Source: a virus (lineage: Duplodnaviria > Heunggongvirae > Uroviricota > Caudoviricetes). From it: a stretch of DNA of 38,860 nt. Numbering within the stretch: position 1 is the stretch's first letter; every line of letters begins with the position of its first letter. The stretch is from IMG/VR virus record IMGVR_UViG_2713896899_000004. The stretch is one strand, 5' to 3'. Shown here in pieces: positions 1 to 38,860 of the stretch. The notes under the pieces are model-generated. The model was not told where the DNA came from. It ran no database searches and worked only from the letters and a program-made list of their open reading frames with translations. The translations under genes and the position numbers were made by a program.

Positions 1-3
1 TAG

Positions 4-76
4 TCTAAAAACTAGTATTAAGACTATCACTTATTTAAGTGATATTGGTTGTCTGGAGATTCAGGGGGCCAGTCTA
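4..76. repeat. Left terminal inverted repeat (73 bp), perfect reverse complement of 38788-38860; contains internal 20-bp palindrome tatcacttatttaagtgata (25-44)
   Basis: Manual reverse-complement of the last 73 nt matches positions 4-76 base for base; match breaks at position 77 / 38787. Confidence 0.9.
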
Positions 77-109
77 GGTGCACAGGTTTGGTCGCCATCA
101 AGACAGGAG

Positions 110-322
110 ATGGTCGATGCGTTGGCCCCTGTTTATTACCTCGATTATTTTACTCCCTCTGGTTCTGGAAGTAGAACATATGATGTTGAGGCGGGATTGG
201 GAATCGACTATTACATAATGGACGTAACCAATGGGAAATACACAAGTCTTACGGTTTCTGGAAATACCATTTCATGGTCTGGAGCTAGTGGTAATTTAAA
301 CATATTGGTTTTTCAAAAATAA
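110..322 (+). CDS. Hypothetical protein, Gly/Ser/Tyr-rich
   Basis: ORF with strong RBS (caggag) 6 nt upstream of ATG, starting 34 nt inside the left TIR; TAATG overlap with next ORF. Confidence 0.5.
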   Translation: MVDALAPVYYLDYFTPSGSGSRTYDVEAGLGIDYYIMDVTNGKYTSLTVSGNTISWSGASGNLNILVFQK

Positions 323-930
323 TGTACGGAAGCAAGATATATCGATCTGACGGGAAGGTCTGGATGTCTCCTTCTTTGTCTCCTATCGTTTTTCAGAGAA
401 AGCAGGTTGTTTCTTTATCCGGCGGGACAGAGTTTAACACCCAAATATCTCCAGATCGTTCACCGATGATTTTTGTTGCCTATTCGAAAGCTGTTTCATT
501 AATAGCCAACAGAATAGTGCGTAACAACCAGGTGATTTACAGTTTCGGAGGTCAGGGTAGCGACTCTAGTGCCACGATATACGTATTTTCGAAAGGTATA
601 GCCAAAAAAGAAACTTGGGGCATGAGTTTTTTCAATGCACAAGGGGAGGAAATCTATAATACGGCAAATATCCCACTTTCATTTACCTTTCTTAATAATA
701 CGGAGTGGAACAGCTCTGGAGGGCATGTTTTTGATTACCCACCAGCGATAATCCCAACATATGCGAATGTGTTCGCTGTTCCAGTACCGGGCGGAGCCAT
801 GACAATGGTTTATGGATATGCGGCATATGGAAATACTGTTAGCTCGATATTCGTAAACCAACTTAATGGCGGCCATAGTTTTAGCGTAAATGGCAGAGTA
901 CCGGTAATAAATAGAAATCTGTATAACTGA
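322..930 (+). CDS. Hypothetical protein, Gly/Ser/Asn/Tyr-rich (beta-rich, fibre-like composition)
   Basis: 202-aa ORF translationally coupled to the upstream ORF; composition only, no motif recognised. Confidence 0.5.
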   Translation: MYGSKIYRSDGKVWMSPSLSPIVFQRKQVVSLSGGTEFNTQISPDRSPMIFVAYSKAVSLIANRIVRNNQVIYSFGGQGSDSSATIYVFSKGIAKKETWGMSFFNAQGEEIYNTANIPLSFTFLNNTEWNSSGGHVFDYPPAIIPTYANVFAVPVPGGAMTMVYGYAAYGNTVSSIFVNQLNGGHSFSVNGRVPVINRNLYN

Positions 931-937
931 TGAGTAA

Positions 938-1171
938 ATGATGAAAAGATTATTTCTAACAATAGCTGTTGTTCTCTCTCTTACTGGCTGCCAGAAATTG
1001 CCGACACCTATATGTTATGGTGAGGCTATCATTGGTGGACAGGAGACAGTCATACCCATATATGCTGTTAAAAAAGTGAACGACTATACCTTATACAAAG
1101 CGGGTAGCATCTATAACTGGCGATGGGTTGGAGTAGGTGCTTTCTCATCAGTCCGTTGCAATGCTGAATGA
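938..1171 (+). CDS. Small lipoprotein (signal peptide plus lipobox LTGC)
   Basis: N-terminus MMKRLFLTIAVVLSLTGC is a signal peptide with lipobox Cys; mature part about 58 aa. Confidence 0.5.
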   Translation: MMKRLFLTIAVVLSLTGCQKLPTPICYGEAIIGGQETVIPIYAVKKVNDYTLYKAGSIYNWRWVGVGAFSSVRCNAE

Positions 1172-1252
1172 TAGGTAAGTACACACCTACAACAAAAGGG
1201 TGAAATGTGATATAAATCCGCCATCCCGATTTGACTTTTCATGGAGGAAAAC

Positions 1253-1576
1253 ATGTCGAACGAGATGGCGGGCGTTACAACAGAGCAAGTTGAGCGTATT
1301 GCCGCGATCGTTGCTCGGGAGGTTGTTGGCAAATTAGGTAAAGAGCTACGTGAAGAAATTGGCCAGGAGGTCAATGATCAGCTGAAAACCTACTTTGGTG
1401 ATATGACCCCGGCGCAACATAGTATTCAACACTCCAATCTGGACAAACTCCTTAACCGGTTAGATTCCATCTCCAGTGGGTTCTTTGGCGGCATTGTTTC
1501 TAAAATAACGTCGTTCATTATTACTGCACTGCTTTTGGGGTTAGCCGCGTATGGCGTAAAAAATGGACTGCAATAA
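1253..1576 (+). CDS. C-terminally membrane-anchored protein upstream of lysis genes (possible holin or lysis regulator)
   Basis: Start placed at second ATG (1253), which has RBS ggagga 5 nt upstream; track ORF begins at 1241. Single C-terminal TM segment SFIITALLLGLAAYGV; overlaps next gene start. Confidence 0.45.
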   Translation: MSNEMAGVTTEQVERIAAIVAREVVGKLGKELREEIGQEVNDQLKTYFGDMTPAQHSIQHSNLDKLLNRLDSISSGFFGGIVSKITSFIITALLLGLAAYGVKNGLQ

Positions 1577-2282
1577 CAGGAGATCAAGGATGAAGACTCC
1601 GAGAGGCATTCGTAATAATAACCCCGGTAATCTTGATAAAGGATCACCGTGGCAAGGTCTGGTTGCGAATCCAGACGAACCGCGCTTTTGCACGTTTAAA
1701 GACCCTGTTTGGGGGATTCGTGCGCTGGCGGTGACTCTAATTACCTACCACGATAAACGTCGCGCAAAAGACGGCTCAAGTATCGATACCATTCGTGAAG
1801 TTATTGAACGCTGGGCACCGCCGAATGAAAACAATACTGACGCCTACATTAATGAGGTGTCTAAGGCCGTTGGTGTAACCGCAGACATGATCATCGATCT
1901 GCATGATTACGACATCCTTCGACCTTTGGTTGAGGCAATCATTCGCCACGAGAATGGCCAGGGTCCGCTAAAAACGCTGAACACCTGGTATGCGGCAGAA
2001 GTTATTGAGGAAGGTCTGCGTCGGGCTGGCGTTGTTAAGCCGGTGAAAACCGTGAAGGCTGTTCCTGTAACTAAAGAAACAGCAGGCGCAACTGTTACAG
2101 CAGGTATTGGTCTGGCGCAGCTGGCCGATGTTATGCCGCAGGTTTCCGCTGCTATGGATAAGGCACAAGGCCATATCTCTAGCGGGGATACAGTACGCAT
2201 CATCTTCGGTATTGCCACTATTGTTGTGGCAGGATTCATTGCCTGGTCACAGGTAAGAAAACACCAGAAAGGGATGGTCTAA
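1563..2282 (+). CDS. Putative endolysin / peptidoglycan hydrolase with C-terminal TM segment
   Basis: Position directly upstream of the Rz/Rz1 pair (1-nt gap) and overlapping the upstream membrane protein; conserved-looking N-terminus RNNNPGNL; C-terminal hydrophobic helix. Function inferred mainly from gene order. Confidence 0.4.
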   Translation: MDCNNRRSRMKTPRGIRNNNPGNLDKGSPWQGLVANPDEPRFCTFKDPVWGIRALAVTLITYHDKRRAKDGSSIDTIREVIERWAPPNENNTDAYINEVSKAVGVTADMIIDLHDYDILRPLVEAIIRHENGQGPLKTLNTWYAAEVIEEGLRRAGVVKPVKTVKAVPVTKETAGATVTAGIGLAQLADVMPQVSAAMDKAQGHISSGDTVRIIFGIATIVVAGFIAWSQVRKHQKGMV

Positions 2283-2283
2283 T

Positions 2284-2535
2284 ATGCTAGGCAGCCTGAT
2301 GACAAAGCTAAAAGTTGCTTTGATTACGCTGGCTGCCGTTCTTTTCGTTCTGGTCGGCGCTTACACGATGGGCGGGAATGCAGCACGACGAGCAATGGAA
2401 GAGAAGGCAAAACAGGAAGACAGAAAACGACTTCAAAGCACAGTGGACGTCAAAAATGAAACACTTGATGAGTTACGGCGCAAGGATGCTTCTTCTGTTC
2501 ATCATGAGTTGCACAATAAGTGGTTGCGTGATTAA
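2284..2535 (+). CDS. Rz-like inner-membrane spanin (i-spanin)
   Basis: N-terminal TM helix (LKVALITLAAVLFVLVGAY) followed by charged coiled-coil-like region; a lipoprotein ORF starts inside it in another frame. Confidence 0.55.
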   Translation: MLGSLMTKLKVALITLAAVLFVLVGAYTMGGNAARRAMEEKAKQEDRKRLQSTVDVKNETLDELRRKDASSVHHELHNKWLRD

Positions 2536-2686
2536 GCCTCAACCCGCTGGTGTGCTTTTCTGCGATGCGGCTACACCGCTATACATCAGTCGTGATGATC
2601 TCATGACCGAAGAGACTGAAAGAGAGATGCTTTTACACAATATGATAGGGGAGCGATTGTGTGGATGGGGCAGAAAAGTGCCATAA
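2456..2686 (+). CDS. Rz1-like outer-membrane lipoprotein spanin (o-spanin), overlapping Rz
   Basis: Frame +1 relative to Rz; lipobox ISGC with a short mature peptide; starts within Rz and extends past its stop. Start codon uncertain (2456, 2468 or 2486). Confidence 0.5.
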   Translation: MKHLMSYGARMLLLFIMSCTISGCVIKPQPAGVLFCDAATPLYISRDDLMTEETEREMLLHNMIGERLCGWGRKVP

Positions 2687-2863
2687 TAAAAGTGGAGTTT
2701 TCTAACATAAAATTTGCATATTATTAGAGCACAAGGTAGATTTGGCACATGGATGTCAAGCAAATCATACCTTGTTTTAATACATCGACGCATACTCGTA
2801 GCCTCTAAACTCTGACAAGAGTCGCCGCTATGACATTAAGTTAATACCGGCTAAGGTGGACAC

Positions 2864-3247
2864 ATGCTGAACGAAAAACGTTCTATACAAACAATTCGCG
2901 ATTGCACGAGTGTTATCGCAACCCATGTGCTGAATAAGCGCAAACTTGAGGTGCGTAAACTTAACAACGATGCGACAGCGCCAAAAGACACTCGCTTCAT
3001 CGTCACTTTCAAAGACGATGTTGAGAATGCTGGTGCCAGTGTAAAACCGTTGGCTGAAGCGATTTTCCTGAACGATCGTGTGCGTTTCATTGTGAAGCCA
3101 GCAAAACAATACCCTGAATTAGCACGGTTTAGTGATCAATTCTCTGAAATTATTGAGAGTGCAATTCGCCGCTTTCTTAATACTCATGGTAGCATTGTCA
3201 GCAATACAACTGCTGATGGTACTGCTCTAAGATGGCACCTACACTAG
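2864..3247 (+). CDS. Hypothetical protein
   Basis: ORF with RBS aaggtgg upstream of ATG. Confidence 0.5.
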   Translation: MLNEKRSIQTIRDCTSVIATHVLNKRKLEVRKLNNDATAPKDTRFIVTFKDDVENAGASVKPLAEAIFLNDRVRFIVKPAKQYPELARFSDQFSEIIESAIRRFLNTHGSIVSNTTADGTALRWHLH

Positions 3248-3984
3248 AACGCACATACTCTAAAAATCTTGATGAGTTTCCTCACCGTGGGGAAACTCGC
3301 GTTTCACGTTTTGGCTACCTCATCAACGAAGCATCGCTTTTCAAAATATCTGAAATAACCATCATCGAGCCTGATGATGATATCTGTCTGTATATCCTGA
3401 TGGAGAAAGTTGGAGCACGAGATCAGGGTGAACTGATGGACTTCATTCTGGACAGAGGCGAAGATGGAATGTCTGATTCAGACATTATTCAAGCTATTCT
3501 GCGTTCCGACATGCTCGATCAGAGCAGAAACACGATAGCAGGCAGAATTGCCTTGCGTGAATACACATTCATCGAGGATGGGGTAGAGATTGACTGCTAT
3601 CAGATTGCAGGTGTTGAAACAGAAAGAGCAATAAGGCAAAGGGGGCTGTGCAACCTCACGTATCGCTTCCTCCTTCATTGGTACGAACATCTTGTCTGTG
3701 ATTACAATCAGACCATCCCTGGCGCAAAAATTTGGGCCGGCCCATTAATGCGAACAGGTGATGTAAGAATTTACAACGCAAAAACTGAGACGTTCGAGGA
3801 TGTGTTAGGCGAGTATGGAATGGGAAAAGAAACCGGCTTTTTGCCGTGGAACAGAGGATTGTTGCTTGATCCAGAATTAAGCTCTTGGTTCCCAAACAAG
3901 GTGCAAGTTAACATTGAGAAATTTATCGTACTTATCATCTCCCGCAAAACAAGAACTCCAGTAGGTTTATACCTAAAAGATTAA
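3232..3984 (+). CDS. Hypothetical protein
   Basis: 250-aa ORF overlapping the upstream stop; followed by a terminator. Confidence 0.5.
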   Translation: MAPTLERTYSKNLDEFPHRGETRVSRFGYLINEASLFKISEITIIEPDDDICLYILMEKVGARDQGELMDFILDRGEDGMSDSDIIQAILRSDMLDQSRNTIAGRIALREYTFIEDGVEIDCYQIAGVETERAIRQRGLCNLTYRFLLHWYEHLVCDYNQTIPGAKIWAGPLMRTGDVRIYNAKTETFEDVLGEYGMGKETGFLPWNRGLLLDPELSSWFPNKVQVNIEKFIVLIISRKTRTPVGLYLKD

Positions 3985-3989
3985 AAATC

Positions 3990-4012
3990 AGGCGACTTTG
4001 GTCGCCTTTTTT
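3990..4012 (+). terminator. Rho-independent terminator
   Basis: Stem aggcgac / gtcgcct with loop tttg, followed by a T run. Confidence 0.6.
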
Positions 4013-4160
4013 GTTAACTGCCATTGATTCTCGCCTAAAAATTCTAAGGCAGCACCTACCATTTAACCTTTACACAGCAGCCGTAGGCATTTAGGCTATA
4101 TCACATATAAGAAAACAAGTTGTTTCAGACGATAATAATAGACGCAAAGGGAACTATCCA

Positions 4161-4829
4161 ATGACCAAGATCTTTGTGGTTGGCGGCACAAAGGGCGGGC
4201 CTGGCAAATCCACCGTTGCCCAGCAAATTGCCGTTTGCCTGAAAGTCAAAAAGAAGAAGAAGGTTTATGTCACCGATATAGATATTCAGCGCACGACAAC
4301 GAGCTGGTGTGAAGACCGTCGACAGAACGAAGATCTTGAGCTGATTCCTTTTGCATACGTACAAGATGACATCATTAAGCACCTAAAATCGCTTCAGGGT
4401 AGAGCTGAGTATGTAGTGGTAGATGCTGGTGGCTTTGACTCCGAAATTCAGCGACAAGCGATGCTGATGGCCGACATTATCATTATCCCGCTGCGTCCTA
4501 AGCGTCGTGATTTGAAATCTCTGCGTGACATCGATCCTATTATCGACAATGTTCGCAATGTAAACGATAAAGTGAAGGTCCGCGCGGTCATGAACCAGTG
4601 CCCGGCTTTGCCATCACAAGTATCTCGCATTCTGGCGGCTAAAGAGATTGTCGAGACGTTTGGCATCGAGTCTGCGCCTGTCAATCTATATAACCGCAAC
4701 GTCTACGATGATGCGGAAGAGGCTGGTCGTTCTATCTTTGAAATGACCGGTAGCGAGCGCGACAAAAAGGCGGAAGCCGAGTTTGAAGAATTTGTAGATT
4801 ATCTGTTGAGTCTGGAGGAAGAAGAATAA
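4161..4829 (+). CDS. parA: ParA/MinD-family partition ATPase (small type)
   Basis: Deviant Walker A GGTKGGPGKST near the N-terminus; 222 aa; translationally coupled (TAATG) to a small downstream ORF. Confidence 0.75.
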   Translation: MTKIFVVGGTKGGPGKSTVAQQIAVCLKVKKKKKVYVTDIDIQRTTTSWCEDRRQNEDLELIPFAYVQDDIIKHLKSLQGRAEYVVVDAGGFDSEIQRQAMLMADIIIIPLRPKRRDLKSLRDIDPIIDNVRNVNDKVKVRAVMNQCPALPSQVSRILAAKEIVETFGIESAPVNLYNRNVYDDAEEAGRSIFEMTGSERDKKAEAEFEEFVDYLLSLEEEE

Positions 4830-5188
4830 TGTCCATGAAAATGGGTGACCTAGCAAAGCGCAAAGAGCCTGATGCACCGGCTAAGAACACAACTCCTTTG
4901 CGCCAACCAGTCAGACCACAGGGACGCCCGACTCGTGGCAAAGAGAAAATTAAAAGCCGCACAATGTCACTGGAAGACGAATACTTCGAACTGCTGGAGA
5001 TGATGAAGTTCATCCCTCGTTTCGAGAAGTTCACTCGTTCTGACGTGATTCGCGCAGCCATTTTCCATCTGGCAGAGAAGTCACCGCAGGAAATCGAGGA
5101 CATCGTGAAACTGAACGAGGCGATCACAGCTGCCGATGTCACGATGCGTACCGATGAAATTAAACGCGAGTTAATGAAGAAAGGTTGA
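4829..5188 (+). CDS. Putative partition adaptor / centromere-binding protein (ParG/ParB-like partner)
   Basis: 119-aa basic N-terminus, coupled to parA; role inferred from operon position only. Confidence 0.4.
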   Translation: MSMKMGDLAKRKEPDAPAKNTTPLRQPVRPQGRPTRGKEKIKSRTMSLEDEYFELLEMMKFIPRFEKFTRSDVIRAAIFHLAEKSPQEIEDIVKLNEAITAADVTMRTDEIKRELMKKG

Positions 5189-5191
5189 AAT

Positions 5192-5212
5192 AAGGGAGGG
5201 TTCTCCCTTTTG
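5192..5212 (+). terminator. Rho-independent terminator after the par operon
   Basis: Stem agggag / ctccct with loop ggtt, followed by TTTT. Confidence 0.5.
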
Positions 5213-5221
5213 GGATATTAC

Positions 5222-5962
5222 ATGAATAAAAAATTTATATCGGTTGTGGTAGCAATACTGCTAGCTATAATTGCACTGCTGTTAATTTTTGTTTTTTATT
5301 TCCTTGATGCAACTATAGCTTCTTCATTAAAGTGGGCTGTCGGTATTGTAACGGCGTCTGTTATTTCACTTACTATAAAATCAATCTCCCAAATAGCTAA
5401 ATTACAAAATTTTTTATTAAATAATCCAATTGGCTTGTTTCTCAAGAGAAATTATGAAGAAGCCGAAGAGTTTAATCGAAAAATAGCTATGGTGGTGGCT
5501 AAAGTTACTCTGAGATTTCTGATAGTGATCGGTTATCTCACTGAGGGTACAAACAATAATGAAAAAGAGAAACAGAGTGCTAAGTCTAGACAAAAGACAG
5601 TCGTGGACTTGTATCTTCTTAACGAAAAGAAAAACCTCTTAAAAGGTAAGCTGGCAGGTTTGTTCATGGTTGTTATTTCTCTGGCTTATATAACATATTC
5701 AGACTCTTCAATATGGTTTATAGCCCCGGGGGTTATTGTTTTCTTTGTGAACTCAATGAAAGAAGAGGTTTTAACTTACAGAGTTAGAAAAGGTTTTTTT
5801 GGACGAAATGTAGATGAGGCTTTGCAATTAATTAAATTTATTCATGAAAATATCGATGATATAAATAATGATGGCAATGGTGGATCAAGAAGAATTTTAA
5901 ACAACAAAGAACAAGAAGTAAAAGAGTTTGTTATGGGGTGGAACGGTGAACAAAGTGCCTGA
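5222..5962 (+). CDS. AT-rich multi-pass membrane protein (accessory cargo)
   Basis: Start set at first ATG (5222) because the track's TTG start lies in the terminator hairpin. Four to five hydrophobic helices; visibly AT-rich codon usage compared with neighbours. Confidence 0.5.
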   Translation: MNKKFISVVVAILLAIIALLLIFVFYFLDATIASSLKWAVGIVTASVISLTIKSISQIAKLQNFLLNNPIGLFLKRNYEEAEEFNRKIAMVVAKVTLRFLIVIGYLTEGTNNNEKEKQSAKSRQKTVVDLYLLNEKKNLLKGKLAGLFMVVISLAYITYSDSSIWFIAPGVIVFFVNSMKEEVLTYRVRKGFFGRNVDEALQLIKFIHENIDDINNDGNGGSRRILNNKEQEVKEFVMGWNGEQSA

Positions 5963-6365
5963 ATTAGATGAAATTACTAAAAAATTGAACAAGGCACTTG
6001 ATGTTGTCTTGCTGAAATATCCTCAGCGCACTTCATTTGGCGTCCTTGTTGGTTTTATACTGGTAGTTTTAATTCACACCTTTCGCTTTGCTTTGACAGC
6101 TTATGGTGTATTTGTGGATTGGATGCACTATTTGTTTTGTGAAGTTGTAGGGGTCTTGGTTATGAATGCAAAGTCTATGTATGAGGCATTCAACGGCACA
6201 GCACTGGACGAACGTCTGGGCACTCTTATGAATGTAATTGATGCACGTAAAGATTTATCTAAGGCTCAAAGAGATTTGTTAATCTACGAAATCTTGAAAA
6301 ATGAAATTGATTCTTTATCCGCCAATCAAGTTGAACAAGTCGGTAAAAAAATAACTGACAAGTAA
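5928..6365 (+). CDS. AT-rich membrane protein, overlaps upstream gene
   Basis: Two hydrophobic helices; start codon uncertain (TTG 5928 or GTG 5946); followed by a large palindrome. Confidence 0.4.
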   Translation: MLWGGTVNKVPELDEITKKLNKALDVVLLKYPQRTSFGVLVGFILVVLIHTFRFALTAYGVFVDWMHYLFCEVVGVLVMNAKSMYEAFNGTALDERLGTLMNVIDARKDLSKAQRDLLIYEILKNEIDSLSANQVEQVGKKITDK

Positions 6366-6370
6366 TTCAA

Positions 6371-6429
6371 GAACCTGCTTCTGTATATAAATACTAAGTT
6401 ACTTATTATTATTTATACGGAAGCAGGTC
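6371..6429. repeat. Large imperfect palindrome (about 59 bp) containing an ATAAGT-type dyad
   Basis: ctgcttc...gtataaata arms mirrored around ctaagttacttatt; possible terminator or operator. Confidence 0.5.
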
Positions 6430-6545
6430 TTTTCTCTGCTGACTTCCCAGATACATTCCCTTCCGTTTCTACTTCCAAAAACTGCCACCAATCGCTATCA
6501 TCCGCTCATCGCGATAAGTAACTAACTACCTACCAGGTGAGCCAC

Positions 6546-7286
6546 ATGAGCCAAATCTTTTTCGATACCATCGACAACGACCAGTACGACTTCATGACAG
6601 AGTGGAATACCGCTGTTATGGACAAGTGGGTCGCTGAAAACATTGGTTTGTCGCGTTGCAAAGACGAGGCTGAACTCTTCGAGACAAAGTGGTTTGATTA
6701 CCGCGACATGCATCCTCTGATGGCCACCTGTCTTTTTACGGAGGCATACAAACGTCAGTACTCAAATATCATGCTGACGCACGGTCGCGAACACTTTGAA
6801 ACAGCTCCGTTCACCACCGGGTTAAAACGTCTGCCTTATCAGGAGTTGTCGACTGCCAATAAAACGTCGCTATGGAAAGCACGCCAGTTTGCTGACCGCT
6901 ATTGCTGCTCATACGACTACTTTATTTCCACCGTTCTTTCCGCAGCAGCACGACGTTTGTGGGACAAGTTGCCGCGCCCACAACATTTGTGGCAGCCAGA
7001 GTTGATTGAGATATTCGAAGAGAAATTAGCCAGACGCGCAACAACCCGTCTGGATGACTCTCTGGTTAGCTTTAAGCATATGGGAGACATGCAGTTCAAC
7101 CCGATTCAGGAAAGCTATTTTGAGTGGATTCTGGAGCGTTTACGCACCATCCCCCGCAGCAAGCGCATACGCGCAATTTTCTCCGCTATCTGGCTAATGG
7201 AAATCGTTCCAGAGCGCCTTATTTCCGCCCACTTTCCAGAAGAACTGGAAGAAGCACGGCGGTTTATTGATCCCCTATCTAATTAA
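6546..7286 (+). CDS. Hypothetical protein (first gene of the replication block)
   Basis: ATG at 6546 with RBS aggtga 6 nt upstream; 246 aa. Confidence 0.5.
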   Translation: MSQIFFDTIDNDQYDFMTEWNTAVMDKWVAENIGLSRCKDEAELFETKWFDYRDMHPLMATCLFTEAYKRQYSNIMLTHGREHFETAPFTTGLKRLPYQELSTANKTSLWKARQFADRYCCSYDYFISTVLSAAARRLWDKLPRPQHLWQPELIEIFEEKLARRATTRLDDSLVSFKHMGDMQFNPIQESYFEWILERLRTIPRSKRIRAIFSAIWLMEIVPERLISAHFPEELEEARRFIDPLSN

Positions 7287-7329
7287 CTAATACTAGAAAA
7301 CAATTTGTTTAAAAAACAAAGGAAAGCAC

Positions 7330-8670
7330 ATGACAGAACTTTGCCATACAGGACGCGGGCTGTCCGAAGAGTTTGATGAAGATTTCCAGAACAGACTGAC
7401 GGCATATTTTTGTCGTGATCACGAGTTTCTTACTCGTGCGGGAGATCTGGTTGTGCCTAGCCAATTTGCCAATGCGGCCAATGCCATATTGGTTAATATG
7501 GTTTCGGGCTATTACCGTATGTACAAGAGCGCGCCCTCTTCATCTGCAATTCTGGATATGCTTAAGCGTGCGAAACGCGATAAGACTATCCGTGAGGAAC
7601 TATTCGCCGATGTTGTTGCTGCGTTTAAGCGCATCCTTGCAGAAAAATTGTCCGATACCTCGTACATGGTTGACCAAGTATCAACCTTCGCAAAAAGCGT
7701 AGCGTTTGATGATGCTCTGATTAAGGCTGCTGAACTGAAAGAGAAGGGCGACTTTCAGGGGGCGATGGCAATCATGGCCAAGGTTCAGCAGATTGGATCG
7801 AACGAAGCGACCGGAATCTACGACTACTACACCTCCGCAAGTGAGCGATTGAAAGCGCGTGAATATGAGGCTTCAGAGGAGTATGTACCAAATAGTATTA
7901 CAACTGGACTCCCTCTGCTCGATAGGTTGCTGTACCAAAAAGGCTGGGCGAAGCGTGAAATGGTGCTCTTCATGGGGTTCGCTAAATCCGGTAAATCGAC
8001 CGCAATGGGTGAGTTTTCCATAAACGCAACGCTTGCTGGTTACAATGTTCTGTATCTCTCGCTGGAGGTTCACACCAACATTTTGTCCGACCGTTTTGAT
8101 GCAAGATTGTCGGAGACGGAAATGTCCAAGCTGGTGGAACGGCGCGATGAAGTTCATCGTAAGTTGGCAGAGTTGGGAGCCACTAAGGGGATTGGTAGTT
8201 TGTGGGTTGTTGAGCGTCCGTCAGGAAGTATGTCACCGGCAGATCTGGACCGTATGCTTAACAGTATGAAAGCCAATGGCATGGTGCCTGACATGGTTGT
8301 TGTCGACTACGCAGATTTGATGCGTGCCAGTTATGACCTTCGTGATGATCGCGCCAACATTCGTAGTATCTACACCGATTTACGTGCTCTTTATGACAAA
8401 CATAACGTTGCTGGGATCACGGCATCGCAGACAAACCGTGAAGGTGGCGCGTCAGAAGTTGCCACAATGATGCACGCTGCCGACAACATCGAAAAAGTAC
8501 GTATTGCTGACCTGGTAATAACGATCAACAAAACCGAAGAAGAAGAAGCGAAAGGAGAGGCTCGTCTCTACTTTGCTGGTTCACGTAACCAGCAGGGAGG
8601 GATCAGCATTCGCGTTAAACAAAACCTCGAACAAATGCGCTTCATTGAGCGAATCTTAGACGTTACCTAA
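7330..8670 (+). CDS. DnaB-like replicative helicase
   Basis: Walker A GFAKSGKST, Walker B VVVDYADLM, and ITASQTNREGG / RLYFAGSRNQQGG matching the DnaB C-terminal RecA-fold pattern. Confidence 0.65.
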   Translation: MTELCHTGRGLSEEFDEDFQNRLTAYFCRDHEFLTRAGDLVVPSQFANAANAILVNMVSGYYRMYKSAPSSSAILDMLKRAKRDKTIREELFADVVAAFKRILAEKLSDTSYMVDQVSTFAKSVAFDDALIKAAELKEKGDFQGAMAIMAKVQQIGSNEATGIYDYYTSASERLKAREYEASEEYVPNSITTGLPLLDRLLYQKGWAKREMVLFMGFAKSGKSTAMGEFSINATLAGYNVLYLSLEVHTNILSDRFDARLSETEMSKLVERRDEVHRKLAELGATKGIGSLWVVERPSGSMSPADLDRMLNSMKANGMVPDMVVVDYADLMRASYDLRDDRANIRSIYTDLRALYDKHNVAGITASQTNREGGASEVATMMHAADNIEKVRIADLVITINKTEEEEAKGEARLYFAGSRNQQGGISIRVKQNLEQMRFIERILDVT

Positions 8671-8751
8671 AAAATAAGCGTGGAGAACACCTCCACGCTT
8701 GATTCATTGGTGAAACAACTTTTCTTTTGCCAAACCACAAAAGAAAAACAC

Positions 8752-9933
8752 ATGAGCCTTTATGTTATATCAACATTTAGGTTGGTCACAATATTGCCTG
8801 TTAAAAGTGGAATTATCGTGAGCGAGCTGAAAGAGCTAATTGCCGAATTAGATTTTGAACAATGGTTGGATACTGAAGGTATCGTTTATCGACGTGGAGG
8901 TGTGAGTGCTCGCGGTCGTGAAGTGAATATCAAGGAGTGTCCGGTATGCGGCAGCTCCAACTGGAAGGTATATTTCAATCTGACCAGTGGTGTCGGCAAA
9001 TGCTTTGCTGGTGATCATCCCGAAGAGATTCAGTTCAATAAGCTGGTCTTCCTCAAGCACTACAGCGGCAAATCACGACGACAGTTCGAGGAATATGTGC
9101 AGAACGCCCTTCTTTCCCAGGGGTGGGCACCAAAGAAAGAAGAGATAGTGCTTGCAAGCACAGTCGAGTTAGAGGGACCACTTGCACTCCCTCGTCATTA
9201 CGAACTTCCTATAGATGGCCGTCTTCCAGACTATCTGGTTGAACGAAACATATCGCCTGAAATGGCAAAGTATTTTGACCTACGATACTGCGTCGAAGGT
9301 AAGCACGCATATGTAGATCCGTATACAGATCAGGTTAAAGGACAGATATTCGATATGCGAATACTGATACCGGTTTACGATCTGGATGGGGTAATGAAGA
9401 CATTTCAGGGACGAGACATTACCGGTACAGCAGAACGCCGCTACCTCTTTCCTATGCAGCTTCCAGCTTCAGGTAAGTTTCTCTACAACGGCCATAATGC
9501 GGTCGGCAAACAGACTGTAGTTGTCTGTGAGGGGGCGTTCGATGTTATGGGGGTTAAACGAGCTATTTTTGATGAAGAAACATTACGTGATTACGTGGAA
9601 CCAATAGGAACGTTCGGGATGCATCTATCTGGCAACACCACTCAGGATGCAGAAGATCAGTTGGGCGCGTTCCTGACGCTCAAGGCGCGTGGATTACGTA
9701 ATGTGATCATGATGTGGGATAGTGAAAAGCAAGCTATACGAAACACTATGGCCGCAGCCAGGCGACTGACCAGTATCGGTCTTAATGTCAAAGTTGCGTG
9801 TTTGGGTGAGGAAGGACTCGACCCAGGCGGTGCAACGCCAGAACAAATTATCAAAGCCTATTATCGGGCAAAACCGTATACCAAACAGTTGGAGTTGCAA
9901 AGCAAGGTTTTGGGCATTAAGGCTCTATCGTAA
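8752..9933 (+). CDS. DNA primase (zinc-ribbon plus TOPRIM)
   Basis: CPVCGSSNWKV...C..GDH zinc-ribbon; TOPRIM-like VVVCEGAFD and MMWDSEK. Start uncertain (8680 in track, 8752 after aaaacacATG, or GTG 8818). Confidence 0.55.
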   Translation: MSLYVISTFRLVTILPVKSGIIVSELKELIAELDFEQWLDTEGIVYRRGGVSARGREVNIKECPVCGSSNWKVYFNLTSGVGKCFAGDHPEEIQFNKLVFLKHYSGKSRRQFEEYVQNALLSQGWAPKKEEIVLASTVELEGPLALPRHYELPIDGRLPDYLVERNISPEMAKYFDLRYCVEGKHAYVDPYTDQVKGQIFDMRILIPVYDLDGVMKTFQGRDITGTAERRYLFPMQLPASGKFLYNGHNAVGKQTVVVCEGAFDVMGVKRAIFDEETLRDYVEPIGTFGMHLSGNTTQDAEDQLGAFLTLKARGLRNVIMMWDSEKQAIRNTMAAARRLTSIGLNVKVACLGEEGLDPGGATPEQIIKAYYRAKPYTKQLELQSKVLGIKALS

Positions 9934-10008
9934 CAAACGCCGTTAAAATAAGTAGATGATTACTTATCTTTCTGTAAGAATACTTTCATCTGTTAGCTAG
10001 GAGTTGGT

Positions 10009-10785
10009 ATGAAAGACGAAATTCAGAAATTAGCCTGCGACATCATTGATAAAACTGGTTTAGAAATCAGCGAGAGCAATCGACTAGACATCATTGAAAA
10101 AGCCGTAAAAACAGCAATGGATCATATCGCCACTCGTTTGGTTGAGATCCCGCTACCAGGGCTACCTTATCTGAAAGTTGAGTTACACGTATGGGGTGAA
10201 CCTTCTTGTGCACGGCGTTCTGCATTAGTTGTTTTTATTAGCAAAGAAAACCCGATCAGTCTTAAAGTGCAGGTTGGAGCATGGCTTGATGGCAGAGTGA
10301 TCTACACAAATACCGTTTTTTGTCTTTCAAACGACGAAACTATTGAAGCAGCCATTCAAGAAGCAGTTCTAGCAATGCGCAGCAGCGGTTTGATGAAGAA
10401 TAACTACGAAGAGTACTTGCGTTCGATAAGTGGTGAAAAGACATTATCTCTGAAAGCAGATTTCGTTACCCCGAAAAATCTGTTGGAAGTTTTGATTAAT
10501 AAAGGGGCTAATAGTGCCGTAAATGTAATCAGAGAGAGTGAATACGCGTCTCTTTGGGACATGTGCAAAAGCCAGTTGGATCTGGTGCATATCGTTATTG
10601 ATGCGGGGAAGGCATGTGATGGCGTAATGGCGGAATTTGCTGGGAAGATGGTCAGGATTGCTAACGAATTACCGATGATAGAGCAAGAGGCTAAATCATA
10701 CGCCACCAATCATGTCACAGAGCTTCTTGTCCCCTATCGCTTAGAAAGCAATCAGCGCAAGATGGTTAGCTGGGGAAGTTGGTAA
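10009..10785 (+). CDS. Hypothetical protein
   Basis: RBS aggag upstream of ATG; 258 aa. Confidence 0.5.
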   Translation: MKDEIQKLACDIIDKTGLEISESNRLDIIEKAVKTAMDHIATRLVEIPLPGLPYLKVELHVWGEPSCARRSALVVFISKENPISLKVQVGAWLDGRVIYTNTVFCLSNDETIEAAIQEAVLAMRSSGLMKNNYEEYLRSISGEKTLSLKADFVTPKNLLEVLINKGANSAVNVIRESEYASLWDMCKSQLDLVHIVIDAGKACDGVMAEFAGKMVRIANELPMIEQEAKSYATNHVTELLVPYRLESNQRKMVSWGSW

Positions 10786-10841
10786 TCTCTCCGCGCGTCG
10801 TTTTTTTACGCAAACAATGATAGGTAAGTACAAGATTATTT

Positions 10842-11324
10842 GTGGCGGTGGTTGTGAAAGCTGATTTGTCAAAAATCCCTTCTATTTCAGGAAATAATGG
10901 TTATTCACTTCGTTGTGAGGAAGTAAAGATAAACGGTGAGTCGGCATACTGCAGCTACTCCGTTTGCCAGCACACCATTCTTGCCTTCAAAGAAAACCGT
11001 CTTCCTCGAACTTCATTCCAGTCGTGCGCAACCGCTATCAAAGCAGGCAAATGCAAGGCGTTAAAAATGATGGTTGAAGAGATTCGTAAAGGAGAATCTC
11101 TGTATTTCGAAGATATGACCGCGCTCATTAAGGAGGTTGAAGAACGGAATAAACAAGCCAGAACTATAAAACGAAAACGTGACAGTGTAACGATTAGTAG
11201 CATGGTTAAGAAGAGCGCCACATCACAAACAGCGATCACTGACGTGTATGCGGCGTTGCTTGAAGAAACAACAAAAGAAACACATGAGCAAATCGATCAA
11301 CATATGGAGGCAAAACAACAATGA
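10842..11324 (+). CDS. Hypothetical protein (Cys-containing N-terminus, coiled-coil C-terminus)
   Basis: ORF ends in an ATGA overlap with the ligase start; start codon uncertain (GTG). Confidence 0.4.
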   Translation: MAVVVKADLSKIPSISGNNGYSLRCEEVKINGESAYCSYSVCQHTILAFKENRLPRTSFQSCATAIKAGKCKALKMMVEEIRKGESLYFEDMTALIKEVEERNKQARTIKRKRDSVTISSMVKKSATSQTAITDVYAALLEETTKETHEQIDQHMEAKQQ

Positions 11325-12643
11325 AAAAGTTGATCGCACTTAAGCATAAGCTGGACGAAATGAAAGCTATGGGAACCAATGCAAAAAAAGAGGCATTGGC
11401 CAACATGGATGACTTTGAACAAAGCATGGTTTCATTGATGCTCAACCCTTTCATCCGTTTTGGGGTAAAGAAATACAAAGTGGCAGAGCCGCTTAGTGAG
11501 TCCGTCCCAAGTGACGAAAAAGCCATTGATGTACTGAATAAGCTGGCCTCTCGCGAGCTGACGGGGAACGCAGCAATAGCAGCTGTTGAGTCTATCGTGG
11601 CGTCAATGTGCGCCGATGGGCAGGACGTGTTCCGTCGTTTCCTCTTAAAAGACCCGAAAGCAGGTGTTGGGATTAGCCTATGCAACAAGGTTTTTGAAAA
11701 TCCCATTCCGAAATTCGAGGTGCAGCTGGCGTCACCGTATAAAGAAAAAGGCGACAAATACCCCTTCAAGCCAAATCCTAAAGCCAAATGGCCGATGATT
11801 GGCAGCCTTAAGCTCGATGGTTTGCGAGTAATTTGTGAGGTTATTGTTGACGAGGAAGAGGTTAACTTCCTTTCTCGTACTGGTAATCCAATCACGTCTC
11901 TCGATCACCTAAAGCCAGCAATGCTCGAATTAGGCAAACTCTCAGGCCACAAACACATCTTCTTCGATGGTGAAGGAACAGCCGGTTCATTTAACCAGTC
12001 CGTATCTGCATTGCGCAAAAAGAACGTGCAGGCAATTGGCGCTATTTATCATGTTTTCGACTTCTTCCTACCGGAATGGCGGGCACAGGCTAAATCCAAA
12101 GAGTATGCAAAGACAGGTATGAAGCTGAAAGAGCGCCTGGCTATGCTCGTGGCGTTGTTCAAAAACGATCGCAGTGAAGGCTACGCACAAGACATTCACC
12201 TGCATCCGTTCTACATCATCCATAGCCACGAAGACTTCATCGAACGCTTCATGAAACGCCTGGACGATAACGAAGAAGGGGAGATGGGCAAAGATCCGAA
12301 CTCTGTTTACGAGTTTAAACGTACCCGCAGCTGGTGGAAGTTAAAAGACGAAGATTCAGAAGATGGTGAAATTATCGACTTTGAGCCGGGCGACCCGGAC
12401 TCTGGTTTTGCCAACACACTTGGAAAAATTGTTATTCGTCTTGAAAACGGCGTCATCGTTCGTGCGAGCGGCATTAAGCATAAATATCTGGACGAGATCT
12501 GGAACAACAAAGAGAAGTACCGTGGTCGTATTGTCGAGGTTCATTGTCACGAGAAAACACCGGACGGCAGCTTACGCCACCCACGACTGAAATGGCCGCG
12601 TTGCTTACGCGATACAGAAGATCGAATCGGAGATAAAGAATGA
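11321..12643 (+). CDS. ATP-dependent DNA ligase
   Basis: Adenylation motif I KxDG present as SLKLDGLRV; 440 aa. Confidence 0.7.
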   Translation: MKKLIALKHKLDEMKAMGTNAKKEALANMDDFEQSMVSLMLNPFIRFGVKKYKVAEPLSESVPSDEKAIDVLNKLASRELTGNAAIAAVESIVASMCADGQDVFRRFLLKDPKAGVGISLCNKVFENPIPKFEVQLASPYKEKGDKYPFKPNPKAKWPMIGSLKLDGLRVICEVIVDEEEVNFLSRTGNPITSLDHLKPAMLELGKLSGHKHIFFDGEGTAGSFNQSVSALRKKNVQAIGAIYHVFDFFLPEWRAQAKSKEYAKTGMKLKERLAMLVALFKNDRSEGYAQDIHLHPFYIIHSHEDFIERFMKRLDDNEEGEMGKDPNSVYEFKRTRSWWKLKDEDSEDGEIIDFEPGDPDSGFANTLGKIVIRLENGVIVRASGIKHKYLDEIWNNKEKYRGRIVEVHCHEKTPDGSLRHPRLKWPRCLRDTEDRIGDKE

Positions 12644-12819
12644 TGCTCGGCTGGATGATTGCATTTTTAGCGGTTGGTTTTTTAATCGGTATTGTGGTGA
12701 TGTCCAGTTGCATCAATGACTACATTAAAAGCGGTGTTATAGAACGACGCGGTCGTATTTATCGCATTGTAGAAATAACCCACACAGTGAAGGAGATTAA
12801 GGATGATCGTATTAAGTAA
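12640..12819 (+). CDS. Small single-pass membrane protein (59 aa), not in the ORF track
   Basis: ATGA overlap with ligase stop; TM helix then GRIYRIVEITHTVKE tail; paralogous to ORF 13015-13167. Confidence 0.4.
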   Translation: MMLGWMIAFLAVGFLIGIVVMSSCINDYIKSGVIERRGRIYRIVEITHTVKEIKDDRIK

Positions 12820-13018
12820 GCGGGAGAAGGAAACGCTTCATGAAATCAGTAAGTGGCCGGAGTTCCCTGAGTACTGGAAGCCTAAAACGCGGGCTAAGTT
12901 AGAGCGTTTAGGGTTGGTTGCAAACGTTTCTGAAACGAAGTGTTCGGCCAACTACCAGTTAACTGATAAAGGGAAAGTATTGCTACAGCAATTAGTAGAA
13001 TCAGGAGTGTTAAAATGA
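12803..13018 (+). CDS. Hypothetical protein
   Basis: RBS aaggag upstream of ATG; 71 aa. Confidence 0.5.
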   Translation: MIVLSKREKETLHEISKWPEFPEYWKPKTRAKLERLGLVANVSETKCSANYQLTDKGKVLLQQLVESGVLK

Positions 13019-13167
13019 TTCCATACATCTCATTAGCTTTTATGGGTGGCTTCCTTATCGGCTTCGGCATCTGTCGTGATTTAATTAAGCAGGAACTTAA
13101 AACCAAAACACTGTGCATCGGAAAGCGTGTGTATCGGGTAGTTCATGAAACAAAGGTGAAAAAATGA
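13015..13167 (+). CDS. Small single-pass membrane protein (50 aa), paralogue of 12640-12819
   Basis: ATGA overlaps on both sides; TM helix then KRVYRVVHETKVKK tail. Confidence 0.4.
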   Translation: MIPYISLAFMGGFLIGFGICRDLIKQELKTKTLCIGKRVYRVVHETKVKK

Positions 13168-13454
13168 GCAATTTAACTTCTTGGGAATGGTGGTTGGCCA
13201 CCTATTTCTTAGCGGCCGGAGTCGCATTCGCCTTTTACGTAGGTCAGTTAGTCGTAAAACTGTTGCTGATTAAATTTGCTAGTCATAAACGTATCGATGA
13301 TGGTCTGTGGCGTCTTGGCACCCTGGTGGAAACTCGCTACGGGCAACTTAAGGAGAACGAAACCATTACTATCCAAGCGAAACGATTCACTGCCACCATC
13401 ACAAGAACACCTAGTCGTAGAGTGGCCTTGATCAAAAAAGGCACAACCGAATAA
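13164..13454 (+). CDS. Small membrane protein
   Basis: N-terminal TM helix (WWLATYFLAAGVAFAFYVGQLVV); translationally coupled to upstream ORF. Confidence 0.5.
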   Translation: MSNLTSWEWWLATYFLAAGVAFAFYVGQLVVKLLLIKFASHKRIDDGLWRLGTLVETRYGQLKENETITIQAKRFTATITRTPSRRVALIKKGTTE

Positions 13455-13460
13455 AACACA

Positions 13461-13486
13461 ATGATAAGTATTTACTTACTTATCAT
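13461..13486. promoter_or_regulatory. Perfect dyad atgataagta-N6-tacttatcat (operator- or promoter-like)
   Basis: 10-bp arms are exact reverse complements; member of a dispersed ATAAGTA/TACTTAT family. Confidence 0.5.
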
Positions 13487-14246
13487 TTACGTATAAGATG
13501 ACTTTGTTTTCGTTGAGACGCGACTGTTTGAACTTAAATACAAGTGCAAACGAAGAAGTCTATCTGGCAGTAGCCTAATAAGCCAAACACCAGCGAGGTC
13601 AGTTTCCAGCCTCGTTACCGAAATGGGACACACTGAGCGAGTGTGATTGCAGAACGCAGGATAGGGCATAGACAGCCAAACCACTATGCCCTATTCGATG
13701 AAGTAACAGAATGGGCGGTTGGTATATTTTCAACTCCATATGACTCCCGGATTCTTAGCCACTGACCGCCCATCCTGTTACGTCATTTTGTTCAATTATG
13801 TCGTTTATACTGGGTTAAAAAGCGGCGACGTAGCCCGGCTGGTATGGTTAGCCAGCACACAACGTTGAGGCCATTACATTTTTATCAATTCTAAGGTTCT
13901 ATTCACAGAGATACCGGCGAGCGTTGATATGTAACATGTTGGGCAAACATTCAATCGGAGTAGTGGCCTCAACGTTGTGAAGACAGGATAGTTGTTGTAG
14001 GTTTAACCACTGTTGCCATTGGTGCCTGTTTTCACAACAAATGATTCCATACATCACATTGTATAAATTACAAAGTAGGTGCTGTCCTCAGAAACATCAT
14101 CTACTTAAAGAATTTGCCTTCTACTATTGAGCGAAGTCGAAAGCGTCTGGCACTAACGAAAAGTGCAAGTAGCGGTGCGTTTCCTGGCAGAAACTAAACC
14201 GTCGCGATTGGCACTGTTGAGTAATAAATACTGGCAGTGCCGAATT

Positions 14247-14321
14247 GATGGTGTAGCTCAGCGGTAGAGCAGTTGGCTGTTAACCAACTGGTCGGTGGTT
14301 CGAATCCACCCACCATCGCCA
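14247..14321 (+). tRNA. tRNA-Asn (anticodon GTT)
   Basis: Hand-folded cloverleaf: 7-bp acceptor gatggtg/caccatc, anticodon loop ctGTTaa, T-loop ttcgaat, 3' CCA encoded; differs from the E. coli tRNA-Asn sequence. Confidence 0.8.
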
Positions 14322-14323
14322 AT

Positions 14324-14399
14324 GCCGGTTTAGCTCAGTTGGTAGAGCGCCTGCCTTGTAAGCAGGATGTCAGCGGTTCGAGTCCGTTAACCGGCACCA
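14324..14399 (+). tRNA. tRNA-Thr (anticodon TGT)
   Basis: Acceptor gccggtt/aaccggc, D-arm gctcagttggtagagc, anticodon loop ctTGTaa, T-loop ttcgagt, CCA encoded. Confidence 0.8.
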
Positions 14400-14623
14400 A
14401 TACAACGATAAGATCATTACGGTTAATCGTCGTTCATGTGCACAATGACTGGTCGAAAGGTAGTGATCTTACCGTTGTGGTGGATTCGCAGACTGATGCG
14501 ATAGCTTTCTTGGATGTTAGGGAAATGCGGCCGCAAATCTTCCCTTTCGCGAGCGGTGATCGTCCGTAGTCCTAATTGGCTGCACCGTATGCCGGAGATT
14601 CAGTACCGGCCACCACAACGGCC

Positions 14624-14710
14624 GGAGAGTAGGGAGCATGGTGCTCAAGCGGTCTTGAAAACCGCCCCATTGCGCAAGCGATGATGGTTCGATTCCATTA
14701 CTCTCCGCCA
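14624..14710 (+). tRNA. tRNA-Ser (anticodon TGA), class II with long variable arm
   Basis: Acceptor ggagagt/actctcc, anticodon stem-loop gcggt-ctTGAaa-accgc, long variable arm, T-loop ttcgatt, CCA encoded; D-arm slightly irregular. Confidence 0.65.
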
Positions 14711-14712
14711 GA

Positions 14713-14790
14713 CACAGCGTTGAGCGGTTTGGCCTTTTAATCACCCAGATTAAGACTCCGCTAACATAAACCAGACCGCTCAACGCTGTG
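14713..14790. repeat. Long hairpin (about 20-bp stem, 38-nt loop) immediately 3' of tRNA-Ser
   Basis: cacagcgttgagcggt (14713-14728) is the exact reverse complement of 14775-14790. Confidence 0.6.
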
Positions 14791-14864
14791 ATTGACAATT
14801 ACGGCAGACGTTCTTAACCATAGCTTGCTAACATCCTAGCAACACTTTTTTCAGCGCAAAATTC

Positions 14865-14887
14865 AAAGGGGCTTCGGCCCCTTTTTT
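14865..14887. terminator. Bidirectional rho-independent terminator
   Basis: aaaggggc-ttcg-gcccc-tttttt; closes the tRNA island on the plus strand and the minus-strand ORF 14903-16165. Confidence 0.65.
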
Positions 14888-14902
14888 GTTGAACAGTGCA
14901 AT

Positions 14903-16165
14903 TTACTTTACATAGTCGCCCAGTTTTAATATTTCGCGCTTATATTCTTTAACCATGTCACAGGATTCAATGTAAATTCGATGTAAAAGACTGCCGTTAT
15001 CTTTATTTTCATTTATCTTAATTAGTGCTAATTTATATTCATAGTCATCAAATGCCACAATTAAATGGTGGCCTGGGATTATATCTTCGTCACTCTTAAA
15101 GTATATATCTTCAAGTATGTAATCTAGTTGATTAGATTTTCTTTTCTCGATGTAATCTTCAGCCATAGCTATTACATCATTCCTGTCATTTAACCTGTTT
15201 TTTTCGGAAGGCACATCTTCGTAATGTTGCACGATTGAACAACCAATAAGGCGTGGGATGTAAACGTCAAAATGAGTAACTCTATCATTCGCGGTTTTAA
15301 GTAGTTCCTCAAAGTAGTTTCTTACATGTAAAGGCAACTTCTCAAAGTAATCATTAATTATAGGAGAACAAGGAGTTTTATAATTCATAAGAACCGACGG
15401 TACGAGCTTTGGGTGTCGAAACATCCAGTCCCTTTTAACGTCCGATGGAACATAATAACTTTTAATGATATTATCAAAATAATTTATCATTCGAGATTTG
15501 AATATTTTGTTGAATCTAAGGTTTATGAATGTATCCAGATAAGGCATATTTGAATAAGCATCATCAAAAAATATTTCATCATTGAAAAAATCATATTTAT
15601 TCAATAAACAACACAGTTTTTCCGAATTAATATGTTCACAATAATCGATTTTTAATCCAAAGATAGCAATGATCAACTTCATCTGAGGTGGGATTTTAAA
15701 AATTAATTGTGACACATACGCTCTTTTTTCCTTGAGACATTCCCCATCAATATAAAATGAACCATCCACATACTCAAATATATTAATAATATGCTTCACA
15801 TACTGTATTACCTCATGCTGTCTTACCAATGGGTAATATAGTCTATGTAACTCATCGCTGTTTAAATTAATTTTGTGTTTATCGATAATTTGTTTTGCAA
15901 GAAGACATAACTCATCATGTTGATTTAATAAGGAATCAAACCATTGTTTAAATGCACTCTTTCGCATTTCGAACAATGATTCAGTTGTTAATTGAAGGGC
16001 TGAAAAAGCTGCTTTTGCACTTTTTCTCGCTTCGTAGGCATTCCATGCTGTTGCTATAAAAGCAAATGCTGTAGCCAATGTTCCAACAGTTTGACCATTT
16101 AAAACAACCCAATCCCAAAAAATGACGGTGAGCAGTAGTATAATAATGAAAATTAAAAAAGGCAT
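14903..16165 (-). CDS. AT-rich membrane-anchored protein of unknown function (candidate defence / abortive-infection cargo)
   Basis: 420-aa ORF on the opposite strand from almost all other genes; N-terminal hydrophobic helices then a large Asn/Lys/Tyr/Phe/Ile-rich soluble domain; strongly AT-rich; own terminator. Confidence 0.55.
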   Translation of the reverse strand: MPFLIFIIILLLTVIFWDWVVLNGQTVGTLATAFAFIATAWNAYEARKSAKAAFSALQLTTESLFEMRKSAFKQWFDSLLNQHDELCLLAKQIIDKHKINLNSDELHRLYYPLVRQHEVIQYVKHIINIFEYVDGSFYIDGECLKEKRAYVSQLIFKIPPQMKLIIAIFGLKIDYCEHINSEKLCCLLNKYDFFNDEIFFDDAYSNMPYLDTFINLRFNKIFKSRMINYFDNIIKSYYVPSDVKRDWMFRHPKLVPSVLMNYKTPCSPIINDYFEKLPLHVRNYFEELLKTANDRVTHFDVYIPRLIGCSIVQHYEDVPSEKNRLNDRNDVIAMAEDYIEKRKSNQLDYILEDIYFKSDEDIIPGHHLIVAFDDYEYKLALIKINENKDNGSLLHRIYIESCDMVKEYKREILKLGDYVK

Positions 16166-16339
16166 GTATGTATTTCACTCTACTAACTATAAAATATTAG
16201 GGTAATGTTAACCAAACAATGCCTTAATTAATAGATTGATCGAGGCTTTAATAGCTTTATAATGCAGACTGCAATGATAAGTATGCACATACCTATCTTC
16301 TTTGTAAGTAAAGTTGCATATCAATTCTATGAGGTAACA

Positions 16340-16585
16340 ATGACGATCACTATCTACGGACGAGATAACTGCTCATACTGCAAACGTGCGGTCGAGCTGG
16401 CGAAGCAACTAAAGGGACATGGCTACGGTGATTATGAGTACATCGACATCACCACTGCCGGTATCGACAAGGAAAAACTTAGTGAAATTGTTGGTAAACC
16501 GGTAGAGACTATCCCCCAGGTACTGATCGATGGCCAACCGATTGGCGGATACACAGAACTGGCTGCATACGTCAGCACCCTCTGA
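16340..16585 (+). CDS. Glutaredoxin / NrdH-like redoxin
   Basis: CSYC active-site motif near the N-terminus (TIYGRDNCSYCKRA); 81 aa; start set at ATG 16340 with RBS gagg; followed by a terminator. Confidence 0.6.
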   Translation: MTITIYGRDNCSYCKRAVELAKQLKGHGYGDYEYIDITTAGIDKEKLSEIVGKPVETIPQVLIDGQPIGGYTELAAYVSTL

Positions 16586-16588
16586 TTT

Positions 16589-16614
16589 AAACGGCTCACA
16601 GGAGCCGTTTTTTA
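16589..16614 (+). terminator. Rho-independent terminator
   Basis: acggctc-acag-gagccgt followed by TTTTTT. Confidence 0.65.
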
Positions 16615-16665
16615 TTCCCACCAAACTCACTCCTGTTTCCCTTAAAATTCAAAAAACAACGTCTA

Positions 16666-16698
16666 AATGATTCCATACCTACTATGTATGGAATCATT
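16666..16698. repeat. Perfect palindrome aatgattccatac-ctactat-gtatggaatcatt upstream of integrase (candidate att or integrase-binding site)
   Basis: 13-bp arms are exact reverse complements; the core aaatgattccatac also occurs at 13012-13028 and 14037-14053. Confidence 0.5.
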
Positions 16699-16796
16699 AC
16701 TGAAAATGAGTTACTTTTACTCTTGATCCTATAAGAATCTATGCCTAATATACTGTTTACTTATACAGTGAATCGGCGTAACTCGGTGATTGTCAT

Positions 16797-17900
16797 ATGA
16801 AAAATAGCTTTGACAGAGCGCGCGCTGCGGAGAACACCTCAAAAGAGGCGATTGAGTATCTCGAAAGAGCATCTCAAATGCAGGCCGTTATGATCTCGCA
16901 GGTTAGCAATGACATGAGATTCTCGGACGCTTTCATGTTATTCACTCGCTTATCTCTGCTGATAACCAGACGTCGGCCAGAGATCGCTGTTCATTGTATT
17001 TTGATACATGTTTTGCCGCACATTGCCGATGTAAAAGTAAGTGACATTAATAGGTTCATGGTGAACCAGCTGGTCAACCCACTAATACTGGATGGCAAAA
17101 TTGTTATGGGCCGCCGCGTTTTCTCTCTGATGAAGCAGTTCCTTAGCTGGTGCGCCTTCCAGGGGATGATAGACGTGTCACCGTTAAACGATATGTCACT
17201 AAACAAAGTTGCCGGTGGCGCAAAGCCCACACCTCGCGAGCGGAAGCTGACCGACGCAGAGGTATGGGTGTTCTGGAATATATGGGACTACTTCAATGTG
17301 TGCGCTGGTACAAAATGGGCGGCCAGGCTGTGTCTTGTATCAGCAAGACGACCTGACGAAGTACTGCGGGCTAAAAAAAGTGAGTTCAATCTTAAGCGTG
17401 GAGTTTGGAATCAAGGCAAGAGAAACAAGTCAGCACGTGAGCATTCGCTGCCTTTAAGCACATTAATGCGCACATGCATTGAAGAGTTGTTCGAATACGG
17501 TAAAGACAGCCAGTGGCTCGTGCCTTCGAATAAAAAAATCGGGAAAGACCTTCCTATGTCTAAAGTGGCAATAGCCCAGGCATTACGTCGTATTCTGGAA
17601 CGACCAGAACTGATGGAGCTTGAGCCATTTACACCCCGAGATTTGCGCCGTACTGCGCGTAGTTACTTCCCAGCATTAGGCATAAGCCAGGAGGTATCAC
17701 GCAAAATCATGAACCACAGTCTTGAGGGGATAGATCGGGTATACGATCGACACGATTATATGGATGAGATGCGAGACGCCTTAGAAAGTTTCTCGACGTA
17801 CATCGCATCAATCGTAGAGCAACCGGATTTAGACGAAATTGACCACAAATTCAAGGGAGATCGTCTATCGACAGAGCTTATTCGTGTAAATTTTTCATAG
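16797..17900 (+). CDS. Tyrosine recombinase / integrase (P4-like C-terminal catalytic region)
   Basis: C-terminal FTPRDLRRTARS ... NHSLEG ... VYDRHDYMDEMR matches the Arg/His/Tyr catalytic pattern of P4-type integrases; N-terminus atypical. Confidence 0.65.
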   Translation: MKNSFDRARAAENTSKEAIEYLERASQMQAVMISQVSNDMRFSDAFMLFTRLSLLITRRRPEIAVHCILIHVLPHIADVKVSDINRFMVNQLVNPLILDGKIVMGRRVFSLMKQFLSWCAFQGMIDVSPLNDMSLNKVAGGAKPTPRERKLTDAEVWVFWNIWDYFNVCAGTKWAARLCLVSARRPDEVLRAKKSEFNLKRGVWNQGKRNKSAREHSLPLSTLMRTCIEELFEYGKDSQWLVPSNKKIGKDLPMSKVAIAQALRRILERPELMELEPFTPRDLRRTARSYFPALGISQEVSRKIMNHSLEGIDRVYDRHDYMDEMRDALESFSTYIASIVEQPDLDEIDHKFKGDRLSTELIRVNFS

Positions 17901-18281
17901 AGACTTTATGGCCTCAACAACCTTTTGTGATGCGCCTTTCTCTTTACCGAATCGCTCGTTATATGCAGCAAGAACCTGTTTTTCGTCCTCGTTAAGAGGA
18001 GCGGTGCCTTCTTTGTATAAAAATGCTGCGAGTTCAGGTTGGCGTTCTTCCAGCACCATCATCATAAGACGACTTGGCTCAATACCCAGCGCCAGCGCCA
18101 ACGGACGAACCTTATCGATAGGCAAAGGAATTTTGCCACTTTTAATTAAAGAAAGGTTGTTGGCATTTTTATAACCAATAAGTCTGGCTATTTGGGCCTG
18201 ACTCATAGGTGAGGATTCAATCAGCCCTGCGATAAAAGCAGCATAGCGACTTTCTATAAATTCAATCTTGTTGTCAGACAT
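17895..18281 (-). CDS. HTH (XRE/Cro-CI type) transcriptional regulator, candidate repressor
   Basis: N-terminal MSQAQIARLIGYKNANNLSLIKSG helix-turn-helix; divergent from downstream plus-strand genes; no protease domain (128 aa). Confidence 0.6.
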   Translation of the reverse strand: MSDNKIEFIESRYAAFIAGLIESSPMSQAQIARLIGYKNANNLSLIKSGKIPLPIDKVRPLALALGIEPSRLMMMVLEERQPELAAFLYKEGTAPLNEDEKQVLAAYNERFGKEKGASQKVVEAIKSL

Positions 18282-18532
18282 TGTTACAACCTTTGCGCGT
18301 TTAATTCTCTATGGTAAGTGCTTACCGATATTACATCAAAGGTTAGGGTTGTAAAGCTATTATCATTTTTTTCGGCAGGCACTTGTAAGACCGAGCAAAG
18401 GTCCATGCATGGAGAAAAACTAGCCCAAAATAGGTAAGAAAATTAACTTGCATCTGATATAGATGTATTCAGTATTGATACAAATTTTAGTAGTATTCCT
18501 TACCATAGTATAAGTTAGAATGGATTGATTGA
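18282..18532. promoter_or_regulatory. Divergent control region between repressor and plus-strand operon, with GGTAAG/CTTACC dyads
   Basis: 251-bp intergenic region containing palindrome ggtaag-tg-cttacc (18314-18327) and further ggtaag / ataagtta half-sites. Confidence 0.45.
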
Positions 18533-18745
18533 ATGAAAACCACTATTTCCAGCCTAATCGCTCTTGAGATCGGACACGTACAGAAATTAGCTGATGAGTG
18601 TGTAGCTGACATCCTCACCGATCTACCGAATGAGCAGATTCAGGTTGGTGTGAATGACACAACTGGCTTTATATTCGAACTTAACAACAAACGCTTCACG
18701 CTTCTCAATACCGGCTCCGGGTCTTTAGCCGTCAGAATCTGTTAA
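18533..18745 (+). CDS. Hypothetical small protein (possible Cro-like partner by position)
   Basis: 70-aa ORF divergent from the HTH regulator; weak RBS. Confidence 0.35.
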   Translation: MKTTISSLIALEIGHVQKLADECVADILTDLPNEQIQVGVNDTTGFIFELNNKRFTLLNTGSGSLAVRIC

Positions 18746-18843
18746 CCCCTCTTCTCCCTGCGCGAATGGCTTAGTTCCCTGTTCGCGCAGTGCTACATTA
18801 AACACACTAGTAAATAATTTGTTTTCATAACAAAGGATTAGCC

Positions 18844-20952
18844 ATGTCTAAAAAACGTTCCATCAAAGAGGTTCAGGACTTCCGTGACAGTGTAAAACGA
18901 GTAGTCGCTCTCCTTTCAGGTAAAAACATCCCTGTTGCAGAACGAGGGGACGACGCTTATGTACGCTATAACGATGATGGAGAGCCAATTCTCGTAAACA
19001 TCCCATCAATCCCGGATAACGCAACACCGGCATTGATGAATGCTGTGCGCGGATTTCTCGATCATGAGGTTGCTCACATTTTGTTTACCGATATTCGTGT
19101 GTCCAACAAAATGAGAGAAAAAGGACGCGTTCCTTCCTGGTCGCTATGGAATGCCTTAGAAGACGTGTTCATCGAGCGAAAAATGGGGCAGGTCTTTAAC
19201 GGAACAAGACGTAATCTGATGGCAACTCAGCGCCTTATAATCGAAAAAGTCTTTAAACCAAAGGCTTCAGAGGCTATTGCTTATTGTGGCAAAGATCAGC
19301 GCGCGCTTTTTCTAAACTTCTTTCTCTGTCCGGTTGTAAGAGCCTGGGATGGCCAAGCACCGTTCGTAGATTTCATGGATGAATATTGGCCTGTCATTGA
19401 GAAACCAATTTCATTATTAAAAGAACATGGTATCGATGTGGCCGTGCGTAACATGTCTTGCACCGAGGATTGTGTAAAGGTGGCTGCGACCATAGCTAAG
19501 CTCCTCAAAGACACTGAAAGTGAAAGCAAAGGTAAGGAGTCAGCTCCGGGAAAAACTTCTGATCCTTCAGACGCTGACCAGACGGATGCCTCTGGAGAAA
19601 ACAATGAAGACAACGAAGATCATGAGACACCCTCAGAGATAGATAATCACAAATCTATCAAATCAGAATCACATAGTAAGCACAAGCATGATAATAACGA
19701 CAGTGATGATTCAGATAATTCTGAATCATCAGAAACAATATTCGATGATACAGAAAATGATAAAGAGGTATCAGATTCTGATGCTTCTGATAACGCGGCG
19801 TCAGAATCATTAACCGCTGACCACGAAAAAAGAAAAACGACAGAAGACGGCTCTTCAGATATTCCAACTCCGTCAAAAATGAGTCTGGAAGAGGCTTTAG
19901 AGGAGCTGGATAGCATAGAAGATGAAGTCGGAGGCATGACAGAAGATGCTCTATCCGAAACGATTAAAAGCGAGTTAACAGAAAGCTCGAAAAGCGAATA
20001 CAGGCCATACAATCGCTCATACGACTTCATCGGCTCGATTGATCAGGCAGAAGCCCATATCAAACGGCTTATTAAAACATTCTCCGATATTGATTTAGGA
20101 GGATATCCAATCAGCCGCTATCGCATCGTTCCTGAAGGCAACCAGCTCTTCGACAAATATATTGAAAAGCATCTTTCGTCAGGTGTTTCGTCGACGCTAG
20201 CAAAAGACCTGGAACGTGCAATAGCAAGCAGAAACAGAGTTCAGTTTATACCGGGCCAGCGTCGGGGGCGCATTCATGGCTCTAGTATCTACAGATTAGC
20301 AATGAATGATGATCGCGTGTTTCGTAAAAAAGAGGAATCTAAAGCCGTTAACGCCTGTGTTCAACAAGTGATTGATTTATCGGGTTCAATGAGTGGCGAA
20401 ACGATAAAACTAGCTCTTGCAAGTGCATATACCATCGCCGATGCTCTTGATCGAATAAATGTTCCCAACATTATCACCGGCTTCACTACATTTGGCAGTC
20501 ATCTGGCAGCGATAGAACTTAAGGCTATCAAGTATGAGTTCTCTCGCTTTGAATCTTTAATGCTACCTATCATCAAAAATTGGAATGAAAAAGCAAATTC
20601 TCGCGAAGTTCGCTCACGTATGGGGTGCGTAGGCTACACATTCCCACTTCTTAATAACGTGGATGGTGAAAGCATAGCCAGCCTTGCATCGTTATTTTCC
20701 GGTCGCATGGAGGACAGGAAGATCATGCTTGTTCTGAGCGATGGCGAGCCGCTGGCTGTTGGGAGAGGTTTTGACGCTCATTTGCGTTCGGTTGCGAAGC
20801 AAATTGAAACGCAGACTGACATTGATTTGATGGCAATTGGCATAATGACTGACGCACCGGAGAGATTTTACTCAAATCATGCCCTGGTAACGAGCGTTGA
20901 TAGTCTTGGTTCATCTGTAGTTACTGAACTATCTCGTATCATTTTGAAGTGA
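18844..20952 (+). CDS. von Willebrand factor A (vWA) domain protein with acidic Ser/Asp-rich linker (CobT-like)
   Basis: MIDAS motif DLSGSMSGE and downstream VLSDGEP; long acidic low-complexity segment in the middle; RBS aaaggatt upstream. Confidence 0.6.
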   Translation: MSKKRSIKEVQDFRDSVKRVVALLSGKNIPVAERGDDAYVRYNDDGEPILVNIPSIPDNATPALMNAVRGFLDHEVAHILFTDIRVSNKMREKGRVPSWSLWNALEDVFIERKMGQVFNGTRRNLMATQRLIIEKVFKPKASEAIAYCGKDQRALFLNFFLCPVVRAWDGQAPFVDFMDEYWPVIEKPISLLKEHGIDVAVRNMSCTEDCVKVAATIAKLLKDTESESKGKESAPGKTSDPSDADQTDASGENNEDNEDHETPSEIDNHKSIKSESHSKHKHDNNDSDDSDNSESSETIFDDTENDKEVSDSDASDNAASESLTADHEKRKTTEDGSSDIPTPSKMSLEEALEELDSIEDEVGGMTEDALSETIKSELTESSKSEYRPYNRSYDFIGSIDQAEAHIKRLIKTFSDIDLGGYPISRYRIVPEGNQLFDKYIEKHLSSGVSSTLAKDLERAIASRNRVQFIPGQRRGRIHGSSIYRLAMNDDRVFRKKEESKAVNACVQQVIDLSGSMSGETIKLALASAYTIADALDRINVPNIITGFTTFGSHLAAIELKAIKYEFSRFESLMLPIIKNWNEKANSREVRSRMGCVGYTFPLLNNVDGESIASLASLFSGRMEDRKIMLVLSDGEPLAVGRGFDAHLRSVAKQIETQTDIDLMAIGIMTDAPERFYSNHALVTSVDSLGSSVVTELSRIILK

Positions 20953-20967
20953 ATAAAACAGCCTTAA

Positions 20968-20986
20968 CGATAAGTAACTACTTATG
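20968..20986. promoter_or_regulatory. Dyad gataagta-ac-tacttat upstream of the AAA+ ATPase gene
   Basis: 7-bp arms ataagta / tacttat are exact reverse complements. Confidence 0.45.
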
Positions 20987-21047
20987 ATGGTTAATGATAT
21001 ATTTATATAAGAAGTTGAACGCTCATTAGAGAACAAAGGAAAAACGC

Positions 21048-22283
21048 ATGACTACTACTGCACTGCAAAATGAAAAAAATCCTTCTGATTACCTTGTTTG
21101 CAAGTGGTGCGGAAAATCATTTCACTATTTTAAGTCCCATGTAGCCTATGGTAATTGCGAGGGCATTCCTGAGTCGGTAAAAGATGCCGATCCTGACACC
21201 GTACTGAAAATGTACACAACGCAGTTTCCAGATGAACCAACGCTATCGAAAAAGGCACTTGATGCAATTCAAGCTAAACGTGCCGAGCAAAAAAGCGAAA
21301 TGGCCAAATCTTCTGGTGTGACCAGTAGCCCAGGCTACATAGGCACAGTTGAGTACAAGACAGATCTGGTCGCAGCTCACGAACTGCTAGACGTAACGGT
21401 GGAAGAACTCGGAACAAAACGTGGGACGCCGCTCATGGTTAGCGTCAACGTCAATACGCCGTTTCCAGAGTTCGTTCCTGAAGTGAAGAAGGGCTACGTA
21501 TATGGCGACTTCGAACTGATCAAAGACATTTTCATGATGCTTGAACTTGGCATACCAGGCTATTTGTGGGGACATGCAGGAACAGGCAAATCGTCATTGC
21601 CTACACAGCTATGTGCTTTGCTCAATCGTCCGTTGATCCGTGCCCAACATACAGCATCAATGGAAGAAGCTCATGTTACGGGTCAAATTCTGGCGCGTGA
21701 TGGCTCTACGTATTTCGAGCCAGGCTTGCTTGCGCTCGCAATGAAGCATGGCTGGGTTTACCTCGCGGATGAATACGACTTTGCGTTTCCACAAATTCTT
21801 GGCGTGTATCAGCCAGTGCTGGAAGGTGAAGCGTTGGTCATCAAAGAGGCGACACCAGAATGGCGTCGCATTACTCCGCATAAACGGTTTGCTTTTATTG
21901 GCACTGGCAACACGAACGGATCTGGTGATGAAACCGGCTTGTACCAGGGTACAAACATCCAGAACGCCGCGAACTTTTCGCGTTTTGGCATCGTTTCGAA
22001 TGTGAAATACATGAGCAAAGAGGCAGAGATCAACATGTTGATAAATGCCGGCATTGTGGATGAGTACGCTGAAAAGATGGTTAAGTTTGCCGGTATCGTT
22101 CGCGATGGTTACGAAGAACACAATATCAGCCAACCGATTGGGCCTCGTGAGCTTTTGTTGTCGGCCAAGATTGGAATGATGCGAGGCGACTTTGTGACAG
22201 GTATTGAGCGTTCTTTCATTAACAAACTCCCTTCAGCTTCTGCGCAAGCGGCACGTGAAGTTGTTCAAAAAATATTTGGTTAA
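21048..22283 (+). CDS. AAA+ ATPase (MoxR/CobS-like) with N-terminal Cys/His zinc-finger-like motif
   Basis: Walker A GHAGTGKSS, Walker B VYLADEYDFA; N-terminal CKWCGKSFHYFKSH...C; paired with the upstream vWA protein. Confidence 0.6.
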   Translation: MTTTALQNEKNPSDYLVCKWCGKSFHYFKSHVAYGNCEGIPESVKDADPDTVLKMYTTQFPDEPTLSKKALDAIQAKRAEQKSEMAKSSGVTSSPGYIGTVEYKTDLVAAHELLDVTVEELGTKRGTPLMVSVNVNTPFPEFVPEVKKGYVYGDFELIKDIFMMLELGIPGYLWGHAGTGKSSLPTQLCALLNRPLIRAQHTASMEEAHVTGQILARDGSTYFEPGLLALAMKHGWVYLADEYDFAFPQILGVYQPVLEGEALVIKEATPEWRRITPHKRFAFIGTGNTNGSGDETGLYQGTNIQNAANFSRFGIVSNVKYMSKEAEINMLINAGIVDEYAEKMVKFAGIVRDGYEEHNISQPIGPRELLLSAKIGMMRGDFVTGIERSFINKLPSASAQAAREVVQKIFG

Positions 22284-22463
22284 TCGTGCGTAAAGGATGT
22301 TTCGGCTCTCTTATCGCTGCTTCTGAAACTGGTAAGGCTTGTCTGGTGTGCCCAGACAAGCCCGATTGTCACCAATCAGCAAAAGAAGTTGCGATTTCGA
22401 TGCACGGGAAGTTCGTAGGCTTCCCAAATGACAAAATCAAAAAAACCAGAAAGGTAAAAACAC

Positions 22464-25400
22464 ATGAAGGCACTGATGGTTCGAACTGACTTCTCACTTG
22501 GGGAGTCGGCTCTAAAAGCAGAAAACGCGGTGAAGATTGCCAGAGAAGCTGGCTACACCGCTGTAATTTCAGCAGATAGCATGAATATTGCGAGTGTTAT
22601 TCCACTACAACGTGCCGCTGGTGACGACATGGCGGTTATTTGTGGTGTGAAACTAAACATCGTTGATGATCCCACATACGAGCACCGGGCTAAACTTGCT
22701 AAAGAATCTAAGGGATGTATGGAATCATTAGAGCGAGGACGTAACTACTCGTTTACCGCTCTAATTAAAAATGAGCAAGGATATCGCGACATCTGCGAAC
22801 TAATGACGGTGGCCAACACACGAGAACAGTTCTACTTTGTACCGCGTCTCTCGCTCGAACAGTTGGTTTCTACATATGCCAAAGGCAACATCATCCTGCT
22901 CACTTCCGACATCGGTAGCGTGTTCCAACGCAACGATTTTGCAAAAATCATAAGCACACTGATTACAGCGGGTGGAAAAGACAACTTCTATAGTGTGGTT
23001 TATCCGCACCCTACCCCATTCTACGACCAGATTAACGTCCGGGCGATGAAAGTCGCCAGCGCACTGAAAATAGAGCCAGTAGCGTTCTATCCCGCTTATT
23101 ACGAATCGATCGACGATGCAGACATTAAAGACATTGCGCACATGGTTACGAACAACATCAAAATCGACCAGCCGCATCGTCTGCGTATCCCCCACCAGCG
23201 AGATAACGCCGTCAATGGTCGCCGCCATCTCCTTGAGGCGCTGAAAGCCTTCTCCGTTCGCATGGATGTGCCGGTAACAGCTGCAATGGCCTCAACAACG
23301 CAGGATACCATTATCGATGCCTGCACATGGCGCTGGCATGAATTGCCACCAGCACTGCCAAAGATGGCAGACGACGAGCCTGCAACGCTGATGAAACTGG
23401 CCGTTGCTGGGCTGCGTAAACGTCTTACCACAAAAGAGTTTGGCTACACACCACCGGCTTCTGAGAACAGGATTTATGTTGAACGGCTTAAGTACGAAAT
23501 GGACACGCTGACTCGCCTGGGATTTTGTGGTTACTTCCTGATGGTACGCGATCTGATGAATCACAGCCGTGAAACTGGCATTCCTGTCGGGCCTGGTCGT
23601 GGTTCCTCTGCCGGTTCTCTGGTGGCGTGGTGCATAGGCATAACCAACGTCGACCCAATCCGTCACGGTCTTCTGTTTGAGCGTTTCATCAACCCTGAGC
23701 GTCTCGACTTGCCGGATGCGGACTTGGACTTCAGCCAGGCACGTCGCCATGAGGTGATCGAGTATCTGAATGAACGCTACGGCGAAGATTACGTTGCAGG
23801 CATTCCGAACTTCACCTACCTGGGCGCAGCCTCTGCACTACGTGACACCGCTCGTATTTATGGTGTGGAGTCCGCAGATATGGCGGTATCAAAAGAACTG
23901 AAGAACGTCGAGGATGATAGCCTTCCATTGGAAGAACTGCGCGAACAACTGGCAAGTCTCGACAAATACGCAACAAAATATCCTGATGCATTCAATGCAG
24001 CCTGCAAGTTACAAAGCCTTATGCGTGGCTTTGGTAGACATGCGGCAGGGATGATCGTAGCAGGTGTTCCTCTGACAGAACGCACACCGGTTGAGCGCCG
24101 TGGTGACGCGCGTTGTATCGCATTTGACAAGCGTTACTGCGAGGCTATGGGCCTAATTAAGCTGGACGTGCTTGGCCTGGCAACTCTCGATTTGCTCGAT
24201 AGTGCAAAACGCTACATAAAAGAGAACACAGGTGAAGATATCAATCTTGATGCCATTTCTCTTGAGGATCGCAAGGTGCTGGATGGTTTTGCTGCTGGGT
24301 ACACTCAAGGTGTTTTCCAGCTTGAATCAGGCCCAATGCGCAAGCTGCTTAAAGATTTAGGTGGTGGAATTGAGCCAATGAGCTTTAAAACGGTTGTTGC
24401 TACGACTGCGCTCTTCCGGCCGGGGCCAATTCAGTCAGGCATGTTGGATGATTATGTTTCTGTCGCCAAAGGCTTTATGACGCCGGAATCATTACACCCC
24501 GTTCTTGATGAACTTACCGCAGAAACAAATGGCGTGATTCTCTATCAGGAACAGACGATGAACGCGACTCGATTGCTTGCTGGCTTCACAATGGCTGAAG
24601 CTGACGGTGTTCGTAAAGCGATCGGCAAAAAAGACATGGAAAAAATGAAGAGCATGGGCGAGAAGTTCATCGTTCAGGCTCAAGCTGGCTGGATAGACGT
24701 TGAGCTGGAAGATGGCACTACACAGCGCATTCACCGTGCGGAACATTTTAAATGCGAAGACGGAACTCTGAAAACTGTCGAAGAGGCACTTGAGTACGGC
24801 GCAAAACTACCTATAAACGCAGTACGCGTTACAGCGTCACATCCAGGGCTATCAGAGATGAAAGCGAAGGAGATCTGGACCGCATTCGAAAAGAATGGTG
24901 CCTACCAGTTCAACAAATCACACTCTGTTGCTTACTCCTTAATCAGTTATCAATCTATGTGGTTGAAAACTCATTATCCCGCAGAGTTTTTCGCTGCTGC
25001 TCTCACTATTCTTGGCGAAGATAAACACCAGGGGCTGGTTAAAGATGCGCTGACCTATGGTATTCGCGTATTGCCACCAGACGTTAACGTGTCATCTAAC
25101 CGAATCGAGATCCGCACGCTTGAAGATGGCAGCCAGGTGCTGTATGCGCCCTTCTCTGCTGTGAAAGGTTGTTCTGAGAATGGCTGCCAGGCCATCATGA
25201 GAGCGCGAGAAAAAGTTGGCGGCAAATTCGAGTCACTGGCGCAATTCGAAGAAGCTGTCGAGAAACGTGCCTGTAATAGTCGAGTGTGCGAATCACTGCA
25301 AAAAGTAGGGGCGTTTGCATCCATCGAGCCAGGTAGTCTGCCAGCAACTGATCCAGAGCGTCTCCGCGACCAAGCTGAATTGATGGGAAACCTTGTCATA

Positions 25401-25982
25401 GACGCAGTTAAAGCCTCACGTCCGTTTGAGATGAACCCCAAACGTTCGGCTGAGATTAACGTGCTCATGACACGGATGGCGGCTGAAATGGGATTAGGTG
25501 ATGAACTAATCCGCCCTAGCATTGGCATTAAGCCGAAAATCATGATCATTCTGGACAATGCAAACGGCAATGATGCTCGAACCGGTTACTTTATGGAGAA
25601 CGGATACGACGATTTTAAGGCCAAGCTGTTGACGGCTGGGGATTTGCGCATGGGCGATCTCTATGTCACAGGCGTTTGCAAAAAGGTGAAAGACAAAGAA
25701 AAGGACTACACCAAAGACGAGATCGGCCAGTTCACCGACTTTATGCGTGAAGAGATCAATCTGGTGCGCCCGACCTATGTGCTGACGTGTGGCAGCCGGG
25801 CAACGGCATTGTTTAACAACAAAAACAAGCCATCCGATTTGGTCGGCAGGAAGGAGTACCTTCCAGACCTTGACGTTACTGTCTTTTACGGGTTTAACCC
25901 CAACATTCTTTACTTCAGACCTGAAGAGGGAGAACGACTAGAAGCGATATTAGCCGACGTAGCAGAAACCATTAAGACGTGA
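22464..25982 (+). CDS. dnaE: DNA polymerase III alpha subunit (family C, DnaE type)
   Basis: 1172 aa; GPGRGSSAGSLVAWCIGITNVDPI ... FERFINPERLDLPDADLDF matches the DnaE palm/catalytic region; PHP-like N-terminus. Confidence 0.8.
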   Translation: MKALMVRTDFSLGESALKAENAVKIAREAGYTAVISADSMNIASVIPLQRAAGDDMAVICGVKLNIVDDPTYEHRAKLAKESKGCMESLERGRNYSFTALIKNEQGYRDICELMTVANTREQFYFVPRLSLEQLVSTYAKGNIILLTSDIGSVFQRNDFAKIISTLITAGGKDNFYSVVYPHPTPFYDQINVRAMKVASALKIEPVAFYPAYYESIDDADIKDIAHMVTNNIKIDQPHRLRIPHQRDNAVNGRRHLLEALKAFSVRMDVPVTAAMASTTQDTIIDACTWRWHELPPALPKMADDEPATLMKLAVAGLRKRLTTKEFGYTPPASENRIYVERLKYEMDTLTRLGFCGYFLMVRDLMNHSRETGIPVGPGRGSSAGSLVAWCIGITNVDPIRHGLLFERFINPERLDLPDADLDFSQARRHEVIEYLNERYGEDYVAGIPNFTYLGAASALRDTARIYGVESADMAVSKELKNVEDDSLPLEELREQLASLDKYATKYPDAFNAACKLQSLMRGFGRHAAGMIVAGVPLTERTPVERRGDARCIAFDKRYCEAMGLIKLDVLGLATLDLLDSAKRYIKENTGEDINLDAISLEDRKVLDGFAAGYTQGVFQLESGPMRKLLKDLGGGIEPMSFKTVVATTALFRPGPIQSGMLDDYVSVAKGFMTPESLHPVLDELTAETNGVILYQEQTMNATRLLAGFTMAEADGVRKAIGKKDMEKMKSMGEKFIVQAQAGWIDVELEDGTTQRIHRAEHFKCEDGTLKTVEEALEYGAKLPINAVRVTASHPGLSEMKAKEIWTAFEKNGAYQFNKSHSVAYSLISYQSMWLKTHYPAEFFAAALTILGEDKHQGLVKDALTYGIRVLPPDVNVSSNRIEIRTLEDGSQVLYAPFSAVKGCSENGCQAIMRAREKVGGKFESLAQFEEAVEKRACNSRVCESLQKVGAFASIEPGSLPATDPERLRDQAELMGNLVIDAVKASRPFEMNPKRSAEINVLMTRMAAEMGLGDELIRPSIGIKPKIMIILDNANGNDARTGYFMENGYDDFKAKLLTAGDLRMGDLYVTGVCKKVKDKEKDYTKDEIGQFTDFMREEINLVRPTYVLTCGSRATALFNNKNKPSDLVGRKEYLPDLDVTVFYGFNPNILYFRPEEGERLEAILADVAETIKT

Positions 25983-25988
25983 TCCCAT

Positions 25989-26014
25989 AAACATGGCCTC
26001 TATGGCCATGTTTT
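25989..26014 (+). terminator. Rho-independent terminator after dnaE
   Basis: Perfect 10-bp stem aaacatggcc / ggccatgttt with loop tctat, followed by TTTT. Confidence 0.6.
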
Positions 26015-26107
26015 CCCTTATCCCCTCATATCCCCTATCCTCGAACTCCTTGCCTTATCATCACAATGATATAATCAATATAAAATGATAAGTAAAAAGG
26101 AAAGCAC

Positions 26108-26539
26108 ATGATCACCGATATTTACGAGAAAATAATGTCTGATCTCGAGTTTGACCGAGACAATCTGGAGGAAGTCTGGCGTAGACAACCCCGCCTTTTA
26201 ATGGAGTATGGCTCAAAACTCGCTCATGCAGAAAGAAGTGTCGCAGAGGCAAAACTTAACCTTGAAGCTGTTGAAGCAAAGCTATACGACACAGAGCGTA
26301 AGAACTTGAGTATGAACGGCATTAAGTTCAACGAGTCTGTACTGGACGCTAAGGTTAAAACAAACCCACAGTATCTGTCTAAACGGCAGAAGTTGGATGA
26401 AGCACGGCACATCGCAGACATATACAAACATGCTGTCGCCGCCTTTTCGCATCGCCGAGACATGATCGTTCAGGCGTCGAAGATGGCCATCGTTGAGTTA
26501 GATCGATTAGGCTCTGAACGCTTTATTACTCCCCGTTGA
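26108..26539 (+). CDS. Hypothetical coiled-coil protein (possible UvsY-like recombination mediator)
   Basis: 143 aa; loose pattern resemblance to T4 UvsY and position beside SSB and recombinase genes; weak. Confidence 0.35.
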   Translation: MITDIYEKIMSDLEFDRDNLEEVWRRQPRLLMEYGSKLAHAERSVAEAKLNLEAVEAKLYDTERKNLSMNGIKFNESVLDAKVKTNPQYLSKRQKLDEARHIADIYKHAVAAFSHRRDMIVQASKMAIVELDRLGSERFITPR

Positions 26540-26544
26540 TTTTT

Positions 26545-26575
26545 GATAGATAATAAGTAAGTACTGATCTATCAT
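26545..26575. promoter_or_regulatory. Dyad tgatagat-aataagtaagtactg-atctatca upstream of the SSB gene
   Basis: 8-bp outer arms are exact reverse complements; inner ataagtaagtact core. Confidence 0.45.
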
Positions 26576-26656
26576 TTAACAGCTCGAAAGAGCCACGAAT
26601 GAACGAAAGCCCAACGCGCATAGCGCCATCGGCCAAATCACAACAAGGAGAAACAC

Positions 26657-27679
26657 ATGTCTAAGACATTACTTGATTTGCTTAACAAAACTCGTGAAGA
26701 CATTGCCGCCAAACGTGGCAAAAACACTGATTTGACCCGCTTAAAAGACGGCATCAACTATATCCGCATCTTCCCTAATAAAGACGACCCGAATGGTAAG
26801 TTCTTCCAGACTTTTGGTATGCACTACATTAAGTATCAGAACGAGGAAGGTAAAGAAGCAACCAATGCTTATATTTGTGAGCAACATACTCACGGTCGCG
26901 CTTGTCAGCTATGCGAAATGGTGATGGAAGGTCGCGCTCGTCACAAGGGTAACAAAGCAATGGAAGAGCGCATCGGTCAAATGCGTGCAACCCCTCGCTA
27001 CCTGGTAAACGGCATTCTTTCAACTCGTGAGGATTTCTCCGATGCAGAGAAATGTCAGTTAATCGAACTGCCTTCCACTGTGTTCGATGATATCTGCAAA
27101 GCAATCACCGAAGACATCGCTGACGATATCGGCAATCCATTAAGCAAAGAGGAAGGTTACGCATTTCAAATTAAGCGCACAGGCTCTGGTCGCGATACAG
27201 AATATGACGTTTCACCAAAACGTAAAGTCTTCAAAGGTGATATCGAAGATAAATTCTGGAACAACCAACATGACCTGATTGCTTATGTGAATCAGGCCGA
27301 TGAAACTCGCCTTCTTGCGACAGTTCGCACTATGGGTCGTCTGATTGGCATCGCTGCACCAACTGCCACTGCATCGGCACCAGCAATTTCCTCAACAGCG
27401 AAAACATCGGCCTCTGCACTGCCTGGATTTGGCTCGATCACTGGTCATACGGAAGGAGCGACGGCTGTAGCAACCGCCCACACTCCAGCTTCTGAACCAA
27501 CCAGTCTGGTTGATGAAGAAGTCCTGCGAGCAATGGAATCTGAATTTAAATCAGAAACAAGTTCTGCTGCCGCATCAGCCAAAGAGTCTGAAGCAGACGC
27601 AACGACATCTGTAGCAGCCGCATCTGCGGCGGAAGATGAAGGTATTGATGACCTGCTGAAAGAACTGGAGTCTCTGTAA
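26657..27679 (+). CDS. Putative ssDNA-binding protein (gp32-like) with Ala/Ser/Thr-rich linker and acidic C-terminal tail
   Basis: Cys/His cluster (CEQHTHGRACQLC), flexible low-complexity linker and acidic tail EDEGIDDLLKELESL typical of SSB C-termini. Confidence 0.45.
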   Translation: MSKTLLDLLNKTREDIAAKRGKNTDLTRLKDGINYIRIFPNKDDPNGKFFQTFGMHYIKYQNEEGKEATNAYICEQHTHGRACQLCEMVMEGRARHKGNKAMEERIGQMRATPRYLVNGILSTREDFSDAEKCQLIELPSTVFDDICKAITEDIADDIGNPLSKEEGYAFQIKRTGSGRDTEYDVSPKRKVFKGDIEDKFWNNQHDLIAYVNQADETRLLATVRTMGRLIGIAAPTATASAPAISSTAKTSASALPGFGSITGHTEGATAVATAHTPASEPTSLVDEEVLRAMESEFKSETSSAAASAKESEADATTSVAAASAAEDEGIDDLLKELESL

Positions 27680-27688
27680 TCCCATTAC

Positions 27689-28684
27689 GTGACCAGTAAG
27701 GCGTCTACGGACGCCTTACTTTTTGGAAGGAATGTACCGGTGAATTATCTCTTCGTAGATGGCAATAGCCTGGGTTATTACCACCAACAATCTGACAAAT
27801 TGCACAACGGCGAAATGGAAGTACAGGCTGCTTTCGGCTTTGTTAAGAACGTCCGTCGTTATGCCTCCATCCTCCATGCCCGACCTATGATTCTTTGGGA
27901 TGGATTTAGTGACAAGCGTCGCGACTTTTACCCGGACTACAAAGCAAATCGCGACGACGATCCTGATATGAAAAAGATGAAGGAAGGCTTTGCTGTCCAG
28001 AAGCCATACATCCTCAAAATGATGACCGCGCTTGGTGTTAACCAAATCATTGCAAAAGATGCAGAAGCGGATGATCTGGCCGGGCTGCTGGTATCCCGCA
28101 TGGCACCGCAGCCAACCGTTGAACACATCTATCTGTTAACAGGCGATAGCGACTGGCTTCAGTTAGTTCGCGAAAACGTAAGCTGGGTAAGCCTGCGTGA
28201 AGACGCCAAAAACAAGCAGGTTAATTTTGAGCAATTTGCGGAGCTGACAGGATTCGCCACGCCTCGCGCATTTTTGGAAGCAAAAGCATTACAAGGCGAT
28301 AACTCGGACAACATTAGCGGTGTTGGTGGCATTGGTGCTGGCGGCGCGAAAGAGCTGCTGCATGAATGGGGAAGTGTCGCAACGATGGTACGCGGCATCA
28401 ACGACGGCTCAATCGTGGTTAATAAAGGGCGTCATAAGACCGCCTTCAACAAACTAGCGAAGAATGCCTTCAACGAGAAAACAGGCTGTCGAATGCTCGA
28501 AGCGTTCAAGAGAAACATCACGCTAATGAACCTGATTGAGACGAAGTTTCCGCCTACCGAAATCGAAACAATCAAAGGCAATCGTGACGTGAAAGCATTC
28601 GAGCAACTGTGCTATGAGCTGAATTTCCGTTCGTTCCTTGAAGACCTTGAAGTGTTTGTTCTTCCATTCGAAAGGTATTGCTAA
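27689..28684 (+). CDS. 5'-3' exonuclease / flap endonuclease (FEN family)
   Basis: LFVDGNSLGYY near the N-terminus, GDSDWLQL and a helix-hairpin-helix segment LQGDNSDNISGVGGIGAGGAKELL; start may be GTG 27740. Confidence 0.7.
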   Translation: MTSKASTDALLFGRNVPVNYLFVDGNSLGYYHQQSDKLHNGEMEVQAAFGFVKNVRRYASILHARPMILWDGFSDKRRDFYPDYKANRDDDPDMKKMKEGFAVQKPYILKMMTALGVNQIIAKDAEADDLAGLLVSRMAPQPTVEHIYLLTGDSDWLQLVRENVSWVSLREDAKNKQVNFEQFAELTGFATPRAFLEAKALQGDNSDNISGVGGIGAGGAKELLHEWGSVATMVRGINDGSIVVNKGRHKTAFNKLAKNAFNEKTGCRMLEAFKRNITLMNLIETKFPPTEIETIKGNRDVKAFEQLCYELNFRSFLEDLEVFVLPFERYC

Positions 28685-28950
28685 TGCTTAAATCGATTAT
28701 TAATGGCGCTACCACCACCCCTACCCAACTGGCAAAAGAGATTGTCTTTTATCACGGTGAGTACGCTGTCATCGCACTGCCGTCAATTCTAGGCGCTGCC
28801 GGAATGAGAGCGACAGATCGCGAGTTTGGATTAGTCAGCGAGCAGGTCGTAAAAATCCTCGCTCGTGTATCCAAACACCTTAACCACGATGCGATTGTAT
28901 TCGACGAATCCGCCGCTTTAAAACGAATCAACAAAACAAAAGGAGCCTGA
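28678..28950 (+). CDS. Hypothetical protein
   Basis: 90-aa ORF filling the gap between exonuclease and recombinase genes. Confidence 0.4.
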   Translation: MLMLKSIINGATTTPTQLAKEIVFYHGEYAVIALPSILGAAGMRATDREFGLVSEQVVKILARVSKHLNHDAIVFDESAALKRINKTKGA

Positions 28951-28952
28951 TC

Positions 28953-30026
28953 ATGGCAAAAGGAAAATCCGCACTGGCACTTGCTCTGAAAAAGAAAATC
29001 GGTAGCAACGACGAAATTCAGAAAGTAACCCATTGGATTGACACAGGCTTTCCTCCGTTAAACAAAGCTATTTCAGGTCGTTACGATGGCGGTTTCCCAT
29101 GTGGTCGTATCGTAGAAGTATTCGGGCCGCCAAGCGCGGGGAAAACCTTTTTGGCAACAGCAGCAATGATCTCCGCTCAGAAACAAGATGGTCTGGCGGT
29201 ATTCCTCGATCATGAGAACAGTTTTGACGTTGGCCTGGCGGTAGCCAATGGCCTGAATGCAGATGAGGATGACGGCCAGTGGGTATACAAGCAGCCTGAT
29301 ACCTTCGAAGACTCTGTAGAGTTGATCGGCACAATACTTAAATTGGTACGTGATGAAGAGCTTATCCCTGAATCAGCACCTATCTGTATCGTGGCTGACT
29401 CACTTGCGTCTATGGTTCCGAACTCCAAAGCCGAGAAGTTCGAAAAGATGGCTGAAGGCACTGCCAAAGACAAAGATCAGCTAAACATGAACGACAATAC
29501 GGCGCTTGCTCGTGCGACGAGCGCGAACTTCCCCACTCTGTCTTTGTGGGCACGCAAATATAACGCCTGCATCATCTTCTTGAATCAGGTTCGCACAAAA
29601 ATCGGTGTAATGTTTGGCGACCCTACGACGTCACCAGGCGGCGATTCACCGAAGTTTTACGCTTCTGTGCGCATCCGTCTCGGTGCATCGGTGATGAAGG
29701 ATGGTAAAGAGAAGATCGGTCAGGACGTAGGCGCAGAGTGCATCAAAAACAAAGTTGCACCACCGTATGGCAAATGCACCTGGAAATTCTACTTCGATCC
29801 TACTCGTGGCCTCGACGTTATCGAATCGCTCGTCGAGTACATGCTGGATGAAGGATACCTGCCAAAGAACGCCAGCGGGCGCGTAGAAATTGGTGACAAG
29901 AAATACACCAAATCACAGATCGTCGAGATGTATCGGGAGAAGCCACTAGCTGAAATCATTGCGGCTTTACAGGCAATCGACGACCGGAGATCAAAAGACA
30001 ATCCCACCGAGTCAGTAGAAGAGTAA
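28953..30026 (+). CDS. RecA/UvsX-family recombinase
   Basis: Walker A GPPSAGKTFLA; FLNQVRTKIGVMFGDPTTSPGGDSPKFYASVRIRLG closely parallels the RecA loop L2 region; RBS aaaggag. Confidence 0.75.
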   Translation: MAKGKSALALALKKKIGSNDEIQKVTHWIDTGFPPLNKAISGRYDGGFPCGRIVEVFGPPSAGKTFLATAAMISAQKQDGLAVFLDHENSFDVGLAVANGLNADEDDGQWVYKQPDTFEDSVELIGTILKLVRDEELIPESAPICIVADSLASMVPNSKAEKFEKMAEGTAKDKDQLNMNDNTALARATSANFPTLSLWARKYNACIIFLNQVRTKIGVMFGDPTTSPGGDSPKFYASVRIRLGASVMKDGKEKIGQDVGAECIKNKVAPPYGKCTWKFYFDPTRGLDVIESLVEYMLDEGYLPKNASGRVEIGDKKYTKSQIVEMYREKPLAEIIAALQAIDDRRSKDNPTESVEE

Positions 30027-30031
30027 ACACA

Positions 30032-30056
30032 AGGCGTCCACAGGACGCCTTTTTTA
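30032..30056 (+). terminator. Rho-independent terminator
   Basis: aggcgtcc-aca-ggacgcct followed by TTTTTT. Confidence 0.7.
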
Positions 30057-30070
30057 TCTCTTGAAAATAT

Positions 30071-30090
30071 ATAAGTACTTACTTATCATT
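30071..30090. promoter_or_regulatory. Dyad ataagta-ct-tacttatcatt, about 30 nt upstream of ORF 30119
   Basis: Shares the 14-mer tacttacttatcat with 13473-13486; TTGAAA lies just upstream. Confidence 0.5.
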
Positions 30091-30118
30091 TTCGCATAAC
30101 AACCACATAGGAAAACAC

Positions 30119-30319
30119 ATGATCAAAATCTATCTATTGGCAGTAGCCACAGGCCTTTCAGTGGCTCTCATCTACGGATTACTGGTTCCGTCGCTGATTT
30201 CTGCAAAGAGTGATTTGGCCGTCATGCTTGGAGTTCTCGTTGGTTTTGGTACTCCTGTAATCGGTCTTATTGCTGGTCGTAAGTTTATTAACTCATTAAT
30301 CAAAGCAAAGGGGAAATAA
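30119..30319 (+). CDS. Small two-helix membrane protein, upstream partner of the SPFH protein
   Basis: 66 aa, two hydrophobic helices; conserved aaaacacATG start context. Confidence 0.5.
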   Translation: MIKIYLLAVATGLSVALIYGLLVPSLISAKSDLAVMLGVLVGFGTPVIGLIAGRKFINSLIKAKGK

Positions 30320-30322
30320 GTA

Positions 30323-31153
30323 ATGAAGAAAGGTTTACTTGCAGTTGCTCTGGCGGCTATTTGCACAATGGGTCTTAGTGGCTGTGATCGCGTAGAGCCT
30401 GGATACGTTGGCATCAAAGTAAACAAATTAGGTGAAGACAAAGGGATTGGTGAAGTGGTTGGCGTTGGTCGCCAATGGACAGGTCTTAACACCGAACTTT
30501 ACGTATTCCCGACCTTCAAACAAATGAAGACCTACGACGAGCCGTTCACATTCCAGATGAGTGACGGTACTGCTATTGGTCACAAAATTGGCGTTGCGTA
30601 TCTGGTTAATCGTGACAAGGTAACGACGGTGTTCCAGACCTATCGCAAAGGCGTAGACGATATCACCGAATCAGATCTGCGTCAGAAAATTGCCGACTCT
30701 CTAAACCGTTTGGCCAGCCGTATGACCACTGACTCATTTATCGACGGTGGTAAGGCACAATTGCTGGACAACGCACTGAAAGATATTCAGAAAGAGATGT
30801 CTCCGGTTGGTATTGAGGTACTGAGCCTGTCATGGGTTGGAAAGCCTGATTACCCAAAAACCGTCATTGAATCTATCAACGCCAAAGTAACGGCTAACCA
30901 GCGTACTCTGCAACGTCAGCAGGAAGTTGAACAACGTAAAGCTGAGGCGAATATGCTACGTGAACAGGCTAATGGTGAAGCTGATGCTATCCGTGCTCGT
31001 GCGCAAGCAGAAGCAGACGCCATTCGTCTGCGCGGTGAAGCTCTGCGTCAAAACCCGAACGTTATGGAGCTGGAAGCCATCAATAAATGGAATGGCCAGT
31101 TACCGCAGTACATGACTCAAGGGGCTAACACTCCTTTCATTACAGTGAAATAA
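30323..31153 (+). CDS. SPFH / band-7 (prohibitin-like) domain lipoprotein
   Basis: Lipoprotein signal MKKGLLAVALAAICTMGLSGC; C-terminal Ala/Glu/Gln/Arg-rich coiled coil typical of SPFH proteins. Confidence 0.6.
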   Translation: MKKGLLAVALAAICTMGLSGCDRVEPGYVGIKVNKLGEDKGIGEVVGVGRQWTGLNTELYVFPTFKQMKTYDEPFTFQMSDGTAIGHKIGVAYLVNRDKVTTVFQTYRKGVDDITESDLRQKIADSLNRLASRMTTDSFIDGGKAQLLDNALKDIQKEMSPVGIEVLSLSWVGKPDYPKTVIESINAKVTANQRTLQRQQEVEQRKAEANMLREQANGEADAIRARAQAEADAIRLRGEALRQNPNVMELEAINKWNGQLPQYMTQGANTPFITVK

Positions 31154-31171
31154 CTCTCTTTGAGAAGATCA

Positions 31172-31195
31172 GGCGTCCAGTTGGACGCCGTTTTA
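31172..31195 (+). terminator. Rho-independent terminator
   Basis: ggcgtcca-gt-tggacgcc followed by TTTT; stem nearly identical to terminator 30032-30056. Confidence 0.65.
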
Positions 31196-31248
31196 TTCTC
31201 GTTATTATCACACACAAGAAAACAATTTGTTAAAAGGTTAAGTTAATT

Positions 31249-32073
31249 ATGCCCAACCACATTACAAACGAAATCCGAGTCATAGGTGGTACAAATAAAC
31301 AACGCTTAGATTTCATACGTGCCATAACTAACAAAAAAGGTCTAATTGACTTTAATACCATTTGCAGACGTCCGAAAAGTATAGAAATGGAAGAAAACAA
31401 TCATATCAGGCGCATGGCCTCTGCAATGGCGGGCGAAACAGTTTACGACTACATGTTCGGTGAATTAAAGACTCCAGAGCAGGTCGAATTAGCTATGCGT
31501 GAATCAGGAATGACACGCAAGGAAATTCGCAAAATCAAAGAGCAGGCTCTTATGCGGCTTGAGAATTATCGTCGCTATGGCTATTACTCGTGGTTTGACT
31601 GGTCGCGAGCTAATTGGGGAACAAAATGGAATGCCTACAACATCGAAATGCCCGTAAAACGTATCCCTACACGTATTAAGTACGGCCATAATTTCCGCCA
31701 TACACACGTTCGAGCATATGCAAAACGAATCTATAAAAAACGTCTTGCAAGACATGCCGCAACTGGTGGTGAGTTGGTGATTCGCTTTGAAACAGCCTGG
31801 TCTATGCCAAAACCAATTTATCAAGCGATGGCTAGAAAGTTCCCGCACCTTGAGTTTGTAATACGTTATGCAGACGAAGACTTCGGCAATAACTGCGGAT
31901 TCATTTTACTTCGCAACGGCAAATGGGAATATGACTACATTGCACCGGCGAATAACGAACAATCGTCAGAAGAAAAAATCAAATGGCGCAAGTTCGCCTT
32001 TGAGTTATGTTGTCCGGGTATTACTCCACAAGAATACGGTCTAAATGAAGAATACGAATACGCCGGATATTAA
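31249..32073 (+). CDS. Hypothetical protein
   Basis: 274-aa ORF, basic, Trp/Tyr-rich; no motif recognised. Confidence 0.5.
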   Translation: MPNHITNEIRVIGGTNKQRLDFIRAITNKKGLIDFNTICRRPKSIEMEENNHIRRMASAMAGETVYDYMFGELKTPEQVELAMRESGMTRKEIRKIKEQALMRLENYRRYGYYSWFDWSRANWGTKWNAYNIEMPVKRIPTRIKYGHNFRHTHVRAYAKRIYKKRLARHAATGGELVIRFETAWSMPKPIYQAMARKFPHLEFVIRYADEDFGNNCGFILLRNGKWEYDYIAPANNEQSSEEKIKWRKFAFELCCPGITPQEYGLNEEYEYAGY

Positions 32074-32106
32074 AGAATTGTCATTTGGCTTTACGCACGA
32101 AGCATA

Positions 32107-32859
32107 GTGGTTAAGAAGATGAAAAGAAAAATTGAAGAACCAAAAACGACACTTAATAAACATGGGGAAAAAATTCAAACACACCCAGCGTTCGGTCTTG
32201 TGAAAACAAGCCGTGTTAACACGACTGGCATTCGCCTATTTGATTCAGAACTGGAACATAGAGACTATATTGAAATAGGCGTTTACGAGGCTGAACTGTC
32301 CTTAGACAATGAACGAACCCGGCCACAAAGGAGTAGCAATAGACGGCCTTTAGTTGAAATTAGACTTAGCCAGGCACAATGGGCTGCTATGGTTAGCAGT
32401 TTTGGCGTGGGCGAAGGTGTGCCATGTACTATTTCATATAAAACCATTGGCGACTCAATTAGAGTTCATGATATTGCCGAGCAAAAAAGTATTCGGCAAA
32501 AATTCAACGATCAAATAAAGGCAGCTACGAATAGTGAGATTGATCGACTTAATCAGCAAGTTTCAGAGCTAGGTGAGCTTGTGAAAAAAGGAAGAGCTGG
32601 AAAACGTGACCTTGAAGAACTATATAGAAAACTTGCATCTGCTGTAGCTAACCTTCCTGAAAATCTGTGCTTTGCTACCGAATTAATGCAGGAGCAAATG
32701 GATGAAATTGTCTCATCTGGAAAGGCGGAGATTGAGGCGTATGTTGCAGGCACTGTTATGCGTAAAGGGTTAGCAGCATTAGGCACAGAATCATGCATTA
32801 ACGATGATCCTACTGTCTCTATCACCAAAATGGAAAGCGGTAAAGAATTACTGCCATAA
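32107..32859 (+). CDS. Hypothetical protein
   Basis: 250-aa ORF; start uncertain (GTG 32107 or ATG 32119). Confidence 0.45.
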   Translation: MVKKMKRKIEEPKTTLNKHGEKIQTHPAFGLVKTSRVNTTGIRLFDSELEHRDYIEIGVYEAELSLDNERTRPQRSSNRRPLVEIRLSQAQWAAMVSSFGVGEGVPCTISYKTIGDSIRVHDIAEQKSIRQKFNDQIKAATNSEIDRLNQQVSELGELVKKGRAGKRDLEELYRKLASAVANLPENLCFATELMQEQMDEIVSSGKAEIEAYVAGTVMRKGLAALGTESCINDDPTVSITKMESGKELLP

Positions 32860-32879
32860 ATGTATCTGAGGTACTGACA

Positions 32880-33269
32880 ATGCTTTTAATTCAACCTGGG
32901 TTCGGTTTAAAGATAAAAAAAGGACATATGTTCGGTTTCAAAGAATCGAAACGAAAAATTCTGTCCATTAGATTGCCGTTTATCACCATTCATTGGTTAA
33001 ACAGAGAGTCAACCGATTATTGGTATAAATGTGCTCTGGCCGCATTTAACGACCCTGACTGGTTTATAGAAAACCACCATGCTGTTCGTCAGGCAAAGAG
33101 AAAAGCTAATACGACATACATGAAGGCGTATCGGAAGGCATGGAAAGAACACCGCGATCGATACCAAAAAGACATGGAGAAACTTGAATTGGAAAATATG
33201 GATCTAAGAAGGAAGCTCGGTGAAGCACGGCGAGATATTGAAGCATATAAACGTCTTGTATCGGAGTGA
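32880..33269 (+). CDS. Hypothetical protein with basic coiled-coil C-terminus
   Basis: RBS gagg upstream of ATG; 129 aa. Confidence 0.45.
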   Translation: MLLIQPGFGLKIKKGHMFGFKESKRKILSIRLPFITIHWLNRESTDYWYKCALAAFNDPDWFIENHHAVRQAKRKANTTYMKAYRKAWKEHRDRYQKDMEKLELENMDLRRKLGEARRDIEAYKRLVSE

Positions 33270-33332
33270 ATATATCTTTGCTTTATTTTTTTCAAAGGTG
33301 ATTATTTTCCTATTTATAAGGAGAAGTAAAAC

Positions 33333-33758
33333 ATGGCAGCAATTAAGAAACTCTACGATGCCGCAAACGCGGCTCTGGATGTTATTGATGATGAAGTATC
33401 AAAAGGCTTTCCTGAACCTGATTGGGCGCATCAGCTACGAAACGCTATCGCCGAAATGAATCCACCAAATCCGACAACCGACGAGACAGACTGGCAGCGA
33501 TTTATCCGTATGTACGCTCAGGAAATAGGTCCAACGCCAACGGCAGAGCAAGCAATGCTGCTGAAATACTTCAAAGAGGCGGGAGAGGATTTACCAATTG
33601 ATGACTCAGCATATTGGTTCCACTGCGCATGGCGTAAGTATGACGTGATATTCACACAAGGCATGGGGAGCAAAGATATGGTTGTGTGGCATCTACTCCA
33701 TATAGACACAGCCGTTGACAGAGTTATTGAACAGTTTTTCCCTAAACAAGAAGATTGA
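33333..33758 (+). CDS. Hypothetical protein
   Basis: RBS aaggag upstream of ATG; 141 aa. Confidence 0.5.
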   Translation: MAAIKKLYDAANAALDVIDDEVSKGFPEPDWAHQLRNAIAEMNPPNPTTDETDWQRFIRMYAQEIGPTPTAEQAMLLKYFKEAGEDLPIDDSAYWFHCAWRKYDVIFTQGMGSKDMVVWHLLHIDTAVDRVIEQFFPKQED

Positions 33759-33813
33759 TCGCCTATTCATAACTAACAAAATAAGTAAACACTAACCACA
33801 AAAGGAAAAACAC

Positions 33814-34089
33814 ATGAGAGTTTTAGTTCGAATCGTTACCAGCACTGTCTATGACGTGTTTCCGCTTTTTATGGTCAAAGCCGATGGTCTTAACGACGAA
33901 GAAACTGACGCACTGATCCAGCGTATTCTCGTTGAATATACAGGTCATGACGCTGATTCAGTGATGGTTGATGATGATGGTGTTTGTTGGCATAACGGCA
34001 ACTGTTGGTACGTAGAAGAGACTCAACAAATCAGTGATGAAGATGCCGCACATCTTGAGCGTATTTTAAGCATCAGCACTTTTGAGTGA
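33814..34089 (+). CDS. Hypothetical acidic protein
   Basis: Conserved aaaggaaaaacacATG start context; 91 aa. Confidence 0.5.
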   Translation: MRVLVRIVTSTVYDVFPLFMVKADGLNDEETDALIQRILVEYTGHDADSVMVDDDGVCWHNGNCWYVEETQQISDEDAAHLERILSISTFE

Positions 34090-34128
34090 GTTTACAGTAA
34101 AATTTATATAAGTTAGTATCTACCTATC

Positions 34129-34308
34129 ATGAAGATTTTTATTGAATACTTGTTACTCATCGTGTCAATAGCTTTTGTCATCGACTGCATTTTCACTGGT
34201 GTCATTCGTAAAGTCTTTTCCCCGGTGAACGACGTAGTCATAAACGCTTTGGCTATCGTGCTCGTATTTAATTCAGCATTTGATGTAATCAAAGAGGTGG
34301 CAGCATGA
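34129..34308 (+). CDS. Small membrane protein (59 aa), not in the ORF track
   Basis: ATG at 34129, hydrophobic helix (LLLIVSIAFVIDCIF), ATGA overlap with the next gene. Confidence 0.35.
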   Translation: MKIFIEYLLLIVSIAFVIDCIFTGVIRKVFSPVNDVVINALAIVLVFNSAFDVIKEVAA

Positions 34309-34640
34309 AGGCCATCCCATTCGCGCTGTTGTTCCTTTCTTCGATCGTTGTGGCCGACACCACTGTTTATCAGTGTGAAATGTCTGTAGCCGACGTTAAG
34401 AATGGCGCTCTTACCGACGTCATAAAAGCACCATATGGAGCGATGGTCGTAGACAGCGGCGACCAGTTCTATGTTGTGCGTGACGATCGAGTGTTGTCAT
34501 CCCCATATCTCACAAACCGTAATGGCAAATTAACCGGCGTCGGAGAAGACCACTTCGTATACAACAAATACAAGGGCTTCTATGGCGTTCACGCTTCTCA
34601 GCAAAGCTACCTTTTCGATGACTGCAAGGAGGTTGGATAA
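34305..34640 (+). CDS. Secreted / periplasmic protein (cleavable signal peptide)
   Basis: N-terminus MKAIPFALLFLSSIVVA followed by DTT; 111 aa. Confidence 0.5.
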   Translation: MKAIPFALLFLSSIVVADTTVYQCEMSVADVKNGALTDVIKAPYGAMVVDSGDQFYVVRDDRVLSSPYLTNRNGKLTGVGEDHFVYNKYKGFYGVHASQQSYLFDDCKEVG

Positions 34641-34852
34641 TGGCATTAACACTGGCAGGTCTGGAAATCGAGAAAACAAGCGGATACTGGCGTGCTAAGG
34701 GTTTCAAGCAGCCTGGCGTTCTTGAGCGTCTGGAACGTGAAGATGGGTATATCGTCCACCAGCGGCGTGAATGGCGTATGTACGATCCAGAAACAGGAAA
34801 ACTGACTACAAAAGCCGGAACACTTTGGGGTCTGTTGAAGAAAATACACTAA
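34640..34852 (+). CDS. Hypothetical protein
   Basis: 70-aa ORF translationally coupled to the upstream gene. Confidence 0.45.
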   Translation: MALTLAGLEIEKTSGYWRAKGFKQPGVLERLEREDGYIVHQRREWRMYDPETGKLTTKAGTLWGLLKKIH

Positions 34853-34898
34853 ATGCAAACTGACTGCGGCTCGTTCCGCAGTCATATTTCATAGTCGT

Positions 34899-35432
34899 CA
34901 CCGCTGACAGCATACACAATCAACTGCCGCTGATAGCATATCGAGAGTCTATCTCACCGCTCACAGCATACTTTACTCGATTTTTTACCGCTGACAGCAT
35001 ACTTAAGACATTGCATGAATAATGTGTACCGGTATGGGTATAACCAGAACAAAATTACCGCTGGCAGCATACGAAGGTCTGACATATGCCATTAATTACC
35101 GCTGATAGCATATCCAAACAAAAATTCCTCAATAAAACACCGCAGACAGCATACGTTCTATCAGGGAGCAGCAGGCAATAAATGCCTTTCACTACAAGCA
35201 ATCAGCGCAATAGCAATAGAATGTTAGTGAGCGCAAACCTATATGGAATGCACTCTTCGAGGTTAGTAACCACTGGGGAGGTATGACAGAGCATTGAGTG
35301 GTGATAGATGATTTACCGCTCACAGCATACGTTCATCTCACTAGACCGCTGGTAGCATATCTTTAACCGTTCACAGCATACTTTTCAGAAAAATAGCCGC
35401 TGATAGCATACATTTCACCGCTGACAGCATAT
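34899..35432. repeat. Iteron array, about 12 copies of a 17-bp repeat (consensus yACCGCTGACAGCATAC), downstream of rep (copy-control, incA-like)
   Basis: Copies read at 34899, 34924, 34955, 34986, 35056, 35097, 35138, 35314, 35344, 35365, 35395 and 35416, in both orientations with irregular spacing. Confidence 0.8.
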
Positions 35433-36526
35433 CAAAGCAGTTTGAGACTATTGGAAAGGATCTCAATCATCTTGATATTTTCAGGCGTCAAATTCTGCGA
35501 AAGTTCAGTTATCTTGTTGATAATGTTCTGTTTAGCATCAATTTCCCCGGCTTTCTCATCTGGTTTTTTGGGTTCGATGTCTTCAGGTTTTGGCGGTGCG
35601 ACTTTAAGTTTTGGATTGCGGCTATGAATCTGGATATAGATCGACCGCCCTCGCTTAATCTCGCTGTATTCGAGATAGCCCAAATCTTGGAGAGCTTTTA
35701 AGCCGTTACGTATAGTCTGATTCTGCGAGCTTACATTCCTGCTACTCAAATTGAGTCGCGCACGCAATCGAGCAAGCGATACCGGCGCAGGCTTGGTTGG
35801 AAGACTTTCGATGAAGGTGTACAGAGCCTGTGCTGTTTCTTTGCGTGGTAGCTTATTGATAACCTTTAACTGCAAAAGAACCTTATGGTCAAAGCGATAT
35901 AGTTCGGCCAGCTTCGGTTCTGCATAGAACACCACCGTATCTTTCTGCTCGTTGTAGTCCACGCTATTGATGAGGTGCACCATCAGAAGCGAGATCTTGT
36001 TAGAGCCGTCGACGTTCTTTTCTTCATACGTTCTCTGGAAAGACAGAGTTGTACGCATGATCTTCAAAAGACTGTTTGTAAGCCGGTCGCGGAGTGTTTT
36101 GCGGATCTGTGACGATGGATAGCCACAAAACTTCGCAAATTTCGTGATGCTTAACTCGACACGACCGTTAGGTTCGCCGTATTCTGCCAGCGAACGCACA
36201 ACGCCCACCCACGTTTTGAAATCATGATCCATGTCGAGACGAGGACCGGTTATCTTGATATCGGAATAGCCTTCAGAACGGGCTACTTCGAGCTGAACAA
36301 GCTCCTTTGAAGCATCGATCTCATTTGGCTTGTTACGCTTGCTGTATTTTGTCCCCTTGAGCGTGGGCACGAACAACCCCAGCCGCATCAACGCAATTGG
36401 TTGGACTGTATTGTTGCTATTAGGGACAAGTTCCCCTGTGTACAATTCAAGGGAACCTTCTTCAAAGTTGTCGAGATTATCTTCTACTTCTTTGTTATTT
36501 TTACCTTTTTTATTTTTTGTGGACAT
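35432..36526 (-). CDS. Iteron-binding replication initiator (Rep, plasmid RepA-like)
   Basis: Gene sits between two iteron arrays. Start set at internal ATG (36526) with RBS aaagg, because the track's 40-aa N-terminal extension reads through iterons. Basic protein, Arg/Leu-rich C-terminus. Confidence 0.6.
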   Translation of the reverse strand: MSTKNKKGKNNKEVEDNLDNFEEGSLELYTGELVPNSNNTVQPIALMRLGLFVPTLKGTKYSKRNKPNEIDASKELVQLEVARSEGYSDIKITGPRLDMDHDFKTWVGVVRSLAEYGEPNGRVELSITKFAKFCGYPSSQIRKTLRDRLTNSLLKIMRTTLSFQRTYEEKNVDGSNKISLLMVHLINSVDYNEQKDTVVFYAEPKLAELYRFDHKVLLQLKVINKLPRKETAQALYTFIESLPTKPAPVSLARLRARLNLSSRNVSSQNQTIRNGLKALQDLGYLEYSEIKRGRSIYIQIHSRNPKLKVAPPKPEDIEPKKPDEKAGEIDAKQNIINKITELSQNLTPENIKMIEILSNSLKLL

Positions 36527-36545
36527 GTGGACACCTTTGTCATTC

Positions 36546-36648
36546 AACCGCTGACAGCATACTTGATTTGCCGCTGGCAGCATACCAAAAACAGTTGGCA
36601 GCATACGGCGAACCGTTGACAGACTATCAATTACCGCTGGCAGCATAC
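36546..36648. repeat. Iteron array, 4-5 copies of the same 17-bp repeat, upstream of rep (origin iterons)
   Basis: Copies at 36546, 36569, 36592 (degenerate), 36611 (degenerate) and 36632. Confidence 0.75.
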
Positions 36649-36688
36649 ATGAACATGGCTTCAGACCAGTCGTGGCGCGGCTTACAGC

Positions 36689-36770
36689 GATCGGGGATCT
36701 TATTTGATCTATACAAGGATCTATCTATGGATCTCTTTATTAGGATCTATCCTGTGGATATGTGAATAAT
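36689..36770. promoter_or_regulatory. Origin-associated GATC cluster (six GATC in about 60 bp, five GGATCT-type heptamers) plus DnaA-box-like tgtggatat
   Basis: GATC at 36689, 36696, 36706, 36718, 36729 and 36744; tgtggatat (36754-36762) matches the DnaA box complement TGTGGATAA at 8 of 9 positions. Confidence 0.6.
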
Positions 36771-36847
36771 TAAAACAGGCATTTACTACCTTCGGCGCAC
36801 CTGGTGGGTTATCGTTGCCTCGGCTAACAATCACAGAAAAATGACAT

Positions 36848-37492
36848 ATGGATCTAAAACGCACGCGCTGGGTTCGTCGTCTTGAAGACGGCTCCTACAC
36901 TATCGAATCAAATTCCAACCTGAATAAGCAGAAGTTGCTTTGTGACATCTGCGGTATAGCGGCGAAGTGCCCGATCTACGAAACCAGAATTAAACTTGAT
37001 AAGGCTGGTGTGAATTTTCATTTAAACAGTTGCATCAGGTACGTTCCATTGCTCGCATTTCGTAAACCGATCATCGGATTGGATGCCCCCTACTTCAACA
37101 CACTCCGTTCAGGTGTGACGTGGCGAGATCGTTTATCACCAGACAAGCTGATTTGCCTTGTATCCGCAGACACAGGGAAAATCATCCGTTTTGGGAAAGT
37201 AGACAAGGTTTACTCAGGTCCAGTAGACGAAATGTTGCGGAAACACAGCCGGTTTAATCATCTCTGTATGGGTGGTGAGAAAATCGAAAAGGTGGAAGAA
37301 GTGATCCGTAAATCCTACGGACACTTCCTGACCAAAGATAGCCTGCTCACCGCAATCTACATCAGACATGTAAAACGTGAGTTCGACCTCGAATACCACA
37401 GTGAAGAAGAGCTTAACCTTGTTGACCCACGTCCAAAAGCTGGCGTCATAAGCATAAACGCAGCGCGTAAAAAGCCCACTGACGCGCTGTAA
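36848..37492 (+). CDS. Hypothetical protein
   Basis: 214-aa ORF; no motif recognised. Confidence 0.5.
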   Translation: MDLKRTRWVRRLEDGSYTIESNSNLNKQKLLCDICGIAAKCPIYETRIKLDKAGVNFHLNSCIRYVPLLAFRKPIIGLDAPYFNTLRSGVTWRDRLSPDKLICLVSADTGKIIRFGKVDKVYSGPVDEMLRKHSRFNHLCMGGEKIEKVEEVIRKSYGHFLTKDSLLTAIYIRHVKREFDLEYHSEEELNLVDPRPKAGVISINAARKKPTDAL

Positions 37493-37746
37493 CCCTCCAG
37501 ATCGCATATTGGCGTAGATAAAATCTACGCCTCCTCAAAATAGCTCTCATAGCGTTCTACAGTGATCCTGTCTTATTTTTAGTCATACAGACAAGCAAAA
37601 TTGCGCCACAATATATAGGTATATACTTACTTATAAATTTTGTATATTAAGACGCTCGTTTCATTTCTAACATACCGTTATGCATAGTTGTTTACCTTCT
37701 CATTGCTCTTAAAATTTGTATCAAAATAACCACAAAGGAAAAACAC

Positions 37747-38790
37747 ATGACTTTGCCATACGGCGTCATTTCTGACTGCCACTACCACAAATGGGATGCG
37801 TTCTCCACGACGAACGCTGAGGGGCTTAACTCCAGACTTGAAATACAGTTGGAAGCAACGAAAGAAGCAGCCATCGCCATGAAGAAGGCCGGTTGTAAGT
37901 ACATGTTGGTTGCCGGTGATACATTTCACGTCCGAGGAACTGTGTCCCCTTCTGTTTTGCATTACGTAACTGAAACGTACAAGTGGATTATCAACGAGCT
38001 TGATCTGACAGTAGTAATGCTGGCCGGTAATCACGATCTTGAAACCAACGATTCAGTATATAGCGCCAACGCAGCAGCATCGCTGAGTTCTATCGGCGTG
38101 GTAATCGTATGTGGCAAGCGCCCACACTCAATAAAAATTGGTGATGTGACTGTCCACCTGATTAGCTGGCGTAACAATCATGCGGAGCTTATCAGCGATC
38201 TGAAAGCATTACGTAAGAGCGTAGAAGGTGATAATCATGACGTTGTTATCCATACATCCATTAACAAAGCCATTCCAACAATGCCTGACGTCGGTATCGA
38301 TGCGCAGGAGTTAAAGGATATCGGCTTTCGTCTCGTGCTTAGTGGGCATTACCACAACCACAAAGAGGTCATTCCTGGAGTTATCAGTGTCGGTGCGCTG
38401 ACCCATCAAAATTGGGGAGATGTTGGATCTCTGGCTGGTTACATGATCGTAAACCCGGACGGCAGTTTCAGTCACTACGAAACCAGTGCGCCTAAATTCA
38501 TTAACCTGGAAGATTATGTTGCCGATGACCAAATTCGCGGCAACTACGTGCGTTTCCGCGCCGTAATTGAGAACGATGAAGAAGGCATTAAGTACCAGAA
38601 TATCCTCAAAACAATGGGCGCAAAAGGTGTCGTGTGCAACTTCATCCGTAAGTCATCAATGATGGAAGGGACAGCAAGCACAACGGAAACCAGCAAAATC
38701 GATAGCTTGGGAGAGTCGGTATCTGCTTATTGCAAGATTGTCCACGATACTGACGGCGGATTTGATCTGAGCAAGTTGGATATTTTGTAG
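37747..38790 (+). CDS. Calcineurin-like metallophosphoesterase (SbcD/Mre11-like nuclease family)
   Basis: Phosphoesterase motifs in order: DCHYH, AGDTFH, AGNHD, SGHYHNH; conserved aaaggaaaaacacATG start; stop codon lies inside the right TIR. Confidence 0.6.
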   Translation: MTLPYGVISDCHYHKWDAFSTTNAEGLNSRLEIQLEATKEAAIAMKKAGCKYMLVAGDTFHVRGTVSPSVLHYVTETYKWIINELDLTVVMLAGNHDLETNDSVYSANAAASLSSIGVVIVCGKRPHSIKIGDVTVHLISWRNNHAELISDLKALRKSVEGDNHDVVIHTSINKAIPTMPDVGIDAQELKDIGFRLVLSGHYHNHKEVIPGVISVGALTHQNWGDVGSLAGYMIVNPDGSFSHYETSAPKFINLEDYVADDQIRGNYVRFRAVIENDEEGIKYQNILKTMGAKGVVCNFIRKSSMMEGTASTTETSKIDSLGESVSAYCKIVHDTDGGFDLSKLDIL

Positions 38791-38860
38791 ACTGGCCCCC
38801 TGAATCTCCAGACAACCAATATCACTTAAATAAGTGATAGTCTTAATACTAGTTTTTAGA
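38788..38860. repeat. Right terminal inverted repeat (73 bp), partner of 4-76
   Basis: Same comparison; the stop codon of the last CDS (38788-38790) lies inside the repeat. Confidence 0.9.

Follow-up and report, generated by a model that had tools for sequence, protein, structure and literature searches.

A dispersed palindrome family in an SSU5-like phage-plasmid, probable binding sites of one small repressor

Introduction

In the phage-plasmid P1, a single repressor, C1 (283 aa), governs numerous separate transcription units, with over a dozen operators spread across ~100 kb. These operators are asymmetric 17-mers, ATTGCTCTAATAAATTT, and the late genes are under indirect control via Lpa. 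The repressor gp71 of mycobacteriophage L5 has roughly 30 "stoperator" sites, asymmetric 13-mers in one orientation relative to transcription, and is proposed to keep the prophage silent through a block of both initiation and elongation. In the Streptomyces phage phiC31, the repressor-bound operator is a palindrome present in ~18 or more copies, mostly intergenic and upstream of early genes.

Here we analyse a stretch of viral DNA of 38,860 nt (the window), consisting of ~38.7 kb of an SSU5-like phage-plasmid flanked by two inverted IS2 ends. Its sequence is 96% identical to that of Escherichia phage Cyrano. A palindrome dispersed over this DNA most likely represents the binding sites of one small repressor, which on our best reading would work like P1 C1, the phiC31 repressor or L5 gp71. 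The likeness to P1 lies in a plasmid prophage with one repressor for scattered units and separate control of plasmid maintenance genes. In contrast to P1, the candidate repressor is a 128-aa XRE-type helix-turn-helix (HTH) protein with lambda-like and C-protein fold neighbours, sites also lie between late genes, and the P1 operator 17-mer has no match in the window at up to three mismatches. As in L5, ~30 copies per genome occupy short intergenic spaces of early and late regions, many of them lacking an obvious promoter, and one HTH repressor is proposed; unlike stoperators, the sites are palindromes without strand bias that mostly overlap promoter-like sequences, and a roadblock role is putative. 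With phiC31 the element shares a repeated intergenic palindromic operator and a prophage repressor as the (here inferred) binder, but phiC31, an integrated prophage of an actinomycete, has an unrelated type of repressor and an unrelated operator sequence. The CI-Cro switches of lambda, 434 and P22 and the C-proteins of restriction-modification systems resemble this element in the predicted fold, in a palindromic operator, in a repressor gene that diverges from a lytic operon and in a site at that gene's own promoter. Here, however, operators lie at ~30 loci rather than in one immunity region, and their half-sites are tandem 4-bp units of variable spacing.

Results

Abundance and intergenic placement of the palindrome

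A first-pass annotation of this DNA had described an ATAAGTA/TACTTAT dyad family upstream of most transcription units as a probable single regulon. ATAAGTA occurs 18 times on both strands, compared to 4.31 ± 2.0 in dinucleotide shuffles (shuffle maximum 9), and ATGATAAGTA with at most one mismatch occurs 16 times (2.9 expected). In the intergenic segments only (5.2 kb, 39.7% GC, 15% of the window, each segment shuffled separately), we counted 16 copies versus 1.3 ± 1.2 (n = 500, maximum 6). An unbiased scan for intergenic enrichment returned ACTTAT/ATAAGT, ATAAGTA/TACTTAT and ATAAGTAA/TTACTTAT as top 6-, 7- and 8-mers, respectively, with 15 of the 18 copies of the 7-mer being intergenic (binomial p = 2e-10). 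A symmetric 26-bp position weight matrix (PWM) finds 15 window sites of at least 12 bits, 14 of them intergenic, where shuffles predict 0.07; in shuffled intergenic segments it finds 0.07 matches versus 12 observed. A PWM trained on Klebsiella pJN2-26 alone yields 15 window matches at ≥10 bits (0.32 expected), which are the same sites except that an in-gene palindrome at 19636 replaces the lone half-site at 26085. In the Cyrano genome, 30 sites reach 12 bits, and 29 of them fall in non-coding DNA, which makes up 13% of the sequence. Shuffled controls, k-mer scan and PWM scans thus all bear out that the family is commoner than chance. A count of our own, based on the intergenic sequences and the PWM matches, puts a site in ~14 of the 22 sizeable gaps before genes, so that "most transcription units" is a fair description.

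All sequences listed in the first-pass annotation are present, and two of their positions need a one-base shift: the 17-mer AATGATAGGTAAGTACA has its second copy at 10816-10832 (given as 10815-10831), and GGTAAGTGCTTACC lies at 18313-18326 (given as 18314-18327). The strong members at 6384-6409, 6511-6536 and 16274-16299 were missing from that list. The sites, with PWM scores and predicted promoter context, are:

1168-1193: ATGATAGGTAAGTAcacACCTAC, 22.0 bits (21.0 with the Klebsiella-only PWM), strong left half; holin gene start (1241) 60 nt downstream; orthologues at Cyrano 26654 and pJN2-26 69446
6384-6409: ATAAATA-ctaagt-TACTTAT, 14.9 bits, upstream of the gene at 6537; right arm contains TATTAT, a -10-like hexamer
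6511-6536: GATAAGTA-actaac-TACCTAC, 18.6 bits, abutting the GTG start at 6537; at ~+15 of a predicted TATCAT promoter; Cyrano orthologue at 31293
9945-9970: ATAAGTA-gatgat-TACTTAT, perfect heptad dyad, 23.9 bits, upstream of the gene at 10009; conserved island versus SSU5 and pJN2-26, with an extended -10, TGTAAGAAT, likewise conserved, after it
10817-10842: ATGATAGGTAAGTAca, 17.1 bits, GTG start at 10842, 12 nt away; has the 17-mer in common with 1167-1183
13461-13486: ATGATAAGTA-tttact-TACTTATCAT, perfect 10+10 palindrome and best site, 30.1 bits; heads a non-coding stretch leading to the tRNA cluster; conserved in SSU5 (41773) and pJN2-26 (83379)
16274-16299: ATGATAAGTA-tgcaca-TACCTATC, 27.7 bits, before the glutaredoxin gene; at ~+16 of the predicted promoter TTGATC-16-TATAAT (16236-16263, promoter score 10/12)
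18307-18332: ctatGGTAAGTGCTTACCgatatt, 13.7 bits, on the start point predicted for the HTH gene's own promoter
20963-20988: GATAAGTA-ac-TACTTATG, heptads 2 bp apart, 13.6 bits, before the gene at 21048; conserved island; the start point of a predicted extended -10 promoter, TGATATATT, lies ~34 nt downstream
26085-26094: ATGATAAGTA, lone half-site, exact 10-mer; start codon at 26108, 13 nt on; just 3' of a predicted extended -10 promoter, TGATATAAT (26067-26075)
26550-26575: ATAATAAGTAAGTACTGATCTATCAT, 28.8 bits, upstream of the gp32-like SSB gene; inside an outer GATAGAT...ATCTATC palindrome, overlapping the predicted promoter TAGATA-17-TATCAT; conserved in SSU5 and pJN2-26
30064-30089: ATAAGTACTTACTTATCAT, 29.9 bits, filling spacer and -10 of the predicted promoter TTGAAA-17-TATCAT (10/12); intrinsic terminator (30031-30051) directly before; conserved in SSU5 (55699)
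33778-33803: AAAATAAGTAAAC, weak half-site, 12.9 bits; start codon (33814) 24 nt downstream; Cyrano orthologue at 59069
34105-34130: ATAAGTT-agtatc-TACCTATCAT, 23.2 bits, overlapping the predicted promoters TTTATA-16-TATCAT and TTTACA-17-TAGTAT
37612-37637: ATAGGTA-tatact-TACTTAT, 24.2 bits, upstream of sbcD (37747); conserved island with diverged flanks (SSU5, pJN2-26), then a conserved TG-type -10

Several family members are lone half-sites. TACTTAT at 16758 was rejected as a member; it is part of a LexA-box-like CTGT-N8-ACAG (16753-16768). The IS2 end forms the terminal inverted repeat of the window and is unrelated to the operator family, so a link of the terminal palindrome to the family is not supported.

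Motif architecture and placement at promoters

The consensus is a 20-26 bp palindrome with the halves ATrATArGTAAGT and ACTTACyTATyAT, made of tandem TAAG units. Left and right halves score similarly and no consistent strand bias is seen. Heptad spacings are enriched at 2, 6 and 10 bp only, i.e., they change in 4-bp steps.

Four predicted (+)-strand sigma-70-like promoters overlap or abut sites (16236, 26547, 30061 and 34091/34103), including the two best (+)-strand matches (both 10/12). In 12 of 15 sites, the centre falls between -35 and +17 of a predicted -10 that has a -35 or a TG, a placement that fits repression and not activation; all these promoters are consensus predictions, and promoter-like matches overall are rarer in the window than in shuffles. 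Support for one family of double-stranded-DNA operators at promoters, putatively bound by a protein, comes from the palindromic consensus, from sites that are almost all intergenic, from islands conserved at orthologous positions and from overlap with sigma-70-like promoters.

The majority of sites cover the predicted core promoters of phage-type units or follow them closely: lysis, replication and recombination in the window, head and tail genes outside it. Plasmid maintenance units are free of family sites, parA having a different palindrome and repA iterons. A second motif, the palindrome AAACAAnTTGTTT, fronts four other units, in four of the sizeable gaps that have no family site. What stands of the "single regulon" is thus one family of operator sites at promoters; one motif covering all units does not, given the second motif and the LexA box. 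Relatives additionally carry sites among their late structural genes, in the terminase/portal spacer and behind the gene for the major capsid protein. Such spacers are not normal promoter locations, which counts against our best reading.

Conservation and lineage-specific variants

The window's sites recur at orthologous positions in SSU5 and Klebsiella pJN2-26; each genome carries ~30. In footprint comparisons with these genomes (80% and ~78% identity, respectively), the dyad is a conserved island upstream of orf10009, cobS and sbcD, after orf13164 and in the HTH promoter. Three distant relatives show the same architecture with TCAG replacing TAAG: AGTCAG-TA-CTGACT in Acinetobacter L010, AGTCAG-N6-CTGACT in Cupriavidus L013 and AGTCAG-CG-CTGACT in L015. 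Acinetobacter L012 has AGTAAG-YG-CTTACT. These lineage-specific variants indicate a binder that is encoded by the element and co-evolves with its sites, rather than a host factor.

A candidate repressor with a putative operator of its own

The following features surround the candidate binder:

17895-18281, minus strand: XRE-type HTH protein of 128 aa, candidate repressor
18328-18355, minus strand: predicted sigma-70 promoter of the HTH gene, TTTACA-16-TAATAT, scan 9/12
18533-18745, plus strand: 70-aa ORF that opens the cobT-dnaE operon and diverges from the HTH gene

The HTH protein matches PHROG 8, "transcriptional regulator" (E = 6.6e-12). Its AlphaFold model (pLDDT 82) has C-proteins, a Salmonella phage repressor, the lambda and 434 repressors and HigA as fold neighbours, with residues 40-46 as predicted recognition helix; a LexA-like cleavage domain was not detected by Pfam or PHROGs. 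Comparison of the HTH promoter between E. coli and Klebsiella pJN2-26 shows a conserved -35, -10 and dyad in an otherwise diverged region. The GGTAAG dyad beside the gene had been counted to the family, and rightly so: its Klebsiella orthologue reads the family core GGTAAGTACTTACC. We read the 18307-18332 site as a putative autoregulatory operator, since its location at the gene's own promoter implies autoregulation. The 70-aa ORF (PHROG 2627, unknown function) keeps its synteny with the HTH gene in all lineages examined, and its position matches that of a possible Cro-like or early gene.

In each of the 8 lineages examined, a site matching that lineage's motif class precedes the HTH gene by 30-120 nt. 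Four HTH residues split with the TAAG/TCAG classes, namely 44 (L/F vs M), 49 (K/R vs E/N/A), 51 (P/H/K vs R) and 38 (N or Y vs R/A/P), all within or beside the predicted recognition helix; the eight lineages are not independent of one another. In L014 the helix deviates (KYQNQVSF), yet the gene-adjacent site remains of the GGTAA type.

The Cyrano counterpart of the protein, CYRAN_45 (98% identical), shows expression 10-fold above background in lysogens (Table 1, PMC9928086); the clearly expressed genes listed for these lysogens are mainly minus-strand or moron genes (PMC9928086). The gene is present in ~840 plasmid-state relatives, which is essentially all, among them 92/92 from Enterobacter, 63/63 from Yersinia and 348/352 from Klebsiella, where both figures come from broad protein searches and the denominator may include unrelated elements. 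Expression in lysogens and presence in plasmid-state relatives both speak for a lysogeny gene. The sole relative without the gene is the virion-isolated phage SSU5, in which we found no HTH homologue; none of 585 matching plasmids has the tRNA-Asn|cobT junction of SSU5 in contiguous form. SSU5 nevertheless keeps 28 sites of at least 12 bits, which fits a recent HTH deletion and, equally well, a different binder. The proposal that the regulator at 17895-18281 binds the family is thus backed circumstantially by the own-class sites, the residue split, expression in lysogens and the near-universal presence in plasmid-state relatives, with the SSU5 sites speaking against it.

Discussion

We consider it rather probable that the sites are dispersed operators of the XRE-type HTH prophage repressor. 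The data establish the family itself with its statistics, placement, conservation and lineage variants; which protein binds the sites, and that it acts as a repressor, we infer. The 4-bp spacing steps argue against this reading, since a rigid dimer should not tolerate them, and so do the lone half-sites and the L014 exception. It is possible, if unlikely, that another element-encoded DNA-binding protein occupies the operators and the HTH gene is merely one regulated target. Candidates are the product of the 70-aa ORF as a Cro-like partner, CYRAN_114/SSU5_121 (a conserved minus-strand regulator located outside the window) and a KorB-like ParB acting as global regulator. The 28 SSU5 sites in a genome lacking an HTH homologue would be explained, as would a site 28-39 nt upstream of parB in Cyrano (105104) and pJN2-26 (34778), and co-divergence with the motif in distant lineages would be expected of every protein that the element encodes. 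However, as the SSU5 junction is unique among the 585 matching plasmids, the loss of the gene looks recent, with sites that have not yet decayed, and the HTH protein is the only one whose reading-head residues track the motif class. No DNA-binding domain was detected in the 70-aa product. As for ParB, the window's parA unit lacks a site, and a separate palindrome, ATCATATGAT, clusters round the ParA/MipZ gene in L013 and L015 and is likelier to be the centromere.

Positive control, which we hold to be improbable, would make the palindrome an activator site or phage-specific promoter box near -30 that, much like the T4 MotA box, replaces the -35 hexamer at extended -10 promoters and turns units on after induction. 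The sites at 9945, 13461, 20963 and 37612 would suit such a role, being centred -30 to -35 from -10 elements without a good -35; two of these elements are of the extended TG type and the downstream -10 is conserved across genera. Against this, 6384, 26550, 30064 and 34105 sit at -19.5, over spacer and -10, 6511, 16274 and 26085 lie downstream of the start point (~+15), and the HTH promoter site coincides with the start point itself. These positions fit occlusion rather than activation, as do several sites only 12-28 nt from a start codon, and extended -10 promoters and the 10/12 promoters (16236, 30061) should work without an activator. That the sites act in RNA, as intergenic hairpins of polycistronic mRNA with a role in weak termination, processing or translational control, is very improbable. 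Sites do lie between co-directional genes, often near the ribosome-binding site, with T-rich right flanks, and the perfect 13461 copy folds at -11.3 kcal/mol (z = -8), but only two of eight sites fold better than shuffles, the other six reaching -0.4 to -4.2 kcal/mol. Arm differences are non-compensatory, mixed dyads of A.C and G.U type being similarly frequent (~8 against 6, own tally), and the sequence of each arm is conserved beyond mere pairing. Copies also occur in divergent promoter regions (HTH | orf18533; uvsW | parB), strand bias is lacking, no Rfam family matched the sites, and none of the terminator-like matches of the window scan coincides with one. We give practically no credence to functionless repeats arising from AT-rich intergenic composition or from shared ancestry of duplicated spacers: the intergenic DNA is AT-rich (39.7% GC) and two sites have an identical 17-mer, but this is already contradicted by the excess over intergenic shuffles (16 versus 1.3 copies), by the recovery of the same sites with a PWM from another genus, and by flanks that are unrelated between copies around islands conserved across genera.

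Under the favoured HTH repressor reading, the binder would most probably be a dimer of the protein from 17895-18281, which in the plasmid-prophage state would sit on the dispersed sites and block initiation. At sites without a nearby promoter, bound protein may act as a roadblock, and via the 18307-18332 site it would repress its own promoter. Loss or inactivation of the HTH protein would then release all units together. Such a dispersed-operator switch is of an ordinary kind, and it seems so far undescribed for the SSU5-like phage-plasmids, a clinically common group, in which one small repressor would most likely silence the virus in its plasmid state.

A dispersed palindrome in intergenic regions

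Our word counts confirmed that a family of ATAAGTA...TACTTAT dyads is dispersed over the window. In a scan of all 6-, 7- and 8-mers, the top intergenic-enriched words were ACTTAT/ATAAGT, ATAAGTA/TACTTAT and ATAAGTAA/TTACTTAT, respectively, and 15 of the 18 copies of ATAAGTA/TACTTAT lie in the intergenic 15% of the sequence (p = 2e-10). Dinucleotide shuffles of the window yielded 4.3 ± 2.0 copies of ATAAGTA on both strands compared to the 18 observed, and ATGATAAGTA with at most one mismatch was found 16 times with 2.9 copies expected. The excess over composition, which the first-pass annotation had named as the test of its claim, also holds when each intergenic segment is shuffled separately, which controls for AT-richness (16 observed, 1.3 ± 1.2 expected). 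Maximal-order Markov word statistics are uninformative for this motif because its sub-words are themselves enriched. All sequences quoted in that annotation are present, two of them off by one base. The family it described is thus real, while its membership list missed the sites at 6384, 6511 and 16274 (27.7 bits; sites are named by their start coordinate) and wrongly included TACTTAT at 16758, which is the spacer of a LexA-box-like CTGT-N8-ACAG.

When the two heptads were searched as a pair with up to three mismatches in 14 positions, spacers of 2, 6 and 10 bp gave 15, 11 and 9 matches compared to ∼1.5 expected, and no comparable enrichment was seen at other spacers. This 4-bp series arises because the consensus is a symmetric palindrome of tandem TAAG units, with the left half ATrATArGTAAGT directly followed by ACTTACyTATyAT. 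A symmetric 26-column position weight matrix (PWM) detected 15 window sites with at least 12 bits (0.07 in shuffles), 14 of which are intergenic. A matrix built from the Klebsiella relative pJN2-26 only, with the most over-represented 8-mer of that genome as its seed, gave 15 window matches with at least 10 bits (0.32 expected); these are the same sites, except that an in-gene palindrome at 19636 replaces the lone half-site at 26085. The two halves score alike and without strand bias, so that the element has the two-fold symmetry of a 14–26 bp site; T5, G8, T9 and A10 are conserved within the half-site. A further palindrome, GATAGAT-N-ATCTATC, has one copy within the cobT-like gene (19636-19661) and another as the outer shell of the dyad upstream of the SSB gene (26545-26575).

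Origin and layout of the window

Megablast searches showed that the region from ∼1170 to 38790 is 95–97% identical to the phage-plasmids Escherichia phage Cyrano (pLF82), CMS-2020a and PhiR41_1 and ∼80% identical to Salmonella phage SSU5, and ORFs 1–3 (110-1171) encode protein-level homologues of SSU5_023-025. According to the Cyrano annotation, the gene order is holin, endolysin, spanins, ParA, helicase, primase, ligase, tRNAs, integrase, "putative repressor", cobT/cobS-like, Pol III alpha, UvsY, gp32-like SSB, exonuclease, RecA-like, RepA and SbcD. The first and last 73–76 bases are one and the same IS2 end in inverted orientation:

1-76: IS2 end
38785-38860: the same IS2 end, inverted

Positions 1-73 are matched only in plasmids with an annotated IS2, thousands of which match, and in SSU5-like plasmids without IS2 the match begins at nucleotide 74. 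The left IS2 copy interrupts the SSU5_023 homologue, and sbcD, truncated to 347 aa compared to 361 aa in Cyrano, ends at a stop codon supplied by the right copy. The window is therefore a piece of an SSU5-like phage-plasmid bounded by two copies of IS2, or else a contig that breaks off inside them. As positions 1-73 are identical to the IS2 end, the terminal repeat stands outside the motif family, and the link drawn earlier between a "TIR palindrome" and the dyad half-sites was mistaken.

Several other elements were observed. About 12 iterons (ACCGCTGACAGCATAC and variants) occupy 34895-35430, downstream of a Cra-like gene, and account for two other intergenic-enriched words, ACCGCT and CAGCATAC; they adjoin the following gene:

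35432-36646, minus strand: repA, with the iterons alongside

Between the best dyad and a tRNA-Asn/Thr/Ser cluster lies an 800-nt non-coding stretch (13487-14246) containing the block TTGTTTTCGTTGAGACGCGACTGTTTGAAC (∼13510-13540), which is nearly invariant in SSU5 and pJN2-26. The tRNA cluster is flanked by long inverted repeats (13858-13982 and 14714-14800), and no Rfam family matched the surrounding regions 13487-14246 and 14711-14902. A low-GC island (∼36%; 14903-16165, minus strand) carries a 420-aa ORF that is absent from Cyrano and SSU5, has no Pfam match and only a weak PtuB match in PADLOC (E = 5e-4); it resembles a variable slot for cargo or defence genes between the tRNAs and the integrase gene. 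A translation initiation context, ACAAAGGAAAaCACATG, is near-identical at many genes (e.g., starts 7330, 21048, 26108, 26657, 30119, 33814 and 37747), and its counterpart AGGAAAACACATG is the top 10-mer in a Klebsiella quasipneumoniae relative (L011).

A second palindrome, AAACAAnTTGTTT or (AAG)AAAACAAnTTGTTT(A), is present in four copies compared to 0.35 expected in the window:

4113-4125, 7298-7310, 18812-18824, 31220-31232: second palindrome

The copies lie 29–48 nt upstream of the starts of parA, the helicase gene, cobT and orf31249, units that have no ATAAGTA dyad. With 11–14 copies in each of the Cyrano, SSU5 and pJN2-26 genomes and near absence in the Acinetobacter and Cupriavidus relatives, this palindrome may represent a second regulon or promoter class.

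Conservation and lineage-specific variants

Genome-wide counts place the motif family among the most over-represented 8-mers of Cyrano, SSU5 and pJN2-26, each of which has ∼30 sites with at least 12 bits. It ranks first in pJN2-26, where GTAAGTAC has 26 copies compared to 1.3 expected and is followed by AGTACTTA and AGTAAGTA. In Cyrano, 29 of the 30 sites fall in the non-coding 13% of the genome. Late-region sites are found in the terminase/portal gap, behind the major capsid protein gene, and ahead of tail genes and the holin gene. Orthologous alignments show the dyad as a conserved island amid diverged flanks in front of orf10009, cobS and sbcD, following orf13164, and within the promoter region of the XRE-type helix-turn-helix (HTH) gene at 17895-18281. 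The dyad beside this HTH gene, noted earlier as a ggtaag variant, is a genuine family member: it reads GGTAAGTGCTTACC in the window, and its Klebsiella counterpart, GGTAAGTACTTACC, is the family core.

More distant relatives keep the synteny of a cobT-like operon, a small ORF and a divergent HTH gene, and carry the motif in altered form. The top words of an Acinetobacter plasmid (L010, 40 kb) are AGTCAG-TA-CTGACT with 8–9 copies, and no TAAG-type site was found in it; AGTCAG-N6-CTGACT occurs in Cupriavidus (L013), AGTCAG-CG-CTGACT in L015, and AGTAAG-YG-CTTACT in a second Acinetobacter element (L012). K. quasipneumoniae retains GATAAGTAA, and in lineage L014 TATGTA arms are common, yet the HTH-adjacent site remains of the GGTAA type. 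The top words of L012 and L013 were replication iterons and a par-site palindrome, which were set aside before the dispersed motif emerged. No recognisable dispersed motif was seen in five further loci, a C. taiwanensis prophage and four short metagenomic contigs (L016-L020), which are other kinds of element or too short and contribute nothing to residue-motif covariation. Because the motif changes across lineages, its binder is encoded by the element itself rather than being a host factor, and the motif is not a general promoter feature. A sigma-70 family sigma factor is encoded by the L012 plasmid (p5388_2) at 1004-1669, where its gene neighbours that of a MoxR-type ATPase in the operon facing away from the HTH gene; the annotations of the enterobacterial elements list no counterpart.

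Site type and relation to promoters

A palindrome of this kind could act in the RNA as a hairpin, terminator or processing site, or in the DNA as a protein-binding site. Only two of eight sites fold better than shuffled sequence, the other six being no better. Differences between arms are not compensatory, with A.C-mismatch combinations as common as G.U (∼8 and 6 in a hand tally of the site lists); each arm keeps its own sequence and not merely complementarity. An Rfam search over the window returned three tRNAs only, with no match at the sites, and no site is among the terminator-like matches of our scan. Across four genomes, half-sites that stand alone favour neither strand consistently, and copies are present in divergent promoter regions. 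The likeness of the halves, the strand neutrality, the non-compensatory arms, the poor folding and the divergent placement together favour sites that act as DNA, and we reject a hairpin, terminator or processing site on the folding, the arm differences and the Rfam result.

Sigma-70-like promoter matches tend to be rarer in the window than in shuffles (15 compared to 38, and 20 compared to 30). Four plus-strand matches, including both of the best ones on this strand (10/12 each), nevertheless overlap or abut sites, and a promoter is predicted for the HTH gene:

16236-16263, plus strand: predicted promoter TTGATC-16-TATAAT, with a site directly downstream
26547-26575, plus strand: predicted promoter overlapping or abutting a site
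30061-30089, plus strand: predicted promoter TTGAAA-17-TATCAT, directly after an intrinsic terminator, overlapping or abutting a site
34091/34103-34130, plus strand: predicted promoters overlapping or abutting a site
18355-18328, minus strand: predicted HTH-gene promoter TTTACA-16-TAATAT, with the dyad (18307) at the predicted start point

Both hexamers of the HTH promoter and its dyad are conserved in Klebsiella. In a site-by-site search based on consensus predictions, 12 of 15 sites coincide with or adjoin a predicted sigma-70 promoter, their centres falling between −35 and +17 of a predicted −10 element. The centres cluster at −19.5 (where the right-arm TATCAT would double as the −10 box), at −30 to −35 (four sites, of which two have an extended −10) and at ∼+15. 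Positions over the spacer and −10 element and downstream of the start would be those of repressor operators and not of activator sites. The motif might also be a promoter in its own right, ATGATA being the −35 and TATCAT the −10 box; these hexamers are only 14 bp apart in the perfect palindrome, and the sites range from −35 to +17 and reach to 12 nt from start codons, so that we discard this explanation.

A candidate repressor

The HTH gene (128 aa, minus strand) encodes a protein that matches PHROG 8 (E = 6.6e-12) and reaches Pfam HTH_19 only below threshold (18.9 vs. 30.2 bits). Its AlphaFold model (pLDDT 82) has helices at residues 27–33 and 40–46, the latter being the predicted recognition helix. 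The top Foldseek neighbours are without exception XRE-type DNA binders (probability 1.0, E values of 7e-3 or higher), among them restriction-modification controller proteins, a Salmonella phage repressor, the lambda and 434 repressors and HigA, and the protein thus has a lambda-repressor-like helix-turn-helix fold.

In all eight lineages, the stretch 30–120 nt upstream of the HTH gene holds a site of the class typical of that lineage. Four positions in or beside the recognition helix split with the motif class (TAAG vs. TCAG): 38 is N (once Y) vs. R/A/P, 44 is L/F vs. M, 49 is K/R vs. E/N/A, and 51 is P/H/K vs. R. The L010 protein is 42% identical to the E. coli protein and 30% to that of Cupriavidus, and shares with Cupriavidus the class residues and TCAG. 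This covariation points to the HTH protein as the binder and is suggestive only, as the eight lineages are non-independent. The earlier proposal of a single regulon of operators is supported, and the regulator it named is a somewhat probable binder of the sites.

HTH homologues adjoin an integrase gene in ∼840 plasmid-state relatives, and compared with totals for an SSU5-type marker protein they number 92/92 in Enterobacter, 63/63 in Yersinia and 348/352 in Klebsiella, where the denominator may include unrelated elements; roughly 1000 plasmids in all hold a homologue. SSU5, which was isolated as free phage, lacks the entire integrase-HTH module. In none of 585 matching plasmids do tRNA-Asn and cobT form the contiguous junction of SSU5, so that this phage appears to have arisen by deletion; this would account for the 28 good sites that it retains.

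A proposed model of control and induction

The sequence data establish the motif family with its enrichment, its placement, its conservation and its lineage variants; from there on we infer that the HTH protein binds the sites and that control is negative. In the plasmid-prophage state, a dimer of this XRE-type repressor would sit on ∼30 dispersed palindromic operators and occlude the core promoters of lytic transcription units. At sites near a ribosome-binding site or located between late genes it would act as a roadblock, and it would also shut down its own promoter. Plasmid functions would stay outside its control, with parA carrying the different palindrome and repA the iterons without a dyad.

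CYRAN_45, which is 98% identical to the HTH protein, is expressed in Cyrano lysogens, and ciprofloxacin induces Cyrano (PMC9928086). Pfam and PHROGs searches detected no S24 peptidase domain for RecA-stimulated self-cleavage in the 128-aa protein, so that induction must work by another route. A LexA-box-like element precedes the integrase gene:

16751-16770: LexA-box-like TACTGT-N8-ACAGTG (core CTGT-N8-ACAG, 16753-16768), directly upstream of the integrase gene
just upstream of 16751-16770: predicted promoter TTGATC-17-TAATAT
16797-17900: integrase gene, converging on the HTH gene with a 6-nt overlap

The element is conserved in pJN2-26, L011 and L014 with a different spacer, and Cyrano has a second LexA-like box upstream of a LexA-like S24 peptidase gene. 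Given the convergence and overlap of the two genes, induction could proceed through convergent transcription switched on by the SOS response. A far-reaching version of this model, which we consider unlikely as a whole, is that one small XRE repressor would gate essentially every phage unit of a 100-kb phage-plasmid through ∼30 sites, late structural genes included and many as roadblocks; that SOS/LexA-driven integrase transcription converging on the repressor gene, rather than cleavage or a classical antirepressor, would shut the repressor off; and that the TAAG/TCAG units would form a simple recognition code that a few reading-head residues can re-program.

Comparison with known systems and implications

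Dispersed operators are found for P1 C1, ∼30 stoperators for gp71 of mycobacteriophage L5, and conserved inverted repeats in phiC31. By analogy, the dyads would work like these sites, yet they belong to none of these systems. The P1 C1 operator is an asymmetric 17-mer (ATTGCTCTAATAAATTT) without a window match at up to three mismatches, and L5 stoperators are asymmetric and orientation-bound, whereas the dyads are palindromic and strand-neutral. The regulator shares the fold class of the lambda and 434 repressors, but the cleavage domain of lambda CI was not detected in it. Boxes of known regulators do not account for the motif either: the dyad consensus has no CTGT/ACAG arms and the single window match to the LexA (SOS) box CTGT-N8-ACAG (16753-16768) is a separate element, while the Fur box 19-mer GATAATGATAATCATTATC has no window match at up to three mismatches and resembles the dyad only in TGATAA. 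In the open-access literature, we found no description of the motif or of regulation in SSU5-like elements, including the wiring of their lysis-lysogeny switch; the bare word ATAAGTA returned only unrelated papers, and GTAAGTACTTAC none.

SSU5-like phage-plasmids are very common in clinical Enterobacteriaceae and include pHCM2 of Salmonella Typhi, pLF82/Cyrano and ∼110-kb Klebsiella elements; the 63 Yersinia plasmids with an HTH homologue are presumably of the pMT1 type. An operator consensus and a named candidate repressor make the lysis-lysogeny switch of these elements testable and can help to mark out transcription units and immunity groups across hundreds of plasmids. The missing repressor module may explain why SSU5, isolated from virions, was recovered as a free phage, and the TAAG/TCAG lineage variants represent a natural experiment on the evolution of HTH specificity.

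Follow-up and report, generated by a model that had tools for sequence, protein, structure and literature searches.

Published relatives of the endolysin and spanin genes analysed here come from Chi-like siphoviruses (Casjensviridae), whose endolysins, represented by Enc34 ORF39 and by M4Lys of phage BSPM4, join a PHA02564 domain with catalytic Glu, Trp and Tyr residues to a C-terminal two-helix membrane domain and a cationic tail, and are followed by an overlapped Rz/Rz1 spanin pair. Muralytic activity and toxicity have been shown for full-length Enc34 ORF39, its active-site residues have been assigned, and the arrangement was described as apparently limited to Chivirus and some related viruses (PMC8943055). 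M4Lys lyses E. coli alone, needs its C-terminal transmembrane domain (TMD) to do so and has N-acetylglucosaminidase activity, and azide delays this lysis without blocking it (PMC7143992). Full-length homologues that were tested lyse or kill E. coli unaided, and no longer lyse it once the membrane domain is removed (PMC8943055, PMC7143992). An endolysin with a C-terminal TMD has also been reported from Acidovorax phage AP1 (PMC8879335), and the o-spanin of SSU5 has been placed in the 'Chi' o-spanin family (PMC6139136). A further point of comparison is provided by XhlA and SPP1 gp24.1 (PF10779), which are tail-anchored partners of a two-TMD holin in Bacillus phages; XhlA-type proteins occur in two known gene orders, those of SPP1 and PBSX (PMC6316719).

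We analysed a window of 38,860 nucleotides (the whole stretch of DNA under study), which appears to be a contig of an SSU5/pHCM2-type phage-plasmid of E. coli. Positions 1253-2686 very probably constitute the late four-gene host-lysis cassette of this element. The four ORFs lie on the same strand (+, as do all genes and motifs described below) in the order given in the initial annotation, namely membrane protein, endolysin, i-spanin and overlapping o-spanin, and each matches a phage family. This functional reading agrees with homology and with how Salmonella phage SSU5 and Escherichia phage Cyrano are annotated in GenBank, and is also backed by the solved structure of a homologous catalytic domain (7Q47). 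SSU5 (SSU5_026-030) and Cyrano (CYRAN_22-25) carry the same four genes in the same order between the same neighbours, with cor upstream and parA downstream, and the SSU5 proteins are 96%, 94%, 80% and 67% identical to those of genes 1-4 of the window; the labels holin, endolysin, Rz and Rz1 appear to have been given to these cassettes by annotation alone. A difference from the window is found in the 1.4-kb segment between Rz1 and parA, which in Cyrano holds a KacT toxin-antitoxin pair. The cor gene (938..1171; phrog_1119, E 2.3e-30) encodes a superinfection-exclusion lipoprotein and is annotated under this name in the E. coli plasmid p009_B; it directly precedes the cassette, a position that it also has in SSU5, and the tail-fibre region ends with it. 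Related IMG/VR loci retain the four ORFs intact (80/80, 79/80, 77/78 and 77/78 for genes 1 to 4), and dN/dS across 80 such loci is 0.040 for gene 1, indicating strong purifying selection, and 0.047, 0.20 and 0.19 for genes 2 to 4; the cassette genes are therefore not chance ORFs. A consensus scan of 900-3000 for promoters and terminators found nothing on the + strand and gave fewer hits than in shuffled sequences. The locus is the annotated cassette of a common E. coli/Salmonella phage-plasmid and is mostly ordinary.

Gene 2 (1590..2282; phrog_873 'endolysin', E 5.5e-89) encodes a 230-aa protein that, on sequence grounds, belongs to the published Enc34 ORF39/M4Lys class, with a PHA02564 catalytic domain (aa 1-150) and a C-terminal membrane domain (aa ~160-230). 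The initial annotation had begun this gene at 1563; the true start is ATG 1590, because AGGAG lies 7 nt upstream and every homologue begins MKTPRGIRNNNPGN. The proposal that the protein is a hydrolase was borne out by homology and structure prediction, which identified a peptidoglycan hydrolase homologue and not a member of a non-hydrolase family. PDB 7Q47 was matched by phmmer over aa 3-151 (E 5.5e-54) and by the AF2 model in Foldseek (E 1e-17, TM-score 0.86, 59% identity), with pLDDT >90 across aa 40-150 of the model. The predicted catalytic Glu121 (codon 1950..1952) sits in an RHENG motif and is equivalent to Enc34 Glu131 in the numbering of PMC8943055; Trp75 and Tyr86 align with Enc34 Trp79 and Tyr95, and all three residues are invariant in 34-35 homologues. 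Identity to Enc34 ORF39 is 54%, over the full length with the membrane domain included, and the host element of the window gene differs in being a phage-plasmid. Full-length relatives are also present in prophages of Pasteurella and Alcaligenaceae.

The endolysin has no N-terminal signal, and its two-helix membrane domain and positively charged tail can be aligned column by column with Enc34. The C-terminal hydrophobic helix of the initial annotation is a distal, strongly hydrophobic TM helix (aa 204-222, 2199..2255; Kyte-Doolittle 2.07; AF2 helix 199-226), which is conserved in Enc34/Chi-type homologues and followed by the cationic tail RKHQKGMV. It is accompanied by a weaker proximal helix (aa 164-182, 2079..2135; Kyte-Doolittle 1.11) that is preceded by a nearly invariant PVTKET linker motif (aa 159-164), falls in a region where the AF2 model has low-confidence helices, and is 58% Gly/Ala/Thr, a SAR-like composition. 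The topology is atypical, as had been claimed, but C-terminal TMDs of endolysins were already known from BSPM4, Enc34 and AP1. A membrane-tethered enzyme with a weakly hydrophobic Gly/Ala/Thr-rich helix is also characteristic of the SAR endolysins that act with pinholins (phage 21, P1 Lyz) and, as with the window type, over-expression lysis in those systems is possible without a large-hole holin. Unlike in SAR endolysins, however, the membrane domain of the window protein is C-terminal, so that a signal-anchor cannot export the catalytic domain through Sec, and M4Lys is not blocked by azide.

The i-spanin (Rz; 2284..2535; phrog_1026 'Rz-like spanin', E 2e-23) comprises 83 aa, with an N-terminal TM helix (aa 11-29, nt 2314-2370; Kyte-Doolittle 2.38) followed by a charged helical periplasmic domain, and is 27% identical to Enc34 ORF40 (E 2e-7). 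As originally noted, the o-spanin gene starts inside Rz in another frame (+1) and continues past its stop; the gene for the 76-aa Rz1 precursor (2456..2686; phrog_1275 'Rz-like spanin', E 1.4e-22) shares 80 nt with Rz and has a further 151 nt after the end of Rz. The longest ORF runs from 2378, and the start is ATG 2456; this start and the signal peptide are conserved in related loci. The predicted signal peptidase II signal is MKHLMSYGARMLLLFIMSCTISG, immediately followed by the C of the lipobox (I-S-G-C24), in which Cys24 (2525..2527) is the predicted lipidation site and aligns with the VSGC of Enc34 Rz1. This lipobox is kept as [IT][SN]GC in all Rz1 variants from related loci, and an earlier Cys19 is not conserved. 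The mature lipoprotein is predicted to have 53 aa, with Val as residue +2, which suggests outer-membrane sorting, and Rz1 is 49% identical to Enc34 ORF41. An N-terminal-TM i-spanin and an o-spanin lipoprotein in the +1 frame are shared with lambda Rz/Rz1 and P2 LysB/LysC, and the overlapped architecture is that of P2. The window spanins (83 aa, and 53 aa when mature) are much shorter than the lambda pair, and differ from those of lambda and P2 in an i-spanin without cysteine and a mature o-spanin with two Cys besides the lipidated one. They are of the same Chi/Enc34 lineage as the endolysin's relatives, with an overlapped two-component architecture.

Gene 1 (1253..1576; phrog_5093, E 8e-69) occupies the holin position and encodes a predicted tail-anchored inner-membrane protein of 107 aa. 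Its ribosome-binding site, GGAGG (1243..1247), lies 5 nt before ATG 1253 and is conserved in related loci, and its stop falls 14 nt ahead of the endolysin start. The AF2 model consists of two long helices (aa 10-48 and 53-103), and the C-terminal anchor recorded in the initial annotation was recovered as a single TM helix (aa ~81-99, nt 1493-1549; Kyte-Doolittle 2.02). Only ~8 residues follow this helix (YGVKNGLQ, one Lys), and the hydrophilic, highly charged C-terminal tail typical of holins is lacking. An HxxxH motif, His56...His60 (1418..1432), lies within the family signature YFGDMTPxQHxxQHxR; in alignments H56 and H60 are the most conserved residues of the family, being invariant or nearly so down to ~20% identity. 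A dual-start motif formed by ATG 1241 and ATG 1253 was considered and was not convincing, as ATG 1241 runs into the Shine-Dalgarno sequence, lacks one for itself and reads CAC in three loci.

No homology could be detected between gene 1 and any characterised holin, XhlA or the first gene of Chi/Enc34 cassettes. When gene 1 and 34 family members were compared with Pfam there was no match, and only phrog_5093, of 'unknown function', was matched. The 'holin' ORF38 of Enc34 gave no BLASTP match and 5.9 bits against the family profile; its N-terminal TM helix and C-terminal coiled coil are the reverse of the N-terminal helical domain and C-terminal TM helix of gene 1, to which it is unrelated. Homology to XhlA was likewise rejected, with PF10779 matched by 0/34 members, 1.8 bits in hmmsearch and a probability of 3.9% in hhalign; SPP1 gp24.1 itself matched PF10779 at E 3.9e-14. 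The likeness to XhlA and gp24.1 is instead one of architecture and position: both types of protein have ~85-110 aa, an N-terminal cytoplasmic helical domain and a single C-terminal TM helix, and both are encoded by the first gene of a lysis cassette. Gene 1 differs from XhlA in being without detectable sequence or profile similarity to it and in having Gram-negative hosts, and the SSU5 cassette has no separate two-TMD holin, unlike the XhlA/gp24.1 systems.

A profile search for the gene 1 family yielded 59 relatives with the same architecture and motif. Remote members lie directly upstream of Peptidase_M15_3, Amidase_2, Glyco_hydro_108 and SLT-type endolysins, and in metagenomic phages a family member is the first gene of lysis cassettes whose endolysins are of at least four unrelated types. 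Writing X for the family member, the remote gene orders are X-endolysin-2TMD protein (X-endolysin-holin, as in SPP1) or X-holin-endolysin (as in PBSX). A second small protein with 1-3 TMDs was present in 9-10 of the 11 remote contexts, three of them belonging to recognised holin families, and for most remote members this companion has two TMDs or is otherwise multi-helical. The pairing resembles that of Bacillus XhlA/XhlB, to which no homology was detected. In the window cassette, apart from gene 1, only the endolysin contributes a membrane domain ahead of the spanins. We considered this C-terminal domain as a fused holin, but it showed no similarity to the 2-TMD, Holin_2-3 or phrog_8226 proteins and Pfam gave sub-threshold noise only. 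The domain is dissimilar to the accompanying holins, and any idea of holin replacement is therefore a functional analogy only. Among 50,697 deposited phage genomes, a single-sequence tblastn search found relatives of gene 1 in only 12 records, all SSU5-like. Related-locus searches with a close alignment returned SSU5-like loci only, and with a remote alignment two viral loci and one metagenome locus. A 99-aa protein upstream of a homologous endolysin in an Alcaligenaceae prophage has the same topology as gene 1 and an HxxxH motif; at 3 bits it was not counted as a member.

Homology to enzymes of measured activity suggests that the all-helical PHA02564 domain of the endolysin would cut the glycan strand of murein, with Glu121 as the catalytic residue, and that the C-terminal domain would hold the enzyme at the inner membrane and give it access to the wall. 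Once murein is degraded, the Rz/Rz1 complex would be expected, from homology and architecture, to disrupt the outer membrane. From its gene context only, gene 1 may be the timing component, a tail-anchored inner-membrane protein whose cytoplasmic helical domain carries the HxxxH motif. It might cooperate with a second membrane-lesion module, as XhlA/gp24.1 does with a two-helix holin in Bacillus phages, and in the window cassette this module could be the endolysin's own membrane domain. A tentative reading, which we judge to be less likely than not, is that the gene 1 family represents undescribed tail-anchored lysis proteins of Gram-negative phages that a second lesion module would require as its partner or timer, convergent with XhlA/gp24.1, and that in SSU5-type cassettes the endolysin membrane domain would be this second module, forming a split holin. 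SSU5-type gene 1 would then be the only cultured-phage representative of the YFGDMTPxQHxxQHxR/HxxxH family. The first gene of BSPM4, which is not homologous to gene 1, had no clear effect on lysis (PMC7143992), an observation that speaks against a timing role.

Alternatively, gene 1 may act by itself as a holin or pinholin, of a new tail-anchored class with a single TMD, and dissipate the membrane potential at a fixed time, the endolysin membrane domain being only a tether that is released on depolarization, as in SAR endolysins. The canonical holin position of gene 1, its status as the only small membrane protein of the SSU5 cassette, the placement of family members directly before four unrelated endolysin types and the SAR-like composition of the proximal endolysin helix are all consistent with such a role, and a scheme resembling that of pinholins and SAR endolysins was speculated on by the authors of the Enc34 study (PMC8943055). 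We nonetheless regard this possibility as doubtful, as nearly all of the remote contexts contain another small membrane protein, in three cases a recognised holin, the short C-terminus of gene 1 lacks the charged tail, and homologous endolysins lyse without any partner.

Endolysins that are lytic or toxic alone would need a brake, and gene 1 could be an antiholin-type inhibitor that delays an intrinsically lytic membrane-anchored enzyme and averts premature lysis. Family members often lie ahead of a separate holin, and lysis was slightly slower when the first gene of BSPM4, not homologous to gene 1, was co-expressed (PMC7143992). This effect was small, however, and was ascribed by its authors to expression level (PMC7143992); moreover, gene 1 has no homology to known antiholins, and its architecture fits XhlA/gp24.1, which are promoters and not inhibitors of lysis. 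We consider an inhibitory role unlikely.

The initial annotation had also described the cassette as abutting the left terminus and had thought it odd in an element lacking virion genes, and neither description was confirmed. Bases 1-76 of the window are an outward-facing IS2 terminus, recognised by IS2 matches in numerous records of phages and of E. coli, and a second, inverted copy occupies 38788..38860 as a perfect 73-nt match to the left end. At the left, homology to p009_B begins at base 74, and the IS2 insertion has removed the first codons of an SSU5_023-like gene, the rest of which is ORF 110-322; at the right, the second copy cuts the 3' end of a metallophosphoesterase gene (ORF 37747-38790). 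The left edge of the window is a contig or repeat break at IS2 and not an end of the element. Identity to p009_B is 100% over 74-3000 and 99.8% over 74-25000, at least 80% of window positions 1-25000 are covered by 91 PLSDB plasmid records (those listed being of ~110 kb), and gene content and synteny, including the partition, replication and tRNA modules, agree with complete SSU5/pHCM2-type members. In p009_B, which is complete, the region equivalent to the window is directly adjoined on its left by genes for tail fibre, tail, tape measure, capsid, portal and terminase. The window appears to be a 38.7-kb piece, bounded by IS2, of a ~110-kb phage-plasmid, and the absence of virion genes an artefact of where it was cut; it would represent one contig with the lysis cassette and the half of the element that serves plasmid maintenance and replication, and p009_B places the virion half beyond the left IS2 break.

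An orphan cassette, carried by a plasmid-like element that had lost or never had virion genes and serving another purpose such as toxin release or altruistic lysis, could be argued from the absence of all capsid, tail and packaging genes within the 38.9-kb window and from the IS2 copies at both bounds, since IS2 is able to mediate deletions. However, because the same IS2 terminus is inverted at the two ends, the 38.7-kb segment and one IS2 cannot form a circle, and further DNA must therefore separate the two inverted copies; a deletion derivative in the form of such a circle is excluded. The PLSDB coverage, the virion module directly to the left in p009_B and the strong purifying selection on the lysis genes across 80 viral contigs also argue against an orphan cassette, which we judge to be improbable.

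That the PHA02564 protein serves in the virion to pierce the wall at infection ('structural protein P5' or 'virion protein'), and is not an endolysin, is highly improbable. The domain is also present in proteins of the tape-measure, internal-virion and ejection kinds (phrog_7182, phrog_2276, phrog_992), in T7-like internal virion proteins and as the N-terminus of the 1295-aa Gp29 (PDB 9VVP), but the window protein is a stand-alone 230-aa full-length orthologue of proteins that cause lysis from within and sits between the holin-position gene and the spanins, with other lysis-gene candidates not annotated in the cassette or in the examined regions of relatives.

As first written, the finding of a lysis cassette in this window is of very little consequence, its single claimed oddity being a contig artefact, and the residual novelty of the cassette is confined to gene 1. 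The comparison does show that, beyond Chi-like siphoviruses and some of their relatives, the large SSU5 phage-plasmid group also has the Enc34/M4Lys type as its standard endolysin. With only the 12 SSU5-like records among deposited phage genomes, SSU5, Cyrano and similar phages are the natural test systems for the function of the gene 1 family. If the tentative reading of gene 1 is correct, a split holin, half of it fused to the enzyme, would explain how endolysins of the Enc34/M4Lys type gain access to the wall, and the endolysin membrane domain may be the second module in other cassettes besides those of the SSU5 type.

Four plus-strand ORFs occupy 1253-2686, and the initial annotation was right to read them as a lysis cassette: all four match phage families and are annotated as holin, endolysin, Rz and Rz1 in phages SSU5 and Cyrano. 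Gene 1 (1253-1576, 107 aa, with GGAGG 5 nt 5' of its ATG) belongs to phrog_5093 (E 8e-69) and gene 2 (1590-2282, 230 aa) to the endolysin family phrog_873 (E 5.5e-89). Genes 3 and 4, encoding the i-spanin Rz (2284-2535, 83 aa) and, in the +1 frame, the o-spanin Rz1 (2456-2686, 76 aa), belong to the Rz-like spanin families phrog_1026 and phrog_1275 (E about 1e-23 each). None of the four matched Pfam at its thresholds. For the endolysin, ATG 1590 is preferred over 1563, with AGGAG 7 nt upstream and MKTPRGIRNNNPGN opening all homologues; the mechanical ORF of Rz1 runs from 2378 and its conserved start is ATG 2456. Hydropathy confirmed the membrane topology claimed for the products: a single TM helix at the extreme C-terminus of gene 1 (aa 81-99), a strong C-terminal helix in the endolysin (aa 204-222) preceded by a weaker Gly/Ala/Thr-rich helix (aa 164-182), and an N-terminal helix in Rz. 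Rz1 starts with a lipoprotein signal whose last residues, ISG, directly precede C24.

The window derives from an SSU5/pHCM2-type phage-plasmid. It is 100% identical over 74-3000, and 99.8% over 74-25000, to p009_B, a circular E. coli plasmid of 110,182 bp, and at least 80% of the window's first 25 kb is found in each of 91 plasmid records. The cassette is common to phages SSU5, Cyrano and PhiR41_1, and SSU5 represents a recognised phage-plasmid group (PMC7969092). We assign the identity of cassette and element with high confidence. Contrary to what had been proposed, the cassette does not abut a left terminus. Positions 1-76 are an outward IS2 end, 73 nt of which recur at 38788-38860 as a perfect inverted copy (100% complementary); the window is therefore a contig between two inverted IS2 copies and not an element with a terminus, which implies two inverted copies in the replicon. 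The left copy lies at the 5' end of an SSU5_023-like gene that has lost its first codons, and the right copy truncates a metallophosphoesterase (SbcD-like) gene (ORF 37747-38790) about 15 codons before its end. A deletion derivative comprising the 38.7-kb segment and one IS2 was excluded by the same terminus being present at both ends. Recombination between the inverted copies would invert the 38.7-kb segment. The apparent oddity of lysis genes without virion genes was an artefact of the window cut: directly to the left in p009_B are genes for two tail-fibre/tail proteins, tail assembly, tape measure, capsid, portal and terminase. The remainder of the window encodes parA, a DnaB-like helicase, ligase, tRNAs, DnaE, RecA and RepB.

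Other features of the element were also recorded. The segment between Rz1 and parA (2700-4160) varies among relatives, holding two function-unknown ORFs in the window (2864-3247, phrog_2594; 3232-3984, phrog_3307), a KacT-type toxin-antitoxin pair on the opposite strand in Cyrano and other ORFs in SSU5. A dispersed 33-nt repeat (ATAAGTA..TACTTACTTATC...) with five copies in the replication half (9948, 13464, 16277, 30067 and 37615) may act as a common promoter or regulator site. A 32-nt repeat with a palindrome-like core, AGAAAACAA(G/T)TTGTTT, has three copies, at 4097-4128, 7282-7313 and 31204-31235; as the first is just upstream of parA (4161), the repeat could be an operator or a parS-like element. 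Three iteron-like 32-nt repeats (CATA..C.AT.AA.T.CCGCTGATAGCATATC) lie beside and inside the RepB replication-initiator region (34911-34942, 35083-35114 and 36618-36649). ARAGORN detected three tRNA genes in 14247-14710 (Asn-GTT, Thr-TGT and Ser-TGA) and four are annotated in the near-identical p009_B (Ser, Thr, Tyr and Asn), indicating a small difference in this cluster.

The atypical topology noted for the endolysin is real but not new, having been published for Enc34 and BSPM4. By sequence and modelled fold, the protein is of the type represented by ORF39 of Hafnia phage Enc34 and by M4Lys, the BSPM4 endolysin. Identity to ORF39 is 54% over the full length, membrane domain included, and a PDB sequence search identified 7Q47, the Enc34 catalytic domain (E 5.5e-54). 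This was also the sole significant structural match (TM-score 0.86) of an AlphaFold model derived with 34 homologues (pLDDT above 90 over aa 40-150). Trp75, Tyr86 and Glu121, invariant in the homologues, are equivalent to the active-site residues assigned for Enc34. The Enc34 catalytic domain degrades the murein of several Gram-negative species, and full-length ORF39 is toxic (PMC8943055). M4Lys alone lyses E. coli, is not blocked by azide, loses lysis upon truncation of the C-terminal domain and releases GlcNAc from muropeptides (PMC7143992). Acidovorax phage AP1 is also reported to have an endolysin with a C-terminal TMD (PMC8879335). Those papers offer no explanation of how a C-terminal anchor permits the N-terminal catalytic domain to reach the periplasm. 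The PHA02564 domain (window 1590-1960) is also the N-terminus of Gp29 (PDB 9VVP, 1295 aa) and is present in T7-like internal virion proteins, tape-measure proteins and small tailless-phage 'P5-like' proteins; thus one enzyme module serves both entry and exit.

A detail new from our alignment, and absent from discussion in the Enc34 and M4Lys papers, is that the linker and proximal helix (to aa 199) are conserved as strongly as the catalytic core across homologues of Enterobacteriaceae, Pasteurella and Alcaligenaceae. The PVTKET motif (aa 159-164, window 2064-2081) is nearly invariant, several small residues of this stretch are invariant, and G174, Q177, P183, A188, S198 and G199 are conserved. 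Such enzyme-like conservation points to a specific interaction and not just to passive anchoring.

The spanins also have Enc34 counterparts, Rz matching ORF40 (27% identity, E 2e-7) and Rz1 matching ORF41 (49% identity, E 2e-22), and the SSU5 o-spanin falls into the 'Chi' family of a published census (PMC6139136). The two genes overlap by 80 nt, such that the part of Rz1 encoded inside Rz is almost exactly the signal peptide. In related loci, all variants retain the lipobox [IT][SN]GC but not the preceding Cys19.

Gene 1 is not similar to ORF38, which heads the Chi/Enc34 cassette and has the opposite topology. Among 5.8 billion proteins its close relatives form 30 clusters confined to SSU5-like elements, and tblastn with three single family members hit an identical set of 12 among 50,697 phage records each time. 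Searching 1.84 billion representative proteins with a profile detected 59 relatives of 100-140 aa, with charged N-terminal helices, one C-terminal TM helix and the signature YFGDMTPxQHxxQHxR...D..S..FWG. The most conserved residues are two histidines (H56 and H60 in the window protein), and the model predicts two long helices, the second continuous from HxxxH into the membrane helix. The family has no Pfam entry and its PHROG label is 'unknown function'. In an Alcaligenaceae prophage, a 99-aa protein (L008:3705-4004) lies 5' of a PHA02564+TMD endolysin (59% identical); it is likewise tail-anchored and has an H..YH motif, but with a non-significant profile score of 3 bits it was not counted as a phrog_5093 relative. 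The 85-aa protein 5' of the endolysin in a Pasteurella prophage (L006) is without any TM helix.

We examined the gene context of eleven remote family members. Four are followed by a Peptidase_M15_3 endolysin and a small membrane protein (L010, L012, L098 and L100; 2-TMD in L010 and L098), and single members by Amidase_2 and a 2-TMD protein (L015), Glyco_hydro_108 (L014), a PHROG holin and PHROG endolysin (L013), Holin_2-3 and an SLT endolysin (L102), Holin_2-3 and an ORF without assigned family ended by the contig edge (L101), a 2-TMD protein (L097) or no visible partner (L103). Since these contexts include several endolysin types, the phrog_5093 family belongs to lysis cassettes whatever the endolysin, and its usual companion is a second small multi-helix membrane protein. 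In metagenomic phage cassettes that open with a phrog_5093 relative, the endolysin is followed by a recurrent two-TMD protein of 72-91 aa (L010:4291-4566, L015:3800-4057 and L098:3707-3925), with the motif RP(Y/F)(V/L)T...N...D(Y/F)(I/V)(M/Q)...GP.N...WF.ER. It has no Pfam match or annotated PHROG function and is probably an undescribed holin family.

In architecture and gene order only, the gene 1 family is like XhlA/gp24.1 of Bacillus phages, sequence and profile comparisons with XhlA being negative. XhlA/gp24.1, whose TM helix is C-terminal, kills only jointly with a two-helix holin, and both gene orders seen among the remote relatives occur in Bacillus phages (SPP1 24.1-25-26; PBSX xhlA-xhlB-xlyA) (PMC6316719). 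Unlike SPP1 and PBSX, the SSU5 cassette has no separate two-helix protein; the only other membrane module 5' of the spanins is the endolysin C-terminal domain, which has no similarity to the companions of the remote relatives.

We propose that the four genes would be co-expressed late in infection or after induction, with spacings of 13 nt (gene 1/endolysin) and 1 nt (endolysin/Rz) and the Rz/Rz1 overlap suggesting translational coupling. By homology to tested proteins, the C-terminal domain would tether the endolysin to the inner membrane and let the glycosidase reach murein. The tail-anchored gene 1 protein would set the time, to judge from its context most plausibly as a cooperating membrane partner, and Rz/Rz1, by homology and architecture, would then disrupt the outer membrane. 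Given the identity of cassette and element, this partner-timer role is our tentative preference. Action as a stand-alone holin, the label used in SSU5 and Cyrano, ranks below it and is rather unlikely. An antiholin, also ranked below a partner, is more doubtful still.

Among 80 SSU5-like IMG/VR contigs, gene 1 is intact in 80/80, the endolysin in 79/80 and Rz and Rz1 each in 77/78, the exceptions being contig ends or single partial matches. Gene 1 and the endolysin have pairwise dN/dS values of 0.040 and 0.047, and each spanin one of about 0.2; thus gene 1 is under the same constraint as the enzyme. Single-sequence searches for the phrog_5093 family matched only SSU5-like phages among deposited phage genomes, and this family is the lead worth keeping.

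Follow-up and report, generated by a model that had tools for sequence, protein, structure and literature searches.

An AT-rich island in the partition (par) operon of an SSU5-like phage-plasmid is very probably a mobile two-gene cassette, lodged in a cargo hotspot that extends from the stop codon of parB to the conserved terminator of the operon. The island lies in a window of 38,860 nt (the whole stretch of DNA that was analysed), which is the E. coli plasmid p009_B. Its two genes, here called A and B, are by comparison with relatives an allele of a polymorphic phage-plasmid module and not a one-off insertion: the prototype phage carries the module as SSU5_035/036. The exchangeable cassette as a whole, consisting of a small hairpin followed by A and B, occupies 5189-6366 on the + strand; this is the stretch that is missing from an E. 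coli relative (L002) with an empty slot and a 98% identical backbone.

The preliminary description of this DNA had pointed to an AT-rich island at 5222-6429, and the drop in GC is found there: 0.33-0.37 over 5200-6400 against 0.45-0.50 on either side, with 34.4% for the A and B genes combined, 47.5% upstream and 47.4% downstream. Low-GC codon usage, also claimed for both open reading frames, is equally evident: GC3 is 0.29 in A and 0.34 in B, against 0.46-0.56 in parA, parB, X, dnaB and the primase gene, and because third positions are themselves low in GC, the bias is one of codons and not only of amino-acid composition. When 1144-nt segments are slid along the window, 16 of 755 are equally AT-rich, and all of these fall within the A/B island or within an island at ~14.5-16 kb. 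Low GC is common to all A/B alleles (27-38%).

Upstream of the island lie parA (4161-4829, + strand; 222 aa), which heads the transcription unit bearing the A/B cassette, and a putative parB (4835-5188, + strand; 117 aa). The former encodes a small Walker-type partition ATPase with Pfam matches to AAA_31, MipZ, CbiA and ParA (its RefSeq label is AAA family ATPase); the latter, the small partner of ParA, finds no match in a Pfam scan and is assigned to phrog_5111 (E 4.5e-80), a family of unknown function. Among relatives, identity is 83-98% for parA and 92-99% for parB.

What stands between parB and the terminator differs from one sibling to the next: nothing, PD-T4-3, PDC-S49, PDC-S31, or a divergent A/B allele. 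PD-T4-3 (E 1.3e-23, with a GIY-YIG domain) occupies the slot of L010; PDC-S49, a KAP NTPase (E 4.6e-22), that of L006; and PDC-S31 (DUF2971), those of Cyrano and SSU5 (E 3e-41 and 2e-33). The occupant in L024 is a 352-aa protein with no family match. PD-T4-3 is a validated defence gene, reportedly described by Vassallo et al. in 2022; PDC-S31 and PDC-S49 are defence candidates. The slot is a defence hotspot in the defined sense, that is, a variable position between conserved genes that holds known defence genes, or is empty, in relatives. No description of it was found in the literature searched. A neighbouring variable slot of one relative holds a GNAT/DUF1778 toxin-antitoxin pair.

That the island is inserted cargo, as had been proposed, is borne out in several ways: the pair is lacking from L002, different genes take its place in siblings, it occurs in prophages without par or rep genes, and in the window an Enterobacter-type island sits on E. 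coli flanks. Its proposed placement outside the partition and replication core likewise agrees with its absence from ~90% of relatives, with discordant histories of module and backbone, and with the outcome of homology searches, in which neither protein matches a par or rep family or accessory protein; the composition of the island is, as already described, atypical of the element.

The right edge of the slot, and its right recombination anchor, is a large palindrome followed by UCUUUUC (6373-6435, + strand), with arms at 6373-6393 and 6408-6428 and stem extensions reaching ~6369-6432. It is predicted to be a conserved rho-independent terminator that closes the par operon together with any cargo. 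The corresponding RNA has a folding energy of -26.8 kcal/mol (z -5.8), which 0 of 200 shuffles equalled. Across loci, pairing is found in 87% of palindrome cells and falls to 33-52% once the partner columns are slid; compensatory change is seen at 8 pairs, a number reached in 0 of 500 shuffles, and it is only on the + strand that the wobble pairs read U.G. The palindrome matches more than 600 plasmids, at 3-4 places per record. Readings of it as a genome repeat, a centromere or an origin were rejected: it occurs once in the window, and its variation fits an RNA hairpin of the + strand. (A technical note: a simple terminator scanner omitted it, the loop being longer than the scanner's limit of 8 nt.) The large palindrome at 6373-6428 had thus been correctly seen, while its assignment as the closing element of the inserted cargo must be given up: a single copy marks the right edge of the slot in 17 of 17 loci, whatever the occupant, and in the empty-site relative it stands directly 3' of parB.

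The second hairpin is a different matter. Directly after the parB stop lies a small GC-rich hairpin, GGGAG-GGTT-CTCCC (5192-5209), followed by TTTT (5192-5213 in all, + strand). A "par terminator" had been placed ahead of the island, and the hairpin with its T run is there; its fold energy (-10.5 kcal/mol, z -0.4) is, however, not significant when taken by itself. Hairpins of like shape and different sequence occupy the same place in alleles L025, L004, L005, L007, L011 and L012, and a Pantoea prophage (L018) has an analogous one upstream of A. Moving along with the cassette, the small hairpin likely acts as an attenuator or a leaky terminator. It might end most par transcripts.

The history of the locus is a mosaic. 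Backbone proteins keep 83-99.8% identity among relatives; for A the figure is 26-58%, and for B it is 37-71%. By sliding nucleotide identity the flanks of the window are 96-100% identical to an E. coli backbone, and the island is 88-100% identical to an Enterobacter element; identity to the E. coli backbone falls from 100% to 82-94% over 5100-5199. Synonymous divergence follows the same partition: dS is 0.08-0.18 within the module against 0.9-1.7 in the flanking genes, and dN/dS is about 0.1-0.4 in the module against 0.01-0.06 in the flanks. To judge by these sequence comparisons, the window allele arrived by a recent swap from an Enterobacter-type element, the left breakpoint apparently falling in the last ~80 nt of parB and the right one in or near the terminator hairpin; the cassette evidently moves between backbones by recombination. 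Purifying selection acts on both A and B, which nevertheless diverge at a much higher rate than the backbone. Gene-wide positive selection was not detected on either (dN/dS stays below 1 throughout), and the values of 0.07-0.37 obtained where dS is unsaturated identify both as real genes.

The two overlapping frames of the preliminary description are the same pair that RefSeq annotates: A (5222-5962, + strand; ATG start, 246 aa) and B (5955-6365, + strand; GTG start, 136 aa), which share 8 nt. Their supposed membrane character is upheld by a topology check based on hydropathy, which predicts strong transmembrane (TM) segments in A, about 4 in number, and one TM hairpin in B. A directly precedes B on the same strand in every relative examined (20+ loci); the two share 1-14 nt throughout, save in L029, where 15 nt separate them. 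An A-core gene followed by a co-oriented B-like gene, with overlap or a near-zero gap, is what defines the A/B module, and this is what the window holds.

Protein A divides into two parts with very different evolutionary behavior. The N-terminal part (residues 1-112; 5222-5557, + strand) is unalignable between allele groups: outside its own group it is 18-47% identical to the window allele, its length varies from 35 to 160 aa, and its dN/dS, 0.37, is the highest in the module. Two predicted TM segments (about 5-27 and 36-52) form a hairpin in this part; the linker is rich in K/R, includes a hydrophobic helix at 88-106 and, on account of its 17 K+R, is predicted to be cytoplasmic. The C-terminal core (residues 113-246; 5558-5962, + strand) is retained in 15 of 15 partners compared by alignment, with K, R, G, G and E invariant, and distant partners still find one another by blastp at E 1e-8 to 1e-22. 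It includes a T-V-V-x-L-F-L-L helix and a TM hairpin (about 144-163 and 167-181), and bears two motifs, Y-R-[IV]-x-x-G-[FY]-F-G-x4-E-A-x-Q-L-x-x-F-I-x-x-N and G-G-x-R-[KR]-I. The phrog_22270 profile matches residues 113-240 only (E 2e-31).

In protein B an N-terminal helix and a P-x-R-T-[SA]-x-G-x3-G motif, whose P23, T26, G29 and G33 hardly vary, are accompanied by a TM hairpin (about 27-47 and 53-71); the tail is helical and 65 aa long. Its predicted periplasmic loop is 5 uncharged residues long, and both termini are K/R-rich. The phrog_17322 profile covers all of it (1-136 of 136; E 2.9e-45). The GTG start aligns with ATG in the homologues compared, save for L025, the near-identical allele from Enterobacter, where GTG is found as well; a G-rich, Shine-Dalgarno-like tract precedes the B start in every homologue compared.

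By every profile collection consulted, A and B appear to be orphan families, known to PHROG alone and there as families of unknown function. Pfam and NCBIfam yield no match for either protein, nor among 29 and 15 family members scanned singly; PADLOC-DB 2.0.0 (RexAB, Abi, PD-, PDC- and HEC- families included) yields none up to E 1. A literature search on the protein accessions and on SSU5_035/036 found nothing, and no solved structure of a relative was found. In a profile search of PDB sequences the A core has no match and B has only weak ones, mostly to designed proteins, at E of at least 0.014. The AlphaFold models are all-helical and of low confidence (pLDDT 55 for A, 53 for B), and with these low-confidence models Foldseek finds nothing in the PDB below E 0.19 (A) or 5.5 (B). 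Descent of the A core and B from a common ancestor, suggested by a similar layout and a single blastp match at E 5e-4, was rejected on a profile-profile probability of 0.7%. DefenseFinder family DS-33 has been reported in Salmonella SSU5-type elements, and no description of it was found in the literature searched; DS-37 was dismissed as the A/B pair, being a single-gene, AbiH-associated family.

The pair is rare. An exhaustive profile search of 1.84 billion representatives returns only 31 clusters of B relatives; a profile search with joined A and B rows gave A-type relatives only among the best 8000 candidates. (Broad and mid-diversity alignments of B hold no conserved stretch of 7-10 columns; the pattern search used the Pantoea/Cronobacter subgroup, on viral contigs.) In PLSDB, A/B is carried by 74 of about 710 SSU5-like plasmids, all 74 non-mobilizable and mostly about 105-113 kb in size (the largest 217 kb); the other ~90% do without it despite near-identical par and rep genes. 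Beyond the phage-plasmids, A/B is found at the end of a Pantoea sp. prophage (L017), with genes for tail fibres, Caudo_TAP and an O-antigen acyltransferase as neighbours; at the end of a Providencia prophage, in the same arrangement, beside smpB; and in an integrase/primase element, where a type IV Mrr enzyme is encoded 400 bp downstream. No phage-plasmid flanks surround the pair in these three contexts, and the chromosomal prophages that carry it have no par or rep genes. Two further copies were not accepted as independent contexts: the one in Pantoea L018/L026 has captured parB and terminator flanks from a phage-plasmid, and L023 is a fragment of an SSU5-like par region. Decay of the commonest Klebsiella allele was also considered and rejected: the frameshift of L013 is an isolated case, and L032 and L033 have the gene intact.

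What is the cassette for? A and B lie on the par strand with no room for a promoter of their own (in SSU5-type alleles A starts 1-4 nt past parB), and for that reason they would be transcribed from the par promoter in the plasmid, that is, lysogenic state; in the window allele the small leaky hairpin upstream of A would damp their expression. In the inner membrane the two proteins are expected to form a complex with nearly all of its mass facing the cytoplasm: translational coupling, strict co-occurrence, termini that the positive-inside rule places in the cytoplasm (N-in/C-in) and just 3-8 residues per periplasmic loop all point that way. The complex may shield the lysogen from other phages, with specificity or sensing provided by the variable N-terminal part of A and the membrane effector formed by the conserved A core together with B, a division of labor suggested by the patterns of conservation alone. 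The mode of action that we prefer is abortive infection by permeabilisation or depolarisation of the membrane, following the logic of RexAB; blocking of DNA entry at the inner membrane (superinfection exclusion) would be the less likely mode.

How much of this should be believed? An earlier guess at an exclusion or toxin-like module fits the context in that defence genes fill the same slot, and on grounds of context A/B could be a phage-defence module in the broad sense, a reading that we put slightly short of even. Location is weak evidence in such matters: hotspots also hold toxin-antitoxin pairs, conversion genes and genes of unknown function. In K. pneumoniae Kp1604, phage burst and plasmid uptake both rose once an SSU5-like plasmid had been cured (PMC8969562). 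pKp1, a relative of that plasmid, carries A/B, which offers a circumstantial lead in favor of defence. The more specific proposal is tentative, and rather unlikely to be right in all its parts: that A/B is an undescribed anti-phage family, an obligate inner-membrane heteromer in which the hypervariable, mostly cytoplasmic N-terminus of A reads a phage cue and the A core with B opens or collapses the membrane, packaged as a plug-in cassette of the par operon, its dose thereby tied to par autoregulation and plasmid copy number, with the par terminator as the shared anchor at which phage-plasmids swap immune cargo.

Other roles have to be weighed against protection of the lysogen. The position of A/B directly 3' of parAB in the same transcription unit, the overlapping and translationally coupled two-gene layout that is typical of toxin-antitoxin pairs, and the toxin-antitoxin pair in the neighbouring slot of a relative would all suit an addiction module of plasmid or prophage, with one membrane toxin and its antidote complementing the partition system by post-segregational killing. 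Yet both proteins are integral to the membrane by prediction and 136-290 aa long, with no DNA-binding antitoxin-like domain and no Pfam or NCBIfam toxin or antitoxin domain of type II in either; some nine in ten SSU5-like plasmids dispense with the pair; it is found at prophage ends too, and an integrated prophage does not segregate; and the hypervariable N-terminus of A would have no obvious role. Addiction is thus unlikely as a reading, and it overlaps with defence in any case, since many toxin-antitoxin systems double as abortive-infection systems. Exclusion of related phage-plasmids or other phages at DNA entry, with the variable part of A matched to ejection proteins and no death of the cell, is to our minds improbable as well. 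Inner-membrane proteins expressed from a lysogen, encoded at a strongly diversified, allelic locus like that of a specificity determinant, and adjoining in prophages the tail-fibre genes (a common site of exclusion and receptor-modifying morons), are what it would call for; against it, the predicted periplasmic exposure of 3-8 residues per loop leaves little surface for meeting an ejection apparatus, the variable region of A is predicted to lie mostly in the cytoplasm or within the membrane, and no homology to known Sie proteins is seen in PHROGs or PADLOC.

The surroundings of the pair in prophages raise the further thought of lysogenic conversion through a change of the envelope, or of a holin/antiholin-like pair that times lysis: three prophage contexts are moron clusters, with an O-antigen acyltransferase (L017, L020) or Ail/Lom (L018), and class II holins are TM-hairpin proteins of similar size, which A and B resemble in outline. 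Against this, there is no match to a holin family in Pfam or PHROG, nor to a Gtr or acyltransferase family, and no endolysin gene stands beside the pair in the par operon. Neighbouring genes differ from context to context, so that A and B have no conserved partner beyond each other; lysis genes of the phage-plasmid lie elsewhere, and a true holin expressed from the par operon would presumably kill the lysogen. As most relatives lack the pair, a core lysis function does not come into question, and this whole class of explanations is very improbable. An accessory role in partition or replication, for example as a membrane tether for the plasmid or for the ParA/ParB complex, has nothing to recommend it except position, between the par and rep modules and on the same strand; it is effectively refuted by the comparative data, namely the empty site in an otherwise 98% identical backbone, the unrelated genes that replace A/B at the same place, the occurrence of A/B where par and rep genes are absent, and the discordance of backbone and module histories.

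SSU5-group phage-plasmids are frequent among clinical E. coli, Klebsiella, Salmonella and Shigella, and their accessory genes mostly lack annotation; the slot that runs from parB to the terminator, which has already yielded one validated and two candidate defence genes, is for that reason worth mining for defence systems. A/B itself, rare, highly diversified and mobile among phage-plasmids, integrated prophages and an integrative element, is absent from PADLOC 2.0.0, the sole defence catalogue scanned. Should the pair protect, it would add a new membrane-acting mechanism and show immune cargo built into the partition operon of a plasmid; failing that, it remains a clear example of how cassettes are exchanged at a conserved terminator.

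True homologues of the pair are SSU5_035/036 of Salmonella phage SSU5 (YP_006906667.1 and YP_006906668.1), which stand in the same order of parA, parB, A, B and terminator, and which share with the window pair both the overlap of the genes and the low GC. SSU5_036 is 44% identical to B over its full length, and the core of SSU5_035 is 44% identical to that of A, while the N-terminal halves cannot be aligned (214 aa against 246 aa for the whole proteins); the SSU5 slot also has an additional DUF2971 (PDC-S31) gene that the window slot lacks. Like phrog_22270 and phrog_17322, the SSU5 pair has no assigned function. In layout A/B calls to mind RexA/RexB, the lysogen-expressed two-gene abortive infection system of phage lambda (Sbash gp30/gp31 is the mycobacteriophage analogue), with its larger part of about 250-280 aa and its membrane part of about 140 aa: both are adjacent gene pairs of the lysogen, expressed as such by inference in the case of A/B, with a larger and a smaller membrane component. 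This is resemblance and not membership: there is no sequence similarity, the PADLOC Rex models find no match, and whereas RexA is a soluble protein and RexB spans the membrane four times, A and B are both anchored by predicted TM hairpins, B with two TM segments only. T4 Imm, P22 SieA and HK97 gp15 (the last a moron in the tail-gene region) are likewise small inner-membrane accessory proteins of phages and prophages; these act singly, however, while A and B form an obligate pair with minimal predicted periplasmic exposure and, in PHROGs and PADLOC, no homology to such proteins. For the slot, the closest likeness is to the defence hotspots of the P2 and P4 temperate elements, reportedly described by Rousset et al. 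in 2022: a fixed position, replaceable AT-rich cargo, validated defence genes and exchange by recombination in the flanks are common to both. What sets the slot of the SSU5-like phage-plasmids apart is its location inside a par operon, with the operon's own terminator as its right boundary.

The element can be assigned to the SSU5-like phage-plasmids because of its nucleotide identities: 100% over 3000-9000 to the non-mobilizable 110-kb E. coli plasmid p009_B (NZ_CP048306.1), 97% in the flanks to Escherichia phages Cyrano, PhiR41_1 and CMS-2020a, and 83% to Salmonella phage SSU5. The genes of concern all lie on the + strand: two small overlapping ORFs of 127 and 250 aa without a family match (2864-3984), parA (4161-4829; Pfam AAA_31, MipZ, ParA), a small parB-like gene (4835-5188), A (5222-5962, 246 aa), B (5955-6365, 136 aa, GTG start), a large palindrome (6373-6428), X (6546-7286, 246 aa, function unknown) and, 3' of X, a DnaB-like helicase followed by a primase. 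The preliminary description had singled out an AT-rich island with low-GC codon usage and two overlapping membrane-protein ORFs, and this much stands. GC drops to 0.33-0.37 over 5200-6400 from 0.45-0.50 on either side; GC3 is 0.29 in A and 0.34 in B vs 0.46-0.56 in the flanking genes, placing the bias at synonymous positions; A and B overlap by 8 nt. Related alleles are uniformly AT-rich (27-38% GC). (The window has just one other island of matching AT-richness, GC ~0.32, at 14247-16165, where a second cargo site may lie: tRNA genes for Asn, Thr and Ser, clustered at 14247-14710, adjoin a reverse-strand 420-aa ORF, 14903-16165, with an N-terminal hydrophobic segment, a weak PADLOC match to PtuB (E 5e-4) and no Pfam match.)

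The membrane character of both proteins is likewise upheld by hydropathy and charge distribution, on which the topologies described here are based. These suggest for A a transmembrane hairpin (residues ~5-27 and 36-52), a 91-residue K/R-rich cytoplasmic linker, a second hairpin (~144-163 and 167-181) and a final 65 residues in the cytoplasm; B would begin with a 26-residue helix, continue with one hairpin (~27-47 and 53-71) and end in a tail of 65 residues. The loops expected in the periplasm comprise 3-8 residues each, none of them positively charged; by mass, both proteins should lie almost entirely on the cytoplasmic side. AlphaFold models are all-helical and of low confidence, and fold searches with them came back empty; no relative of either protein has a solved structure. 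Neither protein matches anything in PADLOC, Pfam or NCBIfam, nor do 29 and 15 family members scanned singly. PHROGs holds the conserved C-terminal core of A (residues 113-246) as phrog_22270 and B as phrog_17322, both of unknown function. Paralogy between the A core and B was considered and rejected, none being detectable. The GTG start of B is shared by its near-identical Enterobacter allele (locus L025) and aligns with ATG in the other allele groups; a G-rich tract precedes it inside the 3' end of A, and such placement within the preceding gene is the usual arrangement for translational coupling.

The palindrome is certainly there, at 6373-6428, folding at -26.8 kcal/mol (z = -5.8; none of 200 shuffles reaches that energy), but it is part of the backbone and not of the island. 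In E. coli plasmid pZ1323HEC0016-2 (L002), whose backbone is 98% identical, the same palindrome lies ~30 nt after the parB stop codon and the intervening 1.18 kb is absent; it matches more than 600 plasmids and marks the right edge of the slot between the parB stop codon and the terminator in each of the 17 loci of the comparison, irrespective of the occupant. Its inclusion in the cargo is thereby rejected. When aligned, 87% of its cells are paired (33-52% with partner columns slid), and eight pairs have changed on both sides, a count that none of 500 shuffles attains; where one side alone has changed, C-G has become U.G or U.G has become U-A, and these pair only when the + strand is read as RNA. 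With the UCUUUU run directly 3', it is best read, from its sequence, as the intrinsic terminator of the par operon. (BLAST with 6345-6433 as query, palindrome included, hits many E. coli and Salmonella plasmids at 3-4 places each; the 38.9-kb window holds one copy, and the further places lie outside it.)

The slot between parB and this terminator is a cargo hotspot. It is empty in L002; elsewhere it holds a reverse-strand 255-aa GIY-YIG protein matching the defence family PD-T4-3 (E 1.3e-23), a 564-aa KAP-type NTPase matching the candidate family PDC-S49 (E 4.6e-22), a DUF2971 protein matching PDC-S31 (in Cyrano, and in SSU5 alongside that phage's own A/B pair), a reverse-strand 352-aa protein without a match, IS1, or a pair laid out like A/B. 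A recent survey counts PD-T4-3 among the defences of SSU5-type elements in E. coli and Shigella, its location within the element unstated (10.1101/2025.09.12.675607); no description of this slot was found in the literature searched. The stretch just 5' of parA (2864-3984 in the window) is variable among relatives as well: it is occupied by a HEPN-domain protein in L012 and L025, a GNAT/DUF1778 toxin-antitoxin pair in L015, a helix-hairpin-helix protein in L013 and a reverse-strand 185-aa ORF in L005 and L016.

Within the slot, A/B is a polymorphic module of this group of phage-plasmids. Full-length B shares 44% identity with SSU5_036, 42% with its counterpart in pTLYA-2 (L007) and 72% with a Klebsiella allele; for A, the alignable part is confined to residues 113-240. 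ParA, ParB, X and DnaB of relatives are 83-99.8% identical to the window's, A 26-58% and B 37-71%, ranges that exclude L025, whose allele is of the same Enterobacter type as the window's (A 90%, B 95%). The discordance is greatest in L007: backbone 98-99.8%, A 32%, B 41%. Sliding nucleotide identity resolves the window into a clean mosaic: the flanks match E. coli backbones at 96-100% and L025, an Enterobacter ludwigii element, at 72-90%, 5200-6350 matches L025 at 88-100%, and the changeovers lie at ~5100-5190 (the 3' end of parB) and ~6350-6450 (the terminator). Against L025, dS is 0.08-0.18 in A and B vs 0.9-1.7 in parA, parB and X; the arrival of the cassette is therefore much younger than the split between the two backbones. 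Where dS is unsaturated, dN/dS is 0.07-0.37 for the module vs 0.01-0.07 for the backbone: A and B are coding sequences under selection that evolve ~10 times more freely than their surroundings, the N-terminal part of A being the most variable of all. (In one Klebsiella plasmid, L013, NZ_CP091592.1, 1743-2508, a frameshift within seven consecutive A's interrupts gene A exactly at the junction of its variable N-terminal part and conserved core; the allele is intact in two other plasmids, and the frameshift could be sequencing error, decay or slippage.)

How is the pair expressed? In SSU5-type alleles A begins 1-4 nt after parB, with no small hairpin between, and these pairs must therefore be co-transcribed with par. 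The window's 33-nt gap holds only a small GC hairpin with its T-run (5192-5213, ending in TTTT) and a weak SD sequence, leaving, to judge by its sequence, no room for a promoter; a scan of 3900-6700 found no promoter-like site on the + strand. The hairpin recurs in L025, L004, L005, L007, L011 and L012 and 5' of A in L018, its sequence differing among cassette-type alleles while its shape is constant. In the plasmid state, transcripts started at the par promoter would thus probably run on into A/B, likely in numbers cut down at the small hairpin, which may set the level of A/B relative to ParAB, and stop at the backbone terminator.

The module is rare. By tblastn, B is found in 74 PLSDB plasmids (Klebsiella 51, Escherichia 7, Enterobacter 6, Citrobacter 4, Cronobacter 4, Salmonella 2), all non-mobilizable, mostly 105-113 kb and at most 217 kb, about one tenth of the SSU5-like plasmids matched there; the window's own allele occurs in one of 5426 complete E. 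coli genomes. Searched exhaustively with a profile of B, 1.84 billion representatives yielded only 31 clusters. The distant members have the same length and plan (N-terminal helix, P-x-R-T-[SA]-x-G-x3-G, TM hairpin, helical tail), and every one on a readable contig has directly 5', overlapping or nearly so, an A-like gene of 166-290 aa whose C-terminal core is homologous to A (1e-8 to 1e-22) behind an N-terminal part of ~35 to ~160 residues. Several lie without phage-plasmid flanks: at a Pantoea prophage end (L017) adjoining tail-fibre, Caudo_TAP and O-antigen acyltransferase genes; at a Providencia prophage end (L020) between smpB and genes of the same types; in a metagenomic element (L021) with integrase and primase, a type IV Mrr enzyme 400 bp 3'; and on a contig with phage replication genes (L029). 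A myovirus-type prophage in a Pantoea agglomerans chromosome (L018, 9686-11335) and an IMG-VR contig (L026, 6817-8466) holds 1.67 kb homologous (73% identity) to a Cronobacter phage-plasmid: truncated parB, small hairpin, A, B and terminator palindrome. With such flanks this copy was captured from a phage-plasmid and is direct evidence of gene flow from phage-plasmids to integrated prophages. (L023, a 16-kb Logan contig from ERR4405620, looks like a hybrid or decayed element: an SSU5-like par region, with homologues of 2864-3984, a 59-aa parA remnant, parB and an A/B pair, is joined to integrase, DUF927 primase, antiterminator and DUF2971/PDC-S31 genes.) The empty site, the alternative occupants, the mosaic ancestry and the copies outside phage-plasmids confirm what had been supposed at the outset, that the island is inserted cargo.

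What, then, is it for? The comparisons firmly mark A/B as an autonomous, mobile, two-protein membrane module, an accessory cargo of temperate elements; that a pair placed behind parB, and found also away from par, should be an accessory of partition or replication is scarcely credible. Because the module sits where defence genes otherwise lie, its putative task is to shield the lysogen from other phages: defence in this broad sense, abortive infection and entry exclusion together, is the leading reading, held at a little under an even chance. Within it an abortive-infection logic is preferred, itself tentative and rather unlikely, because nearly all of each protein's mass is predicted to be cytoplasmic and the N-terminal part of A is the only hypervariable region: A would detect some sign of phage, and its core would perturb the membrane together with B. 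Exclusion at the DNA-entry step is a doubtful proposition, and an addiction module equally so; a part in conversion or lysis control is more improbable still. K. pneumoniae Kp1604 cured of its SSU5-like plasmid p2 shows increased phage burst and plasmid uptake, a phenotype unmapped to any gene (PMC8969562). A relative of p2, pKp1 (CP086286), carries an SSU5-type A/B pair, and the lead that this offers to the function of A/B is circumstantial.

A/B, a rare, fast-evolving and uncharacterised module, can reasonably be put forward as a candidate for a new system of defence or exclusion acting at the membrane. Candidates from hotspots are numerous; this one stands out by its absence from PADLOC 2.0.0 and by its unusual layout of two proteins, both of the membrane.

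What the first reader, a model, noticed from the sequence alone, without database searches (positions are those of the whole stretch)
12640..13454. Tandem small single-pass membrane proteins with a shared C-terminal R-x-Y-R-x-V motif, two of them missing from the ORF track
ORFs 12640-12819 (59 aa) and 13015-13167 (50 aa) share a TM helix followed by GRIYRIVEITHTVKE versus KRVYRVVHETKVKK. A third small TM protein follows at 13164-13454. All are translationally coupled by ATGA overlaps. Small membrane peptides of this kind often mediate exclusion, immunity or holin-like functions.
Basis: seen in the sequence. Interest (0 to 1): 0.4.

Follow-up and report, generated by a model that had tools for sequence, protein, structure and literature searches.

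The report
Paralogous small membrane proteins, SSU5-like phage-plasmid
Two tiny membrane-protein genes sharing a motif are real, conserved paralogs that sit with a third small membrane protein just after the DNA ligase gene of an SSU5-like phage-plasmid; their function is unknown, but they are probably not lysis or prophage-immunity genes.

Summary
The window is an SSU5-like phage-plasmid (98% to Escherichia phage Cyrano). ORFs A (12640-12819, 59 aa) and C (13015-13167, 50 aa) are genuine genes under purifying selection (dN/dS about 0.15), each with a Shine-Dalgarno site. They are true paralogs: BLASTP E=1e-5, hhalign E=6.6e-6, bridging intermediates in distant relatives, and a fixed 26-residue spacing between a TM GxxxG and the R-x-Y-R-x-V motif. 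D (13164-13454) is an unrelated single-pass protein that almost always accompanies C.

Corrections: a fourth gene, B (12803-13018, winged-helix-like), lies between A and C, and the A/B junction is a 17-nt overlap, not ATGA. "Missing from the ORF track" probably reflects a 60-aa cut-off.

All three TM proteins are predicted N-out/C-in with basic cytoplasmic tails. They are translationally chained to the ligase, 10 kb from the lysis cassette, and B, C and D are silent in the Cyrano lysogen. This argues against holin or prophage-immunity roles; lytic-phase exclusion stays possible. The family has 22 representatives among 1.84 billion proteins, all in SSU5-like elements, and no characterised relative.

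Ordinary but uncharacterised; modest interest. A covariation-supported structured RNA lies just downstream.

The parts
11321..12643 (+). ATP-dependent DNA ligase gene. Its stop overlaps the start of ORF A (ATGA). It anchors the small-ORF block in all relatives.
   Evidence: annotated DNA ligase in Cyrano, SSU5, pJN2-26; PF01068 in distant relatives.
12640..12819 (+). ORF A, 59 aa. Single-pass membrane protein (TM about residues 7-25, GxxxG at 13-17) with a basic/acidic cytoplasmic tail carrying RIYRIV (nt 12754-12771). PHROG 4381. Dispensable paralog.
   Evidence: (dN/dS 0.15). Cleanly absent in pAMPD01-type plasmids. Found in 532 PLSDB records, against 682 for C.
12629..12644 (+). Left copy of a 16-nt direct repeat, GGAGATAAAGAATGAT (SD plus start context), bracketing ORF A.
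   Evidence: The ΔA junction in L004 is exactly a recombinant of the two repeats.
12792..12807 (+). Right copy of the direct repeat, GGAGATTAAGGATGAT (14 of 16 identical), at the start of ORF B.
12803..13018 (+). ORF B, 71 aa, soluble and probably winged-helix-like. PHROG 4054. Optional member of the block: absent from several divergent lineages.
   Evidence: only sub-threshold wHTH-type hits over residues 33-66; dN/dS 0.06; absent in L017, L020, L021/22.
13015..13167 (+). ORF C, 50 aa. Single-pass membrane protein (TM about residues 2-20, GxxxG at 12-16) with a strongly basic tail carrying RVYRVV (nt 13126-13143). PHROG 6302. Paralog of A.
   Evidence: (dN/dS 0.17).
13164..13454 (+). ORF D, 96 aa. 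Single-pass membrane protein with a W-rich N-terminus, TM about residues 11-31, a highly conserved juxtamembrane helix (KRIDDGLWRLG..E..YG) and a predicted terminal beta-hairpin. PHROG 4507. Not homologous to A/C. Near-obligate partner of C.
   Evidence: (AF2 pLDDT 66: helix 6-61, strands 67-71 and 76-80).
13461..13487 (+). Conserved AT-rich 11-bp inverted repeat (AATGATAAGTA / TACTTATCATT) just after the D stop codon. It marks the end of the coding block. Whether it is a terminator, a processing site or an operator is unknown.
   Evidence: sequence; central part invariant in alignment A5.

Best explanation
Shown: A and C are diverged paralogs of one very small protein family confined to SSU5-type phage-plasmids. 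The family has an N-terminal TM helix with an invariant GxxxG. Exactly 26 residues later comes a [G/R]-[K/R]-R-phi-Y-[R/K]-phi-V-x-x-T motif in a basic tail. With the unrelated bitopic protein D they form a block chained by 4-nt overlaps to the end of the DNA ligase gene. The recurring core is one or two A/C-type genes plus one D-type gene; B is optional. The genes are under purifying selection, and B, C and D are silent in the plasmid-prophage state (A was not measured).

Inferred: all three TM proteins insert N-out/C-in, so their conserved parts face the cytoplasm. They are made with the replication genes during lytic development. They most likely assemble through GxxxG helix packing, and possibly tail contacts, into a small inner-membrane hetero-oligomer. 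That complex would act on a membrane-embedded or membrane-proximal target from the cytoplasmic side, as bacterial ~50-aa bitopic regulators such as AcrZ or MgtS do. This would be a lytic-phase host-modulating or accessory role, not lysis and not prophage immunity. The target is unknown.
For: - Identity of the element.
- Real genes: intact orthologs at 68-79% nucleotide identity in Salmonella, Klebsiella, Cronobacter, Enterobacter, Citrobacter and Y. pestis pMT. Median dN/dS: A 0.15, B 0.06, C 0.17, D 0.12, ligase 0.04. SD before each start.
- Paralogy. Gapless joint alignment with shared G13, G17, R39, Y41, R42, T47. Bridging members such as P0117, which has a C-type N-terminus and an A-type tail. 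GxxxG-to-motif spacing of 26 in 15 of 17 members.
- Narrow family: 22 hits at E<=1e-3 among 1.84 billion representatives, all examined in about 100-112 kb SSU5-like contigs right after the ligase.
- Core pairing: C 682 and D 653 PLSDB records, equal or nearly equal by genus. A 532, missing from about a third of Escherichia elements. Variants keep C+D when ligase, A and B are deleted (L010). One variant loses the C tail and D together (L009).
- Topology: zero K/R in N-flanks, 4 K/R in the first 15 residues after each TM.
- Operon and timing: no sigma-70-like + strand promoter between 8500 and 15000. LB lysogen RNA-seq of Cyrano, log2(FPKM+5): ligase 2.45/2.66, B 2.97/2.32, C 2.32/2.32 (floor), D 2.83/3.0.
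Against: - No experiment or homolog links any of these proteins to a function.
- Pfam, NCBIfam, PADLOC, PDB sequence search and Foldseek all returned nothing usable.
- AF2 models are low confidence: A is one long helix with tail pLDDT about 60, and D has mean pLDDT 66.
- Complex formation between A/C and D is inferred only from co-occurrence and translational coupling.
- Topology is a positive-inside prediction, not measured.
- In-frame 3-residue indels inside the motif exist in nature: ΔYRV in C of a Salmonella Newport plasmid and +RIY in A of an S. Typhi plasmid. The motif is therefore not absolutely constrained, or those copies are decaying.
- ORF A has no expression data because it is unannotated in Cyrano.
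Confidence: 0.45

Rival explanations
1. Lytic-phase superinfection exclusion. Like T4 Imm and Sp, the small inner-membrane proteins are made early after infection or induction and block DNA entry of secondary phages through TM-level interference with the injection route.
For: Small inner-membrane proteins are co-expressed with early/middle replication genes. The block borders an accessory region that in relatives carries counter-defence or conflict genes such as Tad2-like, Acb2/Tad1-like, Lar and an ADP-ribosyltransferase. Silence in the lysogen does not argue against a lytic-phase role.
Against: There is no similarity to any known exclusion protein. Almost nothing is exposed to the periplasm: N-termini are 1-10 residues, and the conserved, selected parts are the predicted cytoplasmic tails. 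The block is core and conserved rather than variable as conflict genes usually are.
Confidence: 0.2
2. Membrane tether for replication or recombination. Basic cytoplasmic tails (optionally with the winged-helix-like B) anchor replicating phage-plasmid DNA or replisome components to the inner membrane, functionally like phi29 p16.7/p1.
For: The block is invariably positioned and translationally coupled directly after the ligase, within the helicase-primase-ligase operon. The tails are strongly basic: C has 10 K/R in 30 residues and D has 13 in about 60. A DNA-binding-type fold is suspected for B.
Against: The block is retained where the ligase is lost: Y. pestis pMT, L010 and L021. B is absent in several lineages. 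There is no similarity to p16.7 or any DNA-binding domain. The tails are too short for a defined DNA-binding fold.
Confidence: 0.12
3. Lysis control (holin, antiholin or lysis-timing regulators).
For: Small TM proteins with charged C-termini superficially resemble holins. D has a weak PHROG holin hit at E=0.027, covering the TM only.
Against: A complete lysis cassette (holin-position gene, endolysin, Rz-like spanin) lies at 1241-2686, 10 kb away. The block is in the replication operon. The holin hit covers only residues 8-34.
Confidence: 0.05
4. The small ORFs are not functional genes, and the conservation reflects something else such as RNA or overlapping signals.
For: They are very short, unevenly annotated, have no detectable function, and A is dispensable in nature.
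Against: Frame-specific purifying selection holds with saturated synonymous change. Reading frames are intact with SD sites across genera and in relatives with under 50% protein identity, including conservation of overlap coupling with different start codons.
Confidence: 0.02

Closest known systems
PHROG families 4381 (A), 6302 (C) and 4507 (D), all 'unknown function'; SSU5_045, SSU5_047, SSU5_048 and their pHCM2/pMT1/Klebsiella phage-plasmid orthologs
   Same: Full-length, highly significant matches at E 1e-36 to 1e-58. Same position after the ligase.
   Different: Nothing differs; these are the same genes. New here: PHROGs 4381 and 6302 are one family (paralogs), and the C+D pair is the conserved core.
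Bacterial ~50-aa bitopic inner-membrane regulators (AcrZ, MgtS type; from general knowledge)
   Same: Size, a single N-terminal TM, the predicted N-out/C-in orientation, and a short cytoplasmic tail. The mode of action proposed here is binding a larger membrane protein through TM contacts.
   Different: There is no sequence relationship. The target is unknown. These are phage-plasmid encoded and occur as a paralog pair plus a partner.
T4 Imm / Sp superinfection-exclusion proteins (from general knowledge)
   Same: Small inner-membrane proteins made early in lytic infection.
   Different: No sequence or PHROG/Pfam similarity. Different TM number and topology. The conserved parts here are predicted to be cytoplasmic.
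phi29 p16.7 membrane anchor of replication (from general knowledge)
   Same: An N-terminal TM plus a basic cytoplasmic part, encoded among replication genes.
   Different: p16.7 is about 130 aa with a folded dimeric DNA-binding domain. There is no similarity.
Holins
   Same: Small size, a TM segment and a charged C-terminus.
   Different: Not in the lysis cassette, which exists elsewhere. No significant holin family match.

Membership tests
SSU5-type TM-GxxxG/RxYRxV small-protein family (PHROG 4381 + 6302) | Full-length match to the family profile | tested here: met
   A: phrog_4381 E=7.9e-39. C: phrog_6302 E=1.4e-36. The joint profile retrieves both.
SSU5-type TM-GxxxG/RxYRxV small-protein family (PHROG 4381 + 6302) | N-terminal TM with GxxxG, and the [KR]-x-Y-[KR]-x-[VIL] motif 26 residues downstream | tested here: met
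   Spacing is 26 in 15 of 17 members, including A and C of the window.
SSU5-type TM-GxxxG/RxYRxV small-protein family (PHROG 4381 + 6302) | Gene located directly after the ligase and followed by a D-type gene | tested here: met
Holin | Encoded in the lysis cassette next to endolysin/spanin | tested here: not met
   The lysis cassette is at 1241-2686 (endolysin phrog_873, Rz-like spanin phrog_1275; Cyrano annotation). The block lies 10 kb away in the replication operon.
Holin | Significant similarity to a known holin family | tested here: not met
   The only hit is D vs phrog_2359, E=0.027, residues 8-34 (TM only). No Pfam holin hit.
Holin | Membrane hole formation / lysis phenotype | not testable with these tools
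   Needs expression and lysis assays.
Prophage-expressed superinfection exclusion / immunity gene (moron) | Expressed from the resident prophage or plasmid | tested here: not met
   Cyrano lysogen RNA-seq: B, C and D at or near the floor (2.3-3.0 log2(FPKM+5)). Morons such as CYRAN_43 read about 7000. ORF A was not measured, and only the sampled conditions are covered.
Prophage-expressed superinfection exclusion / immunity gene (moron) | Autonomous promoter/terminator unit | tested here: not met
   No sigma-70-like + strand promoter between 8500 and 15000. Starts overlap the preceding stops.
Prophage-expressed superinfection exclusion / immunity gene (moron) | Exclusion phenotype | not testable with these tools
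   Needs plating or DNA-entry assays.
Known anti-phage defence proteins (PADLOC) | Match to a defence-system model | tested here: not met
   No hit for A, C or D. B has only weak Csa3/CARF C-terminal wHTH-type hits, E about 1e-3.
Winged helix-turn-helix DNA-binding proteins (ORF B) | Significant match to a wHTH family | tested here: inconclusive
   Several sub-threshold hits all cover residues 33-66: EarA, HTH_45, DUF3116, SSO5209 and the Csa3 C-terminus, E 0.001-0.15. No PDB sequence hit.
C-type natriuretic peptide (database label of ORF D) | Match to the natriuretic peptide family | tested here: not met
   No such Pfam or NCBIfam hit. No paper links the label to phages. The label looks like a propagated mis-annotation.

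The most novel reading that the evidence does not exclude
The A/C-type plus D-type pair is a previously unrecognised, ligase-coupled inner-membrane module specific to the SSU5 supercluster (including S. Typhi pHCM2 and Y. pestis pMT1). It would have a dedicated lytic-phase function. Candidates are tethering the replicating or recombining phage-plasmid genome to the membrane, or neutralising a membrane-based host defence or excluding competitors. It would act through a new cytoplasmic-face motif (RxYRxV held at a fixed distance from a GxxxG helix).
Probability: 0.15. Interest if true: 0.55.

Novelty: new member of a known kind. Interest (0 to 1): 0.3.

Why it matters
SSU5-like phage-plasmids are widespread in clinical Enterobacteriaceae: 751 PLSDB plasmids carry this block, including Y. 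pestis pMT and Salmonella plasmids of about 107 kb. They spread resistance genes, yet most of their small genes are uncharacterised. This work shows that two separate 'hypothetical' families are one paralogous family with a precise architecture, and that C+D is the conserved core. It also shows that B, C and D are not expressed in the one lysogen with RNA-seq data (A was not measured). Together these give concrete, cheap experiments: GxxxG and RxYRxV point mutants, a C+D deletion, and the natural ΔA variant as a control. The finding also illustrates how genes under 60 aa fall out of ORF tracks. It does not overturn anything.

Tried and rejected
- **Family libraries.** Pfam, NCBIfam and PADLOC scans of all four proteins gave only sub-threshold noise.
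- **PDB sequence searches** with the A+C profile, the D profile and B found nothing meaningful.
- **AF2 of A with the joint A+C alignment** gave a single long helix with a low-confidence tail, so a fold search was pointless.
- **AF2 of D** had pLDDT 66. Foldseek against BFVD gave no hit at E<=0.001. I did not run the PDB fold search on such a model.
- **D as a third, distant member of the A/C family.** I suspected this from 'AKRFTATITRT' vs 'GKRVYRVVHET'. It is rejected: hhalign probability about 1% with only the TM aligning, and shuffle tests at chance.
- **B as an obligatory partner.** Rejected, because several lineages lack it.
- **Literature.** No paper mentions these ORFs. A 2026 Y. pestis regulatory paper is unrelated.
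- **Distant-member tblastn against phages** found no match.
- **The downstream RNA.** No Rfam family matched, and ARAGORN found no tmRNA.
Full report
**What the window is.** The region is 98% identical to Escherichia phage Cyrano, the SSU5-like phage-plasmid pLF82 of E. coli LF82, and 79% identical to Salmonella phage SSU5. The finding's 815 bases are 100% identical to E. coli plasmid NZ_CP048306.1. They match 751 plasmid records from Klebsiella, Escherichia, Enterobacter, Salmonella, Yersinia pestis (pMT), Citrobacter, Cronobacter and Shigella. The local gene order is helicase, primase, two unknowns, DNA ligase (11321-12643), then four small ORFs, then about 800 bases of non-coding DNA, then tRNA-Asn, tRNA-Thr and tRNA-Ser.

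**Checking the observation.**
- The ligase/A, B/C and C/D junctions are ATGA overlaps. A/B is a 17-nt overlap.
- Every ORF has a GGAG/AGGAG/AAGGTG Shine-Dalgarno 6-10 nt upstream.
- A and C are below 60 aa, which probably explains their absence from an ORF track. Public annotation is uneven: all four are called in SSU5 and pJN2-26, A is missing in Cyrano, and C is missing from several plasmid tables.

**Are they genes?** Orthologs of all four are intact in elements whose DNA is only 68-79% identical. Nei-Gojobori estimates with largely saturated dS give median dN/dS of 0.15 (A), 0.06 (B), 0.17 (C) and 0.12 (D), against 0.04 for the ligase. In a much more distant about 106 kb metagenomic relative (L014) the order A-B-C-D is kept. 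Every junction there has a 4-nt overlap although the start codons are ATG, GTG, TTG and ATG. These are real protein-coding genes.

**Are A and C related?** Yes.
- BLASTP gives 33% identity over 45 residues, E=1e-5.
- Family profiles align end to end: hhalign probability 85%, E=6.6e-6.
- The same test against D gives about 1%, with only TM residues aligning.
- No full shuffle of 20,000 reaches the observed score. Shuffles that preserve TM and tail composition reach it 13 times in 20,000.
- R.YR.V occurs nowhere else in the six-frame translation of the window.
- A joint alignment is gapless, with shared G13, G17, R39, Y41, R42 and T47.
- An exhaustive profile search of 1.84 billion representative proteins found only 22 proteins at E<=1e-3. 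Among them are intermediates such as P0117 (MMIPYI... N-terminus like C...RRRVYRVVEITE tail like A) and P0109/P0110 (K-[ST]-G-[VI]-V before the motif, as in A).
- The distance from the TM GxxxG to the motif is exactly 26 residues in 15 of 17 members of both subfamilies.

PHROGs 4381 and 6302 are therefore one family.

**Anatomy of the module.** All distant members examined lie in 100-112 kb SSU5-like contigs, immediately after the ligase. The composition varies:

| Locus | Arrangement after the ligase |
|---|---|
| Window, SSU5, pHCM2/pMT-type, Klebsiella, L014 | A, B, C, D |
| L020 | A, C, D (no B) |
| L017 and L021/L022 | one A/C-type gene, D (no B) |

Natural variants in close relatives:
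- pAMPD01-type E. coli plasmids have lost A precisely.
- One Klebsiella plasmid has lost ligase, A and B but keeps C and D.
- Another Klebsiella plasmid has lost the C tail and D together.

The A deletion is a recombination between 16-nt direct repeats, GGAGATAAAGAATGAT and GGAGATTAAGGATGAT, which are the SD-plus-start contexts flanking A.

Across PLSDB, C is found in 682 records, D in 653 and A in 532. C and D are equal or nearly equal by genus: Escherichia 218/218, Yersinia 43/43, Citrobacter 23/23, Enterobacter 89/90. A is missing from about a third of Escherichia elements. The conserved core is thus an A/C-type protein plus a D-type protein. A is an extra paralog and B an optional insert.

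D-type proteins share a W-rich N-terminus, a TM segment and a strongly conserved juxtamembrane helix (KRIDDGLWRLG..E..YG). AF2 adds a terminal beta-hairpin at modest confidence.

**Topology and timing.**
- In A, C and D the N-flank has no K/R, and the first 15 residues after the TM have four. This predicts N-out/C-in, so the conserved tails are cytoplasmic. This is a prediction, not a measurement.
- No sigma-70-like promoter occurs on the + strand between 8500 and 15000 (1 site on either strand against 9.5 expected), so the block is read with the replication genes.
- In the published LF82 RNA-seq (PMC9928086, S1 Table), the LB lysogen values in log2(FPKM+5), where 2.32 is the floor, are: ligase 2.45/2.66, B 2.97/2.32, C 2.32/2.32, D 2.83/3.0. 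These are the same as structural genes.
- Genes expressed in lysogeny there read 150 (CYRAN_40) to about 7000 (CYRAN_43).
- The block is therefore silent in the plasmid-prophage state. ORF A was not quantified because it is unannotated in Cyrano.

**What it is not.**
- The element has a lysis cassette at 1241-2686: a holin-position gene, an endolysin (phrog_873) and an Rz-like spanin (phrog_1275). It lies 10 kb from the block. A holin role is unlikely.
- A prophage-expressed immunity or exclusion role conflicts with the RNA-seq data and with the lack of an autonomous promoter.
- There is no PADLOC, Pfam or NCBIfam match for A, C or D.
- The 'C-type natriuretic protein' label of D has no support.

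**Best mechanism (inferred).** Small N-out/C-in bitopic proteins of this size generally work by packing their TM helix against a larger membrane protein. The invariant GxxxG and the rigid spacing to a conserved cytoplasmic motif fit a defined helix-helix assembly. Tight co-occurrence and coupling of C with D suggest that they act together. I therefore favour a lytic-phase inner-membrane hetero-oligomer that acts on a host or phage membrane-associated target from the cytoplasmic side (confidence about 0.45).

The rivals are lytic-phase superinfection exclusion (0.2), a membrane tether for replication (0.12), lysis timing (0.05) and non-genes (0.02). Neighbouring accessory regions in relatives carry Tad2-like, Acb2/Tad1-like, Lar and toxin genes. 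This keeps a conflict-related role plausible, but the block itself is core, not variable.

**Limits.**
- There are no functional data.
- The structure models are low confidence.
- Fold and PDB searches were empty.
- In-frame 3-residue indels within the motif occur naturally: ΔYRV in C and +RIY in A.

**Side observation.**
- Directly downstream of D, after a conserved 11-bp AT-rich inverted repeat (13461-13487), lies a segment of about 13505-13875 that is more conserved than the flanking genes.
- It is present in every SSU5-like locus examined, including the most divergent.
- With divergent copies, RNAalifold predicts 73 pairs, of which 27 show compensatory change.
- Controls: 93.5% of cells are paired, against 33-44% when partners are slid. 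There are 27 covarying pairs, against 11.3 +/- 2.4 in shuffles (0 of 500 reached it) and 3-8 when slid.
- Many G-U pairs on the + strand indicate a + strand transcript.
- No Rfam 15 family matches.
- In L017 it lies 3.4 kb from the D-type gene, so it is not physically tied to the small-ORF block.
- It deserves its own evaluation.

**Verdict.** These are real, already-annotated but uncharacterised small membrane proteins. The new points are the paralogy, the motif architecture and the C+D core. Interest is modest.

Noticed in passing
window ~13505-13875 (structured core 13565-13856), + strand: A conserved non-coding element lies between ORF D and tRNA-Asn. It is more conserved than the flanking genes and is present in all SSU5-like loci examined. 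It folds into a multi-branched structure with strong covariation: 27 of 73 pairs compensated, 0 of 500 shuffles reached that, and slid controls gave 3-8. G-U pairs are on the + strand. No Rfam 15 family matches; the only hit is a 17-bit beta_tmRNA match. It is likely an undescribed structured RNA of SSU5-type phage-plasmids.
   Followed up: partly
window 13461-13487: A conserved 11-bp AT-rich inverted repeat (AATGATAAGTA/TACTTATCATT) sits right after the D stop codon. It is followed by a conserved TATAAG/TATGAT -10-like hexamer (~13493-13498). This may be a terminator or operator plus the promoter of the downstream RNA.
   Followed up: no
window 14903-16165, minus strand: A 420-aa ORF (phrog_18168, unknown function, no Pfam hit) occupies the position where Cyrano carries a different 184-aa gene, CYRAN_43. 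That gene is expressed about 700-fold above background in the lysogen. This looks like a variable, lysogeny-expressed moron hot spot.
   Followed up: partly
L017 9810-9885 and L020 6212-6286 (distant SSU5-like contigs): tRNA genes with anticodon CTA (amber-suppressor type; ARAGORN labels them 'Pyl') lie next to the structured RNA in two divergent relatives.
   Followed up: no
L014 9594-10381; L021/L022 8168-8689; L017 8430-8636 and 11703-12168: Downstream of the small-ORF block, relatives carry counter-defence or conflict genes. These include Tad2-like, Acb2/Tad1-hairpin, Lar restriction alleviation, an ADP-ribosyltransferase toxin, HEPN-Toprim and YafO. The region after the block is an accessory hot spot.
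   Followed up: no
L023 3001-3326 (Klebsiella phage VLCpiS13f): The only ORF B homolog found outside SSU5-like elements in the phage collection (38% identity) is also followed, with a 4-nt overlap, by a tiny membrane protein. That protein is 38 aa with a C-terminal TM and is unrelated to A/C. The pair sits in an early region with anti-restriction, ParB-like and methyltransferase genes.
   Followed up: partly
L007 1876-2019 (Salmonella Newport plasmid); P0027 (S. Typhi): In-frame 3-residue indels occur inside the quasi-repeated motif: C loses YRV (KRVVHET) and A gains RIY (GRIYRIYRIV). These suggest slippage on the R-phi-Y/R-phi-V repeat and some tolerance of the motif to one-turn changes.
   Followed up: partly
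L005 (Y. pestis pMT, NZ_CP045155.1 26167-26993): In Y. pestis pMT the ligase side has been replaced by IS100. The A-B-C-D block and the downstream RNA remain intact, immediately next to caf1R of the F1 capsule locus.
   Followed up: no
window 14517-14798 minus strand; Cyrano CYRAN_40: The annotated 'hypothetical protein' CYRAN_40 lies antisense over the tRNA-Thr/tRNA-Ser genes. Its apparent high expression (about 150) is probably tRNA signal, so the CDS is probably spurious. Rfam also scores tRNA-Ser(TGA) at 14624-14710 marginally as tRNA-Sec (47.1 bits against a 47-bit cut-off), whereas ARAGORN calls it tRNA-Ser.
   Followed up: no

Follow-up and report, generated by a model that had tools for sequence, protein, structure and literature searches.

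A 33-bp palindrome that ends 98 bp before the start codon (16797) of a tyrosine recombinase gene is very probably the core (crossover) site of that recombinase, judging from its build and its constant company with the gene. It lies in a 38,860-nt stretch (the window) of an Escherichia coli SSU5-like phage-plasmid, of the SSU5/pHCM2/pMT1 type. The palindrome is best read as a lox- or dif-like core site, probably serving plasmid multimer resolution, while three single copies of its arm elsewhere in the element appear to be selected half-sites. The full reading, in which the integrase would resolve multimers at the palindrome and would bind the single copies as half-sites that are neither crossover points nor scars, is given an even chance. 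The features involved are listed in Table 1.

Table 1. Features of the window that bear on the palindrome and the isolated arm copies
Feature	Position	Strand	Details
Half-site up1	13015-13029	+	ATGATTCCATACATC; on ATGA stop/start junction and codons 1-5 (MIPYI) of a 50-aa ORF, 13015-13167
Half-site up2	14041-14055	+	ATGATTCCATACATC; non-coding, about 180-200 bp upstream of tRNA-Asn
tRNA island	14247-14710	+	Asn, Thr, Ser; downstream of up2
Variable cargo region of this lineage	14886-16665		From homology breakpoints
AT-rich ORF	14903-16165	-	In variable cargo region
Glutaredoxin gene	16340-16585	+	In variable cargo region
Terminator	16589-16610		In variable cargo region
Palindrome (putative core site)	16666-16698		Arm AATGATTCCATAC 16666-16678; spacer CTACTAT 16679-16685; arm GTATGGAATCATT 16686-16698
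int promoter (predicted)	16723-16770	+	-35 TTGATC 16723-16728; 17-bp gap; -10 TAATAT 16746-16751; read from sequence
LexA box	16751-16770		TACTGTTTACTTATACAGTG; follows the int -10
Tyrosine recombinase (integrase)	16797-17900	+	367 aa; PF00589, E 4.7e-10
HTH (XRE-type) regulator gene	17895-18281	-	Convergent with int, 6-nt overlap; rival candidate binder
Half-site down	22714-22728	-	GATGTATGGAATCAT on + strand; inside dnaE, codons 84-89

The repeat and the palindrome beside the integrase gene

The repeat is genuine and far beyond chance. The perfect 13-mer AATGATTCCATAC occurs five times in the window, at 13014 (+), 14040 (+), 16666 (+), 16686 (-) and 22717 (-), besides which the window holds only scattered chance matches with three mismatches. 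Allowing up to two mismatches, a 14-mer search returned five matches, whereas 100 shuffled sequences averaged 0.48 and none of them reached five. The original prediction had called three copies far above chance, correctly as to the excess but short in number, having missed the copy at 22717-22729 (-) within a dnaE-like ORF (22464-25982). It had located the palindrome exactly, with 13-bp arms about 100 bp upstream of the integrase; the sequence of its 17-mer, AAATGATTCCATACATC, also stands, but the positions 13012-13028 and 14037-14053 were 1-2 nt too low (actually 13013-13029 and 14039-14055). Cyrano (108 kb) and Klebsiella phage pJN2-26 (110 kb), both complete genomes, carry the same five copies, where chance would give about 0.5 copies with at most one mismatch; genome-wide, these two hold no further copy except one single-mismatch near-copy inside int of pJN2-26.

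Across 832 plasmids in PLSDB and 101 contigs in IMG/VR, the palindrome, with arms of 12-13 bp around an asymmetric 7-bp spacer, is kept, its arms invariant and its spacer in at least 12 variants. The plasmid hosts are Escherichia, Klebsiella, Enterobacter, Yersinia pestis, Salmonella, Citrobacter and Cronobacter. In all contexts examined, non-phage plasmids included, it stands 24-110 bp upstream of a gene of this integrase family, and on the non-phage plasmids L113, L122 and L124 the pair occurs without the HTH neighbour gene. Homologues of the integrase at 43-50% identity, on phage-plasmids of Xenorhabdus, Providencia and Photorhabdus and on three non-phage plasmid contigs, are likewise preceded by a palindrome, with 11-12-bp arms and a 7-bp spacer. 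The arms there read TGACTCCAGAC, with an intermediate form in Photorhabdus. The site thus travels and changes along with int. A search of host genomes for an integrated form, and with it the attB that the original prediction proposed to seek, found none: the int region turns up 253 times in 5,426 complete E. coli genomes, each time on a plasmid and never in a chromosome.

The recombinase, its promoter and comparable core sites

The recombinase looks catalytically competent, since R185, K211, R284 and Y316 are invariant among 28 homologues and H307 is nearly so (at least 90%). The best Foldseek match of its AF2 model (pLDDT 83.8) is the lambda Int dimer on the COC' core of attP (1z1b, E 1.7e-7). 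The enzyme carries the Phage_int_M central domain that lambda-type integrases have, its distant sequence relatives are P4/CP4-57-type integrases, and a weak match to the P4-type profile PRK09692 spans profile positions 137-393 only. COC' also resembles the palindrome in its 7-bp overlap between inverted core-type sites. Unlike the lambda and P4 systems, however, the arms here are perfectly symmetric, no arm-type repeats occur in the neighbourhood (about 300 bp), no arm-binding domain was detected with Pfam or NCBIfam, and no integrated form occurs in the E. coli genomes searched. Up to about residue 122, the secondary structure of the model consists of helices only, save two single-residue bridge calls.

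In site design there is a likeness to Cre/loxP of P1 and to Dre/rox, VCre, Vika, Nigri, Panto and YR, where a tyrosine recombinase gene likewise adjoins its own site of two 13-bp inverted arms and a short asymmetric spacer, with no arm-type sites or arm-binding domain detected. Cre/loxP, too, resides on a phage-plasmid, and multimer resolution is the presumed role here. The differences are a spacer of 7 bp rather than 8 bp and a protein outside the Cre clade, for which Foldseek E values against the model are about 0.04-0.09. Cre is not known to have LexA control or dispersed half-sites. A published search for Cre-type systems was built on 13-8-13 sites; its main text does not include the sequence of the palindrome. 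The sites of XerCD/dif and of pdif modules are also short and inverted-armed (11-6-11) and serve multimer resolution, but here the recombinase is encoded by the element and each genome has one full site.

In the preferred reading, two recombinase monomers would bind the inverted arms and swap strands across the spacer, and gene and site would form a self-contained plasmid module whose most likely job is to convert plasmid multimers into monomers, as Cre/loxP does in P1. Expression would be under LexA (SOS) control: every one of the 89 loci in the four main spacer lineages has the CTGT-N8-ACAG box at the int promoter, and all 12 loci in the minor lineages lack it. Such control is unusual for a resolvase and counts against the resolution reading.

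Isolated copies and the cargo region

The three single copies share the 15-mer ATGATTCCATACATC, which is the 12-bp arm followed by ATC. Their places are fixed throughout the clade, at the start codon of the 50-aa ORF, upstream of tRNA-Asn and at dnaE codons 84-89. Between relatives they are 98.7-99.3% identical overall, against 51-67% for their flanks; the core of up1 reaches 99.3% with flanks at 65-67% (18 distinct relatives), and that of up2 99.1% with flanks at 51-59%. The dnaE copy has at most one mismatch in all 33 correctly oriented loci that reach dnaE. Its translation, G-C-M-E-S, falls in a variable protein loop that differs in outgroups, and third-codon positions are invariant across the copy versus three to four alleles at flanking codons. 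Outgroup lineages whose palindromes have the other arm sequence carry no isolated copies within 10 kb on either side, a point against the preferred reading.

The original prediction treated every copy as att-like, with the segments between them acquired or exchanged by the integrase in the manner of integron cassettes or pdif modules. For the palindrome by the integrase, a crossover site is very probably right; extended to the isolated copies, this model is unlikely. Several observations speak for it. The left arm of the palindrome recurs in direct orientation in the upstream copies, and a cargo hotspot abuts that arm, where homology to relatives often begins exactly. PhiR41_1 carries a different cargo, of 5.9 kb, with a 15-mer in + orientation to its left and the palindrome to its right. 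The up1 and dnaE copies of Cyrano and of PhiR41_1 agree in all 7 nt after the arm (ATCTCAT), perhaps a result of conversion. Integron IntI/attI also combines a LexA-controlled tyrosine recombinase with a primary site just upstream of its gene and beside variable cargo. LexA control of IntI was reportedly described by Guerin et al. in 2009.

The isolated copies do not fit this model, however. No second arm stands beside them in the sequences inspected, they are fixed in conserved genes of all clade members, and the 7 nt after the arm otherwise differ among the copies of one genome, only 3 of 7 being conserved. The variable region begins on the left after the tRNA genes and a terminator, not at up2, homology breakpoints clustering at 14320-14880 on the left and 16640-16679 on the right, and the cargo contains no additional copies or attC-like elements; the full site, moreover, is a perfect duplex palindrome, in contrast to attI. 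No precise deletion junctions between direct copies (two adjacent pairs) were seen in about 190 E. coli-lineage plasmids, and no segment between copies is inverted in 101 related loci or in complete genomes. In pdif modules of Acinetobacter plasmids, multiple sites can reportedly bracket cargo modules (PMC5790767), whereas the extra copies here are half-sites that do not bracket variable DNA. The proposed modular acquisition of the tRNA, AT-rich ORF and redoxin segment is consequently only partly supported: the AT-rich ORF/glutaredoxin DNA does vary among relatives, in which up2 and the palindrome are 1.2 to 6.3 kb apart, and does abut the palindrome, but variability starts beyond the tRNAs, and the isolated copies are neither boundaries nor insertion scars.

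Candidate binders of the half-sites

Because the single copies are conserved above their flanks, hold fixed places and show no extra copies and none of the deletions or inversions tested for, they are read as selected half-sites. The exact 12-mer that they have in common with the int-linked palindrome points to one binding protein, most likely the integrase. SSU5 no longer has int or the palindrome, but two of its half-sites are perfect and the third (up2) carries a single A-to-G change, a state compatible with recent loss of int and equally with a binder other than Int.

One such binder could be the neighbouring HTH protein, acting as a prophage repressor on the copies as operators, with the palindrome as a double operator. 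Operators of P1 C1 are dispersed and asymmetric, as are the copies here, which lie near replication genes; the XRE-type gene adjoins int, and the ATC extension, present on the singletons, was never found next to the palindrome arms. This explanation is nonetheless improbable, to the same degree as att-like exchange. Plasmids without the HTH neighbour still pair the palindrome with int, a 12-13/7/12-13 build is characteristic of tyrosine recombinase sites rather than XRE operators, and the palindrome lies upstream of the int -35 rather than on the promoter. No promoter-like sequence covers the isolated copies, the HTH gene is missing from SSU5 as well, and the HTH protein falls to 43-69% identity while the 12-mer remains invariant.

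Alternatively, the isolated copies might act as RNA, with a processed leader RNA repressing the phage polymerase in trans, like the C4 RNA of P1; this is quite improbable. All genes here are transcribed rightwards, so that the dnaE copy runs antisense to the two sense copies, up1 and up2, and the 15-mer in the tRNA-operon leader and small-ORF start is perfectly complementary to dnaE mRNA codons 84-89. up2 is unpaired and marks the 5' edge of a leader whose conserved structure shows compensatory changes, it has decayed in one lineage that lost the tRNAs, and its sole change in SSU5 would keep a G:U pair. Against this, the model does not explain why the copies match the arms of the int-linked palindrome, up1 has the same sense as up2 and cannot be its target, a T-to-C variant in up2 would break pairing, and no Rfam family or sign of a stable RNA was found.

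In the shufflon of IncI plasmids, Rci acts on sfx sites, which in R64 have one variable and one conserved arm, each of 12 bp, on either side of a 7-bp spacer (PMC11852207). Inversion between opposed sfx-type copies is very improbable here: the full site has these dimensions, the copies run both ways round with one conserved arm, and about 50 residues follow the catalytic tyrosine, but only 3 of the 7 nt after the arm are conserved, unlike the sfx core, kilobases separate the copies, which lie in essential genes, dnaE would be split by inversion between a + and a - copy, and no inverted arrangement occurs in the 101 loci or the complete genomes.

Under the preferred reading, the integrase would most likely bind each half-site, an arm plus ATC lacking a partner arm, as a monomer with a regulatory or architectural role. 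It is not obvious what a half-site within an essential phage gene would contribute to resolution, and the palindrome arms lack the ATC extension of the half-sites; both points count against this reading. TnpI of Tn5401 offers a precedent, being a tyrosine recombinase that has, besides its core site, isolated single binding sites kilobases away (PMC7157771). In site layout, TnpI/IRS of Tn5401 and Tn4430 likewise combines a core inverted repeat upstream of the recombinase gene with distant single copies. It differs in having accessory direct repeats adjoining the core and single copies at transposon ends, rather than in a phage-plasmid backbone with one in a polymerase gene. Binding of TnpI to the single 12-bp motif copies near each transposon end is regulatory, not recombinational (PMC7157771).

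The palindrome upstream of the integrase gene

Three E. coli SSU5-like phage-plasmids, CMS-2020a, Cyrano (= pLF82) and PhiR41_1, match the window region at 96-98% identity. The gene order runs from helicase, primase and ligase genes through small ORFs to a tRNA island, then through variable cargo (an AT-rich ORF plus a glutaredoxin gene in the window) to a tyrosine recombinase gene (int, encoding Int), and on through an XRE-type HTH gene convergent with int and a 70-aa ORF to CobT-like and AAA genes and finally dnaE. The repeat from which the original prediction started is real: AAATGATTCCATACATC occurs at 13013-13029 and 14039-14055, the positions first assigned being 1-2 nt too low. The palindrome also lies where it was placed, at 16666-16698; it has the form AATGATTCCATAC-CTACTAT-GTATGGAATCATT and ends 98 bp before the integrase ATG (16797). 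The copy count needed correction, since a fifth perfect 13-mer, on the minus strand within a dnaE-like ORF (22717-22729), had been overlooked. The excess over chance is likewise borne out: the 14-mer with at most two mismatches has five matches, compared with a mean of 0.48 in shuffled sequences, and none of 100 shuffles reached five.

Features of the region and of the loci in which the spacer orientation was compared
Feature	Position	Strand	Remarks
up1, single 15-mer copy	13015-13029	+	start of a 50-aa ORF
Conserved non-coding DNA	13455-14246		before tRNA-Asn
up2, single 15-mer copy	14041-14055	+	upstream of tRNA-Asn
tRNA island	14247-14710		Asn, Thr, Ser
Terminator	14865-14884
Cargo region	14886-16665
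AT-rich cargo ORF	14903-16165	-	420 aa
Terminator	16589-16610
Palindrome, left arm	16666-16678
Palindrome, spacer	16679-16685		spacer flip, window
Palindrome, right arm	16686-16698
int promoter, TTGATC	16723-16728		17-bp gap to TAATAT
int promoter, TAATAT	16746-16751
LexA box TACTGTTTACTTATACAGTG	16751-16770		abuts the -10 of the int promoter
int	16797-17900	+	367 aa
15-mer near-copy in int	17400-17416		strand of the dnaE copy
HTH gene	17895-18281	-	XRE-type
Single 15-mer copy in dnaE	22714-22728	-
dnaE ORF	22464-25982
Spacer, comparison locus L002	5014-5020		spacer flip
Spacer, comparison locus L045			spacer flip

The palindrome is almost certainly a recombinase core site, a new putative site of a known kind that is widespread in an important plasmid family. 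Its 13-7-13 layout fits the scheme of two arms of 11-14 bp in inverted orientation that flank an asymmetric 6-8-bp spacer beside the gene, a scheme common to all relatives examined. The 35-mer or close variants of it are present in 832 PLSDB plasmids from Klebsiella, Escherichia, Enterobacter, Yersinia pestis, Salmonella, Citrobacter and Cronobacter. In the 101 IMG/VR contigs retrieved by a pattern search that left the spacer free, the arms are invariant and at least 12 different 7-bp spacers occur (CTACTAT 37 times, CTATTAA 26, TTGGTAG 20, TTGTAAG 7, others more rarely). Homologues of Int at 43-50% identity, found on Xenorhabdus, Providencia and Photorhabdus phage-plasmids and on three metabolic-gene-rich contigs resembling non-phage plasmids, have an 11-12/7 palindrome 24-110 bp upstream of the gene. 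The arms of these distant homologues read (A)TGACTCCAGAC, two changes away from ATGATTCCATAC, and the Photorhabdus arms are intermediate (TGACTCCAGAT and TGATTCCAGAC). Arm sequence therefore co-varies with the recombinase, being TGACTCCAGAC where int is 43-50% identical, while the spacer varies freely. Because all three non-phage contigs lack the HTH neighbour and keep the palindrome, it is int that the site accompanies and not the HTH gene. The SSU5/pHCM2/pMT1 group, in which the site is found, is among the commonest phage-plasmid families of Enterobacterales and includes Yersinia pestis pMT1, Salmonella Typhi pHCM2 and carriers of resistance genes. The searchable literature on SSU5-like elements and Cre-type recombinases yielded no description of the site, and a full-text search with the 12-mer returned unrelated papers only. 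A role as an intrinsic terminator was rejected, as the palindrome of the window has no T-run and a separate terminator is present upstream.

The spacer flips over short evolutionary time: it reads ATAGTAG in PhiR41_1 and the reverse complement, CTACTAT, in an IMG/VR contig that shares the same cargo and flanks at 99.85% identity. A flip relative to one flank cannot result from conservative recombination. Possible routes are a template switch across the hairpin and a pair of antiparallel recombination events in succession.

The recombinase, its promoter and its replicon

Int matches PF00589 (Phage_integrase, E 4.7e-10), with the P4-type central domain found only below the Pfam cut-off. Across 28 aligned homologues, the catalytic residues R185, K211, R284 and Y316 never vary and H307 almost never does. 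The AlphaFold model (pLDDT 83.8) is entirely helical over its N-terminal ~120 residues and thus gives no sign of a beta-sheet arm-binding domain. The weak NCBIfam match to a P4-type model begins at profile position 137, which again suggests that the arm-binding part is absent, and PF13356 was not found in Int although distant relatives have it. Direct repeats fit to be arm-type sites were not found within ~300 bp of the palindrome. The closest fold in the PDB is that of lambda Int on the COC' core site (E 1.7e-7). Tn1549 Int and Xer proteins come next, and Cre is at rank 42 or lower (E ~0.04); a PDB search with the Int sequence gave no match.

The copies had been proposed as att-like sites, with an attB to be sought in host genomes. 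No integrated form was found: the int region occurs 253 times in 5,426 complete E. coli genomes, each time on a plasmid and never on a chromosome. Very large contigs with close Int homologues, which would be a sign of integration, were not found either, the contigs retrieved being ~106 kb and plasmid-sized apart from two short ones. These results depict a simple recombinase that has one symmetric core site and resides on a replicon never seen in integrated form. The anatomy of Int and palindrome is that of a multimer-resolution module such as Cre/loxP, from which we infer a resolution function, and in this respect the pair resembles Xer/dif as well. It does not belong to the Cre clade proper: Cre is closest to Int in neither sequence nor structure, the spacer is 7 bp as opposed to the 13-8-13 site of Cre, and Int represents a lambda/P4-type lineage without a detectable arm-binding domain, which places it outside that clade. 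It differs equally from the attP/Int systems of lambda and P4, as no chromosomal integration was seen in the E. coli genomes and neither an arm-binding domain nor arm-type sites around the core were detected. A 33-bp site and its enzyme would explain why an element that never integrates retains an integrase. The pair is also a candidate lox-like tool, with a 7-bp spacer and a non-Cre origin, that may prove orthogonal to Cre.

The LexA box at the int promoter (16 of 20 consensus positions, core CTGT-N8-ACAG) is kept in 89 of 89 loci from the four main lineages; int is therefore probably SOS-induced. Judged from its promoter sequence, the 'integrase' of a never-integrated plasmid is probably under SOS control, with repression by LexA predicted. 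Integrons share the LexA box at the integrase promoter; their arrangement of cargo bounded by sites is not shared.

Downstream (17895-18745), the convergent int and HTH genes share 6 nt. Among E. coli relatives that are otherwise 97-99% identical, divergence is greatest at ~17800-18400, a stretch that takes in the last part of int, the HTH gene and the intergenic DNA up to the 70-aa ORF. The protein of this ORF also diverges, with 86% identity in PhiR41_1, compared with 98-99% for Int and the HTH protein. This divergent stretch may be an immunity or regulatory region.

Variable cargo and DNA exchange at the copies

The original prediction read the copies as consistent with att-like crossover sites and modular acquisition of the segment they bracket, a reading that is only partly supported. 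Variable cargo does meet the left arm of the palindrome: homology to the window begins at 16640-16679 in 64 of 100 comparison loci, and several E. coli plasmids and PhiR41_1 also break at this arm. The palindrome marks the exact edge of the cargo hotspot of the family. Checks of the left edge and for extra copies, deletions and inversions gave it no support. The left edge of the variable DNA is formed by the tRNA genes or the terminator behind them and not by up2, the single copy upstream of tRNA-Asn. The variable cargo contains no extra copies, as integron-like units bounded by their own sites would. Synthetic queries for precise deletion junctions (up2 x palindrome, and up1, the copy at the start of the 50-aa ORF, x up2) found no PLSDB sequence that spans the junction among ~190 E. 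coli-lineage plasmids. Inverted segments between copies are absent from the 101 loci and from three complete genomes, and no steps in SNP density, a sign of module swaps between close relatives, were seen at the copies.

The 7 nt that follow the arm differ among the copies of one genome, ATC alone being conserved, which argues against the copies as recombination partners. Two observations weakly favour some DNA exchange. In Cyrano and PhiR41_1, the arm is followed by identical 7 nt, ATCTCAT, at up1 and at the dnaE copy, and PhiR41_1 carries an alternative 5.9-kb cargo between a 15-mer and the palindrome. The sequence surrounding this extra 15-mer has no match in PLSDB.

The ligase-to-tRNA segment of PhiR41_1 (L108 30169-31093 = 80169-81093) is replaced by an IS remnant, the orphan 15-mer and the 5.9-kb cargo, which includes an AraC-type regulator. 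A related contig (L045 1-579) has an IS end at the same border; thus, IS elements also shape the cargo hotspot. The AT-rich cargo ORF of the window matches phrog_18168 (no assigned function), its sole other match being a weak PtuB-like one in PADLOC (E 5e-4), and it may be a defence or abortive-infection gene. A Xenorhabdus relative (L111 14481-16802) has an AAA_5 (CobS-like) gene with a LAGLIDADG_3 domain, which is probably an intein or homing endonuclease insertion.

Isolated half-sites and their candidate binders

The isolated single copies are real half-sites under strong selection. They keep a fixed arrangement in 101 loci, in which two plus-strand copies ~1.0 kb apart lie upstream of the palindrome and a minus-strand copy lies in dnaE, 6.05-6.34 kb downstream of it; up2 and the palindrome are 1.2-6.3 kb apart. 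Common to the single copies is the 15-mer ATGATTCCATACATC, consisting of the arm plus ATC, and ATC never follows the arms inside the palindrome. Inspection by eye found no degenerate partner arm beside them, with 0-3 of 12 positions matching at the expected place. Mean pairwise identity is 98.7-99.3% for the 15-mer, compared with 51-67% for the 40-nt flanks. At the dnaE site, third-codon positions have one allele each, against 3-4 alleles at adjacent codons. This site is present with at most one mismatch in 33 of the 33 correctly oriented loci that reach dnaE, and its conservation is therefore not an artefact of locus ascertainment. The dnaE copy encodes GCMES in a loop where outgroups without the site read EELLPI or ETQLPV; in this loop, the DNA word constrains the protein and not the reverse. 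Selection on a putative protein-binding DNA word thus overrides synonymous drift, in one case within a polymerase gene. Chance and coding constraint are both rejected as sources of the repeat, by the shuffles, the context of the dnaE loop and the conservation by codon position.

Up2 always lies ~180-200 bp upstream of tRNA-Asn, heading a conserved structured leader. SSU5, which lacks int, the HTH gene and the palindrome, has perfect copies at up1 and in dnaE and one change in the non-coding up2. In a tRNA-less lineage, up2 has decayed. Both cases are compatible with several models. The 70-aa ORF is also missing from this type phage (Salmonella phage SSU5, L114, NC_018843, 11219-11455), where tRNA-Asn is followed directly by the CobT-like gene. 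The conserved non-coding DNA before tRNA-Asn extends over ~800 bp and is rich in long hairpins. Between up2 and the tRNA, a conserved GCACT...AGTGC hairpin shows compensatory changes at two pairs of its helix in Klebsiella lineages. An Rfam scan found the three tRNAs only and no family for the leader or the non-coding DNA, which may encode stable RNAs that are co-processed with the tRNAs.

Int is the simplest candidate binder of the single copies, because their 12-mer is identical to the int-linked arms. In lineages that have the other arm sequence, no single copies lie within 10 kb to either side. A weaker candidate is the HTH protein: its gene is absent where the palindrome persists, and the protein diverges to 43-69% identity while the 12-mer is unchanged. 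Pairing of a tRNA-operon leader RNA with dnaE mRNA over 15 nt is an improbable alternative, and it leaves the identity with the recombinase arms unaccounted for. Dispersed operators of the P1 C1 type are unlikely, since the single copies lack promoter-like sequence (by scan and by eye) and the palindrome persists without the HTH gene. A Tus/Ter polar barrier was rejected, given a match by eye of 9/14 to the Ter core GTTGTAAC, the missing invariant core and the lack of a GC-skew switch at the site; the skew is monotonic because nearly all genes are on one strand.

Isolated single sites of a tyrosine recombinase have their nearest precedent in TnpI of Tn5401, which has a core site upstream of tnpI and one copy of the binding motif near each transposon end (PMC7157771). 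A formal parallel to the half-sites is offered by the sfx sites of the Rci shufflon, which are 12-7-12 with one conserved arm and a conserved 7-bp core (PMC11852207). The present copies do not form a shufflon, because their 7-bp core is not conserved and inversions are absent.

That Int has a second, non-recombinational job is a tentative and rather unlikely proposal, under which the half-site would have become embedded in coding and non-coding DNA and selection would maintain it there. Three places would be marked in this way: a small ORF at its start, the tRNA-operon leader, and a loop of the phage DNA polymerase that tolerates change. Upon SOS induction, Int monomers would bind the half-sites and influence gene expression and replication of the phage, for instance in the switch between plasmid mode and lytic mode. 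Alternatively, single-strand exchanges made by Int at the half-sites would feed the phage-encoded T4-like recombination-dependent replication machinery. The strict conservation of the half-sites points to a regulatory link, unstudied so far, between a probably SOS-induced recombinase and phage replication genes.

The complete genomes of Cyrano and of Klebsiella phage pJN2-26 contain the same five copies, and the sole extra is the near-copy inside int, located ~+730 from the palindrome in Klebsiella-type loci. In the CTATTAA lineages, this near-copy (GATGTATGGAATCAAGG, encoding DVWNQG) agrees with 14 of the 15 positions of the 15-mer; the window has a more diverged version (GGAGTTTGGAATCAAGG). 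The resemblance may simply follow from conservation of the protein motif.

Follow-up and report, generated by a model that had tools for sequence, protein, structure and literature searches.

Long inverted repeats in a phage tRNA island appear to be RNA helices of a non-coding operon with a candidate tmRNA-derived module

What are the long perfect inverted repeats that lie among the tRNA genes of this phage, and do they act as DNA or as RNA? The DNA analyzed here (the window, 38,860 nt in its entirety) belongs to an SSU5-like phage-plasmid. The first-pass annotation had placed three tRNAs (Asn, Thr and Ser) in the island at 13455–14887 and had seen no convincing ORF there. ARAGORN and the Rfam covariance models confirm tRNA-Asn(GTT) at 14247–14321 (75.5 bits in Rfam), tRNA-Thr(TGT) at 14324–14399 (74.9 bits) and tRNA-Ser(TGA) at 14624–14710 (Rfam tRNA clan), all on the + strand and with the CCA encoded, and none of the hairpins described below is recognized as a cloverleaf by either method. 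The Asn/Thr pair is about 92% identical to its counterpart in P1, P7 and D6. No ORF of at least 100 aa lies within 13455–14887, only a few of 52–98 aa that overlap tRNAs or hairpins, and the end of the interval that holds what we call the tag module was left unannotated by PGAP in the E. coli records listed, which are mostly plasmids. The neighboring ORFs gave no clue to the function of the island: the one at 14903–16165 (− strand, 420 aa) belongs to no Pfam family and has only a weak PtuB match. A tyrosine integrase gene is found 2 kb downstream of the island.

An exhaustive search returned the three perfect inverted repeats at the same positions as first noticed, namely 13858–13873/13964–13979 (16/16), 14472–14483/14610–14621 (12/12) and 14713–14728/14775–14790 (16/16). 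According to the repeat search, both 16-mers extend to 20-nt arms that are 95% complementary. Further inverted pairs had not been listed before: 13460–13470/13477–13487, 13661–13671/13684–13694, 13698–13719/13765–13786, 13974–13987/14025–14038 and 14397–14420/14460–14483. Chance was assessed with 1000 dinucleotide-preserving shuffles of 13455–14887, none of which produced arms of at least 16 nt; for arms of at least 12 nt, three are observed against a shuffle mean of 0.007. The motif CACARCGTTGAG occurs four times in the window, always within the island, where 0.5 copies would be expected (0/100 shuffles reach four).

Folded as RNA, the hairpins are far more stable than their shuffled counterparts (z from −3.8 to −7.2). 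The same cassettes are found in shuffled order and in unrelated genomic contexts in many enterobacterial phages, and conservation in relatives, on which the first-pass annotation had made its proposal depend, is indeed present: the stems are kept through compensatory and wobble changes, in 10–15 haplotypes each. Across these haplotypes, G·U outnumbers A·C by 35:13 on the tRNA strand. Because of the compensatory changes, the G·U asymmetry and the position of the repeats exactly at the borders of tRNAs and sRNA-like modules, we read the inverted repeats as RNA helices predicted to close three cassettes. Of the four readings that had been offered for the repeats, tRNA-processing structures and a structured non-coding RNA therefore pointed in the right direction, as the helices covary across phages and sit at such borders.

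A role at the level of DNA, as integrase arm or attP sites, recombinase sites, operators, cruciforms or MITE/REP-type repeats, would be in keeping with the integrase gene nearby, with CAACGTTG being itself a palindrome and with a cassette indel that has short direct repeats on its flanks, and the palindrome at 13460–13487 may indeed be a DNA operator. We nevertheless hold it to be very improbable, since the elements are present together with other integrases or none (in the ban-operon leader of P1 and D6 and in the late, pR′, leader of HK620), the 38–126 bp spacers are incompatible with core-type sites, and the excess of G·U over A·C is confined to one strand. The earlier proposal of integrase arm sites is thus not supported; such sites would come with a cognate integrase and conservation of the DNA itself, whereas the variation here is compensatory and strand-asymmetric. 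Nor are there dispersed copies of the MITE or REP kind, the motif being found nowhere else in the window and being absent from the other perfect 12–13 nt inverted repeats of the window.

The last of the four readings, degenerate tRNA copies, fares differently as to origin and as to present state. In D6, Carvaje and several IMG/VR contigs, hairpins homologous to these contain a T-arm (GGGTTCGAATCCC), which speaks for such an origin, whereas the hairpins of the window have neither a T-arm (T-arm scan) nor a match to a tRNA model (ARAGORN, Rfam). One could go further and regard the hairpins as decaying tRNA pseudogenes, or as neutral leftovers of cassette recombination, that have no present function; their loops are highly variable among phages, and an indel is located at ACAAC repeats. 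We find this unlikely, as compensatory and wobble changes have maintained the stems, even relatives that have no tRNAs conserve loop motifs such as AAGACUCCGCUAAC, and the hairpins of the window lack tRNA features.

Seen as RNA helices of the + strand, the repeats fall into a series of hairpins. Two spacer hairpins at 13659–13786 follow the tag module, the first a perfect 11-bp stem (13661–13671/13684–13694) and the second with 22-nt arms of 91% complementarity (13698–13719/13765–13786); the segment folds with z = −7.2. Their stems change in a compensatory manner in relatives, where ATAGGGC/GCCCTAT becomes AGAGGGC/GCCCTCT, GGGAAC/GTTCCC or GACGGTGGC/GCCACCCGAC, and the second hairpin has five compensatory positions among 15 haplotypes. 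The first of the originally noticed repeats forms hairpin H-A (13858–13979), whose 20-bp arms (13858–13877/13960–13979) with closing pairs CACAACG/CGUUGUG enclose a structured loop of 82 nt (−47.8 kcal/mol, z = −5.9); 11 haplotypes in 55 loci have three compensatory positions and a G·U:A·C ratio of 10:3 on the + strand. A hairpin found by the repeat search at 13974–14038, with 14-nt arms (13974–13987/14025–14038; z = −3.8), re-uses the GUUGUG of H-A in its left arm, and the two pairings would therefore be mutually exclusive over 6 nt. Its stem also covaries in relatives, for example as GTTGTGGCCACGG...CGTGGCCACAAC in relative L008.

Hairpin H-B (14397–14483; z = −4.8) begins on the CCA of tRNA-Thr and has 24-nt arms of 83% complementarity (14397–14420/14460–14483). 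H-B and H-A are homologous, and the two arms have changed in concert, from TTGAGGCC/GGCCTCAA to ATAAGATC/GATCTTAC, and the segment is missing from the closest relative, Cyrano. Hairpin H-C (14713–14790), formed by the third of the original repeats, begins 2 nt past tRNA-Ser and has 20-bp arms (14713–14732/14771–14790) with four compensatory positions in 10 haplotypes and a G·U:A·C ratio of 12:4. Its loop carries the conserved motif AAGACUCCGCUAAC at 14752–14765, which is unpaired in the predicted fold (z = −6.6), and both hairpin and motif are retained in two relatives devoid of tRNAs (L015 and L087). Long spacer hairpins with CACAACG/CGUUGUG at their borders form a family to which H-A and H-C appear to belong; in relatives, some members hold a tRNA T-arm.

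The second of the original repeats closes a larger unit, module Z (14472–14621, + strand), a predicted multi-hairpin RNA within the perfect 12-bp stem 14472–14483/14610–14621 that ends 2 nt upstream of tRNA-Ser (z = −2.4). Inside lie two hairpins, one on the 5′ side (UCGCA-GACUGA-UGCGA) and one on the 3′ side (CCGG-AGAUUCAGUA-CCGG), the latter abutting the closing stem. The closing stem covaries: the second D6 copy has TTGCGGTG/CACCGCAA, and L008 has GTTGTGATG/CGTCACAAC. Module Z is 95.6% identical to P7/D6 over 14462–14733 of the window, and 14400–14623 is missing from Cyrano with the junction at ACAAC repeats; because of this close identity on the one hand and absence on the other, the cassettes of the island appear to be mobile.

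STnc100 and PasD are described prophage sRNAs (bioRxiv 10.64898/2026.05.13.724894), and module Z has the architecture of both. After its GGUG.../...CACC closing helix come GAAU and the 5′ hairpin, the 3′ strand is adjoined by a short hairpin rich in G+C, and related units are located in a phage leader or tRNA region. The interior of module Z is longer (126 nt), and the module ends at the 5′ processing site of a tRNA and not at a terminator. The second D6 copy scored 39.6 bits against the STnc100 model of Rfam (RF02076), below the gathering score of 47, and the copy in the window matched nothing in Rfam up to E = 10 and thus stays below that threshold too. Based on the shared layout, module Z resembles these sRNAs as an sRNA-like unit; a true member would also bind Hfq and have mRNA targets. 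PasA was considered as a counterpart of the tag module and rejected, since it is an 84-nt sRNA bearing a terminator (bioRxiv 10.64898/2026.05.13.724894).

How would these elements be expressed? A probable promoter, putatively under repressor control, is found at 13460–13499 (+ strand), where an operator-like palindrome (the perfect 11-bp inverted repeat 13460–13470/13477–13487) is combined with a −35-like TTTACT (13471–13476) and a −10-like TAAGAT (13494–13499). The hexamers match at 8 of 12 positions, and a consensus promoter scan called nothing at its threshold. Relatives keep a TAnnnT element (TAAGAT, TATGAT or TATAGT) at an equal distance from GTTTTCG, and Michonne has a canonical TTGACA-17-TAAGAT at this spot. 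At the other end, a weak terminator-like hairpin (TTGCTA 14825–14830/TAGCAA 14837–14842, T-run 14846–14851), kept in L008, L013 and L109, has too few G-C pairs to be called by the terminator scan, which did call the strong hairpin at 14865–14884 with its T-run (element to 14889). As the −10-like position is conserved, a terminator is called and there is no credible ORF, 13460–14889 looks like a single + strand non-coding RNA operon, from promoter to terminators. Its cassettes recur, differently ordered, in P1/P7/D6, HK620-type lambdoid phages, Felix-O1-like phages, Klebsiella siphoviruses and other SSU5-like elements. Long-range pairing between the 5′ and 3′ ends of the entire transcript was considered and rejected as not conserved, the candidate CGAAAA at about 14163 being CGTAAA in SSU5 and others.

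Most is to be learned from a part of the island that the first reading missed, its first cassette (13506–13657), which to judge from its sequence and covariation would be the message domain of a tmRNA that has no tRNA-like domain. A tmRNA-type tag frame runs from a resume-type GCA (13546–13548, + strand) through 10 codons (ANEEVYLAVA) to the stops TAA TAA (13576–13581), free of initiation signals and with the hydrophobic end of ...AA type seen in tmRNA tags. Using two different anchors we retrieved 25 different tags, each of 10 codons and fitting A[NK][DES]xxxxx[AV]A, including ANDDLMMVAA in P1; they share an AN[DE]-type start and an [AV]A end before the stop (in most cases LAVA or LMAA), with a variable middle and synonymous third-position changes. 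In all of 88 sequences, position −4 from the resume codon is an A. In the Felix-like locus L094, ARAGORN reports this frame as the tag of a tmRNA.

That the frame is an ordinary small ORF with normal initiation is highly improbable: it is open back to the predicted transcript start in the window and does contain TTG codons, but no ATG, GTG or Shine-Dalgarno sequence was found in frame, and the upstream frame is not conserved, with an in-frame TGA six codons upstream in SSU5 and an in-frame TAG in class B, a few codons upstream. The alternative ATG/GTG frame (MQTKK...) varies in length and sequence among relatives and was rejected as not conserved.

The only Rfam match to the tag module in the window is beta_tmRNA at 13527–13629 (17.3 bits, E = 0.01, threshold 84), and relatives reach 20–30 bits with tmRNA_permuted (threshold 47); none of the tmRNA models of Rfam attains its gathering score on the module or its relatives. 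Pairwise nucleotide similarity to E. coli ssrA is not above that of shuffles, and therefore we claim no homology from pairwise alignment. None of the records examined, including P1, D6 and HK620, annotates the module. A literature search found no phage tmRNA-like or anti-tmRNA RNA, although a description elsewhere is possible.

The structured 3′ part of the module (13564–13657, + strand) has the order expected of a tmRNA, with the stop codon in helix 5 and pseudoknots thereafter. The outer pairs of the stop-codon hairpin (helix 5) are 13564–13567/13590–13593. Pseudoknot a consists of the stem 13593–13598/13610–13615 and a loop-to-downstream helix 13604–13608/13624–13628, and pseudoknot b of the stem 13629–13634/13640–13645 and a weak second helix 13637–13639/13655–13657. 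In haplotype tables of 87 distinct sequences the pseudoknot stems are almost never broken and have 6–7 compensatory haplotypes each. In alignment A2, 94.9% of the cells of helix 5 and the two pseudoknots are paired, as compared to 28–46% with slid partners, and nine pairs have double changes; 0/500 shuffles reach the observed value. P1 and D6 keep both pseudoknots despite unrelated sequences. No consistent fold corresponding to PK1 was found upstream; a GUUUU/GAAAC helix is possible in class B and lacking in several lineages, and neither this 5′ helix nor a PK1-like fold is universal.

A tRNA-like domain, with a 7-bp acceptor stem containing G3·U70, a T-arm and a 3′ CCA, is not found. ARAGORN, run on the window and 42 loci, called no tmRNA in the window; a scan of the whole window for T-arms, acceptors and permuted order returned only the three tRNAs; and a scan of the island for G3·U70 stems gave scattered matches, none with a T-arm. 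The module might still supply the coding piece of a complete phage two-piece tmRNA, with the acceptor piece coming from another site on the phage. A permuted tmRNA is called by ARAGORN in L094, a circularly permuted tRNA-like gene with CCA lies about 530 nt upstream in Felix-like phages, and some class B loci have a T-arm and a ...CCA end directly before GUUUUCG. We consider this decidedly unlikely in view of the scans of the window and the island and of other phages: the Felix-like gene is the only one of its kind and has A3:U70, inspection of the HK620 late leader showed no tRNA-like acceptor piece, no tmRNA was called in the stretch of P1 examined, and the one neighbor shared by all contexts is no more than a simple hairpin, its loop being 3–13 nt long in class A.

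The 5′ leader of the tag module (13506–13529, + strand) is antisense to host tmRNA in two blocks: 13506–13515 (GUUUUCGUUG) pairs with nt 95–104 of E. coli tmRNA, and 13520–13529 (GCGACUGUUU) with nt 82–91, including G90 and C91 of the resume codon. The RNAduplex energy of the window leader, −26.3 kcal/mol, is weak evidence on its own, as 3/300 shuffles are as good. Shuffles average −20 kcal/mol, and energies of −28 to −31 with the tmRNA segment are common among unrelated 25-mers from the window, for which reason we rejected this energy as a stand-alone statistic. A wobble-aware alignment to tmRNA gives z of about 1.6 for the window class. The class B leader is nearly the reverse complement of tmRNA nt 68–104 (z = 8.9; for P1, z = 5.2). 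For all 67 distinct leaders of the family, from lineages that are related and hence not independent, the best duplex site is the same resume region. The 9-mer at the 5′ end of the leader pairs at 8.6 of 9 positions with host tmRNA versus 5.5 of 9 with the variable codons of the module itself. Leader positions opposite a host A or C are invariant, and those opposite G or U toggle between C and U or between A and G, which is neutral with respect to wobble pairing. Extended complementarity to one target site thus appears to be kept in evolution; the window's class is weak when taken alone, and because its complementarity is not significant in isolation, the antisense case rests on the site shared across lineages and on the substitution pattern. 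Taken together, the leader is complementary to single-stranded host tmRNA around the resume codon (nt 82–104), and its variation preserves the predicted pairing. The UGUUUG of the leader can also pair with GCAAAC of the module, and a purely intramolecular role of the leader is possible.

We think it probable, with some reservation, that the island is a + strand non-coding RNA operon of recurring cassettes in which the inverted repeats are RNA helices and the first cassette is a tmRNA-derived RNA that pairs with host tmRNA and masks or replaces its tag. The stems of about 20 bp would punctuate the precursor, either as cleavage sites of a double-strand-specific, RNase III-type enzyme or as structures that protect ends, and together with RNase P and tRNA 3′ processing could release the individual RNAs. 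Stems of 20–22 bp, about two helical turns, do flank the presumed mature RNAs at cassette borders, and the involvement of RNase III itself we purely infer. The tag-module RNA would anneal to host tmRNA and thereby mask the host tag template, and most likely would also offer its own, with the tRNA-like domain of the host and SmpB driving tagging. The resulting phage-specified peptide, ending in ...LAVA here and in ...VAA or ...MAA elsewhere, would make this a host–phage "two-piece tmRNA."

As a tentative proposal, then, the module would be a "tag-swap" RNA, in P1, HK620, Felix-O1-like and SSU5-like elements alike: the alanyl-tRNA-like domain of the host and SmpB would rescue stalled ribosomes, which would resume on the phage template, and a tag ending in ...LAVA, ...LMAA or ...VAA would replace ...ALAA. 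As no G3·U70 tRNA-like domain was found in the island, decoding of the tag would need an unprecedented arrangement in trans. Alternatively, the module could do no more than inhibit or sponge up host tmRNA as an antisense RNA, or be an untranslated ssrA-derived decoy (for SmpB, S1 or RNase R), its tag never being decoded. The complementarity of the leader to the tmRNA resume region, the missing tRNA-like domain and the lack of a known mechanism by which a separate RNA supplies a template to tmRNA all suit this alternative, to which we give a rather doubtful standing: the frame looks coding, with each of its 25 variants exactly 10 codons long, fixed ends, a variable middle and synonymous third positions, and the stop-codon hairpin and two pseudoknots kept by covariation would be superfluous for a simple antisense RNA.

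By themselves, the inverted repeats are ordinary, if elegant, punctuation of RNA in an operon of phage tRNAs and sRNAs. Their pursuit has exposed a conserved RNA family that is unlabelled in the annotated records examined and matches no Rfam family at threshold. If the pairing with host tmRNA suggested by sequence evolution is true, phages act on trans-translation directly, at the level of RNA. If the tag is decoded, the template of tmRNA can come in trans from another genome, which would change the understanding of the resume-codon mechanism, and phage-specific degradation tags are predicted in infected or lysogenic cells. Should the tag-swap be true, it would be a naturally occurring two-piece tmRNA split between genomes, and would give viruses a new route to reprogram host protein quality control. 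For annotators, the tag module, the CACAACG-bounded spacer hairpins and the STnc100-like module form a cassette set to consult for unexplained non-coding DNA beside phage tRNAs.

Several known systems offer parallels. The species 1 and 2 RNAs of T4 (rnaC and rnaD) and the 3′ETS-leuZ sRNA are stable RNAs or spacers of tRNA operons, and the RNase III stems of rRNA operons and T7 early transcripts are long border stems that serve as processing signals. None of these has a sequence relationship to the island, and cassettes bounded by CACAACG/CGUUGUG with overlapping alternative arms are not a described feature of them. The likeness to the stable RNAs is that the structured non-tRNA RNAs of the island would be co-transcribed with tRNAs and presumably released by processing; H-C and the terminator after the last tRNA resemble the trailer RNAs of tRNA operons that end at a terminator. 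A closer parallel in layout is the leader of the ban operon, as P1 and D6 have the tag module, hairpins and a tRNA-Asn/Thr pair downstream of a repressor-controlled promoter, an arrangement that matches the palindrome and promoter of the window. Unlike in the window, the P1 module comes after a DicF-like terminator and its tag is the ANDDLMMVAA given above; the P1 record (NC_005856) annotates only a "dicF-like region" and the tRNAs (trnA, trnT).

With respect to tmRNA (SsrA; RF00023), the module lacks the acceptor stem, G3·U70, T-arm and CCA, shows no consistent PK1 and has two pseudoknots downstream of the tag, carries at its 5′ end a stretch antisense to host tmRNA instead of an acceptor strand, and in most cases has a tag ending in LAVA or LMAA, not LAA. 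In common with tmRNA, it has a GCA resume codon in place of a start codon, an A/U-rich single strand ahead of this codon with the conserved A at −4, a short tag with an AN[DE] start, small hydrophobic residues and Ala at the end, and one or more stop codons in the loop of helix 5 with H-type pseudoknots directly downstream. Among the two-piece and permuted tmRNAs (RF01849–51, RF04321), the two-piece forms join separate template and acceptor RNAs by base pairing, and it is this arrangement that the proposed pair of a phage RNA and host tmRNA would reproduce.

The interval 13455-14887 of this SSU5-like phage-plasmid contains no credible ORF, as the first-pass annotation had proposed, and ARAGORN and Rfam agree on the three tRNAs that it had placed there: tRNA-Asn (14247-14321), tRNA-Thr (14324-14399) and tRNA-Ser (14624-14710). 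Over 13400-14950, the surrounding region shares 96-97% identity with Escherichia phages CMS-2020a and Cyrano, and its flanking genes (helicase, primase, ligase, glutaredoxin, integrase, repressor and cobalamin genes) match those of Cyrano and SSU5. Of 5426 complete E. coli genomes, 258 contain a 211-nt probe sequence taken from where the interval begins, almost always on plasmids of about 110 kb, and among the E. coli matches listed no annotation lies beneath it.

Three perfect inverted repeats had been noted in this interval, with arms of 16, 12 and 16 nt, and an exhaustive search recovered each at its exact coordinates, in hairpin H-A (13858-13979), around a segment that we call module Z (14472-14621) and in hairpin H-C (14713-14790). 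The core CACARCGTTGAG, said to be shared by two of them, occurs four times in the window against 0.5 expected, each time within the interval. The repeats are real and non-random: no arms of at least 16 nt arose in 1000 dinucleotide shuffles of the interval, and arms of at least 12 nt had a mean of 0.007 in these shuffles versus three observed. Both 16-mers lengthen to 20-nt arms if one mismatch is allowed, five further hairpins are present, and the predicted RNA folds are much more stable than those of shuffles (z of -3.8 to -7.2). In relatives taken from phage records and IMG/VR contigs and oriented on the tRNA strand, every hairpin is kept with both arms changing together, which was the comparison for covariation that the first-pass annotation had called for. 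Three compensatory positions were found among 11 haplotypes of H-A, four among 10 haplotypes of H-C and five among 15 haplotypes of a hairpin at 13698-13786. Non-Watson-Crick cells on the tRNA strand are G·U in 35 cases versus A·C in 13, as expected of an RNA transcribed from the + strand. This covariation shows that the repeats are conserved as RNA helices. The structured RNA suggested earlier is thus supported, and the integrase arm sites suggested beside it are not, since the same elements recur in P1 and D6 downstream of the C1-controlled ban promoter, in HK620 between pR'/qut and the late terminator, inside the tRNA cluster of Felix-O1-like phages and beside a lone tRNA-Ser in Klebsiella phage Carvaje, which rules out a role tied to the integrase of this element. 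Degenerate tRNA copies had also been considered, and this idea fares in between: a T-arm scan of the whole window returned the three tRNAs only, but a tRNA T-arm is present in some hairpin loops of class B phages.

As features, the hairpins are of an ordinary kind, and they delimit recurring cassettes. The order is a tmRNA-like tag module (13506-13657), two spacer hairpins, a conserved segment, H-A, a hairpin sharing the GUUGUG of H-A, tRNA-Asn, tRNA-Thr, hairpin H-B (14397-14483), module Z, tRNA-Ser and H-C. After each functional RNA come (N)CACAAC and then a long stem; the 3′ strand of this stem terminates in GUUGUG, which is able to pair alternatively with the next CACAAC; repeat pairs overlap, I3/I7 by 6 nt and I2/I11 by 12 nt. 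Since the equivalent hairpins of class B phages conserve their stems (CAGGUAAGAGCA...UGCUCUUUCCG) but differ completely in their loops, some of which include T-arms, the hairpins look like cassette spacers, partly of tRNA origin. Within the block that holds H-B, module Z and tRNA-Ser (14400-14733), 14462-14733 is 95.6% identical to the P1-like phages P7/D6, and Cyrano, otherwise the closest relative, is without 14400-14623 and has only ACACAATT between tRNA-Thr and tRNA-Ser (L001 6987-6996), which together suggests that phage-plasmid families have exchanged cassettes at short ACAAC repeats. The conserved segment (13830-13857, ACGUAGCCCGGCUGG(Y)AUGGUUAGCCAGC) holds a 5-bp hairpin (13838-13842/13852-13856) and varies hardly at all, even among the SSU5-like relatives that are most distant; it is also present in L015 and L087.

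We suggest that the operon is transcribed as a single unit, in which the 20-22-bp stems would serve as RNase III-type processing or end-protecting structures that separate the tRNAs and sRNAs. A weak putative promoter, TTTACT-17-TAAGAT, had no call in the consensus scan; a TAnnnT element lies at the same distance in relatives, and Michonne has a canonical TTGACA-17-TAAGAT at the same place. Its -35 region is overlapped by a perfect 11-bp palindrome, AATGATAAGTA-N6-TACTTATCATT (13460-13487), which is kept in SSU5-like relatives and is probably a repressor operator, by analogy with Op72 in front of the ban operon of P1. At the other end, the terminator scan called a strong terminator at 14865-14884, with a weaker conserved terminator upstream of it. 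Directly downstream of the operon, a 420-aa ORF (14903-16165, minus strand) is a member of phrog_18168 (function unknown); no Pfam family was assigned to it, and its one match, to the Septu nuclease PtuB, is weak (E=5e-4). The locus looks like a slot for variable accessory genes, since in relatives the corresponding position is occupied by unrelated sequence that also has open reading frames. The integrase gene (16797-17900) is preceded, at a distance of about 100 nt, by a perfect inverted repeat (16666-16698; 13-nt arms, 7-nt spacer), which could be either an operator or a terminator.

Two of the cassettes invite comparison with known kinds of sRNA. Module Z is predicted to fold as a 150-nt multi-hairpin RNA closed by the 12-bp stem and ends 2 nt 5′ of tRNA-Ser; its closing helix covaries among copies (TTGCGGTG/CACCGCAA and GTTGTGATG/CGTCACAAC). 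D6 carries a second copy, which has the same layout of helices and scores 39.6 bits against Rfam STnc100 (threshold 47). STnc100 and PasD are prophage sRNAs (PasD: bioRxiv 10.64898/2026.05.13.724894). Because the copy in the window has no Rfam match to STnc100, we propose a resemblance and do not claim membership. H-C starts 2 nt 3′ of tRNA-Ser, and its loop motif AAGACUCCGCUAAC (14752-14765), unpaired in the predicted fold, is retained where relatives have lost the tRNAs (L015, L087). The motif includes CUCC, an anti-Shine-Dalgarno-like core, and for this reason may be an sRNA seed. Together with the downstream terminator, H-C would resemble a 3′-trailer sRNA.

The first cassette is the tag module. 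In a distant blastn search, 13455-14246 gave matches to 317 phage records of unrelated groups, including Felixounavirus, HK620/HK633 and Klebsiella siphoviruses, over a stretch of about 100 nt, and for most records among the matches listed this stretch falls in unannotated DNA. It holds GCAAACGAAGAAGTCTATCTGGCAGTAGCCTAATAA, which encodes ANEEVYLAVA and two stops. Two pattern scans with different anchors recovered well over 100 loci and 25 distinct tags (among them ANDEQFLAVA, ANDDVVLMAA, ANEEMYLAAA and ANDSEMRVAA), each of exactly 10 codons, with A-[NK]-[DES] at the start, [AV]-A at the end, a variable middle and synonymous third-position changes. With a strict pattern, only four species-representative genomes had the module, all Enterobacterales. 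P1 (L127 1292-1580) and D6 (L003 2543-2720) carry it with the tag ANDDLMMVAA, beginning directly 3′ of the terminator of the 'dicF-like region' in the C1-repressed leader of the ban operon, and it is unannotated in both records. Neither a start codon nor an SD accompanies the tag frame, which in relatives is broken further upstream; an alternative ATG frame was rejected as it is not conserved. In all 88 sequences compared, position -4 from GCA is an A. The final codons and stop sit in a hairpin, followed by two H-type pseudoknots, both of which are kept in P1 and D6 with unrelated sequences. Haplotype tables give each stem 6-7 compensatory variants and almost no broken pairs, and in an independent count 94.9% of cells are paired versus 28-46% with slid partners, with double changes at nine pairs and the observed value reached in 0 of 500 shuffles. 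Rfam tmRNA families gave sub-threshold matches only, and in one Felix-like locus ARAGORN interpreted the tag frame as that of a tmRNA. These comparisons show the architecture of a tmRNA message domain, with a tag frame under coding-type constraint.

The leader of this module (13506-13529) is complementary to the resume region of host tmRNA. The complementarity to E. coli tmRNA lies in its invariant 5′ end GUUUUCG and in a GCGAC block. In the window, the partner of 13506-13515 is nt 95-104 (tag codons 2-5) and that of 13520-13529 is nt 82-91, which covers -8 to +2 relative to the resume codon; together they make 20 bp, two of them G·U. The class B leader is nearly an exact reverse complement of tmRNA nt 68-104 (score 34 versus 14.8±2.2 for shuffles, z=8.9), with z of 5.2 for P1, 4.2 for HK620 and 3.9 for Michonne; for the class of the window alone, energy and alignment statistics are weak. 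The best duplex falls on the resume site in 67 of 67 distinct leaders, which come from related lineages, versus 2-11% of trials with shuffled leaders. Part of the leader is also able to pair with the module's own GCAAAC. The 5′ 9-mer pairs at 8.6 of 9 positions with the host codons GAC GAA AAC versus 5.5 of 9 with the module's own codons 3-5, of which there are 29 versions, so that the leader tracks the host and not itself. In the 11 variants outside class B, leader positions opposite host A or C are invariant, and those opposite G87 and U85 toggle between C/U and A/G, respectively, a signature of pairing to a fixed RNA partner.

A tRNA-like domain was not found in the tRNA island, none was seen in the HK620 leader, and the P1 stretch examined yielded no tmRNA call; the sole neighbour common to all contexts of the module is a simple hairpin. 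Felix-O1-like phages carry a circularly permuted tRNA-like gene with A3:U70 (Citrobacter phage Michonne, L005, 1924-1990; also L094), upstream of tRNA-Lys and about 530 nt 5′ of the tag module. It consists, in order, of a T-arm (GAAGG-TTCGATT-CCTTC), the acceptor 3′ strand ACCCTTC, G, CCA and 4 nt, after which come GAAGGGT as the complementary 5′ strand and a D-arm-like GTGTAATGGCAGCAC; ARAGORN fuses this gene and the tag into a 749-nt 'tmRNA*'.

The most economical model, in our view, is that the tag-module RNA would anneal to the accessible resume region of host tmRNA and then either block host tagging or substitute its own template, which would account jointly for the lack of a tRNA-like domain, for the fixed leader and for the coding constraint. 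We consider the pairing itself rather probable, and actual tag substitution a tentative and somewhat unlikely outcome. No description of such an RNA was found in the literature searched, whose coverage was incomplete. The first cassette appears to be an unannotated, widespread tmRNA-derived RNA with an unexpected antisense relation to host tmRNA, and merits experimental follow-up. Where the tmRNA of E. coli encodes ANDENYALAA and two stops, the cassette in the window has its ANEEVYLAVA, likewise with two stops.
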